Origin: Moniliella sp. 'wahieum'
Taxonomy: Eukaryota
Direction of reading: 5' to 3'
DNA length: 64,000 nucleotides
NCBI GenBank assembly: GCA_003971905.1
Contig: RSEE01000015.1
Location: 124,001 to 188,000, forward strand
Shown here: piece by piece, positions 1-64,000 of the stretch
Layout of the letters: the number at the start of each line of letters is the position of its first letter
How positions within the stretch are numbered: the stretch's first letter is position 1
Position numbers and translations under genes: made by a program
Notes under the pieces: generated by a model
Told to the model about the DNA's origin: nothing
What the model saw: only the letters and a program-made list of their open reading frames with translations
The model's database searches: none

Positions 1-1805
1 AGAAGAAGAAGGGCGAGCGACAGCTGGTTGTAAGTCAACCCATTGGGTATCGTTCGGAGAAGCTACGCGTGTAGTCCCAGGCAGACTGTTCCGACGCATG
101 CATCGTACATCAGATCGTGCAATTCGCTTTTCTCGTATTTCCGACCAATCCGCCCAGGCATCCACCATAGGGGGACAGAAGGATGGCGCTTCCAACTTGA
201 TCCCCAACGGTTTGCATGTGGGGGTTGAAGCAAAGAAAGTGGGTGCTCAACATGGATTGAACTGTGGGCAGTGTTTGGGGCCGCGATGTGGTCATCAGAG
301 GAATGATCCAGATACCAAACGTAGATCCCGCTTCCGAACCTGCTCTCACCCTCGGAGTCGGTGGAGGAGGGAGAGAAACTAGTCCAGAACCAACGCCGGA
401 CGTATGGCCAAGCGAGGGCAAAAACTTGTCATATGATGAACTTGTAGTAAAGCCCTCGGACGAATGACGTTTGGAGAGGCTGTTGCTTCTGTGGTGTGCA
501 ATAGTCTGACAGAGGAAGAGGGGGGATCTAACCCATTGCGAAGGACACCTCCTGGTCCTCCAAATCGTGCCATGACACGGGCGGAACGGAACCTTTCGTG
601 ATCTTCCGATCGCAGTTTGAGAAGCGGAACATGCATCTTCTCCACTTTCGCCCATCTCTGGTGGGGATGGGTTATCGGGTGGGTCACGCGTTGGAGCGGA
701 GATGAGAAAGACGATCGGGTTGGTTGAAGTTGAGGGCTAGGAATGCTCCACTTGGTAGTGAGAATGGCCAGAGACGTTCACCGAGACCGTATCCGGTTCT
801 CCACCAGCAGAAGACGAGATGGATAGTTGGGTAGAGGAGAGGAACTAGGTTGCCTTCCCCTGAGCCAGGAGGGGGATCGATCTCCCGCCCTCAGGTCAGC
901 CAACACACTCTTGGGGGCGAGGCCGATGCCGTCGAATGCGTGATAAAAAGTTTGATCTCCGGATATGGGCTCGCATCTCCACTGTTGCTATTGGTTCGAC
1001 CCAAAAGATGGGCAAATCGTTCTTGCGCGATAAGGCAGGCGGCCTCTTATTAGGCAGCGTTCGGTCCGATGCGCCATGGAGATGGGGAAACTTGCCAAAG
1101 GGAGAGTCGGCCGAGGCGCTGTAGTTGTGACCAACATTAGACCAGGGCCGGTCAATTGATATGCTTGCGGCTCTTGTTGGCCGCTTGCTCGTTGCCGCCG
1201 CCCCAGTCGTGCTGGGTTGCACCCCGTTGGCTGTGTAGGAGGTAACAGGGTTCGATCCAGAACCAGACGCAAGGGGCCAGACAAGGTGCGTCTGCGCCTT
1301 GAACGACGGTGTTCGGAGAGGAGGGGGGTTCCATGAGGGTCAGGATTCTGGAGAATGGGCTCTCTGCCTTCCCGGGCCGAAGAGGGGGCTAAAATCAAAC
1401 GATCCTGATCCAGCGCCGTCTTGAGCAGTGGCATGGGGCACCGCTTGGCCCATAATGTCATTCACTATTCGACTGGAGCGGGCACCCGTGCTTAGACTGT
1501 TCGAGTCGGCCAGTTCCTCAAACGCATCCGACGGCGAGGTGGTAAGTGAGCTGGAGTGTGGCGCTGCGACCGGATTAGAAGGAGTCTTCCGCGATTCGGC
1601 GTGCTCGGTGCAGGGAGATGGAATAGAGGCGGAGAAATGAGAGGGTGCCGGGGACGAGCTTCATTGCGTCCATATGACAGAAAAGCGACGTGTGGCCGAA
1701 GGGGCCTCTTCCCCGAGAAAGCAGAGGAGACAGAGGAGGCGGATGAAGCAGAGGAGGCAGAAGAGACGAGTGTGGTGGTAGCAGATAAGCGCGATCAACG
1801 TTCAT
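1..1805 (-). CDS. Hypothetical Ser/Pro-rich protein, 5' part; runs off the window start and is frameshifted
   Basis: Chain of overlapping minus-strand ORFs (110-655, 896-1222, 988-1461) with low-complexity coding character. No recognisable domain; start codon uncertain. Confidence 0.35.
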
Positions 1806-2276
1806 CGTACGTTCAACCCGCGCTCCGCTCGGGGCAGAGCATGTTCCACCCAACAGCGCGCACGCCGCCAGACGCTGCCCCTTGCCCCGCACCATCCAGA
1901 TCCTGGACTGCCCCCACCCCCTGTCGTTGGGCCTGTGTCACATGTCACATGTCACATTCTATAACTAGTAACTGCCCCTTAATTGAAGCTTCCAAGATGA
2001 TCTGCCATCGACAGCTACTTCTCCTGTACACGAGCTACACTGGGTCTCAGGGGCCCACGCTCAAAAACCAGCCAGTGTCGTAACCTGTCGTAACCGGCGT
2101 CATGGGCATATGGTTCCTGGTTCCTGCATCAACAGAGAGGCTAAGGCCAAAAATGTCGAGGGCAGCGAAAGTTCGCAAAGTTATATACCGCGACCGTCCG
2201 CAGCGCAGGTAATGAAAGAATCGCATACAGCTCGTTGGGAATAACAAACGAACACTACCGAACCGAAGCAGGTCGG

Positions 2277-3644
2277 TTACGGCTTGTAGCCAGCCTCGGC
2301 AAGCGACTCCTTGAGGCTTTGAAGAACGTGGTCAATGTCACTGCTGCGCGTGGTGGCCGAGAGACCCATATGACCAATGCGGAAGTACTTGTCCTTGCAC
2401 TCCTTGTGAAGCCCGGCAGCCACGACCACATTGCGGGCAGCCATGCGCGGCACCACATCGCCCGCGCCATAGCCCTCGGGGTACTTGACGGCCGTCATGC
2501 CGTTGGCACCATCCTTGATCCCGTCGGCGACGAGTTGGTCGAGTTTGAGCTCGTTCTTGACAAAGTTCTTGACCTTGGCCGAAGTGTCCTTGTGCAGTTG
2601 GAACCGCTGCTCGAGCGAGGGGACCCTTGGTGATCGTCTCGAAGCTCTGGTGCAACGCGTAGAGCAAGTTGGTCGGAGGCGTAGCAAAGTAGGCGGCATT
2701 GCCAGCTTCGTAGGCTTCATGATTGGCAGCCACTTTTTCCACGAAGCAAAGTAGGACGGGGGGGCACCTTGCGGTTTCAAACGCCTTGATGGCCTTGGGC
2801 GAGGCAGAGAGGAGCATCAGGCCCGGCGGGCACCCAATGCCCTTCTGCGATGCCGTCAGCACCACATCCACCCCCCACTCGTCTTGGCGGATCTCCTCGC
2901 TGCCTACGCTGCACACGCCATCCAGGGCAAAGATGGTGTCGGGAGAGACACGCTTGACCACCTCGGCAATCCCCTTGGCGTCGCTCAACACACCAGTCGA
3001 GGTATCGACATGGGTCGCGGTGACAAGCTTGTACTTCTTTTGCTTCAGAGCTTCCTCGATCTGAGCCAACGTCGGCTTGGAACCGACGGCGCGCCAATCT
3101 GGTCCACCTTGGCACCGTACGTTTCAAGGCATTCGGCAAAGCTGTCGCCAAAGTAGCCCGAATTGATGACCAGCGCATTCTCCCAGGCTCAACCACGTTC
3201 GCCGCAACATGGTCCCAGCCCAGTGCCCGAACCCGAGGTAATGATGGGCTGGGCCGAAGGTGCAAAGAGGATCTGGCGGAACATGCGGATACAGTCGCCC
3301 AGAATCGGGACGAATTCGGGCGAGGTGTGGCTCATGGAAGGGTGCGCATTGGCGTAGAGGACTTCGTCTGCGACCTCGATAGGGCCAGGGATGACGAGGA
3401 GTTGTGGGCTTCTTGGTGGAAGGCGGACATGGCGGGAGCGTACGTCTGCAGGCGGCGGACAGGCAGCAAGGCACGGGAGGGGAGAGTCTGGTGGGGAAGA
3501 GGGAGAATGCGATGTTAGGGGGCGTGGTGCCAACAGGGAGGAGGGGGGGGGAGGGGGGCAGAAGGCGAGCGTACGCACCACTGGGGCGGAGGCGGAGGCG
3601 GAGGCAGAACGAAGGAGGAAGCTAGGGAGCGTCCTCGGGAGCAT
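2277..3644 (-). CDS. AGX1: Alanine-glyoxylate aminotransferase (class V PLP enzyme) with a spliced N-terminal mitochondrial presequence; intron 3488-3578
   Basis: Motifs LLVIPGPIEV, HVDTSTGVL, ALDGVCSVG, DVVLTASQKG (PLP lysine) and YFRIGHMG across frameshifted ORFs. Intron GTGCGT...CTAAC...CAG joins ATG 3644 in frame to ATG 3430 (MSAF). Confidence 0.92.
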
Positions 3645-4282
3645 GCGCAGGAAGGCTGGGGCGGAGGAGGAGGAGGGGAAGAGAAGAAGCCGAAGGGAGG
3701 TGCCCAATGCGCCGTAAGGCGGCTGCTGCCGCGCTCACTCACATCGACAGATGCAGGATGCATGATGTGGTGAGCGATGATCGTGATCCATCGGCATCAC
3801 CCTAATCGGCCACCGGGACCCAGGGGCCGGGAACCGGGCCGAAGCTGCCGCACGGGCGCGGTGCCCGCCCCCTGCATGCAACACGGCTGTGCACGCACAC
3901 AGGCCCCAAGCCCCACAAGTCCACAAGTCCGCAACCCCGGCCCGCCAACGCCGATCCGAAGGGGATATGTCCAGTCACGTGCATCGCGGCCCACGTGACT
4001 CGCCATGTGTGGCACACCAAGTCCACTCCAACCAACTCCAAGAGTGCAGCACAGTGTATGTAAGTTCTTTTTGCGTTCATTACGGTTCGTCCCAAGAACG
4101 AGTCGACAAAATGGGGGCGCAAGACTCGACAGCGGGTATATGCAATCAAACCGAGTCTAAGCAGACGCGAACAGAGCAACAAAAGAGGGTACAAGCAGGT
4201 ACAAGAGAAAGGATGCAGAAGAAGAACGAAATAGATAGATAGGCTAGCAGCTCGGAGGGAGCTGCCGTTGCAGGCGCGGGCG

Positions 4283-7200
4283 TCAACTGGGCACGGTCCA
4301 GACTGGCGTCGTACTCACTCCCCACGGGAAGGGCCGCGCCGGCTCGGGAGCGACGCGCGCAATGGCGCGTCCAGATGGTTGGTGGGGGGGACGAGCGTCA
4401 GGACCGCAGCGCGGCCAGAGGGAAGGCGGGAGGAAAAGAGCGACCGAGCAGCAACTCGTGCGCGGCCGCGACTGCGCTGCTCGGGTCCGCTGCTTCCCCG
4501 AGACGTTGGAGCGAATCGACAAAGCCACACAGCCGTTCCGGCTTGCTGCTTTCCCCGGGCAAAGAAGAGGGGTACGCCGTACCGCATTGACAGTACTCTT
4601 GTCCAGGCCTGGCCGGAACGTAACCACCGCCACACGGTCCCTTTCTCCAAGCGCTCTAGGATCTCGGCCAGCATGGCTTGTCCCGCTTCCGGTCCTGCTC
4701 CGCCGTCGACACAAGTACCACCAGATATCGGTCCCTTGATGGGGCACGGGAGGGAGGGGGAAGGGGAGGAAGCCAAAGGCGAACGCGGGACGGAGGTGGG
4801 GAGAGAGTCAGATCCCGTACTAAACGAAGAAACCGGGGATGATGGGCCGGTCGTACGGCCAGCAGGGGTCGCGCACATGGATGCGAGGCAGGGGGGGCAC
4901 AGGCGGAGGCACCATTTGCGGCGCGCGTTTGGCTCCAGCCGACAGGCTGCGGGGGCGGACATAGATAGGTGGTACTGGAGGAGGAGGAGGGCTCGCTGCT
5001 GGACACTAGCTCGTGCCAACAAGTACTGTGAGCGGCTGAACCACGTTTCGCTTGAGAAGGGGAGCGGAAAGTTAATGTGCACTGCGGTGGTCCAGGCGGA
5101 CGCGAATGAGCGCACTCGTGGATCACGATCCATAATTGCCGGTGGCGGGGTAACGAGGGCAAGTTGGGGCGAATGATGGAAAAGATGCGACCTTTGAGGG
5201 ACAGACTGGAATCGCTTAGGCCTTCTTTCTTTGCGCTTTCCACATACAGCCCCAAGGCCTGGGCAAACATCACAACATAAAACACCCGCGTTTCGTTGGC
5301 TTGCGTCACCCTCACTCGATCAGCCAATTCAGGAAGACCGTAGGTGGATTCTAGCGTAGCCATTGACTCGTGTCCCGGCCCGTCACTGGACACGAGCTTG
5401 CTCAGTATAGCCCTTGCTTGTGACAGTCCAAAGACGGGCACCTGTGAGCCGGCTATGACCTTGGGGTCCTCATTTCGCGCTAGGTCGCGTTGAGGCGCTC
5501 GTGGCTTGCCCATGCTTACTGCTCGCGAACGGGGGAAGCGCGGCGCGGGGGAAACACTTCCGCCAGCGGGCCGACGAACTGTGGCCTCGTCCATACTCTG
5601 CCTTGGAGCCAACGCAGGTTTAGTCCGGATGGGAACTGGGGGGTCGTCGCGTGCAGTTCGCTTACCAGTGGCGACTGGATCGAGCTCCGGGGTGAGAGAC
5701 CGTGAAGATGTGCGAGAGCTTGCTGCATCCGACTGAGGCTGTGACGGGAACTTAGACTTGGAGCTGGCCTTGGACTTGGACTTGAAGAGCGACCGCAGAG
5801 CTGGTTGGGACATCGAATTGGGTGCCCTCTTGAGCTCGAAGGAGCGTTTGGATTTGGATTTGAGTTTGAGCGTGAACTTGGAATCTGACGCAGATTCATG
5901 TACATGGTCAGACTCGAATTCAGACTCTAGCTCAGACGCAGGCCCAAGCTCAAACTCAAGCTCCGATCCAGGCTTGGATCCTGGAACTGCAATAGGCAAG
6001 CGGGGTGGGGATAGTGAGGAAGGTGCCGGGTGTAAGTGCTGATGAAGCTGCCTCATGAATGCATCTGACGCTTCTGGGCTCATGGCTGTTGCTCTCGCGG
6101 GCCCAGGGATAGTGGGGTCAACGGAGGGATTCCCTTTCTTGGTCCGGAGTAGAGGAGACACGTGAGATGGAGCCTCATTGACGTTGGCTGGCACGGGATC
6201 TGGGTCCAAGTCGAGGAACTGCTCCAAACCATGCTGCTTTTTGACTCGCCCCAAACCCAGTTGGCCCAGCAGAAGCGGCCTCGGGATTGAAGTGGCGAAT
6301 GTGGGCGTGATGATGCTGGTGAGGCAGGCGATGTTTAGCTCCATGTTCCCCGATGGATCAGGCGAATGCCGTATCGTTGACTGGATTGATGGCGCGAGTG
6401 CTTCAAAGGGGGAAGATAGGCCCACGTGCCCCGCCGGCTCAGAAGGGCGCCAGTTGGAGATAGAAGAGTTAAGTAAAGGGCTGTGCGGAAATGGTGCCCG
6501 CATCTCGGGAGCCGAGGGACGGCGGGGCTCGGAGCCGCGTTCAGCTTCCAAATGAGACCCAGAGGGGTGACATATCTTGCACACTGGCCCATTGGAGGAC
6601 GAAGGAGACGATATGGCAGAAATGAGACACAATTCGTGCGCAGAATGGGTGCAAACAAGTTTGACTGGTAATGCCTGTTTGCCCTGAGGTTCGCACAAAC
6701 ACACCGCGCACACGTAAGGTGTTAGCACCTCCATCTCGCCTCGAGCCGAGATGGTCGTAGCCTGGGACGTGTTCACGCTCGCATATGTGCCCATACTGGC
6801 ATTTGTACTCTCTGTGACGGCGGAGAGACTATCAATGCTTTGACCATGACCGTTGTGCCGTGCTTCATCCGGCTATTGCTGCCAACAGTCAATTGGCGCG
6901 CTAAAGCGTCCTCTTCGCGGAGGAGAATAAGAGGAGGCTTTTGCTGTACTTGGGACGTCTCACTCTCAGACCCAGTGGAAGGCGGAGGGCGCACATATGT
7001 TTGGACGAGCGGACGAGGCGAGGACGGCGGCTTGGTCACCACTGGCGGAGACAGCAACTGCTTCTTGGGAGAAGGGGGTGAGATAATCGGCGAGGAGGGC
7101 GAAGGAGACAATTCAGACCCGTGCAACCCCCCAGCCATAGATTCAGAGTGATAAGTGGTCCCAGTAAAACCCAGGGACTCGGCGCTAGTTGACGCTGTAA

Positions 7201-7689
7201 CAGGTCCTTGATCTTGTGCCCAAGGGAGTTCGCTCGTTGGCTGGTCCAGCCCGGAGGGCCCGAGATAGGAAAAGGCCGAAGGGGCTGGGAGGTCCGTGGG
7301 TGAAGATGCAGGGAACAGGTTCGGATCGACCTGATCGGATGAAGGTGCCGTAAAAGTAGGTGTGCGAGCGAACTGAGTAGCATCAGTATCAGGTTCATCC
7401 GGGGGAGTCCAAGAGGGGACCAGCCAGGCCAGGTGTAGGTGTTGGAGTGGGGGAATAAGCGGACTGCTCGGATGGTGGAGGAGGGAACACAGGTGTAGTC
7501 GATCCGCCCAGGCCGGTCAGAGAAGGTCCTGAAGGCAGCATCATGGCGGTAAGACCCCCCCCCCGTCCCTTCGCTCGTGACGGAGGAGGCGGAGTGACGC
7601 CGGTGGCCTAGGCTAGAACAGGTGGAGAGCGACGGCATGCCCTGGCGCAGGCCCTCAGAAGTGGCGGGCATGGGAGAGGGAATGGACAT
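4283..7689 (-). CDS. Far1/Ste5-like scaffold: RING-H2 + PH-like + partial vWA domain
   Basis: CAVC...CTHSAHELC...CKIC (C3H2C3 RING-H2). PH-like segment VRVTQANETRVFYVVMFAQAL...LKGRI. vWA-like pieces LVVLVS and LGERDRVAVVTF...VRRTPLL in shifted frames. Both ends approximate. Confidence 0.65.
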
Positions 7690-8625
7690 GGGCCGAGTGG
7701 TGAGGGGCAGGGACCAAAGGGTGCTGATGTGAAGGTGGTGGTGGTGATGGGGCAGACAGACAAGACACGGACGAGGGCCGACGAAGAAAAACGCGTGCAA
7801 GGGCGCTTGGTGCGTCACTGGTTACTATTAATTGCGACCGCTGACTCTCGTGACTGGGCGCTTTGGCCAAGCGACCCAAGCGACAGAGCGGGTGACTGGG
7901 CGGTGATCCGTGACTGCCCCACCGCGACTATGTGCATCTAGAGACTGGCGCCGTGCTGACGGCGCACAGCGGCCGGCGGCGGCAGCGTGGGCTCTGGGGC
8001 AGTGTGCTGAGGCCTGCGGTGGTCCGCCGGCGGGGGCAGGCCACTGGCGCTGTGCCGTGTTGGCCCGACGTTTGTGGGGAAAGCCAGGGAGGATCCACCC
8101 GCGACAGAGGAGCCTGCTCGCCTGCTCGCCTGCTGCCTGCCGCCGCCTGCCGCCTCGCGCCTCTGCCTCAAAGCCCAGGAGCCATGGCCGCATGCTGCCT
8201 CCGTGCGGCGCCCATGCCTGCCCCCCCGAGCTCGTCTGTGCCGACACACTGGTGCCGTGCCCGCACGCGAACGCCCACCGCACCATGGCACACCACACGT
8301 CGCGTTTCGCCTCTGCCACCGGTCACCAGTCGACAGTCGCCCCCCGCCCTGCAAGTGCTGTCAACACCAACCCAGTAGCAAATCCCAACACTAGCGCCGT
8401 GCTGTGCAAACGCTTGGCGCGGGCGGCTGGGTCCAATACGCGGCAACATGCGACACCCAACATAAATACTCAGGATTCAGTACTGACTCATACTCAGTAC
8501 TCAGACCGAGTCTACCGAGGACGCTGTTGGGTATACACTGTCGATATATCTGTCCCGTCCAACTTGGAGATCTGCACGTACGGGTGCACCGGCAACAGGA
8601 GATCCTCTTTTCAAGCAGTATATAA

Positions 8626-9025
8626 TGTAACATCGTCCCTCATTGCGACGGGGTGGCTGGCTTCCCAGGCGGAGACCTTCCCTGCCCATTGGAGACAAGA
8701 CTCACGGAGGACTGAACGCGTTTCAGATCCAAAGTCCAAGGCTCACTGGCGTGAACGCAGGAGGGTCGTGAATGAGATGTTTTTTGCTGTACGTCGAGCA
8801 GAGCCTGAGCAGAGCGGTCTGCGAACAGAGGTTGCGTGTGTAGGGCCTGGACGGGAAAGCGGGGAGATCCGATGGGCGAGGGAGGGAGCGAGCTGATCGG
8901 AAGGTGTTTCTTCTAGAAGTGGAGTGCCCAGAAGAAGGGTGAAAGTGAAAGAATCCGAGAAGCGGTAGCGACGATAAGGAAGTGGAGGTGGCTGTGCATG
9001 GCGGCTCAGTCGTCGCCCCGTGACA
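8626..9025. mobile_element. Solo LTR (family A, copy 1)
   Basis: TGTAAC...GTGACA termini. Clearly homologous to 17835-18159 (shared gctggcttcccaggcggagacctt, agacaagactcacggagg, cgatgggcgagggaggg), and its 3' end matches 20120-20188. No TSD seen. Confidence 0.65.
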
Positions 9026-10622
9026 CTCATGATCTTCTTTGCAGAGCCCACACGTTCGGTTATGAAGCTATAGCAGCATTGCCAGTTTGGCAGCATAGCC
9101 GGGCTTTGTCCTGTCAAACTGCAGGGTCTTCAAGAGGCCAGCTGTGTTGGCGTATTATGCATTTTTGTTCTGTTGGCACTTCGGCTCTTCTCAATCGCAC
9201 ACAACCATGCAACCCACACCCACCCTAACTCTTCTTCACTCTCTCTCTTCTTCGTGTCTGTGCACGCATCGCGCAGGTGTGTCTACTTCTGTCTAGACTG
9301 AAGAGGAGAGCACGTCGAGAAAAACTTTTTGCATCTCGGTGGAATCACAGCTTACAACGGAAGCATGTAAGGAAACCACGGATGCAGCGAAGAGTAGACA
9401 CATCAAAAATGTGTCCTACTACCCTATTGGCTAGTGAAGCTTGAAGGGGAATGTTCGATGTACTATGCTAGGTTGAACGATTTTTGCATTCCTTTGGATT
9501 ACCCTGAAATTTCTTTGCACCTCTGCTTCATCCAAGAAGAGAGTCTGGGAGGCATGCGGCGGGGACCAGGGGAGGGGAGATACATATAACACGATATATC
9601 TATGCACCGACTAATACTGTTCACTGTCGAAGAGCAGGTCGGTTGCGGGAACAACGCTATAAAAGTACCATTCACGGAACACACTCAGCATCCGTGCTTC
9701 CCCCGTGGCCAATGATGAAAAGAAAAGTACTATCCCACCAACCTCGGATAACAAGATGGTTGTGATCACACTCTGAACGAGCCCATTCATCGCTTTCATG
9801 CCCATGAGTGCGATCGTCCGTACGGCAGTGTGTGGTTGCTTGCAAGGGAACAGCAAAATTCAGACTTTTCCTGGAAACACTGGTGGCATCATCAGTGAGT
9901 GGACGCGGGTTGTCAGCATAAAGGACCAAAATGAGAGCGAATCTGGGGATGGTTGAAGCGTTCTCCTGTCCCTGCTCAACTGTTTCGCAGAACGCTATAT
10001 ATGGATCCAGTTACGAGTATATACTGTGGTTGTGGTGGGGGACAGAAGAGGGATGTGATTTGAATGTATATTGCCTATAGTAGATAGAGAGGGAAAAAAT
10101 AAGAAGACACCCATACATATAGGGGCTGTGTTCGTATCTTTACACGCTCTTCTCACAGGCGCGACGGAAAGTAGGAAAAAGGAAAACGACACGGGGAGAA
10201 AAGAAAAACAGATAAGAAAAGGGACATAGTGAAAGGAGAGTAGGGTAAGTGGCTTGTATTTTTGCCATGTGTAGCCGATCACATACGAGCGAAGGGTCAT
10301 ACAAAACCATATGGTGCATGGGAGAGGAGGTTGGGGAAAAAGAAAAAATAGCAAAACCAGAGCAAGAGAGCGATTGACATGATACCATTGTGCATACATG
10401 TCTGGTTGTAGACAGTGACGCCGTGCAACCGAGCTGGTATAAAATCTCTCTGTGCAGGCGCCACAGAAACAGAGGAAGAAAAAAAAAGAAAAAGACATTG
10501 AGCCGATGCACATCTGCCATTTCCGTGGACACGCGCAGAGGGGTCCTCTCTTGATCCACTTTTCACAAGACAAGCGTGTGGATAGTAGCGAGAAAGCGGA
10601 GGTAAAAAAGAAAATGGGAGCA

Positions 10623-11571
10623 TCAAGCCGTAGCCTTGCCCTCACCAGGCTCGTTCGAAGCCTCGCCGGGCGGCAAAGACCGGTCAGCAAACAAGGAAGC
10701 CTTGGCAGAGAACAAGCCAAAGCGCTCGTAGTCCACGGACGAGATGTTGTAGACGTGGTACGGAAGCAGAACATGCTTCCCGAGTAGGTCCAAAACGCCG
10801 TAGTACACTTGCTCACTGTCCGGGGCAATGTTGTTTCCGCCCGAAGAGACGCCCCAAGCAATGATGTACACGATGCCAAACCACCAAACGCAATGCTCAT
10901 GGGCAGGTATGCCCAGTACACATCCTTGCCCGCCTTCTTAGCCGCAAGGAGAGCCGGGCCAAAGAGAACCCAGTACACCCATGTCAGCCGCAAAGACCAG
11001 CACGAACCAACCCACTTGTACGAGCTGGGCGTCAAAGCACCAAATAGTGACAGCGCCACCACCACTGTCTCAATAAGATGGTCATAAAAAGGGTAGAGAG
11101 GGGAACAGGCGACGCGAGCAGGATCGCCAAAAAATGAAAGGCGTCGAGACGGCCAGTCAATGTACCGAGAGAGCCTGAAGAGGAATCGAGCTGGAGGGTG
11201 AGCATACAGAATTCAATAAGGTGAATGATTACGAAACGTACCAGATTGAACGGGTGGCATCATTGTGCAATCCGTTGCCGTGTCCAGTCCAGGAGCCGGA
11301 TCGGAACTCGACAGTGACGGGAACGGCACCTAGGTTGGACGCAATGGCAAACCAGTTGAGGTGTTGCACGCAAGGGCTGCAACGATAAGATAGTGGAACG
11401 TCCGCTTCCCCGTGCCTGTTGCAAAGGAAGTGTAGGCGAGGGTGAACAGAAAGACCAGCATGGACACAGCGAAGATCGCCCATGAAAAGTCCGACCCCTG
11501 TACGTGTTGGTCACGTTAGCAGAGGCAGGGTTCGTGAGAACCGGACTTGATCCAGGGATGTGGGAGGGCAT
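10623..11571 (-). CDS. Fungal microbial rhodopsin/opsin, CarO-like (copy 1); intron 11175-11241
   Basis: Reconstructed across indels: GSDFSWAIF, PVTVEFRSGSW, RYIDWAVSTPFIFLA, SSYKW, GGNNIAPDSEQVYYGVLDLLGK (helix-G DxxxK), DYERFGL. Confidence 0.88.
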
Positions 11572-14500
11572 GTTTGGTAAGATGCGACCGAACGAAAGGC
11601 GGACACGGAAGGAATGATCAGATGGTGGAAGGGGAACTCCTTTTGCGGGACGGCGTTGATCAGGGGCGTCGGCTTAAAAGGAAATCCCAACATACCTCAG
11701 TAGGTATCGATGAATAAGTAGATGCAGTTCACGGTTTACGCGTTACGAGTTGCGCCTCCTCAGGCCTCGGGCCTCAGATCTATACAACGCATGTGGGTGT
11801 ATGTACATCTTTTTTTCGCGCCATGTGGATCAGTCCCTCGCAGGATCGATGATCGAGAGGCTGTGGGTGGTAGCGAACATCCCTTTGCTCTGGGTCTCAC
11901 ATCCGTATACCATCTGGCATCCTCTGGCAGTCCCAGAGCCATGCCACGAACATCAGAGCGCAGGACGGATGTCGAATTATGTCGGCGTGATGACTTCGAT
12001 GACTCCTACCGATTGGCACCCATCGATGTTGTGTTGCGGTGAAAAATACATGATGCGCATGATATGATCGAGATGTGGCTTGGCGACTCCCCCCGTTCAG
12101 AAAGATGCACAGCACAACACCCGTTCGTTGACCGGACTCAGCATGCACATCGTTCGTTGAACGTTGATTACTATACGAGACGTTTTGGGGGCCAAGAATA
12201 CGGGATGTCTCGTACGCAAAGTGTTGTCGCATTATTATATGGCACCGCGCAGTGCTCTGCAGATGGCGTTGGCATACATATGGTGCATGATGCATGACAT
12301 GCATATGACATGCGAAGCTTGAAGCCCTTTTCGCACGGGTCTCCCGCGCTGTAGCTTCACAGACAAAGACGGGGAGCTGGACGCCACAGGGGATTTCCTA
12401 TTTTGGCGTAGCATAATTCGCACGAATGCCACTGTGTGAGGATGTGCCGTTCATGCTGTCATCTCGATTTTGTCAGGCATGCAGGCCTGAGCCTCAGGCC
12501 TCCGACCCTGGGAAAGAGGCAGAGGTGGGGCCCTCGCATTTGTCGGCCTGATGGGGACGAGTCTCACACATTGTGTGTGCGAGTGGGGACGGCGCCCCCC
12601 GTTGACGGTCGCCTTTGTCATACTTTCCGTCAAGTACACCCAACGAAGCTGGCTCCAGAGCAGCACCACAAAAATAGCATCTAGTGCTGCGCAAACACAA
12701 AACAGCATGTCTTGAAGCTTGATCGGATTTCATCGACCCATCACACAAAAAATGAATGTTTTCTCACTACTTGTGGTGTTGTGAGCTGAGGGCCTGAGTC
12801 TCAAGACTTGGTGGCTGCGAGAGTGGGAGCCTGGACGTGATATGAGCGCAGGGTTCCTTTATCCAATGTGCGCAGGCCTTCCGGTGCGTTTTACGAACGC
12901 AGAGGAGTTCAACGATGTTAAATTCGATTCAATATTTAGGCAAACAAAGGTGTGCTCTTCACCTCTACGTTCGACATGGGCAGAACCGAGGAAATTGATA
13001 ACAAGTGATGGATGCTCGTTGGCTCTCATCTCATGCATCATTCACATCGTGCATCATGTCGCTGTCACATGTCACATGTCACACGGGCCGGGATATGAGG
13101 CCGAGGCCATATGAGGAGTGCGACTGGCTGTTCCGAGAAGACGGTTGAAAACGCTGTGGCGCGGTCAATATCACTGTCATCTATCGCAGGCCGGGTAGAT
13201 GCCACATGTCACATGTCACAGGTCACATGTCACGCCACTTTGGCTGTCCACCCAGAACCGAGAGCGGCAGGAGGCGGCAGGGGATGGCGCCGGATAAGGT
13301 CGGGCCGAAAACGCTCACTGTCCCACCACCCTTGACGTCACACAGTTGACGTGGGTTGCCGGTTATTAGGCGCTAGGCGTTGGTCGGCGCTCTTGCCTGC
13401 TCTTGCGGCTTGGCAGCGAACCGGAGCCGAACGAGGCTGCGCGTGGGACTACTGAGTACTGACTAGTGGCTGGTGAGTAGCTTGACTAGTGACTAGTAGT
13501 CTGCACGCCAACGTTCCATATATCATAGCCCAAACATCACACGTCCCCTTTTGCCTCCGCTTCTCGCAGGTGGGCGCTACGTTTTGGTGTCCGATCCATC
13601 TACAGATCCCTCCCCTACCGGCCACATCCTGCCACACCCCTGCCCCCTTTTGTGGAGGCTCTGCCAATGATTCATCATTCATGATTTAATGACATGAATG
13701 ACACACATCGTTTCTCGCCGCTCTCCTTGGATTGAAAAATGCAGCCGCCCGCTCCCGTCTTGTTCCCGTCCAGACCCGTCTCCTGTCCTCCTTTTGAACG
13801 TCCCAAAGCGTATTGAATTCACAGTCCATATGTTTCCTATCGTCTCCTCAGACCGTTGGACCGAGGCTTCAATTCAATGGCATTATTATCGACTCTTCAG
13901 GTCGCACACTATGTCAGCACTTTTTTCTAGTAACTAATTCCTCATTTTTGGCTGTAGACCGAAGAAAGCCGCGAGCACACCCACCAGCGCACGTGCTGTA
14001 CACATATGGCGAAGGAGACCGAATGCATGGAAGAAATCGAATGCTTGACGAATTGACCTCTTTTGTCTCCGTCGAAAGCACGGTACTCGACAGCTTTTGT
14101 GAAGAAGCTTTTTAAGCGCGCGCCCCACACCTCCTAAGGCCTCATTGGCCTCATTGCATCTAAAAAATCCGGCCATCGGCGTCGAGGCTGGGGGCTGGGG
14201 GTGTACCAGACCATAGTCAGTGCTGCGTGCTGCGCGCTGAGTTCAGCTTCAGCACTGAGCAGCGCTGAGCATACTCAGTCTGAGAGTACTCAACTCAGCG
14301 TTCAACTAACACTGAGTACTGAGTCTCAGTCACTCACTATTCATGCTGAGTCTGCGCAAAAAGCGCCTCCCCCGCAGGCGGCTGTCCTGTGTTGAAAAAA
14401 AAGTCTCCGCACACACCCCGCATGCTTGTCCCCTGACATGTGACACGCCAGGCATGTGACACTGTCTTGCCACATATCACACGTCCATGAGGCAGCGCTC

Positions 14501-15846
14501 AGCGTGAGCGCAGCACTCATATTGCGCTGGCCTTCAAGCTGTACTACTAGTTACTAGTTACTAGCTGCATGCAGCAGACCTCAGATCCTCCAATCTCACA
14601 GGGTATAACACAAACTGGCGTGATCTCTGTTGGTGCGCGGAGAGGACATTCAGGCCCAGGATCATATAGGGCAGCTGATGATGCTCAAGAGGATGCTCAT
14701 GATGCTGATGCCCCTGCTGATGGTCATGCTGTGATGCTCATGTCTGAGGTCTGGATCTGACGACCTTTCCCATCCGCTAACCGGGGGCGCATGTGCCCAC
14801 TCCGGTCCCTGTGGATCCGATGCGGATCAGCCTGGAGCCGCGGCGCGGAACTTGTGACGTTGACTGGTTGTCCACAGAAAGTGCGTATAAGGTGCATGAA
14901 GAGTCCTGTGAATCTTCATCACATTGTTCATGTTCATCCATACGCCCTTCGGCTTCGCGGCGCACCGGTGCATCACCTCTCAGATATCAGTGTTTCCCCA
15001 GGGCCTGCGCTACCTTGCTCAAGCGCAGCGCTACATGAGAATGGGCCTGAGGATCTGAGCTCACAAAGGCCTACAGCCCATCCCGATCCAACCCGCAATG
15101 GAGGCAAGAGTGGCCCGAATGCTTGTTGCGCTCGGCCGGCGCTTCCCTGTGAGAGGATCGACGCTCAGAACGTAGTGAAGAGCGACTATTAGTGACTAGG
15201 GAACATTGTTGACCCATTGGGCAATGCTAGGCCTGCTACGCCCTGCCGGCCTGCTCCCGGGACCGAGGTTGGAAAGTGAAGTCTGTGTGAAGGCGCGGCA
15301 AGAAAGTCGGGGCAGAAGCAGCTACTGAGTAATGAGCGCGCGGAGAGCACCCATCCTCACTGGGCCCGAGGCCCGAGCGCTTTATGGTCGGTTTGCGCTT
15401 GGCACTACTGTATCCATCGCCGAGGCGCCTGTGAGGAAGAACATACTGAAGCTCCGTGCCCGGCTCTCCCATCACGCACGTCCTGCCAGGATCCTGGCTG
15501 TAAGCAGGGCGGAGCCACCCGACGGCACCGAGTTACTACGGTATCTATGGTCCAGCTGCCCCTCTGCCCGCCAGGACCTACCGTTCTCTCTGCCTCGGCC
15601 TGCGCACGACTGATGGTAGACTAGCCAACACAGGCCCACATTAATTGGGTCCATGGGATATATATATTTGCCCCCTCCTCCGTCCCATCCAGCCCATCCC
15701 TCCATACACCGGCTTTCGTCGCGTTTCCCTCTACCCCTATCAACTCAGCAACCCAGCCAACTCCTCTCGCTGCCTTCCCCACCCGTTCTTCACCACACCG
15801 CCCTTCCGCGCCTTTTTTTTTCTTTCCTTCAGCTGCCTACACTACA

Positions 15847-16845
15847 ATGTCTGTCGCCTGGCTCTCTCCACGCGACTCGGTGAAGACGAACCCCGTCGCC
15901 GCCGATGTCACTGTCAACTCGCACGGCTCGGACTTTGCCTGGGCCGTCTTTGCGGTTCAAGCCGTTGTCTTTTTGGGCTTGTCGTTGTACACATTTTTCT
16001 CCGTGAACCGTGGTCACCGTACCTTTAACTACCTCGTGGCTGCTACCCTGGCCTGCAGCATGCTCAACTGGTAACGCTTGCTTCCGACATCGGCGGGATC
16101 CCTGTCACGGTCGAGTTCCGCTCGGGCTCCTGGACGGGCAAAGGCAGCGGCACGAACCATGCCGCGACGCGGGCCGTTTGGTACTTTTTGTCCGTCGTTC
16201 TCGTCATATATGTTCGCTCCTGTTTCCATGTCACGGTTATCCTAACAGTTAGGTGTTCTTAGGCTCTCGCGCTACCTTGACTGGCTGATTTCGACCCCCT
16301 TTGTTATCATTGCCATTCTTCTTGTCTCGCCCGTCCCCCTTTCGACCATCTTCATGACGGTCTTCGTTGAGACGGTCGCTGTGCTTTGTGCCCTGGGTGG
16401 TACCCTGACTGCCAGCAGTTACAAGTGGGGCTATTTCACGATTGGCGTGGCGGCCATGTCGGGCGTGCTCTGGGTGCTGTTTGGCCCGGCGCTGCTGGCT
16501 TGCAGGAAGGCGGGCAAGGATGTGTTCTGGGCGTACCTTCCCGTTGTCACTGGCTTTGCCGTGTGGACGGTGGTGTATATTATTGCCTGGGCGATGGCCG
16601 AAGGCGGCAACGTCATTTCCCCCGACGGCGAGTTCATCTACTACGGTGTGCTTGACATGGTTGCCAAGTCCCTCTCCCTGTGTTACTTTGTCTTCTGCGT
16701 CTCGGGTGTCGACTACGAACGCTTTGGTCTCTTCTCGAGTAAGGCTTCCATCTTTGCTTCCCCCGAGACCGTCCCGGGCGTTGCCTCGGCTGCCCCTGCC
16801 GAGGTGGCGGCGCCGGCTACCACCAAGGAAGCCGAGGAGGCCTAA
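15847..16845 (+). CDS. Fungal microbial rhodopsin/opsin, CarO-like (copy 2); intron 16181-16262
   Basis: GSDFAWAVF, PVTVEFRSGSW, RYLDWLISTPFVIIA, SSYKWGYF, EGGNVISPDGEFIYYGVLDMVAK. The intron is at the same codon position as in copy 1. Confidence 0.92.
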
Positions 16846-17834
16846 AGCCGAGAGGTGTACATGATTCACATTTTATGCCCCCTTTTCGACCCTTGCTCTC
16901 CCTCACACCTCCCTCAGGCGCGGGGAACTTCGGTTTTCCTATCTGCTTGCTGGAGTTAGTGAAGGTTTGTTCACTTTGATGACCAACTCCTCTGATGCTG
17001 TCATTGGATCCTATGCAGTGGTTCTTTGGTGCCTTGACGTATACCTGTTGGTTCATATCCCCCCCCCCCACATTTACCCGTAGGGCGTTTCTTTCCTTTT
17101 CCCTCTGCCCTCCTTTTTTTCCCTTACTTTGGTGGTCCGCACGCCCGAGCTCCATCATGCATGACGGATCGTGTGCTATGATCTCGTAGACGCATGCTCG
17201 TTTCTACCGCCGTCTATAGTTTCTCCCTAATGCCAACTTTACCGACCTTCCCCGCCGTCCCCTATTATTATCTACAACCACATGCCAATCATATGAGCTG
17301 GTATTGCGGGTGAATACTCTTGTCATTTGTGTGCCAACAAGGGTAGGGGGGGATTTCAGATTGTATAGTGCATTCTGATCACAGATTGCTCGTCTACACC
17401 AGGAACTCGTAACGATAGATTCGTGTACTGTATCGGGCATACAATCGGCTTAATCACAGTCTGGTATTGCGCGACTGTGCCTGTCCATCACCGAGCGATT
17501 CGATATAGCTTTTGCGCAAGGCATATAAGGTAGAAAACCATCAAGGATTGTACTTCGCCTGCCTGCACTGCTTATATGATACTAGCCACACTTTCAACTG
17601 CCCATCGAGCTCACGAGGGTTCCCCAAACCATGGTTTCATTCCATCCCTGCTCAGCAGAATGCGCCACTCTTCAGACTGAGTTTGGAACGTCCCCATACC
17701 TAATACTACCGCAGACAGGACAGACCGTCATCGATTAAGGGCACACCGTCCCCCCAAACTCCTACTAAATGCCTGCTAAAAAGAACTAACCCGGACTGAA
17801 GTATGCTGATCCGTTCCTCGGTCTACAAAGGAAG

Positions 17835-18159
17835 TGTAACGGGGTCGCTGGCTTCCCAGGCGGAGACCTTTCCTGCCCATCGAAGACAAGACTCACGGAG
17901 GAATGAACGCGTTTCGGTTCCAAAGTCCAAGAAACACTGGTGTGAACGTAGGAAGAGGGTCGCGAGTAGTGCTTTGGTGTTCGTCGGGCAGAGCCAGACA
18001 AGAGGAGGTTGCACGTTAGGGGCCGAACGAGAGAGCGGGGAGTCCCGATGGGCGAGGGAGGGCAAGCGAGCTGATCGAAAAGGTGGTTCTTCTAGAGTGG
18101 AGTTCGCCTAGAAGAAGGATGAAGGGAAAAGTGAATGGTTGGCGGCTTAGGCCATCACA
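17835..18159. mobile_element. Solo LTR (family A, copy 2)
   Basis: Starts TGTAAC and ends ...ATCACA. Diverged direct-repeat homolog of 8626-9025. Confidence 0.6.
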
Positions 18160-18299
18160 ACTGATGCTGGTTTTATAGAAGAGAAAGAGAACAAAGGAAA
18201 GACCAGCAGGTCTACAAAAAAAGGGGAAACGAGTCAAAGGGAAGAAGTGAGGACCAAGCACACGAGGAACAATCCGGACGGTGAAACGGTCAACCTGTG

Positions 18300-18810
18300 G
18301 CTTTGGTGGCCCAGCAGGGTGGATGCACGAGGGAACAGTGGCTGTAGTGGCTCGGATGAACGATCACGGTTGGACAATGGAACGGTCGCCAACAGAACAG
18401 TTGCTAAGGTGGCTACGGTTACCGATCAATGCTGTGTTGGGTCATGGAAGGCTGGCTACAAGGTGGCGGAGCCGTACCGGTAACTATACGGTGGTCCATC
18501 CTGCCCAAGAGAGGGAGCACGAGGCGGGGCTCCCATAAGCAGCAGCAGCCAGGACTCAGAGGGTGCCATCCATCGACAAGCTGCAATTATCGGTCCTCCG
18601 TGGGTACGGTGGCCCAGAAGGGCCAATGGCCGATGGAACTATGGCCAATGTGGAGACGAGACGAAATGGTTGCTGCGGCGGCTACGGTCCCCGATCAGTG
18701 CTGGCCCACGCAACGGTGGCGAAGGTGGTGACGACGGAAGGGTTGCTCCATCCTGCCCAAGGAAAGCGCGCTAGGCGGGGCTCCCTGACGAAGCAGCAGT
18801 CAAGAGCCAG
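18300..18810. repeat. Degenerate tandem duplication of a roughly 250-bp unit
   Basis: gctacggt..ccgatca and tccatcctgcccaag...aggcggggctccc...agcagcag each occur twice, about 250 bp apart. Confidence 0.55.
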
Positions 18811-19236
18811 CGCCTCCCTTCCATCGTCCACCCAGCCCTGGCTCTCCATATGTTCTGAGATATCAAGGACAGACTGAGCTCTGAGGCTGGACAGCCTTTC
18901 GCCCAATTCGCTAGGTGTCACGCCAGCCACGTTCCTGCTTCTGACTCCAGCGCGTTCCTGCTCCGGACGATGGAACGGCGTGCCACGCCACACAACAGTG
19001 AATATGATGGGATATGTTAACTTATGTTGCATGCGGGAGCGGATGTCTCTCTGTTGACGATGAAACGGTGAACACTTACAGACGCACGGTAAAAAGCATC
19101 ACGTATGCAGAGACGAGGCGAGAAAGCGAGTCGAAATCATGCGTAGTGTTATGGGGCGCTCCAGTCATTGACTCCGGACACCGAGTCTCGCATTTCGTAG
19201 AACTCTCATCAATGCACACGCCAGCACCGCGACACT

Positions 19237-20188
19237 TGTGAGTAAGAGTCAGCGCTCAGCATGCCAGACAACTTGCCGCTGATATTTTCCGCGGAGAGCC
19301 AGGAAAGGACTGTGGACTTATTAACGGTACGAAGCTTCGTATCCGCGGCGCCCAGTCTTGGTAGAATCCCACATCTACTGCGCCCAACAGCTCGCATTAT
19401 GGGCAGAACAGGCCGCTCTTTACCTCTTACTACTGTAGATTTTCCCTTTCTTCTGTTGATGCCTGTTCTGATGTTAGTTACACTATGTAAGCAGCACTGT
19501 CTGAGGCTTGCTGTGGCGGTGATCCTCACCGCCCAAAACCCACGTCTTCCCCCGACTTTCCTCCTCACCCTTACGTTTACCAATATACGACTTACGTCGA
19601 GACTGCAAGCTTCGGTTACTATCAGTAGCGCTTGCTCTTCTTTAGGACTCTATCTGTTCCCGCCTACTAAAGCGTACCGAGTGTGGTAACGCCGAGAGGA
19701 ACAGAGTAACTTCGGAGATCCTGGACCCTTTCAATTGGTCTTACGACCTACGTACGGGGCTCCTACCTCGGAGGGTTTGAGCTGCGGCCTTTGCACGCAG
19801 GCAGCCACCCAAACTAGAGGGTCTCTCCCTTGCCTCTACACCCGCTCAGTTCAACCAGGATCTGAAGCAGGACCTAACGTACGTAACTCTAATGCCATGT
19901 CCAAGGGCTTTCACCCATAAATTCCGGTTGGGGTCGGGCTCCGTCTCGGGGCTCGCCCATGACATGTGTGTGTTTTGGATTTTATTAGACGAGTCAAGTG
20001 ACTAGTGACTATAGTGAGCGGAGAAGAGACGATTGTTGTGGGTTTTATAGATACTAGGCCGAGAATCCGAGTCACGATGGCGAAAGATAGGGAACTTGAG
20101 TAGTGATAGGAAGAGAAGCCGAGAAGCGAGAGCGACGATAAGGAAGTGGAGGTGACTGTGTAAAGCGACTTATCGTCGCTCCACGACA
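19237..20188. mobile_element. Cluster of LTR-like remnants
   Basis: Abutting TG...CA segments. 20120-20188 (cgagaagcg..agcgacgataaggaagtggaggtg...tcgtcgc..ca) matches the end of LTR 8626-9025. Confidence 0.4.
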
Positions 20189-20351
20189 AGAAGAGCCGCT
20201 GCGGGAGTGCACTGAGTATAACACTGAGGACGAATGGTATTAAGTCATTTAATTCTCCTCCATGGTGCAGAGGCGGGTTGGGGGGGGTCCAAGTGGAGAA
20301 CATTTCAGCGTTCTATACAAACTAATGGGGAGGAGAGGGTGAGAGGGGAGG

Positions 20352-23300
20352 TCAACCATGTGGACGAGGCAAAACGAGGGTTTCGTCTTCCTTCAGCGGC
20401 GGGTGGCTGCGTGCCAGTTCATCCGGGTGAGGAGGGTCGGATGAGGCCCAGCGGGGCTGATTGCCATCCAACAAGGACGCCAGTGCCTCGTCCGCGCGTG
20501 TCCGGGAACGGGACAGAGATCGGCGGGGCCGGGTACCGGTCCAAGCCGGCGGTGGCCGTGCGGAAGCGGGAGCGGGATCGAGAACGGAACCCGAGTCAAC
20601 CGATTGCCCTCGTCCTCGCACCGCCGCTCGGCCCCGTGGCTCATCCAGGAAGGCAGGCATGCCCAGTCCGGCCAACGCCTCTGGCCACCCAGTTTGCACG
20701 ACAAGCGACTGAGATTGCGAAGGCGCCGCTGCAGCCCCAGGCTTGGCCTTGCGAGGAATGTCAAGGGGCGTGTGGGTGCCAGAGGTGGTCCCCTCCGCTT
20801 GGGCATGCGATTCCTGGGTCCAAGGGACAGCCATGGGGAGCTCATGCGGTCCCTTATGAGCGACGAATCCGAGAAAGGGAAGAGAGTCGCGGGATGTTGG
20901 TGCGAGAGAATGCCCTGTCAATTCTTCGGCCACCGTGCTTTGGCACCTGGCAGAAGGGGTGGGATCTCTTCTTCCTGTGGGGAGGAAGGGGTGGCAGCCG
21001 GCGAGAGGGGGCGCAAGAGGGATAGGTTCCCCTGCGGTGGATTGCGCACCTCTCTTGGGCTGGAGGGCGGGAAATCCAATGCCTGTTCACCGGGAAGGTT
21101 AAGCCAGCGGGACCGGGCCAGCTGCTCCACATCCCACCGCTGCGCCGGGTCACGACACAATAGGCCACGAAGAACTTGCCGGACCCAGACACGCTCCGCT
21201 GACGATCCGTCCCAAAACATGTCATCTTCTCCCTGTTCATCATCGGACATTGGGTCCGGATCACTCTCTTCCTCTTGTTCGTTTGGCGAAGTGACCTTGC
21301 CTGCCCATGGAGGTGCAGAGGAGCCAAGGGACTCGGTTGCACGACGGACCATTGAATGCGGAAGCGCAGGCGTGGATACCGACAAGTCTTCCGTTGGAAG
21401 TTGCGCAAGGGGGGAAGGCATCGTGATGGCACTCCCTGACAAGTTGCGGCCATGACCAGACACGTTAGCGAACCGCGAACCCCAACTCCCCGAACGCTCC
21501 AGCTGGCTTCGCGCTCTGGCCAATGAAAGGCCAGCAGACGAAGGGGCAGTACTTGCGGGCCACCGCCCCATGTCCAAGCCTGGACCCGACCCCAAAGGGG
21601 GGGTTTGACGGCGCAGTCGTACGGGCATTTCCCATTCTCCCTTTTGGATCTTGGCCTGAAGGCGTGGCTCGAACTGATCACGGAACGGAAGGCGTCCAGA
21701 CAAGAGGGCATAGAGGACACACCCAAGTGCCCACATGTCACCAGCGTAACCATGGGAAGGCGTCGTTCCGCTCGACGACTCTCTTCCATCTGGGTCACGC
21801 AGTAATTCTGGCGCACAATACGGCATCGATCCACCACGTGCCAGTACACGCCGTCCGACCAAGTGTGGGTTCGCCGTACCCAACCGGGAAGATGGAGCCG
21901 GTTCCACTTCCTTCTCCGCACGGCTGGCTAAACCGAAATCACTAATCTTCCACACCACCGCCACATTCTCACCGGGTTCGTCGTCCCCCGTATCGGACAT
22001 CATACCCAGGATATTGTCGAGCTTGATGTCGTTGTGCACCACATGGGCTCCATGCAGAGTACGCACACCTTCCGTCACTTGAATAAAGACATCCCTAGCG
22101 ACCGAAAGGGGCAGACCTCGGCTGCGGGGGGCCGAGGCCACAGATCCGACCCTACGCAGGGATGCTGTGCGAGCCGAGGGACCACTAAAAGATGAATGAG
22201 CGCTGGGTAAGTCACAATTGATACTGGACCGATATGCGCCGGTGGCGGCGCTGTACAGCGCGTCCGCCGCGGCACGGCGTTCAGGCTCAGTAGTTGGACT
22301 CTGGGGAATGAAACCGCTGATGCCTGTCGCCTTGTGTCGGATACTGGGTGGGCGAGAAACCGAGGTTCCCCTGGACTGAGGGACGGTACTAAGCATCGGG
22401 CTGGGAGCGTGCGTAACAGACGTGGAGCGGCGCGACATTGATGAGCCCCGGCCCCCGAAACAGCATGGGACCCAACCAACGGCTTGGGGACTCCTTCGTT
22501 CCGCACATAGTCTAGTAGGGAGCCGGCGTCGCACAGAGGCATAATAAGCACGTCCACATGGGTCATGTTCTCCTTAGAGAGGGGGTTGGGGTTGGATGGG
22601 TCAAGAGTGATTCGCTCATACCAGATGAGCTCCAGTAGGTGTGCGTTGGCCGGTAACGCACGCCACAGCGCCATCTCCTCACTCATCCAATCATCGCCAG
22701 TGTTGGGTGCCTTGGCTTGGGCCAGCGTTCCCCCAACCCCAGCCCCGTTCGTCCGAATAGATCAACTTGCCTGCTAAGGTGGCAGAGCCGAAGGGCGAAT
22801 GGGATTGATGCGTCGGGCTGCCAGGTGCGTCACCCACATCAAAAACTTCACGAATGGTGGAGAAACCGCCATACCCGATGACCTGCCCGAGAAGGTACCT
22901 CCCTTTGGGACCGACGCGGGCGCCCATCCCACTAACCCGACGAGAAGGAGGAGCGTAAGTGACTGCGTCACTAAATCGGCGACGTGGGTCGTGGCCCCAA
23001 GCATCCGAGGTGAAAGAGGAATGAGAGGGCAAAATGGCTGCATGCAGAAGGTGTCAGTTCGCTATCTGTATAACACAAACAAAACAAACAGGGGGGACAA
23101 GACATACGTTGGGACGTATCGAGAGGCGAGGCGAGCGAATGCTTCGGAGACATCGGCGCCGCCGAAGTGGGGGGCGAGTTGAAGTTGAGTAAAAACTGGG
23201 CTGCAGGAGAAACGCCATGCTGGAGCACGTTCGGGGAGGCCGACACATGGTCCGAGGCGGAAGGCGAGGGGATTCGTAGGGGCGATGCACGTGCCGAGGG

Positions 23301-23663
23301 CGGAACCGTGGGGGCGGCCGAAACAGAGGGGGAAGGGCGCTGCCACCATGCAACCGAGGTGCTTTCGGGAACGAGTTCCGATGCACCCAACGCGTCTGAG
23401 GGGGAAGAGAGAGCTGCGCCGGCGGCGGCCACGGCGAGAGGAGGAAGTGCCGGTAGTGCCGGCATCGGAGGGGGGGGTGGCGGGTCGCCGCTGTCCGCCA
23501 GGACGGGCGCCGGGGGGGAAGGGTCGAGAGAAACGGCGATGCCGAGACGGCGTGCGGCGAAAGAGCTGGCATCAAAAGAGCCGGCGAGATTAGCGTCGGA
23601 CGAGAGACTGAAGCTCAAGCCCGAGGGGTCGTAGAGGGGTGCTGCATATTCGTCTGTTGCCAT
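20352..23663 (-). CDS. Ser/Thr protein kinase, Nnk1-like (CAMK group); intron 23038-23107
   Basis: IGYGGFSTIRE, EMALWRAL, HNDIKLDNIL, ISDFGLA, GSMPYCAPE, DMWALGCVLYALLSGRLPF. The C-terminal end is inferred across a frameshift. Confidence 0.82.
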
Positions 23664-24545
23664 TCTTTACCGGCGCATCGTGCAGGGGCAGGATGCGCTG
23701 ACAGTGGCGGGCGTTGTGGCGAGGATGGGATGGGGATGGTGCTGAGGAGAGAGAGGAGGAGGAGGACGAGGACGGGAACACAAGCACAAGGATGGGTGCG
23801 ACGCCAATGGATGGTGGTGGGGATGGCGGCCGCATGTGCCGCTGCCAACCAGCCAAGCTCGGGGCTGCTCCCGAATAGCCCGCCCTTGGCCAGGCTGCGG
23901 GGAAGGCGGCTACAGCCGGCTGATGCCTGCGGCGGATTTAATTAATCGGCAGCGCCCAGCCGGCAGGCAAGGAACGAACGGTCGTCTCCTGCCGCTGGCT
24001 GCCTACGCCGAGCACCGCACCAGCGCACCCCGCACTGGCTCGACGGCTATTATTTGCCCAGTCGGGCTTGGGGGCCCAGACGAGGCGCACACGCCCCATG
24101 TCCGCGCCTTGGCTCGTTTGCCACCCTCGGCCCATTCCTTCCATCCACAGTGGGATCTCCAGCAGCAAGCAGGCGGCAACGAGTAGCTAGGAGCAACAAT
24201 CCGCTGACCTCCATCACGCGCTAGACTGTGGCCCTGCAGCTGCTCCCCATTTGGTGGCGTGATGGTTACGCGGCCTGGCCAGTACGTCAATAAGTCATGG
24301 GCTCGAGTCCCGCTCGAGCCATTAATCCAGTGATGGCGATGGCGTTCCTTGGCGGATTGGGGCGTATAAAAGACACGAGAGGCACTCCCGCGGCAAATGC
24401 CGTCAGACGGAACCCTAGTACCTCTGGTGGCTTGCACCGATTCACGTCGCTGTGAATCCCACATTTTTTCCTTCAACCGGCAGCCAGCCCACCCTGGCCC
24501 CTCCCTGCGCCAACACGTGCGACTACCATCCTCATCCCAACACCC

Positions 24546-25736
24546 ATGTCGCCGTCGGAGGTGAAGGACGCAGCCTCTCTTGCGCAATCTCCATCCAATG
24601 AGGCCGATGCTCTTCAGTCAAGTCTGAATATGCCATCGGATGAAGGAAAACAGGAAGGGGAAGGAGAACACATCGACGTTGCATCCCAGGCCAACCTTGG
24701 GCATGGCATATCGTCCCCGTCCGCGTCCAGTGCCGATGTGGCATCGCTGGCATCGCTTCTAGAACGCACATTGAATGTCCTTGCCTCGCAGGAACGCGCA
24801 CAAGCTCAACGGGAGGCCGAGTACGTCCCCCGCCCGAGCGTGTACACTGCTTCCCAGTTGGACGACGATGAGCACGAGTCGCGCTCTCTTCAGCCACGTC
24901 GGCAGGAGGACCCTCGCGCCTTCCCTTTCCCGCGTCCTTCGGAACGCTGCTGCGCCCCCATCTTCATGGACTCCCTACCGCACCGGTGGCCGAGGGGGGG
25001 GCCAGACTCGGGGGCGATGACGCCAGGCACGCCCAGTATCGACCAAAATGGCCTCGGGTGGCCTGCGGCGCGGACCTTGGATCGCCTTAACTTCTCCCCG
25101 CAGCGGCAGCGGCTAACCAGGCGCGTCTGGCTGGCGCGGTGGCTACAATTTTGCAGTGCTTGGGCGAAGACCCTAGCCGTCCTGGGCTCAAAGAAACACC
25201 CGCCCGTTACGCCAAAGCCCTGCTATGGATGACGAGGGGCTACGAGACCAAGTTGGATGGTATGTTGGATGCCTTTGCTTTTGCTTTGAGTGAATTCTTA
25301 CCTTCGTTCGTGCAGATGTGATCAAGAACGCCATATTCAATGAGGAGCACGACGAGATGGTGATCGTCAAGGACATTACGATCTCGAGTCTGTGCGAGCA
25401 CCACCTTGTACCGTTTACCGGCAAGATCCACATTGGCTACATTCCCAACCGCCTTGTTATTGGTCTCTCGAAATTGGCGCGGATCGCAGAAGTCTTTTCG
25501 CGACGCCTGCAGGTGCAGGAGCGGCTGACGAAACAGGTAGCCCTGGCTCTCGATGAAGCTTTGGCACCCCAAGGTGTTGCAGTCGTGATGGAAGCCGAAC
25601 ACATGTGCATGTCTATGCGTGGCGTGCAAAAGCCAGGTTCACGGACAATCACGTCTTGCATGCGGGGGGTGTTCCATGACCGGGCCAAGACTCGGGAAGA
25701 GTTCTCTCCCTCATTGGGATGGGACGTCATGCTTAA
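24546..25736 (+). CDS. FOL2: GTP cyclohydrolase I; intron 25260-25315
   Basis: [67 protein letters not shown]. Confidence 0.95.
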
Positions 25737-26965
25737 CGTCTAGTTGATAACCCACATCCAAGTTCGTTTGCCACATTGGGGTCTTCCCATGCCTGGTACT
25801 TCGCCCCCTTTCTCTCTAGCGCCTGCTGCTTGCGCATCACATATGGACTCAACGCCCACCACCGTTTCCTGACATATCCCCACTCCTTGTTGTTCAACCC
25901 AATGTAATATCAACATGAACTAAATGGCGAGCGCCAGTCATTGCTGTTCGTGTGCAATCACATCTCTGCCACAATGAGGTCTGTCATGTAGGGCACCTGC
26001 GGTGGGTACAAGTTGAAGTTTTGGCGACATTTTGATGCGTTATTGACGACACGAACGAGACGGTCATCTCATTCGGAGCACATATCGACGGCTATTTGAC
26101 GCCGTTGATGTGGCGCAGAGTCTGCACCACCAACATCCTTGAACCGCGCATGGCCGGGACCGCGCCATTAGGCACCATCCTACCCCATATAATGCTGGTG
26201 GCGGCTACTTCAATCACCGTCTACCCTTAGAAGATGGCCTTCTGGCCCTTCCTGTGTCCCTACACACCCTTGTTCCGTCCCAGAACGCAGAGGGTTAGCG
26301 CCTTCATTCGTCTTCGAGACGTGCGTCCAGCCACCAACAACCGCTTTGGCAGTCCTAGCAGCTACCAGACGGAGTTTGCTTGTCAGGGACATCGTCCGCA
26401 TTTCCACACACATTCACAACCCGAGCCCCATCATCGCGATCGTATTACAAAACATTTATTGTTCCTATTCACCAATCTCACGGAGCCAGCCCTACCTCTG
26501 TTCCCCAAGGGGCATCTGAGGTGGAGGCTCTGCTCAATATCTACCTCCGCCACGATGAGCGTAGTGCCCTTAGTATCAGGAGAAAATGTAGGAGACAGCC
26601 CACACGTAATTGAGATTCCTAGGTGTAATTGAGATTCCAATGCGAAAGACTGGCAAAGAAACATTCAGGGCCGCGGGCAAAACCCCCAAAGATACACAGC
26701 CTACAGCGCAAGGTAGAGGACGGTAATAAATGGTGTATGAACGCCACATCAAGCAGATGATGAATTGTCAGCGAGCTCTCAGAGAGATTGGATAAACCGA
26801 CGGGACACATGACATGTACAACTCGAGGAAACAGAGGTAACAGGTAGATCAACTGGTCGAGATATTGACGTTAAAAGAAACAGGGGAGCCATCATATGTT
26901 GCCCATTTCGACAAGGGACTGGACAGACGCAATAAGTACAGCCTTCCGCTTGCGAAGTCCGACAT

Positions 26966-29549
26966 TCACTCGGATGGGGTAGCAGATTGAAGTAACTCGC
27001 CTTGTTGTCCCTCATTCCGCTCTACGGGGAGGAGAGCACCACTTGCGGCAAGGTACGTCCCTTCCCACGAGGCACGTGGGTTAGCCTCGGCCGTTATCTC
27101 CTGGGCTGAGCTCGGGCGGGGAACAAGTGGGGGAGGGGGAGGATCTTCCGCTTCAGTGTTGTTGCGAGCGAAGATGGGGAGGAGGACCCTGATGGAGGAG
27201 GGCGGGGACATTCTTGGGCCGAGGTTGAGCGGAGGGGAAGCTGGAGCGATGTTGTAAGAATTGAGGGAGTTGGAACAGGTGAAGGGTCCTTTGGAGAAGA
27301 GGACGGAGAGCTTGGCAGTGGATACCGTCGAAACCTGGGGTGGGTGAACTGGAAGCGAAACAGTGGACGGGTCGGTGGAGTTGGTCAGCTCGAGGGTTAA
27401 ACTTGAATTGACCTTATGCTCCGCATGGTCCGTATTCACACCAAGGGAAGAGGGGGCGTGTTGTTGCGTCCCATGGGTTCTCCTGGAGCTCGATTTTGGG
27501 TTTTCGGACATGCGCCGCACCAAGTCACTGGCCAGAGTAGGCTTTTGAAGCCACGGTGACCGAGCGTCGAGAGAGTGAGTATGTTTGTGTCCGTCTCCCT
27601 CTGGACGAGAGGGAGAAGCAGGGGATGAAAGCGCGCTGGTACTCGGTACAGGGGACAAGGCTGGTTCGGGAACTGAAGAAAGGGGGTCGAAGTCCCCTTC
27701 AGATCCTCAAAAATGGCTCCTCCAAAGACGATGAGGTCTTCCATCGTCCGGTCATGCTCCAGTCTTGCGAATACGTCGGCATCATCCACGTCGGGCGCTC
27801 CAAGGATGACGGGGCCTAGCACGACGGCCAAATTAGAAGCCGTCATCTTGTTCTTATCACTGTTTCCAGCAACCCGGGCAAGATGCTCAAGAATGATTGC
27901 AGCGTCACTTGATGGATGGGGGGTTGATTGCGAATCTTTTGACGCAGAAAGGGCCAGCCACTTCGCGTCTCTTCAATTCGCGACGCCGTATACGTCGACA
28001 TCATCTTGAGGGAGAGCGGAAGAAGAGGGTCAGGGAGTTCACGGAGATATCGCTTCAACAGACCCGCCACCGTCACCGGGTCGTCAGTGCCGGGGGAGAA
28101 TGTTAACGCCTTTTCATCTTTCTCTGCCTTCATGGCAAGATCGTCCAAAGCCGAACGCTTGGCGGAAGTGCGATAAATACCTTCCACATCCAGACCATAT
28201 TCATCGAGGTAGGCAACACATTTTTGCAGGAGAATGGTGGCTGCGAGGGCATATTGTGGCTCGATGCGTAGTCCATCAACTTGACTCCAAATAAGAGGTC
28301 GTTGACTACGCCATGCCAGCTAAATGAATAGGTCAGCATTTGATCCGCACGACGCAGAACATGGAGAGAAGGGGACGGAAACTTACTAGTTGATGTATGG
28401 CACGTGCGCTAGTTCAGGTTCTTTTTGAGTAGAAAACTGAGCCTGGACCAAGTTTACATCTTCTTGGATGTGAGGACAGTGAGGGGCAGCATTGTTGTCC
28501 GCTTTCGTGCGATACAAGACCAACTCGTCTGAAACGACCGGCTTTGCTTCTGGTTCGAGTCCCATGCCTTCACCAACCGAACCCCCATCTCATAACGCTG
28601 AGTGCAGCATTGGTCTTGGGCCAGCTTGATGAAGTGAACAAGTGAAAGGCGGAGCGTCTCAATATTGGTCACCATGTCGCGGTACTTGACGTCCAATTCT
28701 TCGACTTCGCGCTGGACCTTGGACTTTTTGCGCACAACGCCTCCATGTTAGCGGGATCATAGATGTACTCTGCAGTGTCTCTTGGTCTAAGAGCAAAGAG
28801 GGCTTTCTTTTTGGCAGCCTCCCGTGCAACATCCCAACCCTCCCGGATCTCCTTGTTACGGAAGGCATCGATCAACTTTGGGAGGGAACGATGCTGTTCG
28901 CCAGGCGAGGGGCACTCTGGCGGAGAGGTTTTGGTTTCATCATCATTACCAACGAGAGTTGTACTGATGGAGGCATCTTCCGTTGGAAGTGTTGGAGATG
29001 GGGGCGGCTTTTCCTCGGTGAGCTGTTGGCGCTGCTGGAGAATGTAGGTCTCTTGGCGCGCTAATTCGTCCAACTCTGAGCATTTCTTCCCGTACGCATT
29101 GCGCACAGAGGGGAGAAGTTTATCATGGGCATCTTCGTAGGACTTGCGACTGGAGTGCAGGCTGTTGCGTAGGTTTTCCAGTGCACGTTCCTGGCTCTTG
29201 CACCAAGCATCCAAGGGAGCAAGGCCTTCTTGGCGGACCAGTTGGACGCGGCGGCGGCGTGCATCCGCCTCGGCCTGGTCGGCCTCGCGATAGGCCAGCC
29301 ATGCTTGGCGGGTGTGGCCATCGAGCTGAGGCGTGGAAAGTCTCTTGGAGGAAAAACGGCGTGGACGGTCGCTGCCCGTGTCGGGGTCGGGGGGTCGGGG
29401 GGATGGGCGTCAATGATCTGCTGAAGGTCTGCGGCGTACCGCATCTCGGCGGCGAGGCGTGCGTCGAGGTAGGAATGGTAGAAGCGCGCCTGGCGGATGC
29501 CGGTATCGAAGGGGGCGAGCAGCGCGGCGGCGTCGTGCTCCGTGGCCAT
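26966..29549 (-). CDS. F-BAR (FCH) + RhoGAP protein, Rgd1-like
   Basis: N-terminal YLDARLAAEMRYAADL with coiled coils. RhoGAP motifs LFGVKL, EGIYRTS, VAGLLKRYLRELPDPL, MTASNLAVVLGP. Probable intron near 28320-28386. Confidence 0.88.
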
Positions 29550-29858
29550 GGCGGTTCAGGGAGAGCAGGCGATGGGAGGCGGCGGTGGTGGGCGAGACGA
29601 GATGGTGCACTGCCGGCGGGCGATCAGCAGCACGCATCGCGTCGTGGAGCATTGTAGACGATGATCGACATTTTGAACATTGAACGTGGAGCCTCCCAGC
29701 ATTGAACTGTTCAATTCTGCACTGAGCCGGCTGACGTCAGTCGCCCTGCCCTCCAGTCTCCACGTCGCCCTCCCCCGCGCCGCTCCAGCCACCCCGGCCG
29801 CCCCATCGGCCTTGGCGCCGGCACGCCCGCGCGTCCGCCCGCCGTCTTGGGCTCCACC

Positions 29859-31899
29859 ATGTCGCTGCGCGAAGCCCAGGTGGGCGCGCTTCTCGCCCCC
29901 TCAACGGCAACCGCCCAGTCTCCGACGCGCGCATCAAGGCTGTTGCCGGCGGAGATGGGAAGCCGCCTTCGCCCTGCTGGCCTCGACGCCGCCGCCGCCG
30001 CCCCGTCCTGGAAGGTCCTCGTGCTTGACAGCGCCGCCCAGGAAGTGGTCGCGCCCCTTATGACCGTCCAGGACCTGCGTCAGGCTGGCGTCACTCTCCA
30101 TCTTCAGCTTCATTCTGATCGCCCGCCGCTTCCCGACGTGCCGGCCGTTTACTTTGTCGCGCCTACCACCGCCAACTTTACTCGTATTGCCGAGGATCTC
30201 GCTCGGGCCGCCTACGAATCGATCCTTGTCAACTTATCTCGCCCCTCTCCGACGTGCAGCTGGATGAATTTGCCCATAGTTGCTGCCAAGTCGGATGGCG
30301 CAGGAGTAGAGCAGGTGTTCGACCAGTACCTCGACTTCGTGGTACTAGACAACTCCCTCTTTGAGCTGCTCCCTCCCCCACAAAAACGGAACACGTACGA
30401 AGTCCTTTATTCTTCCAGCGCCGGCGAGGAGGCGGTTCGCGCCGAAGCAAGTCGCATCGCTCATGGCCTCTTCAGCGTGCTAGCTACTCGAGAGGGGGGT
30501 GTTCCCATCATTCGCGCACCGGCGGGGAACGCTGCCGAGCTCGTGGCTCGTGAGCTGGATGAACTCCTACGCTCTCATCTCACCTCCACTCGGGGAGCTA
30601 GTGACCTCTTTTCCTCTGGATCTGGGGCCGAGGGTGGGTATCTCAGCGACCATTATTCTTGCTTTTGGATAGGGATGTGGACTTGGTCCCCATGCTTGCC
30701 CATAGTTGGACGTATCAAGCGCTGGTGGACGATGTCCTGGAGCTCCACTTGAACCGAGTCAGTGTTCCTGCCTCGGAGCAAGGGGGCAAGGCGAAGACAT
30801 ACGATCTGGATGGCAAGGACTTTTTTTGGACGAAAAATGTTGTCCAGCCGTTCCCTGAGGTTGCTGCCGACATTGACCAGGAGTTGAGCAAGTACAAGGC
30901 GGACGCGGCAGAGCTTACCCGCAAGACTGGCATCTCTCCGATGGACGATGTCAGTTCGCTTGAGGGAAACAATGCTCTCCACTTGAAAGCAGCCATCACT
31001 GCCCTTCCGGCACTCACCGCGCGCAAGACGGTGCTGGACGCTCATATGAATATTGCCACCGCCTTACTGCAAGGCATCCGTGACCGAGGGTGGACGAGTT
31101 GTTCCAAATCGAGGAAGGCATCCGCAACGTACCTCAAAAGACTGTGCTCGATGCTATCCAAACACTGCCTGGTCCGGAGCGGCCCAAGACAAGCTCCGTC
31201 TCTTTTTGATATTCTATCTCTCCAGCCCCGTCGACTTGACGCCACCGAGCTCAAGACGTTCGAAGATGCCTTGACCGCGGCTGGAGCGGATTTGGCTGCA
31301 CTGCGTTATGTTCAAAGGTGCATACTCTTCCCCCACCCCTCATTTGTTACTCTCTGATCACTCTCTGACACTTGCCTCTCATCAGCATTCGCCAAACAGC
31401 TCGGATGATGTCGTTGGCCTCGGCACCAGCACCTCCCTCGACTCAAGGGAAAGATCTGTTCAAGGGGTTCGGTGCACTGGGCAGGACGCTAGGGGAGCGA
31501 CTGAAAGATTCTGGATTCGAAAACCTAGTTGCGGGCGTGAAGAATTTCCTCCCGGCCCAGAAGGACGAGACGGTGACGCGATTGGTCAAGGCGCTGATGG
31601 AACCTGCGCATGCGTCGGCCCAAGCCCGTACCGAGTCGGACAAGTACCTCTACCTCGACCCCAAACGGCGTGTGGTGGCTGATACTTCGATGCCTGCTAC
31701 TTCCGCGGGCCACAATGACGCAGTTGTGTTTGTCGTCGGTGGGGGGAGCTATGTCGAGTACGCCAACTTGCGCGAGTACGAGCAGCGGACGTCTTCTGCC
31801 CAGGGAGGTGTGCCCAAGAAGATCACCTATGGGGCGACGGAGATTGTCTCGCCCAAGGAATTCTGCTCTGTCCTGGCGCGGCTGGCACAGAAGAATTAG
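29859..31899 (+). CDS. SLY1: Sec1/Munc18-family protein Sly1; intron 31318-31385
   Basis: [90 protein letters not shown]. Confidence 0.95.
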
Positions 31900-32636
31900 A
31901 TCCTTGGAATCACTATCTACGGGAGCGATGGCCCTTTTCAGAGGCGTCACAGGGCAGCGAGTTTGATCTGACTACTACAAAGCAGATGCGAGGAGCAAAA
32001 ACAGCGAAATCCGTAGAAGATACATCGATTTGAGGTCGTATGGGAGGACGTGACGCATACAAAAGTCTTCTCGTGGCAACAGTGTGAAAGGAGTAAGGAG
32101 AGAGTACCCCAAAGGTTGCTCTCACTTTTAAGTATGCACGGCTGGAGTCAGGTCCTCGGCAGGTCCATCACAAGTGAAAGCTGATACAGTAGTCAAGATG
32201 GTGATCGAAGAGAGAATGGGGTTCGTGTACCGGTTCAATGGAAGGCAGGGATCTTCGTATGTGGGGGGTATAGATGACGTATGGGCAGGGAGCGGGTGGG
32301 ACAAGATGAGGGGAACCATCAAAATGACGAAAAGGATCGGATGTAGGGAAGGGTAAGAAAAAAAGACCGTGCTTGCCACACCCTATATCGCCACCAGAGG
32401 GACGTATACTAGTGGAAACAGCAAGGTGAGCAGTAGTGCACCGTAAGTATGGGCACGGGCACCAAGGTGTGAATACAACACTTTGATTTCAAGGTGTTGA
32501 ATACAACACTTTGATTTTGAGGTGCGACAAGGTAAATCCAAAGGCAACAGGGTGGCTGATAGTGAGAGAGAGGATGGTGTATCCACGGCTTTTTCAAGCT
32601 TCACCCACAGGCAAGGGAGCAAACAAATGAAAATCA

Positions 32637-35600
32637 TCAGGCTCTATTAACCTGTTTGGAGTCGAGGAGGGGGAGCATATGTTCGGCGCTGCAAGCGAGG
32701 CGCACGAACGGGTGGTTTGTACACTCCGTGGCTGTAGCACGAGCATTCGCGTCCACCGTGAGACAAGCTGCCAAAAAATCCTTCAGCAAAGGGCTGCACC
32801 ACTCTGGATGACGAAGCAGCGGTGTGCCTTGGGTAGCAATGAGAAAGATGGCCTTAAGAGGGTCCTCATCCAAGTAAGGCCTGCAAAAATCAGGGCAAAT
32901 GGTCAATTCAAAACATCCACAGGTACTGGGGACAGGTGAGAGAGAAAGATTAGGTCACGTACGGTTCCCCTTGCAGCATCTCAATTGTCATGATTCCCAA
33001 CCCCCAGATATCAACCTCGGGTCCGTACAAGCGCTGCTTGACTACCTCTGGAGCCATCCAATAAGGTGTTCCAACCATGGTCTCCCGCCTTTGCCGCGAT
33101 GGGGTGAGAGTTGCACAGTAACCAAAGTCGGTAATCTTGACCTCACCCCGCTGGGACAGCAGCACATTGTCGGACTTGATGTCGCGATGAATCACACCGC
33201 CAGCGTGAAGATGGGCCAAGCCGCGGGCCGTCTCGCGGCACACATAAGCCATCTGCTCCTCGGAGAGCTCGTGGGCATCAATAACCTCGGTCAAAGCCCC
33301 ACCGTCCATGAACTCCATCACAACCCAAAGGCACCAGGCCTCCCTACCATCCAAGTTGGTGTTGGTGTTCGCCTTGTGTTCGAATTGGTGTTGGAGATGG
33401 AACCAATTGCGTTATTCGTTGCTTTTTTCGGATCGTCCGCGCTAGGAGTCGAGGTTAGGTGGGCCGCAACAAACTTGACCACATTCGGGTGTGCGGCAGC
33501 CCGAAGCACCATCAGTTCACTTAGAACCAAGTGAGGCGTTGCTGCTTGGCCAAAGGCATGGACTTGATGGCAACTTTCTGACCTGTTTTAGTCTGCGCGC
33601 GGAACACAGCTCCCGAAGCGCCTTGTCCCACCTTGCGGAAGGAAGAGTAGATTGTTTCCGGTGGTTGTGGTGAGGTCATGCGCTGCAGCAAATGGACCAC
33701 TTGGGCCTCGCTTATCCCTACCTCGTGGCGACGGCGAGGCGAATCGTACCGCTGCCATCCCTGGGTAGGTGGAGGATGGGGCACAGTAGCTTTGGAACGC
33801 ACTACCGATCCACTGGGAAACGGGCGGGAAGACTGGGGCGTAAGAGAGGAGGGAAATGAAGGTGCGAGGGCGAGATCAGGCGCATTAGTGCTCGATTTGG
33901 GCTGAGGATTCTTGGCCACTACGGCTGCCGCCGTGGTTGCCGCCGTGGTTGCCGCCGTGGTTGCCGCCGTGGTTGCCGCTGTGGGCTTGGTCGAGTTCGA
34001 CCCCTTTAGCGCATTCGTGCGGCTCCTTTGAGTGGGAAGTGCTACACCTTTCTGAACGGGGATTGCGGGTTTGCCACTAGGAGTCGCAGAAGTTGGTACA
34101 GGAGGTGCGGGACGGTGAGAAATGAGCCCGTAAGGGGGGCGGCTGGGGAGCTTGCGACGGAATGCAGAGCTAACTTGGTATGATCTTTCGCTGCAATGGT
34201 ATTTTGACCTTGCGCTGATACAGACCGCTTCAAACCCGGGACCAGGGCAGGGACAGTCTTGGTGGTGGCTGCTGATGAAGAGCTAGTGGTTGATGGCCAG
34301 ACAGCCCCCGCGCTCATAGAAGGGACGTGATGGGCCCGTCGGAACTGGGATTGGGGAAAAGGGGTAGCCTCCTTTGCTGATAATATAATGCCTTCACCGT
34401 GGTAGGAGGACGACGAACGTGGCATGGAACTACGGTCGAAAGACCATTTACCAGAGGAAGGGCCGTTGAACGCAGGAGGGGATAGTCGTTTGGCTTCTTT
34501 GGCTGATTTGGGAGTAGGTTTGATCGACCGATGGAGGAGGAATGATAAGCTCCTCGTTAGAGGAGAGGGGCTAGTAGGGGAGCTAGGCCCACTTGGTGAA
34601 GGAGAGAAACTGGGGGCGCTGGATGTTGTTCCAGGTGATGTACAGAAAGTCAAAGGTGACTCTGATCCAATCAGAGCAGGAGAGGCACTGCTACTTGTGT
34701 TTTGGGCTGCGAATAGTGCTGAATGACTAATAGGAGGAGCAGTTCCACCAGTCGAGTCGGACGCCTGGCGTGGTGGTGACTTGAATCCCGAACTGATTAG
34801 GTGAACGCTCGACCAAGACAGCTGTGAGAATTTTTCGCCCATGACGCCGACGGTCGATGGGAGGATGTGGGTGTGTGGATGGAAGGTGGTGATGCAACCA
34901 CAGCTGATGTGGGGTACTGGTGCGGAGGGGTACATGGCGAGGGGCGAGCTTGAAGCACGCTGTTGGTCGTTTCATGGTCTCCTTGTGCAGGCCCTTCTAC
35001 AGAAGGTACACTTGTTAGCAAACTGCTTTTGCTACTGGTACGAACCGCAGGGCTCTCAACTGAAGAGCCGGCTTCATTGTGCCCGGTGGAGGTTGGGGGA
35101 GTAGATGGTTCAAGCAGCTGAGAGTTCTTCGGTGCAGTAGTTGAAGAAGTGGACGTGGAGGGTGGCTCGGCAGTGGAGGGCGACTCGGTAGTGGAGGGTG
35201 GCTCAGCAGTGCATCGTTTGATAGTGGATGCTGCGCATGAGATAGTGGCTGAGGTTTCCGATACCGGCAAAGGAGATGCAGTAGCCGGGGATTGCGATGA
35301 CACTACAGGAGTGCCTGAAGACGGTTGAGTATGGTGCAGTTCGGGGGATTGACCTTCCCCATCACACAGATAAAAGTCGATTGCAGCCAAGACCTCCATG
35401 GGGTGTTTTTGCGACTCGGCGGCCGTGATACTTGAATTAGACAAGAGCAACTTCCACTCAGGCGGGAGGCCGGTGAAAGTGCCTGTCGTGGCATCGTATC
35501 CGACATGGACGTTGTGACGAAAGCCCGTGGGTAAACTCACTTCGCTTACACCACCTTCAGCCAAGGCTGGACGAAGTCCGCCCACAGCACGAGCGGCCGA

Positions 35601-36046
35601 TGAAATGGCATCGATCCAGCCGTACGCGTCTTCGTCGGTTCGGACTTGGAGATTGAGAATTTTGTCTTGGTCGTCTTGGAGTTGGAGACAGTACGGCTTA
35701 AGATCGACACGGCCCACAGAGGATAAGCTTCTGAGGGGGATCTGGTGGGAGGGTACCGCGGAAGTCTTCAGCAACGAAAAAGGCCAGGCGAGTCAGTATA
35801 AAGCCTTATATATAGATGATCTGGATACAACAGCAGAAGGTGTCATGGTACTCACCTCGTTCTTGTACAACTCCAAGGTGGTTGGCGTGAGCACAGCCCA
35901 CTTATTCGTCCATATCCAGGTGCGGCGAGACTCGTCCTTGATGCTCACACCTCCGCGACGGAGGGGCGGGTGGTTGGTGGTGGGTGGGGGGGTGGATGGA
36001 CTGGACCCGGCGGCGGAATGGAGCACGGTGGTCGGGGGGACGACAT
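32637..36046 (-). CDS. Cla4-type PAK kinase (PH + CRIB + kinase); introns 35766-35855 and 32881-32962
   Basis: PH segment [10 protein letters not shown]...[25 protein letters not shown]. Kinase motifs [45 protein letters not shown]. Start codon approximate. Confidence 0.9.
33927..33980. repeat. 12-bp tandem repeat (gccgccgtggtt) x4 inside the PAK linker
   Basis: Directly visible; encodes Thr/Ala repeats on the minus strand. Confidence 0.85.
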
Positions 36047-38975
36047 GCGTGCAGAGGGGGGCGGGCAAGAGAGAATGGGGCGGGGACAGGAAGCAGGGGT
36101 GCGATGGATCAGGCAGGGGTAGTGGTTTGGTGGTGGTGCACAGGAGAGGAAGAACACGAGGGAAAAGTGCGAGTTCTGATCCTCTGAATGGCGCTGGACA
36201 GTCCAAATTGGAGAAGAATCGTACTGACGCGACACTGGGGCCGTGCTCGTTATATACACGCGTTGGAATTCACGCCCTTTCCCCCGCAGCCTACACTCCG
36301 CCCTGCGCCGCCGTGCCTGCGCCGCAAGCTATGTCCGCCTGGCACCATGCCAGTGTTGTCCTACGCATCCTCCCCGCCGGCAGAGCAGGAGTGTGTCTGG
36401 GTGACCAATGGCTAATGACTGCCCCCCTGTGTGGCTGCGGCTTTGCTTCTGGGTGAGCGATGATCGATTCTGATTGAGCCCCAGGGGCTTTTCTGGACAA
36501 GACTCGGTACCATAGCAGTGTTGCTATCATAGGAGCGTTGCAGCCGGTATATGATAGGAGGGGCGGCTGGGGGAGCGCAGCGCCCTCGGCCGACATTTTC
36601 TCACCTGGTGCTTCCAAATCCCATCCGCCGCCATATGGGCGTCACCCCCGTTCTTTGCCCCACACACCTAATACTGTTACACCGGTCGCGACAAGCTTCA
36701 AGTTTATGGGTTATGCCCCCGTATGATGGCACGCCAGCCCCCCCAAAACAACACACGTATGACAATCACGCATGTGTATTGGTACACACTGAGAGCCACA
36801 CAGCTGTAGCGGGTTTATGTCCTTTTTTATAGCTTTTTGCATGGCCCCAGTCGAAGCTCAGCCTGAGCGCTCACCGGCAATAAACGGCGCTAAACACGCT
36901 AACACATATCGAGCCCTCGAAAGAAGAAGACCACGATGACTGTGTCCTTAATTCACCGTTCGGTATATCCATAAAAAACCTTCCACATCCGGCTGAAGCG
37001 GCCTCACCGGTCACCGGCCTGAGGCCTGAAGCTAGCATCGATCAGCCTGAGAGACCCCGACAACGGGAATGTCCAGATTAAATAGCCAGCACTGGGCACC
37101 CCACAACTCATTCTGTGTACAGCAAAACACCCTTGCCTTTCTAACTCTATCACCAAGATCATCAAGGTGAGTCAGCGCCGTCGATCTTCATCAGCTTCAT
37201 CATCCATTCACCCGTATATCTCTCTCAAAAGCATTTAGCTGGCGGACCTTGAGCGTTTTTGCTGTGTGTATATATAGCTTGCGTGCCATTGATGTAATTG
37301 GCGGAAATCCACCTACGTGATGGACTTTCTCCTCTGAGGCCTGAGGCCTGACATGCAATCGGTCTTTGGCTGGAAGAACGGGAAAAGAACAGGATGACAT
37401 GGACAAAACTCTTCAAGAACCGCGGGGAAACAAGAACAGGATGACATTGGCTACTATTGGTGTTTCTCTCCGTGTCACGCACCTGTCACGTCTTTGTCTT
37501 CGCAATCTCATATCTCTGCTATTCACACGCATATCACATGTCATAAAAGCATGCATTAGCTTCAATGGGCACATAGGTACTATGAGTAGGGTCAAAAAAG
37601 TCAGAGATCTGTTGCACTGTATTATCTGTGCGCAGAAGCCGCAAGGAGAAAGAGAAACGAAGACGCGTGTGATCCATGTGATCATCAGGTGTATTGGGAG
37701 CTACCCTGGGACAAAACTGTAGTGGAAAAGAACATATACAGGCCCCGGTGATCCGGTGATTGGAAGTCGAACCCACACACAGGCTCGCCTGTAAAGCATT
37801 ATACATGTGTAACTCTTCGCATATAGCGACTAGATTGATCACGGACGCCTCTAAGGACGATTCTATACCAACTATGAGTATACGTAGTGGCGATGCATAA
37901 GTGGCTTGAAAAGCCGGCGACACTGCCAATTGAGGTTCATTGAGTCCCAAACCCAGTTCTTGTTGACCATTATTAGGTTTGCCCCCCAAAGCGCATATAA
38001 AAGGTCATGACCAGTTGCCCAACTCATTACATGTAGTTACAGGTCTCTCAGAGCTCAGGTCCCCAAGCGGACTTACAACTATATAACTACACATCGATCT
38101 CTCATCCCACTTTTGAGTAATCGCCGATTCTCAGAACACTGGCCGCGATATGTATCCAAAGAAGATATCGGTGTGGGCTACTGTTGTTCTATTATCAGAC
38201 AATACCTTTTCTCTGTCAGGACATTTCGATGATCAAGGCCTTTCAATCAATTTTGCGGTGCTACTGGCTTACTAGCTTTTCCGCCCCCAGTTTCCCTATA
38301 GCAGAGGGTAAGCATGTAGCACCGCTCGTAAAAGGGGTACTCTTACGCCTGACATCAGAGATGTGAACGCGAACGTTGAATGGACAGTGAGGGGTGAGGT
38401 GAGTCTTTGCTCTTTTGATGAGGGGAGGATCGCAGATCTCGTTTTTCCCTTTTGCATCCACTCGTTTGTTTGGCCACTCCTTTTTATATGTCCTGCCTCT
38501 ATTGCCCGTGACCCATGTTCTCTGCCCCTAACGGAGGAGTTTCGCCTTCGTTGTGGACGCTGGACGTATACAGCGAAAATAGCGACTGCGTGGCTGCCGA
38601 CGAAAGACCGTAAGACACTTCGCTTATTGGCTCGGCTTCTCTGCACGTGCTGGCTGCCGCCGGTAACCCTAGCAGGCGTTGGCTTGGCTGCTGCCTCCGT
38701 GCCCCCAGTTTCATGCGCATCACCCGTCGCCCAGCACTCATGCATTCGTTGCCCGCCACCGCTCCCCCAGTGCTCCCACTGGGGACATGGGACTTGGTTT
38801 GGCGTGCGAGGCGAACGTTCGCTTGTTCCTCCTCCAGACAGGATCCAATAACTTCTCACCCACTTCCCCACGTTTGCGCGCCGTTTGTCACCGTCTCATC
38901 GATCTCTCATCCCTCTCCGCCGCATCTCTCACCACCTGCTCCCGCGCGCGCTCCTGCCGCTGCTCCCACCCTACC

Positions 38976-40509
38976 ATGGCTGCGAGCGCCCGCTCCTTTC
39001 TCCATGCGCACCATTCCCACGCCCATGCTGCCCACCGCAAGAAGCGCTCTTGCCGCACCACTGACGACGAGACTATGGGCGAACCCCCCTTCATCAGCTC
39101 CAGTCGCGATGCCAGCGAAGAGGACAATGACGATGCCGACGCCGACGCTGATGCGCCCTCCGATACGCCCTCCAGTCCACGCGCCGCAGGCAACGTCCGT
39201 TCCCGCCGTCGCAGCGCCCCCCTGGGTGTCATCCGCGAAACCGCGCCCCGAACACGAAGCACAAGGCGATCAAGCGCTTATTCCCACTGCTGCCAGCGCT
39301 GCCGTAGTAGGCACCGAAGCGGTTAGCCTGGGCAGCGGTGCCGATGCGACTACGGCCAGAGCGACACCAGAGCACGCCCCGCCTGCTGTGCTGGCCGTAC
39401 CCGATTCAACCACTGGGGTAAGTGACCCGTGGGCGAGTTGGATGTTCGTGCGGAGCGTGCCAATGCCAACACCGGCACCGGCACACCAGGCGAGGAAGGT
39501 CGGGAGGCTCGAGCGAAACGTGTGTGGCGTCGCAGAGCGGCGCGGATGCGTCCTTGGCCTCGGACGAAGCACCAGCACCAAGCGGCTACACCTCTGCCTC
39601 GCTCAGCAGTCGCGACATGGTGCCCGCACCACGACATGGCCATGCTCACCTTGACCCCGCAGGACCCGACAATACCACCCCGTACGATGGCGATGTCGAG
39701 TTTGCCGCTCCTGCGCCCCCCCGGCCGCCCCCGCTTCGAGCCTGCCGCCGTTGACGGGCGGTACGGCCCCTGGTCCCGTCCCCCGTTCTTCCTGGGGCGA
39801 GCATCCGGAGCGACTCGAATCAGAACAAACGCAAGACCCGTTGGTGCCTGCCTCGGTTGGCGAGATCCGCGCCTGGTTCCACGATGCGATTTATCAGCCC
39901 GTCGAGGGACAGCGGACTATGTCATTTCCCGACCGGTTGGGGACGGACGAGACCCGTCGCAGCCGGTGCGGATCTATGCGGATGGGTGTACGACTTGTTC
40001 CATTATGCCCATGCGTTGCAGTTGCGCCAGGCCAAGCTGGCATTTCCCTGTGTGCATTTGATTGTTGGTGTTTGCTCCAGTGCGGCGTGCAAGGCGCACA
40101 AGAACGAACCGGTGATGAGCTCGGCGGAGCGGTATGCGGCGGTGGCCAATTGCCGGTGGGTGGACGAGGTGCTGGAGGATGCGCCGTGGGTGGTGGATCA
40201 GAAATTGTTGGATGCGTTACGGATTGATTATGTGGCGCACGATGAGGAACCGTATGCCGGCCCAGCAGGTGCGGCGGACGTGTACCGCTTCGTCAAGACC
40301 AGGGCCGCTTCCTCCCCACTCGCCGCACCCCGGGCGTCAGCACCTCCGAACTGCTTGCTCGGATTGTGGATGTGTACAAGTCCCATGCACTCGATGCCAA
40401 GCTCAAGAAGGTCGCTGATGCCCGCAGTGCCGCGGCCAGCTTGAGTGTCAGCCGGGCCCAGTCGGCTTTACCCAGCCGCCGGGGATCGCAGGACGAACAG
40501 CGAGCATAG
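38976..40509 (+). CDS. PCT1: Choline-phosphate cytidylyltransferase with a long disordered N-terminus
   Basis: PVRIYADG..DLFHYAHALQLRQAK, ERYAAVANCRWVDEV, IDYVAHD, RTPGVSTS. Confidence 0.9.
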
Positions 40510-41201
40510 GGGATGTGTCGCCTGTGCAACCCCCTGGCTCGCTCCCACCACCCTCCCTTTCGTCATTTGTTTGCCCTTGCACTTCCTTTGCCTCTTTGTT
40601 CCCCCCCCCTCCCACCCGCCTATTCCCTTACCACAAACCCTGGCATGCCGGGGCCAGCTGTATGACTTCCTACGATACATAGTCAGCAACGGATCGATGC
40701 TTGACCTTTTTGGTGTTGTGTTGGGCGAACCAGAGTAGCAGGCGCACTCCCTTCACCGACAAGGCGGGATGGCATATCGAGGACTACCGCTCCCTAGCAT
40801 GCAGCAGGACTCTTTCACTGTCACTATTGTTCTTTAGAAGGAGTATGCGCACCGCCACCACCATTCCGGCTACATTATTGACGCAAAGGTTGCCACGTCT
40901 GCGCCACCAGCATCTCGATCCCAACGTCCAGCTTGTTCATACTGCCGGCACTGGGGCGCCCCCGATTAAAACATCCCGTCTCATAACTTGACCGATTCTA
41001 ACAGGCTACGAGAGAAAAGAGGTAACACCTAATCGATGCAATACGAGCCTAGCGTTGGCAGGTACCAAAGCAAAGACAGGGGAAGACAGGGGTTTACAAG
41101 CACACTCCGAGGCTTGCTCTCGGGCAAGGGGATTTTGATGAAGCCCAAGCCAAGCCGGCAAAATGACGACTCGACGAGGGAAAGCAGGCGAAGGAGCTCG
41201 G

Positions 41202-42672
41202 TTACTTCTTCTTGCCGGCCTTCTCAGCGGCCTTGGTGGTCTTGCCACCCTTGCCGGAGGTCTTCTCAACCGACTTGATGACACCGACAGCCACGGTCTG
41301 GCGCATGTCACGGACGGCGAAACGGCCAAGCGGAGGTACTCGTTGAAGGCCTCAACGCACATGGGCTTGGTGGGGATCATCTTGACCATGGCGGCGTCAC
41401 CCGACTTGATGAACTTGGGGGTCTCCTCAATGGTCTTACCCGAACGACGGTCCATCTTGGTAAGGATGGAGTCGAACTTGCAAGCAATGTGGGCCGTGTG
41501 GCAGTCAAGAACGGGCGAGTAGCCGTTCGAGATCTGGCCAGGGTGGTTCATGATGATGACCTGGGCGTTGAACGAGGCAGCCTCCATAGGGGGGTCGTTC
41601 TTCGAGTCACCAGCAACGTTGCCACGGCGGATGTCCTTGACCGAGACGTTCTTGACGTTGAAACCAACGTTGTCACCGGGGAGACCCTCGGGGAGCGACT
41701 CGTGGTGCATCTCGACGACTTGACTTCAGTGGTCACGTTCGCGGGAGCGAAAGTAACGACCATGCCGGGCTTGATCACACCCGTCTCGACACGGCCGACG
41801 GGGACAGTGCCGATACACCGATCTTGTACACGTCCTGCAGGGGGAGACGCAGGGGCTTGTCGGTGGGGCGCGAGGGGGGGTCAATGGCGTCGATGGCGTC
41901 AAGGAGGGTCTTGCCGGCCTTGCCAGCCTTGGTCTCTTCTCCCAACCCTTGTACCAGGGCATGTTGGTGGTGGCCTCAATCATGTTGTCACCGTTCCAGC
42001 CCGAGATGGGGACAAAGGGAACCGACTTGGGGTTGAAGCCGACCTTCTTGATGAAGGTCGAGGTCTCCTTGATGATCTCGTTGAAGCGGTCCTCCGAGTA
42101 CTTGGTGGCGTCCATCTTGTTGACGGCAACAATGAGCTGGCGCACACCAAGGGTGAAGGCGAGCAGGGCGTGCTCACGGGTCTGGCCGTCCTTGGAGATA
42201 CCAGCCTCGAACTCACCAGTGCCGGCGGCAATGATGAGAATGGCGCAGTCGGCCTGCGAGGTACCCGTGATCATGTTCTTGATGAAGTCACGGTGGCCGG
42301 GGGCGTCAATGACAGTGACCTGGTACTTGGGGGTCTCGAACTTCCACAGGGCAATGTCGATGGTGATACCACGCTCACGCTCAGCCTTGAGCTTGTCGAG
42401 CACCCAGGCGTACTTGAACGAACCCTTGCCGAGCTCAGCAGCCTCCTTCTCGAACTTCTCGATGGTACGCTTGTCGATACCACCGCACTTGTAGATGAGG
42501 TGGCCGGTCGTGGTCGACTTGCCCGAGTCGACGTGGCCGATGACAACGACGTTAACGTGAAGCTGGAAAAAGAACGGTGGTTAGCATCCGTTGGCCGACC
42601 GCACTGGCGGTGAGGTGGAGTGGGCCAAGAGGGGAGGGAGCCAAACGCAAGACGTACCTTTTCCTTACCCAT
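41202..42672 (-). CDS. TEF1: Translation elongation factor 1-alpha; intron 42563-42657
   Basis: [88 protein letters not shown]; ends AGKKK. Strong codon bias. Confidence 0.99.
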
Positions 42673-44135
42673 GGTGAATGCAGTACCTGGTGGTGGTGGC
42701 AAGCCAAGCCGAGGCGGGCCAAGGCAGCGTTGTTTTATGCCTGCGCAGAAGGTTGCTGCGGCAGAAAAATTATCAGCGCCAGCAGAAGGGCAGTGTAGCC
42801 TGCGTCCAGGAGCTGGAGTATGCCCCCGCACCCTGGCAGTCTTCATCCCCTCGGGAGCAGCCCACACTGGGGTAGTGCGGGATCCACGTGAAGTGCCCGA
42901 AGCCCCGGGAAAAAAGGTGGAAGACAGGCGCAGTGCGGTCCTCGGGGGGGTTGGAGGGCGCTGTCATGCATTCCGCTCTGGCCATCCACTGTGCTTGGGT
43001 ACCGGCAGTCTTCGGCTGTCGTTCCGCCCGCCTCGCATGCATCACACACGTGTTCCGCCCAGCGCCCATCGCGCATCGAACCCATCCACGCAAACTGGGG
43101 AGCAAAGTTTTTCTGTGCACAATGGCCGGTGCGATCTGCGGTCCTCGATGTCCACCTCCTCTCCCCACTAAACCGTGACGTGAATGACGTAGGAGACGCA
43201 TCGTGTCACGATCGATGATCGAGATTCGAACGGATTGTGGGTGGGTTGAACGTTGAAGTTCAACGTTCAATGTTTAGCGACCACTCCCCCGTGAACCAGT
43301 GGGTCTCACACCTGCATTCCTGCCAGCATCAGGCTCCTCTTCTATCGCCAGCCTGATCGATCGAGCAGATGGTCTCGCCAGCTGATGCGCGGATGGAGCC
43401 AACGAAGGCGAGGGGGGACGGGGGACGGGATGCGTAACACACTGGAACAAATATATGGTTCGAAAGGACACGGCGGTTTTACACGCTGCTGCGAGTCCGC
43501 ACGCCCCCCCCCGTAAACCCACTCGCGCTCCATTCCGTTTGTAAACGAATGCATGGCGGGAACCGCTGGCTCCTGCCTCGGGCAATGCTATTGACCTCCT
43601 GATCAAGAATCAGTGCCTGGACGTGGCCTGTCAGCCAAGGCTGCCGGCCAGGAACGTTGAACGGGGAGAGAGCCCTCTTAAGGCAAAGACAGCTCTTCTG
43701 TTGTGTCTCCATGCACACTTTGCATTGGGTTCCGACTACTCATACGCCCTTCCTGTCAATTGGAGCGATAGTCCCAAGCTTCAGACTAGTAGTGTGCAAG
43801 GTAAACCAAGGACATTCACGCCAATCAGATCGAAAGTGACGTTAGTGAGGAAGAATGAAAAAAAATGCTAGGTGTGACGGGCAACGGGGTGCGACACAAA
43901 TGACGGCCAGCAGGACGATCAACAAACTGTGGTACAGGTTGGGCTCGTCCGACAAAAGATTATTACAGAACAGAAACGACGCGGAAGGGGGAGGTGTAAT
44001 TGGTTGCCGTTACCCAACCCACGGGCCCCAATACGAAGCGTCGACACTGCTATTCGACGCAACGAAAACCGGCTGGTATACTGGGGAAATGGGGAGGTCG
44101 AGCAAAGCGTGAGGATGGGTGCAATCGCCGCTGCC

Positions 44136-44806
44136 TCAACATCCGAGCACAAATAAGGGACACTGAGTAGACAGAGGCTCAAAGGACGTGCAATTCCCTT
44201 CAAGCACAGAGTTGAACGTCTCCTTGAGACCTCCCCACCTCGGAACGCTCCTGCAGCAATCACGCTTACCACTGCGAGCATCAACGTGGTGAGAATAAAG
44301 TTGATCCAGCCAAACGCAATTAGGGTCACGTTGGCCGAGCAGTACTTGATTCCGGTGGAGTTGTAGCTGCAGTTGACGCCTCCGTGAAGCGATTGGGTCA
44401 ATGATGCAGCCGCAGAGAGCCAGAAGACCCAGTCGATGAAGATGAAAATGAAATGCGAGACAATCGAAGTGACGATGCCACCCAATCCGGTCAGGATGGC
44501 GACAACCTGTGGTCGTAAGAGGGAATGGGTCAGTGACGCAAAACAAAAGACGGGACGATGAGGCACGGTTTGTGGGGGCATAGAGTTACATACATAAGCA
44601 GTCGAAAAGATGAACGAGAACCAGCCGACAAAGAGCATGAAACGCACACGGCTCTTGATGCTGCGTCCGGGGTGTTTGGCTTCATCTTTGGCATTGTAAT
44701 CATGGACCAGGACGGAAGCAATGATGGCCACGATGAACGAAAACAACGAGAGAACGGCGAGGGAGATGGGAGCGCCGCGGCGCACGACTGTACTTGCGTC
44801 AACCAT
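44136..44806 (-). CDS. MARVEL-domain four-TM membrane protein; intron 44507-44593
   Basis: Four hydrophobic helices, RFMLFVGWF, WVFWLSAAASL, C...C loop, AFGWINF. Stop position uncertain because of an indel. Confidence 0.8.
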
Positions 44807-46474
44807 GGTAAAGGAGCAGGGCGGGGATCAAAGAGGTGAAAGGATGCTGTAGAACGAGGACGGGCAGGTACGAGTGGGAAGAGAGCCGGGGGTGGTGGCA
44901 ATGACAAGGCGCAGAAGGGGCCTGAGGGCTAGTGTCGTAGGATATGGGGGAGAGCAGACGACTTCCAGTTGCGGACGAAGAAGGGGGCAGTCTTATATGC
45001 AGAAGAATGAACCAGGCTCTGCCGGCCCATAGAACTGAGGCAGTGTGTGAGCCGGGTCTGCAGTAGGCGGGAGGGCTGCGCAGCGGATGGGGGCTGGTTT
45101 GCTGCTGGCTGGGACATTCCTACTCCGTACACAGTACTTGTGAGCACTCGGTCAGTAGTTCTGTGCTCAGCTTTCCGTCATGTTGCGTCACGCGTCACGC
45201 GTCACGAGCAGTCCGTCTACTACTGGTCGCGAGGGTCTGCAGAGATATGCGGGCGGGGGCTGGGAGAGTGCTGTGCCTGCTGTGTCTCCGAGGATGCTGA
45301 ACAAGTCGATCATTGCGATCACTGACGAGATGGATGCATGACGAATGTTAATGGTGTGGGACAGAGGGGATGGAGGGGATGGGCCCGGAGTCTGGGATGC
45401 AGCACAAACACGATGACGGCATGGCGGATGAACTGGCCCCCCGTGGCAAAAGGGCGGTGCTCCCCGTTCCACCTCCCTCTATTCGGGGGGAAGGCCGGGA
45501 AGGATGCGGGCACATGCAGCCGCATGTTGCGACAGCTTCGACGGCGGGACAGGCACCAGACTAGGCACCCCAGAGATATCCTGCCACCCCCGACGGCGAG
45601 TGTCGAGCCGGTGACTTGCGCCGTGCGAGCCCGAGCTAAGATCAAACTGCTTTAGAGCTGCAGCAGAAGCATCGATGATTGCATACTGATGATCGATGAT
45701 CGATGATCGAGATGATCGCGATGATCGCCCACGCGTCCGCCGGCCGCATTCTGGGGCGCTTGGCTGCATCAGGCGGTATCCTGGTGTGTCTAACGGCGCT
45801 GCTTATTGAACACTGGCTCAGTCCCGTGTCTACGCAGTGCAGCAGAGTGCAGCAGGCTTGTACGTCATTCAATATTCATCATGCATCATTAGCCATTGCC
45901 ATTCCTGCTCGGGAAGGAACCTGTCGGGTGTGAACGTGTGAACGCTAATTGGGAACCAGCGTCATGTGCATCGTGCGCATCGTATGATGGGCCGTGTTAC
46001 GTTTCTGCCGTGCTCGGCAATCACTAGTCACTAGTCACTCCTTCTGCATTCTGTCTGATCAAAATTCCCACTGGTTGTCCAAGCGTTGAAGAACGTACGC
46101 TGTTGAGATGCCTCTATACCTTGTTGTACCCGTAGCAACCCGTAGCACTTTTGATCCTGATGCATGATGCATGGTGCGTAGTCGACGGTCATTATCACTG
46201 ATCGATACGAATATACACAAGCTCACCAATCACCCTCTCTCTGTGTGGAGTTCGGGTTCGGAAAAGGGCACGGGGAATCTACCTGCACGGGCCACCGGTC
46301 CCAATCAATGGGCGGGCGCTGTGGCAGCGTCTACAATAAGCAAGAGAAGAGGTGGCGGCACAATCCCCGGTCGGCCGCTGAGAGAGGGGCAGCTCAGCTC
46401 TCGCTGAGCGCTGGCCAAACGCCCAATAACAAAACACAGCCACAGCCTCTCTGCGGCTCCTCTAACGTATAACA

Positions 46475-46802
46475 TGTTAGAGGGTACTGCTAGGGTTCTC
46501 CTGCGCGGCCCTCAATGGATCGGTGACGCTCGCCTAGCCGAGCGGAAGCGTTCCGCTCGCAGGCCGCGCACGCCCTGCTCGCTCCATCTCCCTTCTCTCT
46601 CTCCTTTCTCCTTCCCTTCAAACGTTGCTTGAAGACTTGTGGCTCACCACTTTGCTGTGAGAAGGCACAGCCCGGGGGAAATAGTGAGGAAAGAAGAGAC
46701 TCGAATGGGATTCGAACCCATGTCATCGCCTATTGGCCAGGGATGCGTTACCACTACGCTATCGAGCCGGGATAAGAGCAGCTGCAGGATCACAGTCTAA
46801 CA
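46475..46802. mobile_element. 328-bp solo LTR-like element containing a tRNA-like sequence
   Basis: Perfect 7-bp inverted termini TGTTAGA...TCTAACA. An internal block (acgttgcttgaagactt..ggctcaccactttgc) recurs at about 46869-46900 in an adjacent fragment ending ...ATAACA. Confidence 0.65.
46697..46768 (-). tRNA. tRNA-like/pseudo-tRNA, anticodon ambiguous (CCA or GCC)
   Basis: GGCTCGA/TCGAGTC acceptor stem, GCGT/ACGC D stem, ATGGG-TTCGAAT-CCCAT T arm. The anticodon arm is imperfect and no T-run terminator follows. Confidence 0.55.
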
Positions 46803-47843
46803 TTTGCCTTCACGCCTTGTCTGAAGGTACGCCTCTGCTTCCTTTCTTGACCTGTTGCTCACAATGAGACGTTGCTTGAAGACTTGGCTCACCACTTTGC
46901 CTTCACGCCTTGTCTGAAGGCTGCTTCGCAGCTGATCCATAGGATCGCGAGTGCTCCCAAGTCGCACTCTAGCATAACAGAGGTTGTAGAAAACGATGCC
47001 GATCTGCGCCCTCCCCTCGTGATATAAGCAACAGAAGGGAAGCCCATGTTCGGTCGCTGCCGGTTGCATGCGCTCTCTCACCCTGATACACACCATCCTG
47101 GATAATTGACTAGGGCCCCCTTTATAGGTAATCGAGTGTGCCCACAACACAAAGTGCTTTTGTTGAATGTTGCATGTTAGTCCTCAGGTACTCACTATAT
47201 CTCAGTGTATATAGTCAGAATCTCAGATCTAGTCAGACGACCTGTAGGGGAAATCTGCTATCTGTGGCTAGCTAGAGTGACTAGTGACTAGTGAGTGCCT
47301 CTAGTCCCAGTGAATAAGTGACTGCACTCAGTCTGAGTTCCGAGTTCTGATGCATGGTGCATGATGCATGATGCATGATGCATGAGTACATGAGTGCTCG
47401 GAGTACTGAGTTACTAGTTACTACTGATATTAATACCCGCGTACCTAACGAGCATCATTCTATCAGGCCTTGGGCTGAGGCGGAGGCGCTGAGAGGTGAG
47501 GCAAGCCTCGGCCTCGACATGCTCCACCCCGTTAGAGAGACGAGCGGGTTGAAGACGTTGAAGCTCGGATGGGCGACAGTCTTGTGCGAGGCGGCCCCGT
47601 TCCGCCTCTGTTCCGCCCCTGTGCCGCTCCTCCCTGTGGCGCCTCCGGCGGCCTCCCCCCTGACTGCATCCCCACCATCTCCCCTTTGCCTTGCTCGCCT
47701 CCCACAAGTATTTGGCAACACCACTAGCCGCACTCATCGTACCACCCATGCTGTGGGCATGCGGGGAACCGCCGGGCACCGCCCTGGCCAATGGGAGGCT
47801 GAAGATGCAATATTGCAAGTTGCGATCCAACTATGGGACGCTT

Positions 47844-48101
47844 GGTCGTCGCTACGCCGACAAAAGGGCGCGGCTGGAGAGACTGGCTCGCTTATGCCGT
47901 CATGCCCAACACTCGCGCCATTGCCCACCACCATCGCCACCACGCGGAACGACTTGGGGATGGAATGTGCGACTGGTGCGGATGGGAAGCCACGCGACGC
48001 TTTCTTGGCCGGATCCTGCATGACCGCCTCCATCTGCCTCGCTGATTCTCCTGGGTCAGGGGCAACGGCGGAAGAAAGCCCCAGGCCAGTTGCCGGCGAG
48101 T
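47844..48101 (+). repeat. About 255-bp direct repeat, copy 1 (copy 2 at 52079-52334)
   Basis: Long near-identical blocks, e.g. gcgcggctggagagactggctcgctt and catgaccgcctccatctgcctcgctgattctcctgggtcagg. Confidence 0.9.
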
Positions 48102-48227
48102 CAACTCAGTCCCGCACCCGAGCCGTATGTCTCCTTCTCTTGCTTTGCCCCTCCCCGTCCTCTGACCTTTTCTTTTTAGCAACGTTGCCCCAGTTGGGGT
48201 AACAACGGCCACACTTTCGGTAGTTGT

Positions 48228-49907
48228 GTGGGCCGGGATGACTTCGTGGGTGTCGCCGCCAAGCCTGACTGGGTCGAGGCCGATGTGTTTGGACGTGATG
48301 TTGATCCTGAGACGCACCGTCACAAGCTCAAGTTGCCATTCGGGGAGGTGAAATGCCGTTACTGCAAAGCTTACACGTTTGCAGAAGAACACACCCGGAA
48401 TTCGTCCCAAAGAGATCCCCGCTTCTCTATATATGCTGCAAGGAAGGTGCGTTCATCTTCCACTTATTTGTCCTACTCTTCTAACCCTCAGCATTTAGGC
48501 AAAGTTAACCTTCCCAAACCGAAGCCATGCCATCCCCTGTACAACCTCTTTGGACGCAACCGTGACGGCTTCCGGCGAGCCACAGAAGAGTTGTCCAAAA
48601 TACGCGTACAATGGAACGTTGGCCTTCACGTTGTGGATTGCCAAGTACGTCCGTCGCTTGGCAAGTGGTGCTGCCGGGGGAGTGTATTCTTTGGTCCTTC
48701 ATGACACTGCTTCTACTGCCGTTGGACCCCTCTATCCTGCCACGTACCACGAAGGCAACCAGGAACCCGCCCCGCCGGGGCAGGAGAATGGCCCTCGCTA
48801 TGCACAGCTCTGGCCCATGGAGTTCGAAGCCCAAGCCGCTCAAATGACCCAAAATGCCTCTACCTTAGGTCAAACACTCAATACATCAATCCTGCAGTCC
48901 ATCATGAATATTCTCCTGGATGTATGCTGCAATTTCTTTTTGCGCACCTACGCTACCCGTTCGTGATATTATTCTACGCAACCCAGAGACCCCTCCCGTT
49001 GCGGTGACATTTAGGGGAGAGAATTATGGCCAGCGGCAATACAACCGTCCCACTTCCTCCGAAATGGCGATCATTATGCCTGGCATGGAGGATGATGACG
49101 ACGGCGCCGAGTTGGCATCACGTTGTGCTGTTCTGCAGAAAAAATGATGCTCCAGGAATCGTCTACGTCAACGCACTAAACTCTTTCTATGATCCCTTGC
49201 ATTTCGTCTTACTCTTCCCGTACGGCGATCGAGGGTGGGGCCCGCGTCAGACCAAGCTTCGAACCAAAAGGGAAATCAGGGCCCTTGACAAAGAAATCGA
49301 TGCTCGCCACACCAATGCCCGAGCAGCCCCGCAGGAAGAGCCAAATGCCACACCTGCAACACCAGCCACACAGCATGATACCAACAATGGCGCACCAGAA
49401 CGCACCCCTCCCGCCCATCAAAATCGTCTGGTCATCATTGGTCCTGAGGGCAGAACGATTATGAACACGCAAGGGGAACGTGTCCCCTTCCAGGACAACA
49501 ACCCGCCCCCTCCTCATCAACTTCGCCATGCTCCGGACAACCACGTTGTGCCTACGAACGACCACACGCGCTTCCATATGATGCAGCGGGATGATTGGCA
49601 AGATGAGAATGGGAAATGGTATCCTTGGGTGCTAAAGTGGGACCGGATCAAAGATGAATGGGTCCTTGACGGTTATTCGGAAACAGAGGGACAACGCCTG
49701 GTTTACATTCGGAAAACCCAGGACACGTTGCGCACCGAAATGGTTGCCGGCGTGGTCGATGCTCTGGCCAACGACCCGAACGCTCGCGGGGCCGATGTCG
49801 GTGTTCCTGTCCTCCTGCCCGCCTCTTTCACAGGCGGACCGCGGTGCAAGCAAAAGACCTATCAGGATGCAATGGCCATCTGCCCGGCGAGGGCATGGAA
49901 AAAGTGA
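48228..49907 (+). mobile_element. Helitron RepHel 5' fragment, truncated; intron 48447-48498
   Basis: CRYCKA...CCKEGKV zinc-finger-like region, YNRPTSSEMAII, YDPLHFVLLFPYGDRGW, YIRKTQDTLR, LPASFTGGPR...YQDAMAI. No Rep catalytic or helicase motifs follow. Confidence 0.88.
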
Positions 49908-51464
49908 AGGTACTGGGGCGCATACATGTTCGTCAGAACATGGGCGCTCTTCCAAGGCCAACCCACGCTTCTCCTTATGTTGCGGTCAGGGTATGTTTCA
50001 ACTCTCCTCTCCTGTATTGTTCCACCGATAACCCTTCCATTGACCAGTAGCCTTCTCTTTTTGATTGCCAAGTATGACCGTCGCTTGGGGCTATGGCGTT
50101 CATCAACAAAGGACAAGCAGAACGGAGACAACCTACCTCCACAAGTGGAGCTGCGACGGCGCACGATCCGTCGATCTGGGCCGGTTTGGCCCCCGTGGGA
50201 ATGCAGGCATTGGCGCTCATCGAAGGGCCAGCGGGCAAACGGATGATTTGCGGGCGGAAGTGGGGTAGGCCTGGAGATGGCTACCTGCCGTTGGAATGCC
50301 TGTGCCACAGCGACGATGGCGGCGTGGCGCTGAGCCTCCTGTTGGGCCCACCAGGTTGAGGAGCCGTGCAGGTCCCAGCGACCGAGCTGGTTGTGGCTGG
50401 GATCGTCGTGCTCATTGGCGTCCCCATCGTTTGACGAGGGCAGCCCGGTCGTCGGCCGCGGGAGCGGATGGCGGGAGGTCAAGAGGAGGGGTGCGGGTCC
50501 GATTGGGCCAAGAGCTGGAGGAGCCAGTCGGCCGGGGTGGTGTCGAGCCAGTCGGTTGCAGCTGCGTATACAGCTGGCGAACGACGACGGCGCCAACGGC
50601 AACGGCCAGGCGCGCACGAACGGTGCGGGTGTTGGGCAGCGATGGGCGTCCCAGCTGGCACAGGACGAGAGGATGCATCTGAGCTACTTCAAGTGAGGAT
50701 GGACAAGATGAAATGTGTTTTTGCGCCCTTTATCGCAGACGCCTGGCTGCTGGGATGCGGGGTGGCCTGTGACGGATGATGATGATCGATGATGGATGGT
50801 GTCACATGGGGCCCAGGTTGAATTCTCCCCGGCGTCTGGCCACTCGCCCGCAAGAATCCTGTTTCGGTATGTGTCTGACATTCTTCACCGCGGGGGGTGG
50901 AGTAGGGCCTGAGGCCGGAGGGCAGTGCGCTCCCCGCCGTTGGGGTTGAAGACGTCAGGCCGCACGGCAGCAGTCGAGGCAGCATAGTGTGCTCAAGCCG
51001 AGGCAGCGGCCTGAGGCCTGAGGGCAGTGTGCTCCCCCGCCGTTGGGGCAATATTGCCGCAGCAGCGGGGGGGCGGGGGCATAAATAACCCCGGACGGGT
51101 GCAAAACTTCTTGTCTCCCTCCCATCACCTTGCTTCTCGAACCGCTCACCGAGTACCGAAATGCCCCTCCCGCCTCTGACCGAGTTCCAGTTCACCTTCC
51201 GCCTCTCTCCTCTGACCACGAGCCCGGGTCTGCCATCGAACTACACCCCCCGGCTACTGGCTGGCGCCCATCATTCCCATCCGAGCATCCGAACTTCCAA
51301 GTTGGGCACAATCCCAACGCCCAGCCAGGCCCTTCGATTCTGCGCAAAAGAAGCCGAAGGCGGCTGAGGAGCGGGTGCTGGCGCCAGCGGTGCCCCGGGC
51401 CAGGTTCGATGTCAACACGGCCGAGCCTCGCGAGACCGTGCGCAAGCGTCGCCATGGGCCCGTG

Positions 51465-51620
51465 GTGGTGGAGGTGCATTGCCCAGAGGTGGCGATGCAG
51501 GACGCGTGGGACATGACAGAGGAGGAGGATTGCCCATCGGTGTTGATGCAGGACGCATGGGACATGGTGGAGGAGGTGCATTGCCCAGAGGTGGCAATGG
51601 TGGACGCATGGGACCTGGAC
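51465..51620 (+). repeat. 51-bp tandem repeat x3
   Basis: Units ...gagg..cattgccca...tg..gatg..ggacgc.tgggac.tg; read as 17-aa repeats in ORF 51375-51626. Confidence 0.85.
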
Positions 51621-52078
51621 CAATGACTGCCTTTGTTTTTGTTTTGTTTTCGTCTTCGTTTCGTTGTTGTGTTGATCGTTTAAGAAAATGAGATTGGTTT
51701 AAAACTACAATGTGGTTGGTATATAGTATTGCATAGCAGGATGTGAGGCCAAGGGTATGGAAAACGGACGTCTGGGTAGATGAAGTGGATAGTAACGCTG
51801 GAGAGAAGGGATCCAGGAATGCCCGTGGGGATGAAGTTGCGTGGTATGTCCCCGCTGTGGGGGATGAGAGAGGAGGCATTGAATATCATCCTCGACTGGA
51901 TCTCTTGATGCGAGGGGGGACGCACCCACTTACTAGGAGTGCGACGTGACACGTGCGATCACATGTGACATGAGCTGTGACACGCGCTGTGACATGGGAT
52001 GTGACATGGGACATGTGACATGTGACGCATCCCCATGGGGAAACGGGAGTTGAAATGTGCAATGCGAGTCCGCAGCGC

Positions 52079-52334
52079 GGTCGTCGGTACGCCGACAAAA
52101 GAGCGCGGCTGGAGAGACTGGCTCGCTTGTGCCGTCATGCCCAACACTCGCGCCATTGCCCACCATCATCGCCGCCACGCGGAACGACTTGGGGATGGAA
52201 TGTGCGACCGGTGTGGATGGGAAGCCAGGCGACGCTTTTTTGCGGCCCCTGCATGACCGCCTCCATCTGCCTCGCTGATTCTCCTGGGTCAGGCGCAACG
52301 GTGGATGAAAGCCCCATCCCAGTTGCCGCCGAGT
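52079..52334 (+). repeat. About 255-bp direct repeat, copy 2
   Basis: Homologous to 47844-48101. Confidence 0.9.
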
Positions 52335-52599
52335 GAACAAGCCCCCGTTCATGGTACCACAAGGCCCAAGTCAAAAAGGACCACTGGGCCACATGTCCAC
52401 ATACCCAACCCAGACTTCCAAAAGGTACGTCGAACCGCACAGGCCAAACCTTTCTGGTTGGCGATTGTAACGTGCTAGATCAAGGCTATATGTGTGTCTG
52501 ATCGAGAGAAAACGTGTTTGATTCTGTACGCGCAGACCGGAAGAAGATCGATCGCAGCCGCAAACGGAGGAGAATGGAGCTTGTCCCTCCTCGACCTTG

Positions 52600-54215
52600 T
52601 TGGAGCCTGTTTCTGACCGTTCAGCTGCTGTGCTCGACCTCATGTCCAGTCAGCCCGACGCTCCGTTGATGGCATGCTTGTCGGCCGACGAGATCCAGCA
52701 GCGCATCCGCGACATATGGTGCCCCTCCGCGACTCCCGGTGGGCTGTTTCGACCTCCCCGCGACCTCCCCCTCATGCTCTTACCGTTCGCGAGGGCCTCC
52801 TGTGACATGGTGAGCAGATCTAAGCCCCTCCCGATGCCCCTTCTCCGCGCGACTGTCCTTTTCCAGGCCCGCGACTCCGCGCTGGCAGGACACGAAGGGC
52901 GGGACCTGACTCGGTTGCGTGTGCGGTAGCAGTATTGGTAGCCCCGCCTGTCGGCCGACGTGTGGGCATATGTGCGCTCTTGCGACCGTTGTCAGCGGAC
53001 CAAAGTGCCGCGGTGTCCTCCCGCTGGCTTGCTCCAACCCCTGGCCCCACCTCAAGGCCCATGGACTCATTTGACGATGGACCACATCACCCAGTTGCCA
53101 TCCTCGAAGGGTTCGATGCCATCTTGGTCGTGGTGGACATTCACTAAGATGGCGCATTTCATTCCTGCCCATACAACGGACACAGTGCCGGCCTTTGGGC
53201 TTCCCGCCAGTTTGTTCACCACGTTTTCCGCTACCAAGGGTTACTGCGCCACTTGGTGAGCGACCGTGGTCCTACTTTTGCGAGCCACTCTTGGAGGGAA
53301 CTGTGCATGTGACTTGGGCATCCACTCGAGCCTCAGCGCAGCGTATCACCCCCAATCAGACGGACAGACGAACAGGGTGAACCAGGTTCTCGAGCAGTAC
53401 CTTCGTTGCTACCTGGATGAGCAGCAGTCAAACTGGATTGACCTTCTCCCCCCGGCCGAGTTTGCTTACAACTCTTCTCCCCACTCCAGCACAGGTGCGT
53501 CCCCTTTTTTTCCTTACGTATGGCTACTCGCCCCGCGGTGAGTTAGCGGCTGCGTCGTCGGCCGTGCCGGACGCCGCTTCGTTAGTAACCTCGAGGGTCT
53601 CCGCTCGGCCCACAGGCCGTAGCTCGGAAGACGCTGGCCGCAGCCCAGGGGCGGTATCGGCACTACGCTGTATGATCAGCATCGCACCGAGGCCGACTCC
53701 TTTGAAGTTGGTCAACCAGTTTTGGTCCGTCGCGATGGCTACTTATCCACTCAACGTCCGTCTGACGGGTTGAATTACCGCCCTTTCCAATCGTCCGGGC
53801 TGTCGTCCGTGCTGCGCATCATGTTCGCCTGCCTGATTGGCTTCATATCCACGATGTGTTCCACTTCTCCCGGTTGTGCGCCTAAAGTCCGGGCGACGAG
53901 GTCTCTAACCGCTTGGTCGGGCCCCCTCCCCCCTTTCCCGAGTATGCCGACGATGGGACGGTTCATCACGAGGTCCAGGAGGTTCTTAACTCCCGCCGTA
54001 AGGATCATAGTGGACGTCTCGAGTACTTTGTCCATTTCCGAGAGGCTACCCTGTCCACGAGCGGAAGTGGGTGCCAGCTGCGGACATGTCCCATGAGGCC
54101 GACCCGGTGGTTCGTTTCTATGCGTTGTACCCCGACAAGCCTGTTTCCCGCGCCCGTCGTATGGCCCTTGCCCGCCTTCTCCAACGCCGGGGATGTGAGG
54201 TCTGAAAGGGGGCAA
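52600..54215 (+). mobile_element. Ty3/Gypsy chromovirus remnant: integrase + chromodomain + PPT
   Basis: [64 protein letters not shown]. Chromodomain HEVQEVLNSR...EYFVHF. Polypurine tract gaaaggggg at about 54204-54212. Confidence 0.93.
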
Positions 54216-54485
54216 TGTCACCGTCTGACTAAGCTCGCTCCAATTTCCAATTCTGCATCCTATGTCTCGCTCTTCCCTTCCCTGTCGCTTCTGTTCTCTG
54301 CTCGATGCATTCTGTTTCCTCCCACGAAGAACGATATTGCCTTTTCCCCCGCCTCTATCTGACGGACCTTGGTTTCGATCGTTTAGCACCCGACTGTTAC
54401 ACACTTGAAGTATCAACACATTCTCCACAGTCGCTTGGCTTTCTGGCGGTCTTGCCGAGTCCGTGCTTCAACCGCACTGGTGACA
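54216..54485 (+). mobile_element. 3' LTR of the Gypsy element
   Basis: Follows the PPT; perfect inverted termini TGTCACC...GGTGACA. Confidence 0.85.
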
Positions 54486-54576
54486 ACTATGCCAGCACGT
54501 TGGGATCAGGCCCCCTCAACAACCTTTGCAGGGATGAGGAGTACAGAACGCGGGGCCAAAAAAGGGAACAAAAAAG

Positions 54577-54670
54577 TGGTCAATATGAGGCTTGAACTCA
54601 TGACCTTGGCATTACCAATACTCCGGAAGACGTATTAGTACCACGCTCTGACCAACTGAGCTAATCGACC
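54577..54670 (-). tRNA. tRNA-Ile(AAT) with a 20-nt canonical intron
   Basis: GGTCGAT/ATTGACC acceptor, GCTC/GAGC D stem, TGGTA-CT-AAT-A-[CGTCTTCCGGAGTATTGGTA]-A-TGCCA anticodon arm, ATGAG-TTCAAGC-CTCAT T arm, followed by a T6 terminator. Confidence 0.95.
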
Positions 54671-55492
54671 TAGACGAATAGTGAGGAGCTGCTAGACAAA
54701 TCAGTGGTCCAATAACGATTGACTTCACTCGCTTCCTCACACCATCCAAATCAAATGGATTCACCATGTCAACGTCGTGCCCTCTGCGTAGCAAAGGGCA
54801 ACAACGCACAGGCCAGACAGCTTTCCACAGAACTACACCGAAGAGGAAGGAGAACGGGAAGGGATTCTCGCTGCGCCACGACGTGCCGTCCGCTTGTGAC
54901 CTGTGGTGATTCCCGTATCAGAGGGCCCCACCAGGCCACATCCCTGCGCCACGCGCCATCCGAGAACCATACAATATAAGCCCAACGCTACAATGCTACG
55001 CCACGCCAAGTTCTCCCCCCGGCAAACTACGTGTGGCCCCGTAATCCATATCACCAAACAGGCGAGAGGGTGGATGGATAAAAGAGGCAAAATGTGCGCG
55101 GGGTACAATGTTGCATCGCGACAAGGGAGGAACGAGGAAAGAGGGGGGGCAAGGGACAAGGGGCAAGCTTCAAAAGCGATGGAAGGTATAGGGGTTCAAG
55201 GCCAAGCCCGGCCACCGTGGCGCCGTCTTGCGTGATGCTGTTGAGGAAGAGAGAGGGGGGGGGGTCCACATACGGGAATCGCTACAAAAGGAGAAATTAG
55301 GAAGTGTGCGTGCGCACACGGCCACGGCCCATCGTCGTAGGCACCGACCCGTCCGTGTCGGCGGCAGCGAGGGAGGAGGTGCGGGTATGCACCGTGCCGC
55401 TACTGACGCTCTTGTACTGCTTCAACCCCAGGCCGGCGTGAGAACTGGGGAGGATGGTGTTGGTGCGCGAACTACAAGGGAGAAGACAGAGA

Positions 55493-58012
55493 TTAGTATT
55501 GACCATGCAAGTGCGAGGCAGCTGGGACGTACCGACCGTCTGGATCCGACAAGAGACTAAGCGCCACCTGGGAACGGTGAATCACCATTTTTTCCAATGA
55601 GAACGGCGGCCGTTCGTTGGCCAAGAGCGAGGTGGAGGATTTGGCGGAGCGGGTCTCCAATGGTTTCCCACTCACAACTTTTTTAAATTCGCGCTGCGCT
55701 TCCTCGGTGCGACCCATAGCCGCCCATAGGCGACCCAGTTCGTAATGGGCAAAGAAAAGGATCCCCATCGTCCCCGCGCAACTGGGGGCCCAGCGCAAAT
55801 ACTTTGTAAAAGCAATCGCTTGCCTCGGCGGCCAACTCTTCCGTGGACGGCATCTGGTCGTCGGGGGGCAGACGGCGCAGGGTATAGTCCAGTGGGAAGG
55901 CAGAGAAGAGCAAAATCGCACCACGCAGGAAGAGCGCAAGAGCGTAGGCTCCAGCCCACTCGGACTCGTCCGTCGGGTTATACGCTGCCGCATCCACGCT
56001 TTCCAGATGCGCCACCTCCCGGGATGCCACCGCCCCGGCCGACTCGTACAAAAGAAAGACCGGTGTGTGGGGTAGCGTGTGCCAAATGTACGCAAACTCG
56101 AGTCCGGGCAGGGTGAGGCGGCCGTAGCGGATGAACTTTTTGGCGCGACCCAAGGCAAAGCGCTCGGCCGCAATGGATTGCCCAGCCACCCGCTGGCACA
56201 GCAGTGGCACGGTGGCCATATCGTTTTGGCGCGCTGGACCGACGGATCCTCGGAATCGCCTTGGCCGGCTGCGCCCTCGGTGTGGGCAGCGTAAAGAGAA
56301 AGCGCTTTGGAGTACTGGAAATGGCTTTGCTAAATGACGATTGGCGCGAGAGGGCGTCAAAGCACTCGAATGCTCGTTCGTTGTCACCGAGCGTGAGGTA
56401 GACAGGGCCAAGTCCCAGTAGACCAAATGGCTGAGTTCACGATACTGGTGCTGGCATGTAATGGCGTTCCGGAACGACTCCATGGCCCGCTCGGGAAGAG
56501 CGAGCATGCTCTGCATCCGGCCTTGAAAGAAGAGGTAAAAGAAACCTTGCGGGTACCGCTGGAGGTTGAACTGCAACACCTTGTCTGCCAATTCCAGGTT
56601 GACTTCGGGAACGGGCACATAGTTGCTGATAAAGAGGTAGTACGTCAAAATGGTAATGTCGCACAGCGGACGCCGCAGCCCCTCGTCTTCCACGCCAATG
56701 CCCGGTGCGGAAGAGTTGGTGGTCCAGCCGCCTGCCTGGGAAAGGATGGTGATGGCCTTGTCGCGGTTGGACGAGTAACCAATGGTGCCAAGTACCTTGC
56801 TTGCCAGGGATGGCAACAGAGATAAGACCAGGGTACAGAGACCATAGGACAATTGGATTCCGCAACGCAAGTCCACATCAACGGCATACACCGTAGGGTC
56901 CTTGGTGCTCTTCTTCTCAGCCCGAAGGGTACGCGCCTTGGCCGCTAACGCGTCGCGACGGTCGCAAAAGTGAGACAGCTGACGGATGATGAGGTAGGCC
57001 TTGCGCAGGCTGAGCACGTGGCGTGCCAGTTTGGTCGGGTCGTTGGAGAGCATGGTGCCAATGATGGAGATGATAAGGCACGCTCCGAGTAGATCAGCTC
57101 GGCTTGTTGTTGGACGTAGGTCATAGAGGCAACAAAGTTGGTCACCGACCATCCCGGCAGGCGGATCTTGGGCCGCTTCTTGCGCAACAACTTGGCAATC
57201 TGCCCCGCATGCTTGGCACACCGCACTGCCGTTTCCAAATGAATCCGCTCAAAGGTCATCATGCCTTGACGGCATTGATGAGGGCCAACGCGATGGCCAT
57301 GTACATCCGCGTCCCTGCATAGGGGCGAGCAATGTCTTCCGATTCGGACATTTGCGAGTTGAGGAACAAATTCATCATCCGGTGCACTTTGGCCACATCC
57401 TCCCGTACCTCAGTCTCACTCTGAACCACCTCGGCCTTGGACAACTTGTGCCGCGGAATGTAGTCGGGCCAAAGTGAGGCAGTCTGGGATACCGACTCGT
57501 CCGACGCGGCCGACAAGCCATCATCGTCATCTTGGTCCTGGACTGGGTCATCCAAGTCCACCTCTTCTTCCGGCCTTTCGCGAACCCCAAGCCCACCCCG
57601 CCTCCTGAGCCAGTGCCAGAACCAGGACTGGAGCCGGAGCCAGGCCAGAGCCAGTACCAGACCCCGGACCCGAACCCGAGAAGGCTGCTGCGGCATCCTC
57701 CTCCTGCCACGCCCCGCTGCGAGTGGGGACGGGCTCGGTGATCCCAGTAGTAGAGCTGTGGGCAGCATGGTCGATGCGGCGGTCAGCGGCGGCGATGTCT
57801 GGGCGTGACTGCCGACCGTGCGGAAGCATTGTGGGGAAGCTCATCCGACCTGAGGAGGAGCCAGAGCGGGGGCGTTCGCTGGCAGCGGCACTACGCGCCG
57901 CACCCGGTGGGAGTGGGGGGAGTTGGTCGTCGGAGGAGGCGAGATTGCTGAGCTGAACGAGAGCTGGCGGACAGGACGGTGCTGGCCCTTTTGGGATAGG
58001 TGGGATGGCCAT
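55493..58012 (-). CDS. Iml2/TTC39 (DUF3808) TPR-like protein
   Basis: AELIYSE, LSLRKAY, GIQLSYGLCTLVLSLLP, IGYSSNRDKAITILS, RYPQGFFYLFFQGR, FAHYELGRL, FSLEKM. Confidence 0.85.
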
Positions 58013-58134
58013 ACTGGGCGGTGGGGTAGGAAGCAACAGACAGGCGCGCCACCCCGTGCAATCCGGGAAGGAGAGGTAGAAGCAACAGCACCCGGTGGGA
58101 AGAGCCAGGACCGGGGTGGTTGGGTAGGTGGGGA

Positions 58135-59720
58135 TTAGGTCGGGGGCGCGATCGATACCACAAGCGCCGAGACGGGAAGCATACGAGAAGGTCATCATGT
58201 CGGCCCCGTTCTGGGCAAGCCAGGAGATGAGAGCAGGGATACAATGGGCCTGCCCAAGGATGATTGCCTCCAAGTCACAGCCTGGTGGGGGAAGGAAAGT
58301 GGCGCTCCCATCTTCATGGAGCATGCCGAGACGATGGTACACGTTTGGGGCGCGGAGGTAGGGTTGGTTTTGCAACGCTTTGAGCCGCAACTGAACTTGC
58401 TGAACTCGGCGCTTGAGCACCATAGCATCCACTGGTTCGGCGGACTCCTCACTCTGCTCCGTCTCGTTCCCGGCGGCGGCCCAGCGGACGTTGTGCTCTC
58501 AAACTCCTTGGCCAATGCATCGTGTTCAGCCTCAATCAAAGCACAAATGTCCGCCCGAAGGACTTGGGATGATTCGCGAGGCCCGGGAAGGGGGTAGATA
58601 AACTTGGGTCCTGGCCCCCCATGTTAGGAGGAAGGGAAGTTCGGCGGGATAAGCCAGAATAGAAGCCAAGTCGGCGGCCGAGGACGAGAAGCGGATTTTG
58701 GGCAAGATGGGCTCGATCATTGGCTGGAGCATCTGCCATACCGAGCGGAAGACCCAGGGAGGCGTGGATTAGACGCGCTCCATCCGTTCGGGAAACAGGA
58801 CGGCCATGTAGCGGACGGAAAAGAGAACGCTTGCCAGTCCATGGATTGGATGGTGAAGTCAGCCATGTTACAAATCACCACTAACTTGCCGGATCCAGTC
58901 TCGGGCCCATCTGCTGCAGCCGTGGCCGAGCATGGCCCTGCACAGGCAGAGGCCGAGAGGAGACTGAGGAGCATGTGCCGGTGCATCGTCTCGGTGCTGA
59001 GCAGTGGCAGAATGTTTCCCCACGCGAACCAGGACAACGGGGTTGCCCTGTTTGCTGACGGTTTGCACACGCCGAGACCATGGCGCCAGAGTGCGGTGGC
59101 GCCGGGGGTAGAGCGCATTCCGGCCTCGCCTCCGCAAGATTGATGGCACGTCGAGCTCGTACCAATACGAAAGCGCCTCGCACAACCTAACCATCGTCCA
59201 TCGAGTCAGTGGGACTGCACTGCGATCAGAAGGGGAATACGTACAGGCCCAAAGCACGTTCGACATGGAAGTCGCGGGCACGAAGAAAGTTGAGCAGGAT
59301 GGCGTCGGGGTAGTCGGTTTGGTGTAGTGCCAGAAGGCAGTGCGGAGAAGAGGCCCACCGTAGCGAGTAAGAAAGTGATGGGGAGCGCCCTGCTCGACCT
59401 GGACGCTCGTTTCGGCGCGGAGCTGGACCGCGTCGTCATCGGTGCGGCTCAAGCGGCTCTGGGCGACGGCCTCTGACTCGGCAGAGCGGGCAGAGAAGCG
59501 GGAGGGCACAGTACGGGGACCACCAGCCGCAAGCACGGCGGCGGAGACGTCGGGGCATTGGGGGAAGAGGGCGAGGAGGCGAGTCCAGAGCTGCTGGAGC
59601 GCGTGTTGCTGCGCGCGGGGGGGAGGGGGACTGGGAGAGGAGAGGCGCGGGTGAGCAAGTGCGTAGGGCTCGACGCGACTGAAGGGGAGACATACGGAGC
59701 AGATCGGCCGGGCTGGACAT
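58135..59720 (-). CDS. Hypothetical protein, frameshifted
   Basis: Continuous chain of protein-like minus-strand ORFs from MSSPADLL; no domain recognised. Confidence 0.5.
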
Positions 59721-59764
59721 GGCCACAGCGGAGAGCGATGGGGTGGGGGGTGGAGATGGCAGTG

Positions 59765-59820
59765 GCGGTGATGGTGATGGTGACGGTGGTGATGGTGATG
59801 GTGACGGTGGTGATGGTGGG
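59765..59820. repeat. GGT/GAT/GAC trinucleotide microsatellite
   Basis: ggtgatggtgatggtgacggtggtgat... Confidence 0.85.
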
Positions 59821-60255
59821 AGGGTCGAGGGGCGGGTGGCGGACAAGAGGCGTTGCGATGATCAATGCCGGTGAGATCTGAGAGGTTGCCGGTGCTGCGC
59901 TGCCCCGCAGATGCGTCTTCCTGCGGGGTAGCCGCAGGCACAGTCGCCCCGTGCGGTGACGGTGCGGCCGGGGGGCAGCGTGTGGGCGTGTCAGGTGGCA
60001 TGCGGCAGGTGGCAGGTAGTGCGCTGGCAGTGCGTTAGGGTTGGTCCAGGCACGCGGCACGGGCAACCCTACTGGTCCCCCGCCAGGCTCAACCGCGCAC
60101 GCCTTCAATTTCAAATCCACCCCGTGCGCCTTCAAGTTTCAACCTTGACAAACGTTCAACGCCAACTCGAAGCCCACGGCCTCAAAGCCCCTCGCAGTCA
60201 CACCTCGCTAACACGCTCCTCACCCACCCCATCCGCCCATCCCGCCACCCCCGCC

Positions 60256-61560
60256 ATGGCCACGCAGGCGGGCGCCTTCGAGGAGGGCACGTGGATCCTC
60301 CAGCTCGTCCTGCCCGTCGCAGGCGTCCTGCTTCTCCGTCTTGCTTGGGCGTTGTTACTCGCCTTCGTCTCGCCCTCTTCCGCGCCTGGGCCGCCGCCCA
60401 CTCCTCTGCGGCCACCCGCTCCTGGGGCTTTTCCAACCCCTTCGTCGGTGTCGTCCAGCCCCTTAGCTTTGGTCCAAACGGCGAGGCAGCCAGGCAAGCC
60501 CGAGTTCACCTGCCCCAGCTCGCTGTCGTCGCACTTTTGCTGGGGCTGCTGGGCAGCCACCTGGCCTCCTTGGCTCACACCTTTGCCTTCCTCTTCCCTT
60601 GGCCCTCTGCTACCGCCAGCTCTGTTGACCTGTTTCTGCAAAGCAATACGGATGCATATGCCCCTAACTCTGAACTGCGGGTTCATTTGCGCACCCTCCT
60701 GCACGGCACGCCACATCTACCCGCCCTCGAGCCCATCCTGCGGCGAGTGGGCAGCATGGAGGGTCGACGGGCCTACTTGCTCTTTGGACCCGAGGTCTTC
60801 GCCTGCGACTTTTGTCGCCCCCTCACCGGGCAAAATCTAGACCCCTCCCCACTTGGCTGGTCTGACTTTGCCCTTTATTCGCTTCTCGTCACGCGCCTGG
60901 GCCAGCTGGCGCTCCAAGCGACTCCTTCTCCTTAGCCACCCTGGGACCCGGTGTCCTGGGGCTGTTGGACCACCTGATACCCCTCACTGCCGTCCAAACC
61001 GTGCAGACTGGTTCCTGCCTTTATTCTCCCTCTCCTCGCCTCCATCTGCCCTCAGGGTTCAGAGTAAGGGTTCGTTGACACGTCGGGCATGGCGCTTGCC
61101 CGCGATGCTGAGCTTACTTGCCCTCTTCCTCTATCGTGCCGTACAGCCTGTACCTCAGCGTGGGGTATTCCTACACCCGCGCTGGGTCCCATCTGGACCA
61201 CGTATGTGCTTCTCGATCCTCCTCTGTGTCGCATCCACCTTTCACTAACTTGAGTTTAGTGGAACATTCATTTTACGCGGATCGAGCACGGTACGTTGGC
61301 CCTCTTGGCTTTGACGATGCTCGTCTGTCCTGCCTCCTCTTCCGTCGCAGGCCCAGAGGAGGCCATCTTCTCGCAGGCCAACTTGCCCCCCAGACGGTCC
61401 GAGCCGCGGAAGCTACGTTACTCCCCCTGTTGCAAGCTCAGGCTGCTGCCCTAGGAGCAACCGCGGCGTTGCACCAACGGCTTATGCCCACGCCCCGCCT
61501 CCCGCGCCGCACGCGGCAGAGACAGAGGATGGGACCGAGGCAGGTGTACAAGAAACTGTA
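60256..61560 (+). CDS. Hypothetical fungal membrane protein
   Basis: ccgccATG start, hydrophobic segments, YLLFGPEVFACDFC...DFALYSL. Probable introns; 3' end uncertain. Confidence 0.55.
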
Positions 61561-61795
61561 CATCAGTAAAATTCTACCTCTTTTGGCAATATCGTCGATC
61601 AGTCCATTTGATTCACAGAGGGGGGAGGGAGCGGGCAAAGCGCCGGAAATATGCGTAGCAGAGATTGCGAGGTACATATGAAGCAGGGAAGCCAAGGAGG
61701 AGAAACAATGCATCCACGCATCAACACATGAGACCAAACTGATTGTGTGATGCATCCCAGGTGAACCCACGAGGGGAGGGAGGGTGCGGTTCGAT

Positions 61796-62760
61796 TTAGA
61801 ATTGATGATCAAGGCCGTCGTTGGCAACTACGCGGTCGAAGGAATTGTTCGAGGCAGTCTTGGGTGGCACATCGGCACTCCTACCGCCTTGCAGCTCGCG
61901 GTCCAATGCATCGCCCGACCCGGCCGTCCATCCGCGCGCATTACGGATGCTGTCGCTCGAATTGGACAAGGACGAACGGGAAAAGCCATATCGTTCAGCA
62001 TACTGTTGTTGCAACGGCGCCTTCTTCTTGCTTTTGCGTGGCTTGTCCCCCCGCCGTCGAGTCCGCTGGTGGAGCCACTGCCGCCAGGCACGTTCGGCTG
62101 CAACTCCTCCTCGCTTTGAATCCACGCGCCCGTCACGCTGTCCCTCCTGCCTGCCGGGGCAGGATTGCGAGCATTTTTGCTGCGAGCAAACCGGTCCTCC
62201 TGCTTTTCGGGGGCCAGGTCATCGTCCCAGTCGCGGCCGTTGGGCGCGTTGGGGTCCGTGTTCCACGGCGCGGGGGGCAAGCCGGTAGCCACCGGATGCT
62301 CCCGCCTCGTCTCGCCCGACACGGGATCGACCACCACTTCTTCATTTTCCCAGCGCTGGCGGTCGTAATGCGAGGTGCCACCCACCATACCATCGTCGTC
62401 GTATCGGCCAGCCCATTGGCGCTTTTGGGCCTTGTCGCGGCGGTAGTCCTTGATCAAGCCGTTGCGTACGGCCCAGGCGGGCGAATGGTTCTTGTTCTTG
62501 TTGTTGCGGATGTTTTGGATCCAAAAGTTGTGGATGTGGCCGGGGATGTAGCCGCAGCAGGTGAGGATGACATTGATGAAGAAGTCAAGGCCAATCCCAA
62601 AGCGCACGGCGACCGCAAGCGGTGGCAACAGCCAGCCACACAGAATGATCAGACCAGTGTACCAATGGCGGCGCTTCATTGGGTTGGCCGCTCGCTTGCC
62701 GCGGCGGTAGTTGACGGTCTGGCGCGTGGGATACGCAGGGGCAGGGCGCCCTTCAGACAT
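61796..62760 (-). CDS. Pmp3/UPF0057 proteolipid-domain protein with a long hydrophilic tail
   Basis: LLPPLAVAVRFGIGLDFFINVILTCCGYIPGHIHNFW; the tail ends GLDHQF after a frameshift. Confidence 0.85.
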
Positions 62761-63660
62761 GGCGGGAAGCGTAGGGGAAGATGGTGGCTGAGGGAAGGTG
62801 GGCAGAGCGGAAAAAGATGGGATCGAACGCAGGCTGGCTAAGTTGTCGCAAACTCACATGGTTGCTATCTGCGGGTGGATGTTGTGGCCCAATGGCCACC
62901 GGCGCCAAGCTAGGCCTCCGCGGCGCAAGCCCGGCCGCCCTCGGAGCGCATCCACGATCAGAAAAGGTGCCTGGCAGTGCCTGGCAGGGCCCATGCCATG
63001 CGCCCTCGCCTTCTGACACACGCCCCGCACGGGGGGCAGTGCTGGTGCCCAACGGTGGGCAGCCTATCACCCAGCGGCCACACTGCGCTGGTGCAGGCCC
63101 ATGCATCAACTCGGTTTCGGCGATAGTTGACGCGTGATGAACGACGCATGTGCACTCGGCTGCCGCGATGGCAAGGAAGAACGCGTCATCGAGCGCTAAG
63201 ATTGGGGCCGCCAGCTGCGGCCAGGCGCCGGCCTGCACTGCACGGGGCAGTGTCATGCATGTCATACATCATGCATCATGCACCTGCCTGCATGGGCTGC
63301 GCTGGGCTGCGGCAGGCTACGGCCGGGCCTACTGCGGCTGCGCCCCCAGCAGCGGCAGCACGGGGGCAGCCGAGCGCGTGGCTGCGCAGTCCGACCCCCC
63401 GCCGCGTACGCTTCAAGGAAGCTTCAAGATAGATGGAAGGCCTGAAACCAATGGCCCTATTTTAGTCGCCGCAAAGAAAGCGGCACGCCGGCAGCCTTCA
63501 TGCACTTCATGCATCTGTTCGGGCCGACAGCCGAAGGGCGTCGTAGCACGCGCGCCAACGGAAGCCCACTCTCTAGTCTTCCCAGCTGTGTTCTTTGCCA
63601 TAGCAACACGCCAATTGTGGGGCAAACGCAGCCTATGACGCACATGCTCCCCTCCCCTCG

Positions 63661-64000
63661 TCATTTCGTCTGTGTGTTCTGAGCCTCCGCCGCCAGCCAC
63701 CGCGGCAAGTCCTCAACCATCGACGGGCCCTGGGGCGTCCACCCCAGCAGGCGCACCGCCCGTTCGGCGCGGGAAAACGAGTCGGTGCCGAGGACAAAGC
63801 GAATGTAGGGCTGACGCGCCTCTGCCTCCTCCACCGACACATGTTCCACCTCGCTCGTGTCCAGCAGCCCCATCGCATGCCCCACTTTGGCCCCACGCGC
63901 CACATACTCCCCTAACACAATTGCCTCGCTTTGGCCCATGAACATGCCTCCCTCGGGTGCCCAGAGCCCTGTAGGAGTGGACGAATCAGGGCTTGCTGCT
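63661..64000 (-). CDS. NAD(P)-binding epimerase/dehydratase-like protein, C-terminal part
   Basis: LGTDSFSRAERAVRLLGWTP, typical of the C-terminus of atypical SDR/epimerases; the gene starts beyond the window. Confidence 0.65.
   Translation of the reverse strand, partial: AASPDSSTPTGLWAPEGGMFMGQSEAIVLGEYVARGAKVGHAMGLLDTSEVEHVSVEEAEARQPYIRFVLGTDSFSRAERAVRLLGWTPQGPSMVEDLPRWLAAEAQNTQTK

What the first reader, a model, noticed from the sequence alone, without database searches (positions are those of the whole stretch)
1936..63281. Intergenic 7-nt micro-tandems all built as a 6-bp A-NNNN-T palindrome plus one base, with at least 11 different cores
Seen: ACATGT (1936-1957, 13063-13083, 52011-52026), ACTAGT (13483-13497, 14546-14564, 46021-46039, 47277-47294), ATGCAT (47358-47385), AGTACT (14311-14324), AGGCCT (37335-37351), ATCGAT (45690-45710), AACGTT (43245-43270), ACGCGT (45185-45206), ACCGGT (37004-37017), AAGCTT (12314-12325) and AGCGCT (14493-14504). 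The spacer is almost always G/C, so units read TGA/TCA plus a 4-bp palindrome. All examples I found are outside coding regions. Inference: a grammar that conserves symmetry and period but not sequence is not expected from ordinary slippage or from a single transcription-factor site. It suggests a symmetry-recognising cut-and-repair process that repeatedly duplicates 7 bp, such as a 4-nt staggered cut filled in plus TGA, resembling a transposon excision footprint. A structural or chromatin signal is the alternative. I do not know of a described mechanism.
Basis: partly seen in the sequence, partly recalled or inferred. Interest (0 to 1): 0.8.

Follow-up and report, generated by a model that had tools for sequence, protein, structure and literature searches.

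The report
Palindromic 7-base micro-repeats between fungal genes
The DNA between genes of this basidiomycete fungus is peppered with tiny tandem repeats whose 7-base unit is always TGA or TCA plus some 4-base palindrome, a rule that chance does not produce, that two comparison DNA sets lack, and whose cause is still open.

Summary
All 16 cited sites read as described. The window has 35 perfect period-7 tandems of at least 14 nt, against a mean of 3.72 in 100 dinucleotide shuffles. Of these, 22 are a 6-bp palindrome plus one base (shuffles 0.30) and 20 are A-NNNN-T plus G/C (shuffles 0.03). At 12 nt or more there are 45 such arrays using 13 of the 16 possible 4-bp palindromes. 42 of the 45 lie in noncoding-like DNA, and they are densest in divergent-promoter gaps.

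The rule is not general. In 492.5 kb of unrelated metagenome DNA, 1 of 168 other period-7 arrays follows it. In viral contigs, palindromic-core arrays are no commoner than scrambled controls (17 versus 35 loci).

No transposon flanked by such duplications is in the window, and array lengths show no footprint-like peaks.

My best reading (0.35) is a lineage-specific class of self-complementary heptamer repeats that grow by hairpin-assisted slippage. The constant T-G/C-A is unexplained and leaves room for an unknown enzyme. I found no published description in nine searches. An earlier scan noted heptamer hairpins in bacteria, but those have a different architecture.

The parts
1936..1957 (.). 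(ACATGT+C) x3.1, 22 nt perfect
8491..8504 (.). (AGTACT+C) x2, 14 nt
12284..12297 (.). (ATGCAT+G) x2, 14 nt; followed by the cited 12-nt AAGCTT+G run at 12314-12325
13063..13083 (.). (ACATGT+C) x3, 21 nt
13203..13220 (.). (ACATGT+C), 18 nt perfect inside a five-unit imperfect array 13199-13233
13483..13497 (.). (ACTAGT+G) x2.1; end of a degenerate seven-unit stretch 13447-13497 that also holds AGTACT units
14311..14324 (.). (AGTACT+G) x2, 14 nt
14493..14504 (.). (AGCGCT+C), 12 nt (1.7 copies)
14545..14564 (.). (ACTAGT+T) x2.9, 20 nt; one of 4 arrays with an A/T spacer
19997..20011 (.). (ACTAGT+G) x2.1
37004..37029 (.). (ACCGGT+C) x2 abutting (AGGCCT+G) x2, overlapping by 2 nt
37334..37351 (.). 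(AGGCCT+G) x2.6, 18 nt
43245..43270 (.). Two opposed 13-nt AACGTT runs (TGA type, then TCA type) forming a 25-nt palindrome. Predicted DNA hairpin -10.7 kcal/mol, z -5.77.
45185..45206 (.). (ACGCGT+C) x3.1, 22 nt
45688..45710 (.). (ATCGAT+G) x3.3, 23 nt
45711..45728 (.). Period-9 array (ATCGCGAT+G) x2: the same grammar with a 6-bp palindrome after TGA
46021..46039 (.). (ACTAGT+C) x2.7, 19 nt
46158..46173 (.). (ATGCAT+G) x2.3
47276..47294 (.). (ACTAGT+G) x2.7, 19 nt
47358..47385 (.). (ATGCAT+G) x4, 28 nt, the longest array
47409..47423 (.). (ACTAGT+T) x2.1
51008..51023 (.). (AGGCCT+G) x2.3
52010..52026 (.). (ACATGT+G) x2.4; end of a degenerate ACATGT-rich stretch 51961-52026
63267..63282 (.). 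(ATGCAT+C) x2.3
11691..15702 (.). Array-rich gap between two diverging bacteriorhodopsin-like paralogues: 16 arrays of at least 12 nt in 4.0 kb
44972..47444 (.). Array-rich divergent gap holding tRNA-Trp (46696-46768, minus strand): 10 arrays in 2.5 kb

Best explanation
These are a lineage-specific class of self-complementary heptanucleotide micro-tandem repeats in a basidiomycete.

Shown: the unit is T-(G/C)-A plus any 4-bp palindrome. This is the same as a 7-bp interrupted palindrome centred on the G/C. Units repeat head to tail, 1.7 to 4 times, in noncoding DNA and mainly on the promoter side of genes.

Inferred: they arise and grow through an endogenous, structure-assisted slippage process in replication or repair. 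They are not left by a transposon and are not kept by selection for a binding site. In this reading the 4-bp palindrome does two jobs at once. As a direct repeat 7 nt apart, it lets a strand re-anneal one unit out of register. As an inverted repeat, it lets neighbouring units pair into a small hairpin with a 5-bp stem and a T-S-A loop. That hairpin would shield the slipped loop or flap from removal, so the extra unit is kept. Negative supercoiling between diverging promoters would favour such structures.

Unexplained: why the loop must be T-G/C-A, and why only this lineage shows the rule.
For: 1. The variable positions stay complementary while their sequence is free: 13 cores at similar frequencies. 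47 of 80 TGA-N4-TGA have a palindromic N4, where about 5 are expected from the 1-in-16 share of palindromic 4-mers (my calculation). That is the signature of base pairing, not of protein reading.
2. Stem length behaves as a minimal hairpin would. 4-bp palindromes are strongly enriched. 6-bp palindromes are enriched (5 of 48 TGA-N6-TGA, about 0.75 expected, my calculation). 2-bp palindromes are not (8 of 26, about 6.5 expected, my calculation). Period-8 and period-9 arrays often equal TSA plus pal4 plus 1-2 extra bases.
3. Long arrays are nearly all palindromic: 11 of 12 arrays of at least 17 nt, against 11 of 23 arrays of 14-16 nt. This fits preferential growth.
4. Run lengths decay smoothly from 12 to 28 nt with no peaks at multiples of 7, and units inside arrays carry uncompensated point changes, for example 13199-13233. 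This is microsatellite-like birth, growth and decay.
5. Predicted folds are the expected 5-bp stem with a 3-nt T-S-A loop.
6. Orientation (TGA or TCA on top) is mixed within single gaps, as expected for a strand-symmetric DNA-level process.
7. Divergent gaps hold 31 arrays in 9,966 bp, convergent gaps 6 in 6,669 bp, and tandem gaps 5 in 4,775 bp (crude gene models).
8. Single-copy TSA+pal4 modules outside arrays are not enriched: 169 observed, against about 196 that I derive by scaling the order-1 expectation of 242 by the unmasked share of the window. Generic hairpins with a TGA loop and non-palindromic arms are not enriched either. The signal is in the tandem duplication itself.
Against: 1. 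The constant T-G/C-A is not predicted. Arrays built on G-NNNN-C, C-NNNN-G or T-NNNN-A palindromes should fold at least as well, yet they occur only about as often as I estimate chance alone would give (5 of 50 runs). G/C is preferred over A/T at the centre 41 to 4.
2. The effect is not general physics. 16 of 168 other period-7 arrays in unrelated metagenome DNA are palindrome-plus-one, against a calculated random share of 10.9%, and only 1 follows the full rule. In viral contigs, four palindromic-core triple arrays gave 17 loci against 35 for four composition-matched non-palindromic controls. A lineage-specific factor must therefore be added, and I have not identified one.
3. Predicted hairpins are weak (-1.4 to -8.4 kcal/mol) and mostly not better than shuffles (z between +0.4 and -3.8) for nine arrays. 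The tenth sequence folded, the 25-nt palindrome, is the exception.
4. A two-unit hairpin cannot explain the first duplication from a single copy.
5. The gene models behind the promoter bias are crude, and arrays cluster, so they are not independent counts.
6. All of this rests on one 64-kb window.
Confidence: 0.35

Rival explanations
1. The arrays are scars of a lineage-specific enzyme that cuts both strands 7 bp apart around T-S-A. The enzyme could be a cut-and-paste transposase or another symmetric nuclease. Each cut-and-fill, or each insertion followed by excision, leaves one more copy of the heptamer. A variant is an enzyme that nicks T-S-A only when a small hairpin presents it.
For: - The period is strictly 7, with a sharp excess over neighbouring periods: 35 arrays at period 7 against 5 at period 8 and 6 at period 9.
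- The centre is a constant pyrimidine-G/C-purine, and the triplets are direct repeats.
- The rule is lineage-specific.
- Arrays favour promoter-side gaps, as many DNA transposons do (recalled).
- Passages read in three papers show precedents. Basidiomycetes carry hAT7 and Kyakuja elements that make 7-bp duplications (PMC12730594). NuwaII elements of fungi target C|TNA|G and PIF elements target TWA (PMC4482050). Galileo makes 7-bp duplications with the interrupted-palindrome consensus GTAGTAC (PMC2775673).
- A Helitron-like gene fragment shows that mobile DNA exists in this genome.
Against: - None of the hits of the scan for inverted ends flanked by a 5-10 bp duplication carries a heptamer of this grammar, and no hit is flanked by TGA/TCA. 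Meanwhile 45 arrays sit in the same 64 kb.
- A protein reading a target would give a preferred sequence, not 13 different but internally complementary flanks.
- Non-palindromic TGA-N4-TGA is at background: 33, against 21-52 at the other spacings from N1 to N8. There is no hidden pool of non-palindromic scars.
- Lengths show no peak at 14 or 21 nt, nor at 10 or 11 nt as a 3-bp duplication plus leftover end bases would give: only 3 of 38 runs are 10 nt and 2 are 11 nt.
- Leftover transposon end bases would need about 13 families with different ends.
- Neighbouring units with a different core are no commoner than in offset controls: 9 of 76 flanks, against 4-9 in controls.
Confidence: 0.22
2. The arrays are functional promoter elements kept by selection. 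They could be binding arrays for a dimeric or repeat-reading factor, or DNA that adopts an unusual structure and shapes chromatin or transcription.
For: They are confined to noncoding-like DNA (42 of 45) and are densest in divergent promoter gaps. Some cores equal known fungal palindromic sites, for example ACGCGT and the ACGT core (recalled, not tested here).
Against: - Thirteen cores at similar frequency exclude one sequence-specific factor.
- TGA-N4-TGA without a palindrome is not enriched, so a reader of TGA repeats is not supported.
- Single modules are not enriched.
- Orientation is random.
- Units decay by uncompensated changes.
- Absence from coding DNA is expected anyway for a 7-nt unit that carries a stop codon.
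Confidence: 0.1
3. The pattern is chance, dispersed copies of one repeat, or an assembly artefact.
For: Nothing positive. Read support could not be checked, because no sequencing run was listed.
Against: - None of 100 shuffles came near the observed count: at most 2 palindromic arrays against 22.
- Flanks of same-core arrays are unrelated, and a self-BLAST finds no larger repeat covering them.
- The arrays are 12-28 nt long, far shorter than any read.
Confidence: 0.01

Closest known systems
Hairpin-forming tandem repeats that expand by slippage or flap misprocessing (triplet-repeat model; also in-vitro 'hairpin elongation' of short palindromic repeats by DNA polymerases). Recalled knowledge, not read here.
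   Same: Head-to-tail repeats whose single strands are self-complementary. Longer arrays are enriched for the self-pairing class. The predicted folds are stem-loops between neighbouring units.
   Different: The unit is 7 nt, with a free 4-bp palindrome and a fixed T-G/C-A. Arrays are very short (2-4 units). The rule is absent from two unrelated DNA collections, so hairpin potential alone is not sufficient.
Target-site duplications and excision footprints of cut-and-paste transposons with 7-bp or T-N-A-centred targets: hAT7 and Kyakuja (PMC12730594), NuwaII and PIF (PMC4482050), Galileo (PMC2775673). Passages read.
   Same: A 7-bp direct duplication. An interrupted-palindrome heptamer, as in Galileo's GTAGTAC. 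A T-N-A centre flanked by complementary bases, as in NuwaII's C|TNA|G. Presence of 7-bp-duplicating families in basidiomycetes.
   Different: Those targets have a preferred sequence; here the flanks are free but complementary. No element copy lies in the window. There are up to 4 copies, with no length peaks.
Ordinary micro- and minisatellites
   Same: Perfect short tandem repeats in noncoding DNA with smooth length decay.
   Different: Elsewhere, heptamer arrays show no motif rule: 16 of 168 are palindrome-plus-one, close to the calculated random share of 10.9%. Here 22 of 35 are.
Bacterial intergenic heptamer-repeat hairpins noted earlier in this scan (e1-4845172, e1-4174477; AI notes, not checked by me)
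   Same: A 7-nt period, an intergenic location, hairpin potential, and different words at different loci.
   Different: In those notes, the hairpin arms are two opposed arrays of a non-palindromic heptamer. Here each unit is itself palindromic and the arrays are direct. Only 43245-43270 has the opposed-array form.

Membership tests
Slippage-type short tandem repeat | Perfect head-to-tail copies of a short unit | tested here: met
   35 perfect period-7 arrays of at least 14 nt; TRF rows.
Slippage-type short tandem repeat | Copy number varies between individuals by whole units | not testable with these tools
   No genome is held, no sequencing run was listed, and no relatives were found.
Slippage-type short tandem repeat | Motif choice follows composition, with no symmetry rule | tested here: not met
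   20 of 35 arrays are A-NNNN-T plus G/C, against 0.03 in shuffles. The control DNA gives 1 of 168.
Hairpin- or cruciform-forming repeat | Self-complementary, with complementarity kept while the sequence varies | tested here: met
   13 cores; 47 of 80 TGA-N4-TGA have a palindromic N4.
Hairpin- or cruciform-forming repeat | Fold more stable than composition-matched sequence | tested here: inconclusive
   Nine arrays gave z between +0.4 and -3.8. Only the tenth sequence folded, the 25-nt palindrome at 43243-43272, is clear (z -5.77).
Transposon footprint with a 7-bp target duplication (hAT7, Kyakuja or Galileo type) | Element copies with defined ends flanked by the same kind of heptamer | tested here: not met
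   The scan for inverted ends plus a 5-10 bp duplication gave only 2 chance-level 7-bp hits, neither of this grammar. Elements without inverted ends would be missed, and only 64 kb was searched.
Transposon footprint with a 7-bp target duplication (hAT7, Kyakuja or Galileo type) | Scar length peaks at two target copies | tested here: not met
   Run-length counts are 12 nt: 7, 13 nt: 6, 14 nt: 5, 15 nt: 2, 16 nt: 3 and so on, with no peak at 14 or 21.
Transposon footprint with a 7-bp target duplication (hAT7, Kyakuja or Galileo type) | Target preference expressed as a consensus sequence | tested here: inconclusive
   The centre T-G/C-A is constant (41 of 45).
PIF/Harbinger-NuwaII type footprint (3-bp T-N-A duplication plus leftover end bases) | Minimal scar of T-N-A, a few bases, then T-N-A, with one or few kinds of leftover bases | tested here: not met
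   Only 3 of 38 runs are 10 nt. There are 13 different 4-mers. No element is flanked by TGA/TCA.
Transcription-factor site cluster | One conserved core, also enriched as single sites | tested here: not met
   13 cores. Single modules number 169, against about 196 that I derive from the order-1 expectation.

The most novel reading that the evidence does not exclude
A so far undescribed enzyme of this fungal lineage writes 7-bp duplications at T-G/C-A-centred interrupted palindromes. It could be a symmetric staggered cutter, or a nickase that reads T-S-A in the loop of a transient mini-hairpin. The arrays would then be the genome-wide mutational signature of that activity, which would make them a new way of generating tandem repeats.
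Probability: 0.2. Interest if true: 0.85.

Novelty: new variant of a known kind. Interest (0 to 1): 0.6.

Why it matters
Surveys of simple repeats usually stop at 6-nt units (the abstracts listed define microsatellites as 1-6 nt), so a heptamer rule like this would be missed. If it holds genome-wide, it gives a rare case in which the sequence grammar of a repeat class (fixed loop, free but paired stem, direct repetition) points to the molecular intermediate that made it.

About one array per 550 bp of noncoding DNA, concentrated at promoters, is also a large store of fast-changing length variation next to genes. It could serve as genetic markers for this lineage, and it offers a handle for finding the factor responsible, whether a repair defect, a nuclease or a transposase.

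Tried and rejected
Data sources that gave nothing:
- Whole genome: not held.
- Sequencing runs: none was listed, and no RNA holder was listed.
- Earlier notes on this genome or on look-alike stretches: none. Word searches gave only two bacterial notes.

Taxon placement:
- The TTC39 open reading frame found no homologues, and the protein atlas was uninformative on taxon.
- The SLY1 exon is about 50% identical to Ustilaginomycotina and other basidiomycetes.
- The eEF1A exon is 80-85% identical to many fungi.
- No close relative was seen.

Hypotheses tested and dropped:
- Elements with inverted ends: none with a 5-10 bp duplication of this grammar (one search timed out and was rerun), and none with TGA/TCA as a 3-bp duplication.
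- Arrays 46016-46040 and 47275-47299 as ends of one element: outside the arrays only about 5 bases agree. Rejected.
- New units with new cores added at array ends: 9 of 76 flanks, against 4-9 in offset controls. Not significant.
- A hairpin family with a conserved TGA loop and any stem: not enriched.
- A dispersed single-copy module: not enriched.
- Leftover transposon end bases as the source of the palindrome: this would need about 13 end types. Rejected.
- Extra bases copied from a hairpin-capped break end: these would flip TGA to TCA, which is rare (2 and 6, against 47). Rejected.
- Dispersal of arrays by segmental duplication: no larger repeats cover them.
- A general advantage of palindromic heptamers: not seen.

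Literature:
- Nine full-text searches gave no description of this grammar.
- PMC7218506 ('palindromic microsatellites' in Fusarium mitochondria; passages read) describes (A)n-(T)n palindromes, which are a different thing.
- Figure 1 and the supplements of PMC12730594, which show actual 7-bp duplication sequences of hAT7 and Kyakuja, were not seen and could bear on the enzyme rival.

Full report
WHAT THE WINDOW IS. The window is eukaryotic, with about 57% G+C and genes split by short introns. Pfam hits on stop-to-stop open reading frames include:
- a class-V aminotransferase (2341-3123, minus strand);
- a bacteriorhodopsin-like protein (16246-16842, plus strand);
- protein kinases, GTP cyclohydrolase I and a RhoGAP;
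- SLY1/Sec1 (29706-31896, plus strand);
- a PAK-type kinase with a p21-binding domain;
- a cytidylyltransferase, eEF1A (41009-42580, minus strand) and a MARVEL protein;
- a Helitron-like N-terminal domain (49008-49904, plus strand);
- TTC39/Iml2 and Pmp3.

The SLY1 exon is about 50% identical to proteins of Tilletiaria, Thecaphora, Sporisorium and other basidiomycetes. The eEF1A exon is 80-85% identical to many fungi. The source is therefore a basidiomycete with no close relative in the protein collection. No genome is held for it, and no sequencing run was listed.

All 16 cited sites read as described.

A scan for maximal perfect tandems finds 35 period-7 arrays of at least 14 nt. 22 of them are a 6-bp palindrome plus one base, and in all 22 the palindrome is A-NNNN-T.

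One hundred dinucleotide-preserving shuffles gave these means:
- all period-7 arrays: 3.72 (maximum 8);
- palindrome-plus-one arrays: 0.30 (maximum 2);
- A-NNNN-T plus G/C arrays: 0.03 (maximum 1), against 20 observed.

Other periods also exceed shuffles (period 6: 57 against 13.0; period 8: 5 against 0.83; period 9: 6 against 0.23). That is a general background of short tandem duplications without symmetry. The 13 non-palindromic period-7 arrays fit this background.

At 12 nt or more there are 50 palindrome-plus-one runs. 45 have A...T as the outer pair, and 41 of those 45 have G or C as the spacer. They use 13 of the 16 possible 4-bp palindromes, each seen 1 to 7 times. I estimate that chance alone would give about five runs with another outer pair at that length, which matches the five seen.

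ANATOMY. Read as T-S-A plus a 4-bp palindrome, the unit is the same on both strands except for S (G or C). It is a 7-bp interrupted palindrome centred on S.

The triplets are direct repeats. TGA-pal4-TGA occurs 47 times counting both strands, while TGA-pal4-TCA occurs 2 times and TCA-pal4-TGA 6 times.

Of 80 TGA-N4-TGA, 47 have a palindromic N4. The 33 without one are at the level of the other spacings from N1 to N8 (21-52). With N6, 5 of 48 are palindromic, where I calculate about 0.75 expected. With N2, 8 of 26 are, where about 6.5 are expected.

One perfect period-9 array (45711-45728) is TGA plus the 6-bp palindrome TCGCGA. Several period-8 and period-9 arrays are T-S-A plus pal4 plus one or two extra bases: 37745, 45928, 47381, 14138, 37186 and 63496.

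The enrichment lies in the tandem arrangement itself. Single modules outside arrays number 169, against about 196 that I derive from the order-1 expectation. Hairpins with a TGA loop and non-palindromic arms are not enriched.

Same-core arrays have unrelated flanks, and a self-BLAST shows no larger repeats that carry them. They therefore arose independently.

WHERE THEY LIE. A codon-usage score trained on the Pfam-supported frames puts 42 of 45 arrays in noncoding-like DNA, which makes up 36% of the window. That is about one array per 550 bp of such DNA.

With crude strand assignments, divergent gaps hold 31 arrays in 9,966 bp, convergent gaps 6 in 6,669 bp, and tandem gaps 5 in 4,775 bp. Two large divergent gaps carry most of them: 11691-15702 has 16 and 44972-47444 has 10. 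TGA-type and TCA-type arrays are mixed within single gaps.

IS IT A GENERAL PROPERTY OF DNA? No.

So that one heptamer repeat is widespread. In the 492.5 kb fetched around those hits, however, 168 other period-7 arrays include 16 palindrome-plus-one (9.5%, close to the calculated random share of 10.9%) and only 1 that follows the full rule. None of those loci shows several different cores.

In viral contigs, triple arrays with cores CATG, CTAG, TGCA and GGCC gave 3, 11, 2 and 1 loci. Composition-matched non-palindromic cores CAGT, CTGA, TACG and GCCG gave 15, 6, 1 and 13. That is 17 against 35.

Both control sets are imperfect. One is seeded by one of the motifs, and the other is viral. Even so, they agree that self-complementarity alone does not make heptamer arrays common.

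TRANSPOSON FOOTPRINT? Precedents exist in passages I read:
- hAT7 and Kyakuja elements of basidiomycetes make 7-bp duplications (PMC12730594);
- NuwaII elements target C|TNA|G and PIF elements target TWA (PMC4482050);
- Galileo makes 7-bp duplications with the interrupted-palindrome consensus GTAGTAC (PMC2775673).

Phage Mu's target consensus, with G/C at the centre of an odd-length duplication, is a further parallel. I recall it; I did not read it here.

Against a footprint origin:
- No element with inverted ends and such flanks is in the window, while 45 arrays are.
- Run lengths of the 38 runs that hold T-S-A-pal4-T-S-A are 10 nt: 3, 11 nt: 2, 12 nt: 7, 13 nt: 6, 14 nt: 5, 15 nt: 2, 16 nt: 3, 17 nt: 1, 18 nt: 2, 19 nt: 2, 21 nt: 1, 22 nt: 2, 23 nt: 1 and 28 nt: 1. 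There is no peak at 10 or 11 nt (a 3-bp duplication plus leftover bases) or at 14 or 21 nt (7-bp duplications).
- Leftover end bases would need about 13 kinds of element ends.
- Bases copied from hairpin-capped break ends would turn TGA into TCA, which is rare.
- A protein reading a target gives a preferred sequence, not free but complementary flanks.

STRUCTURE-ASSISTED SLIPPAGE? Complementarity kept while the sequence varies is the usual mark of base pairing. A 4-bp palindrome repeated 7 nt apart is at once a direct repeat, which allows a one-unit register shift, and an inverted repeat, which allows pairing between neighbouring units. That double role would explain why only palindromic 4-mers qualify.

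Predicted single-strand folds are 5-bp stems with T-S-A loops. The order of enrichment (4 bp far above 6 bp, and 2 bp not enriched), the variants with longer loops, the dominance of palindromic units among the longest arrays (11 of 12 at 17 nt or more, against 11 of 23 at 14-16 nt), the smooth length decay and the uncompensated point changes inside arrays all fit a birth, growth and decay process helped by small hairpins. The excess in divergent gaps fits structures favoured by negative supercoiling. This last step is an inference from the twin-domain model, which I recall.

The weak points are serious:
- The folds are weak and mostly no better than shuffles.
- The first duplication is not explained.
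- The controls show that a lineage-specific factor is needed.
- Nothing in this model predicts T-S-A. Palindromes with G...C, C...G or T...A outer pairs are missing, and G/C beats A/T at the centre 41 to 4.

VERDICT. The specific footprint idea is not supported by what can be tested in 64 kb.

I rank the explanations as follows:
- hairpin-assisted slippage with an unidentified lineage-specific factor: 0.35;
- a lineage-specific staggered cutter, loop nickase or transposase: 0.22;
- selected promoter elements: 0.10;
- artefact or chance: 0.01.

The rest I leave open.

Nine full-text searches found no description of this grammar. The nearest title, on Fusarium mitochondrial palindromic microsatellites, concerns (A)n-(T)n palindromes. 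I file the finding as a new variant of a known kind (short tandem repeats with hairpin potential), with moderate to high interest. Its value depends on a genome-wide and cross-species census that I could not run.

Noticed in passing
window 10686-11394 (minus strand) and 16028-16758 (plus strand): Two bacteriorhodopsin-like genes lie as diverging paralogues (66% identity over 736 nt) on either side of the most array-rich gap.
   Followed up: partly
window 46696-46768 (minus strand): A tRNA-Trp (CCA) gene sits alone in the middle of the second array-rich divergent gap.
   Followed up: no
window 47844-48105 and 52079-52338; 49008-49904: A 262-nt direct repeat (92% identity, 4.2 kb apart) brackets an open reading frame with a Helitron-like N-terminal domain. 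Heptamer arrays lie just upstream of both repeat copies.
   Followed up: partly
window 8648-9025, against 17839-18131 plus 20103-20188: A roughly 380-nt repeat is contiguous in one copy. In the other copy it is split by about 1.97 kb, and about 12-15 similar bases occur at both junctions. This looks like an insertion with a long target duplication.
   Followed up: partly
window 51470-51614, 33926-33984, 59751-59818: Longer-period tandem repeats (51 nt x2.8, 12 nt x4.9, 21 nt x3.2) that are unrelated to the heptamer grammar. The last two lie in coding-like DNA.
   Followed up: no
loci L001-L120 (metagenome contigs): Three or more copies of TGACATG occur in at least 120 metagenome stretches with 25-66% G+C, often as arrays of 22-30 nt and up to 63 nt. 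This one heptamer repeat is therefore widespread in nature. No baseline for other heptamers could be obtained there.
   Followed up: partly
window, all periods: There is a general excess of short perfect tandem duplications at every period from 6 to 12 over shuffles, for example period 10: 6 against 0.1. These have no symmetry rule.
   Followed up: no

What the first reader, a model, noticed from the sequence alone, without database searches (positions are those of the whole stretch)
10623..16845. Head-to-head pair of fungal rhodopsins with a D-S-A helix-C motif and intact D212/K216
Seen: RYLDWLISTPFVIIA and RYIDWAVSTPFIFLA (the latter needs two 1-nt indel corrections) place D, S and A at bacteriorhodopsin positions 85/89/96. 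Helix G has DMVAK (16654-16668) and DLLGK (10776-10790). Established: fungal pumps such as CarO and Leptosphaeria rhodopsin are DTD, and opsin-related proteins (Hsp30/Yro2/Mrh1) lack the Lys. DSA occurs in some xenorhodopsins, but these have Pro at position 212. Inference: this is a donor-less, Lys-retaining fungal subfamily that may be sensory, slow-cycling or transport something else.
Basis: partly seen in the sequence, partly recalled or inferred. Interest (0 to 1): 0.72.

Follow-up and report, generated by a model that had tools for sequence, protein, structure and literature searches.

The report
Fungal opsin pair, remodelled retinal pocket
Two back-to-back fungal relatives of the light-driven proton pump bacteriorhodopsin keep the lysine that normally holds the light-absorbing pigment but have lost the parts needed for pumping, in a fungus with no detectable genes for making that pigment, so they may be working without light.

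Summary
Confirmed. Two intron-containing type-1 opsin genes sit head to head, with D-S-A at BR 85/89/96 and intact D212/K216. The motif is no assembly error: it recurs in 11 of 11 copies in this hybrid-like genome (three paralogues), under purifying selection. W182, P186 and M118 (kept in 136, 138 and 136 of 138 pump-like fungal opsins) are all lost, so the hinge that turns retinal isomerisation into helix-F opening is gone. The genome holds no canonical opsin and no detectable carotenoid oxygenase, lycopene cyclase or phytoene synthase, though photolyases and LOV proteins are found. The clade is a long-branch offshoot of smut-type CarO-like opsins, not of Hsp30/Yro2 proteins. Donor-less, Lys-keeping fungal opsins are already known (Ustilago Ops3, no photocurrent), so that part is not new; DSA plus the remodelled pocket is. 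Best reading (0.45): a non-pumping opsin working without retinal, like Yro2/Mrh1. Close rival (0.35): a blue-shifted, slow, retinal-bound sensor. The scan noted this lineage before on another piece of this genome (e1-7650078).

The parts
15847..16180 (+). Opsin A exon 1 (N-terminus, helices A-B, B-C loop); one 1-nt deletion near 16073, most likely a sequencing error
   Evidence: the C39 copy has the base
16181..16262 (+). 82-nt GT-AG intron just before helix C; same position in all 11 copies (62-92 nt)
16263..16845 (+). Opsin A exon 2, helices C-G and C-terminal tail; open frame
   Evidence: PF01036 44.2 bits, cut-off 24.6
16270..16314 (+). Helix C of A: R82, D85, W86, S89, T90, P91, V93, A96 (DSA motif)
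16369..16392 (+). Helix D of A: E115, A118, A122 (pump-like opsins: D, M, G)
16564..16590 (+). Helix F of A: W181, T182, Y185, I186, W189 (W182 and P186 lost)
16654..16668 (+). Helix G of A: D212 and K216 (DMVAK)
11242..11571 (-). Opsin B exon 1 (with 1-nt deletions)
11175..11241 (-). 67-nt GT-AG intron of opsin B
10623..11174 (-). Opsin B exon 2, helices C-G. DSA motif at 11167-11125; V118, S122, G182, I186, S194 (E194 lost); D212 and K216 at 10790-10776. Seven 1-nt deletions, each absent from the C39 copy
11572..15846 (.). Shared upstream region of the divergent pair, about 4.27 kb; no ORF of 200 aa or more; rich in short CTGAG/CTCAG, ACTAGT and TGTCAC repeats

Best explanation
These are functional seven-helix opsins, derived from a CarO-like (smut Ops1-type) proton pump, that no longer pump with light and most likely work in the cell without retinal, as membrane stress or pH proteins in the manner of yeast Yro2/Mrh1/Hsp30. 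Shown: loss of the proton donor (D96A), of T89 and L93, of the W182-P186 hinge of helix F and of M118; retention of R82, D85, D212 and K216; purifying selection; no canonical opsin and no detectable retinal pathway in the genome. Inferred: without donor and hinge, the cytoplasmic half-channel cannot open, so no pumping. Inferred, weaker: K216 is kept as a buried ion pair with D85/D212 rather than as a Schiff base. Inferred by analogy only: the job is weak-acid or proton homeostasis. On this reading the lineage is a convergent step towards an opsin-related protein that has not (yet) lost its lysine.
For: W182 is T/G/A and P186 is I/V in all 11 genomic copies, and the four unnamed Logan relatives also lack both. 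Among 138 pump-like hits W182 is kept in 136, P186 in 138, M118 in 136 and T89 in 138. In BR, P186V and P186L cut pumping to under one fifth and one half, and W182 is the residue pushed by retinal's C20 methyl (PMC13138192, passages). The genome gave 0 matches for the carotenoid oxygenase family PF03055 and 0 for the lycopene cyclase domain TIGR03462. The PF00494 loci read were squalene synthase or a protein with only a weak HpnD/SQS_PSY match, and CrtB NF042419 hit only the two squalene synthase loci at 22 bits. The same search found 16 photolyase/cryptochrome matches and six LOV domains with NCRFLQ, so it does find conserved genes here. A canonical-pocket relative (P0020) retrieved only the same 11 loci. 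Lys can outlast the pocket: 14 of 163 Lys-keeping opsins lost M118 and 13 of these carry a bulky residue at 122. dN/dS between sub-genomes is 0.06-0.25 at dS 0.67-1.06. Yro2/Mrh1 act in acetic-acid tolerance and Hsp30 regulates the H+-ATPase (as cited in PMC10139380 and PMC6942593, passages).
Against: K216 is invariant in 15 of 15 clade sequences while positions 215 and 217 take 4 and 5 different residues. Lys and the D85 acceptor are kept or lost together in 198 of 201 other opsins, which fits Schiff-base chemistry as well as an ion pair. The pocket is reshaped, not filled: 118 is A/V/T and 122 is G/A/S throughout, whereas 20 of 38 Lys-less proteins carry W/F/Y at 118. Gene A's A118/A122/G141 matches the engineered blue-shifting set (PMC4479019). 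The assembly is full of indels and of unknown completeness, and the tool warns that no match does not show absence. No fungal genome was available as a positive control. The blh-type search rang in no control and says nothing. A diverged CrtI-like gene is present. A bacterium without known retinal genes still makes retinal (PMC7734400, abstract). No link to acid stress was tested.
Confidence: 0.45

Rival explanations
1. A retinal-bound, non-pumping sensory or bistable rhodopsin, functionally like UmOps3. It would be blue-shifted by a twisted beta-ionone ring (small residue at 118, non-Gly at 122 in some copies) and slow-cycling for lack of a donor. Retinal would come from the environment or from an unrecognised enzyme.
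For: K216, D85, D212, R82, Y185 and E204 are present in 11 of 11 genomic copies; W86 in 10 of 11 (one TAG) and W189 in 9 of 11 (two lie in frameshifted stretches). The pocket is not filled with bulky residues. M118A/G122A/S141G is the published recipe for large blue shifts (PMC4479019; 'non-G rule' in PMC13739731). UmOps3 is a donor-less precedent, and grouping with its probable orthologue P0023 is not rejected (AU p = 0.21). The host keeps flavin photoreceptors.
Against: No retinal-making genes were found. W182 is replaced by small residues and P186 is lost, whereas the Ops3-like P0023 and 18 and 22 of 24 other donor-less opsins keep W182 and P186 respectively. Sensory signalling is generally thought to need helix-F movement too (own knowledge). 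No GATC-type enrichment upstream (4.1-5.0 per kb against 3.9 in the window).
Confidence: 0.35
2. K216 forms a Schiff base with an aldehyde other than retinal, so the proteins are ligand sensors or carriers with a pocket reshaped for that ligand.
For: This joins the two sets of facts that otherwise conflict: strict Lys/counterion retention with an open but reshaped pocket, and no detectable retinal pathway.
Against: No candidate ligand or neighbouring enzyme was found; the window genes checked are housekeeping. No precedent appeared in the papers read.
Confidence: 0.08
3. Still an outward proton pump, with weak organic acids standing in for the missing donor.
For: Acceptor and release-group acids (E/D194, E204) are kept in paralogues A and C. 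UmOps1 currents rise with acetate and IAA (PMC6467936). Rescue of donor-less BR by azide is recalled, not checked.
Against: The donor, the W182-P186 hinge and L93 are lost together. Paralogue B also lacks E194. UmOps3, with fewer losses, gave no current.
Confidence: 0.08
4. An inward proton pump or proton leak, by analogy with DSA xenorhodopsins.
For: DSA is a xenorhodopsin motif (PMC13739731). An AR3 triple mutant at 118/122/215 reversed its current (PMC4479019).
Against: Xenorhodopsins are defined by Pro at 212 and have no release group; here D212 and E204 are intact in 11 of 11 copies. The closest relatives are fungal CarO-side opsins.
Confidence: 0.04

Closest known systems
UmOps3 of Ustilago maydis (UMAG_04125) and its probable orthologue P0023 of Melanopsichium (orthology inferred from the shared Ser at D96 and kinship)
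   Same: CarO-like, basidiomycete, acceptor and Lys kept, donor replaced by a small neutral residue; predicted not to pump (UmOps3: no photocurrent, PMC6467936).
   Different: P0023 is DTS with M118, G122, W182 and P186 intact; this clade is DSA and lost M118, W182 and P186. The best trees do not pair them, although pairing is not rejected (AU p = 0.21).
CarO-like proton pumps (Fusarium CarO, UmOps1, ApOps1/2; Acaromyces and Melanopsichium DTE opsins)
   Same: Parent group in the tree (88/97 support); R82, D85, D212, K216, Y185, W189, E204 and the long B-C loop.
   Different: No donor; T89S, L93V/I, D115E/S, M118A/V/T, W182T/G/A, P186I/V, P217 lost, new Pro at the start of helix F.
Opsin-related proteins Hsp30/Yro2/Mrh1 and ORP-1
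   Same: Degenerate pocket, V/L/I at position 142, no pump motif; the proposed light-independent way of working.
   Different: They lack K216 and nearly always D85 (37 of 38) and tend to fill the pocket with bulky residues. Common descent with the Hsp30-type group is rejected (AU p = 0.0014).
Xenorhodopsins with DSA
   Same: Helix-C motif DSA (PMC13739731).
   Different: D212 instead of Pro; E204 kept; fungal CarO-side ancestry.
P0020 (unnamed NCBI protein, DTT)
   Same: Nearest relative found (SH-aLRT 96; 0.90); donor-less, Lys kept, similar C-D loop.
   Different: Keeps T89, D115, M118, G122, W182 and P186, which suggests donor loss came before pocket remodelling. The pairing is unresolved in the 37-row tree.

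Membership tests
Microbial (type 1) rhodopsin superfamily | BR-like helical bundle / PF01036 | tested here: met
   PF01036 above cut-off for three exon-2 proteins. Model of helices C-G of the C8 copy of A: pLDDT 86; best match CsR, rmsd 1.3 A over 141 columns. Helices A-B were not modelled.
Microbial (type 1) rhodopsin superfamily | Schiff-base Lys on helix G and counterions D85/D212 | tested here: met
   11 of 11 genomic copies; K216 in 15 of 15 clade sequences
Microbial (type 1) rhodopsin superfamily | Binds retinal and has a photoreaction | not testable with these tools
   Needs expression and spectroscopy
Microbial (type 1) rhodopsin superfamily | Host can supply retinal | tested here: inconclusive
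   No PF03055, TIGR03462 or phytoene synthase match; diverged CrtI-like gene present; assembly is error-rich and no fungal positive control was available
CarO-like outward proton pumps | DTD or DTE motif | tested here: not met
   DSA in 11 of 11 copies
CarO-like outward proton pumps | Conserved pocket and hinge M118, W182, P186 | tested here: not met
   Kept in 136, 136 and 138 of 138 pump-like hits; lost in every clade member
CarO-like outward proton pumps | Proton release group E194/E204 | tested here: inconclusive
   A and C have E/D194 and E204; B has S194 and E204
CarO-like outward proton pumps | Descent from the CarO-like clade | tested here: met
   Nested among basidiomycete CarO-side opsins (97/99) and in a smut-type subgroup (88/97); long branch, LG+G4 only
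Opsin-related proteins (Hsp30/Yro2/Mrh1, ORP-1) | Lys216 absent | tested here: not met
   Lys present
Opsin-related proteins (Hsp30/Yro2/Mrh1, ORP-1) | Member of the Hsp30/ORP clade | tested here: not met
   AU p = 0.0014 against grouping with four Hsp30-type rows; p = 0.06 against two basidiomycete-side Lys-less rows
Opsin-related proteins (Hsp30/Yro2/Mrh1, ORP-1) | Role in acid or heat stress | not testable with these tools
   Needs knock-outs or expression data
Xenorhodopsins | DSA, DTL or DTS motif | tested here: met
   DSA; motif list from PMC13739731
Xenorhodopsins | Pro at 212 and no release group | tested here: not met
   D212 and E204 in 11 of 11 copies
UmOps3-like donor-less opsins | Neutral residue at D96 with acceptor and Lys kept | tested here: met
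   Ala here, Ser in UmOps3
UmOps3-like donor-less opsins | Same clade as Ops3 | tested here: inconclusive
   The best tree separates them; AU p = 0.21. UmOps3 itself was not in the data; P0023 stood in.

The most novel reading that the evidence does not exclude
A fungal opsin family that has kept Schiff-base chemistry but swapped its ligand. In a host with no retinal pathway, K216 binds a non-retinal aldehyde (or a scavenged retinoid held in a twisted, blue-absorbing form) in a pocket that has lost the W182-P186 hinge. That would make a microbial opsin a chemical sensor rather than a light-driven pump.
Probability: 0.1. Interest if true: 0.85.

Novelty: new variant of a known kind. Interest (0 to 1): 0.52.

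Why it matters
What fungal opsin-related proteins do, and how they arose from light-driven pumps, is still open. This clade looks like a natural intermediate: donor lost first (sister P0020), then the pocket and hinge, with Lys and counterions still held by selection in three paralogues. One retinal-reconstitution experiment decides between an opsin that works in the dark and a natural blue-shifted, hinge-less rhodopsin. Either result tests the common rule that a helix-G lysine marks a true photoreceptor.

Tried and rejected
Assembly artefact: rejected, since DSA is in 11 of 11 copies and in Logan protein P0002. Pseudogenes: rejected. dN/dS is low, and window gene B differs from its C39 mate by pN 0.002 and pS 0.051 while carrying 8 private one-base deletions, the pattern of read errors; the eEF1A frame in the window is broken too. 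A recent loss of gene B in this sub-genome is not excluded (TAG at W86 on C39; one N-terminal deletion shared by C15 and C39). W181 as a shifted W182: phmmer gapped it so against Leptosphaeria rhodopsin but not against CsR. Helix F has the same length as in CarO-like proteins and position 181 is W, F or A across the clade, so I kept the ungapped reading; the model's side chains could not be inspected. Polishing and expression: no sequencing run was listed, which is no evidence either way. Longer or fused forms: none among 7997 candidates of 413-2000 aa (weak). JGI metagenomes: 80 of 157 relatives kept, best identity 42%, motif readable in 63 of 80, none DSA. ESM Atlas gave only general PF01036 clusters at 0.89-0.90. 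The blh search was uninformative. A light-response GATC cluster upstream was not enriched. The first look-up of earlier findings by sequence returned nothing.
Full report
Observation. Gene A runs 15847-16845 on the plus strand with one intron (16181-16262) and one missing base near 16073. Gene B runs 11571-10623 on the minus strand with an intron at 11241-11175 and 8 missing bases in its core, plus one near the start. Exon 2 of A translates openly and matches BR 81-216, CsR, Acetabularia rhodopsin I and Leptosphaeria rhodopsin. That fixes the numbering: D85, S89, A96, D212, K216. The C39 copy shows that gene B most likely reads RYIDWLVSTPFILLA; the motif is the same.

The genome. G000 (69.5 Mb, 223 contigs) holds 11 opsin loci: head-to-head A/B pairs on C15, C39, C8 and C23, each about 25 kb from an eEF1A gene, and a third paralogue on C15, C43 and C26. 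C15/C39 and C8/C23 are near-identical pairs (dS 0.03-0.05) that differ from each other at dS 0.67-1.0. This is the pattern of two sub-genomes with two haplotypes each (inference). All 11 copies have the same intron position, DSA, D212 and K216. dN/dS between sub-genomes is 0.22-0.25 (A), 0.08 (B) and 0.06 (C). The indels are nearly all private one-base deletions, and the eEF1A frame is broken too, so I read them as sequencing errors. A TAG at W86 in the C39 copy of B, and one N-terminal deletion shared by C15 and C39, leave a recent loss of B in that sub-genome possible.

Relatives. A word search found four close clusters, all unnamed Logan fragments at 53-74% identity. A profile search of 1.84 billion representatives found one cluster at 304 bits and the next at 141 (150 of 572 hits listed). 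JGI metagenomes gave nothing above 42%. The lineage is therefore narrow. For comparison I pooled the hits (120 of 1114 listed in the last), 273 proteins outside the clade. This set is biased towards best hits and ascomycete CarO-like pumps.

What changed. Among 138 pump-like proteins (D85, D/E96, D212, K216), T89 is kept in 138, L93 in 135, D115 in 135, M118 in 136, W182 in 136 and P186 in 138. The clade has S89, V/I93, E/S115, A/V/T118, T/G/A/V/L182 and I/V186, loses P217, and gains an invariant Pro at the start of helix F. Of 201 proteins with all key sites aligned (72 fragments or poorly aligned rows dropped), 163 keep Lys. None of these is DSA, 4 have a non-aromatic 182, 3 lack P186, and 3 differ at both. 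In BR, W182 is pushed by retinal's C20 methyl and P186 is the hinge that lets helix F open; P186V and P186L cut pumping sharply (PMC13138192, passages). With the donor gone as well, light-driven pumping is unlikely (inference).

What was kept. R82, D85, Y185, E204, D212 and K216 are in 11 of 11 copies; W86 is in 10 and W189 in 9, the misses being one stop and two frameshifted stretches. K216 is invariant in 15 of 15 clade sequences while its neighbours vary. Lys and acceptor are kept or lost together in 198 of 201 other opsins. That does not prove retinal binding: 14 Lys-keeping proteins lost M118, and 13 of them plug position 122 with a bulky residue. This clade differs from those in keeping 118 and 122 small. 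Window gene A has A118/A122/G141, the engineered blue-shift set (PMC4479019, passages; PMC13739731, passages and section 9 part 1). G141 is ordinary for CarO-like opsins, and only two copies have A122. This is the best evidence for the sensor rival.

Retinal supply. In smuts and Fusarium, retinal comes from Cco1/CarX (PMC5103461, passages). G000 gave no match for PF03055 (0 candidates) or the lycopene cyclase domain. PF00494 gave 7 matches at 5 places. The best scores as squalene synthase (409 bits), two more read as its copies, and two encode a protein with only weak HpnD/SQS_PSY matches that I take from recall to be NDUFAF6-like. CrtB hit only squalene synthase loci. Photolyases (16 matches) and LOV domains were found by the same tool, and a canonical-pocket query found no further opsin. 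Against this, the assembly is error-rich and of unknown completeness, no fungal control genome was on hand, a diverged CrtI-like gene sits on C19 and C14 (82 + 118 bits, cut-off 238), and unknown retinal routes exist in bacteria (PMC7734400, abstract).

Tree. The clade is fully supported on a long stem (0.76-0.86) inside basidiomycete CarO-side opsins, in a group with Acaromyces and Melanopsichium proteins (88/97; 37 rows). That also places the host among smut relatives (inference from the opsins only). P0020, a DTT protein with a canonical pocket, is sister in the 110-row and 24-row trees but unresolved in the 37-row tree, where its frameshifted tail was not cut. AU tests reject grouping with Hsp30-type proteins (p = 0.0014) and with the DST/DTA pair (p = 0.003). 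They do not reject grouping with the Ops3-like P0023 (p = 0.21) or with two Lys-less rows (p = 0.06). All trees used LG+G4 on hand-picked subsets, so long-branch pull is possible. UmOps1-3, NR and LR were not in the trees.

Comparison with what is known. UmOps3 is CarO-like, has Ser at D96, was called probably sensory and gave no photocurrent (PMC6467936, passages and section 18; its supplementary alignment was not read and may bear on positions 89, 182 and 186). A further 24 of 273 hits are donor-less with Lys, including Kwoniella DTT proteins. The four-clade scheme of fungal opsins is from PMC5796164 (passages); ApOps1-3 are all pumps (PMC8591190, passages). Roles of Yro2/Mrh1/Hsp30 were seen only as cited in reviews. 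Searches listed no paper on a fungal DSA opsin; the library lacks most subscription journals.

Mechanism and verdict. Shown: real, selected genes; pump machinery lost; Schiff-base residues kept; retinal genes not found. Inferred: no pumping (likely); work without retinal as a Yro2/Mrh1-like membrane protein (0.45), or as a blue-shifted slow sensor (0.35). Other ligand, acid-assisted pump and inward pump share the rest. It is not a member of the CarO pumps, the ORPs or the xenorhodopsins by their defining features, but it may work like an ORP or like UmOps3. It is a new variant of a known kind, testable with one reconstitution experiment; interest 0.52.

Noticed in passing
window 8648-8950 and 17839-18129 (also 8939-9016 and 20103-20179): A roughly 300-bp element occurs on both sides of the opsin pair in the same orientation (80% identical). 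A 72-75% copy lies downstream of gene B on C8 and C23 in the opposite relative orientation. No Rfam match; nature and copy number unknown.
   Followed up: partly
window 11572-15846: The shared upstream region is rich in CTGAG/CTCAG (6.8 per kb against 2.2 in the window; 9.5-11.3 on C8 and C23), ACTAGT and TGTCAC runs, although its sequence barely aligns between sub-genomes.
   Followed up: partly
L031/L032 (G000:C19:90369-92017) and L033 (G000:C14:278804-279851): A diverged CrtI-like FAD oxidoreductase with a C-terminal hydrophobic stretch, in a genome where no phytoene synthase was found. Substrate unknown.
   Followed up: partly
G000 as a whole: Looks like a hybrid with two sub-genomes and two haplotypes each; more than ten contigs carry high-identity eEF1A matches.
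   Followed up: partly
proteins P0039, P0042, P0058, P0063, P0067, P0085, P0089, P0113, P0119, P0140: Other opsins keep D/E85 and K216 yet have lost M118 and plug position 122 with a bulky residue, probably repeated independent steps towards retinal loss.
   Followed up: no
proteins P0007, P0200, P0215, P0218, P0272: Kwoniella opsins with a DTT motif and a canonical pocket: a donor-less group not met in the papers read.
   Followed up: no
window 46697-46768 and 54577-54670 (minus): Two tRNA genes.
   Followed up: no
window 49008-49907 (minus): An ORF with a stretch that resembles Helitron helicase-like proteins (recalled, not tested).
   Followed up: no
window 2338-62853: Other genes checked are ordinary: class V aminotransferase, protein kinase, Sec1 family, MARVEL, Iml2 and Pmp3 proteins, and eEF1A at 41006-42580.
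   Followed up: partly
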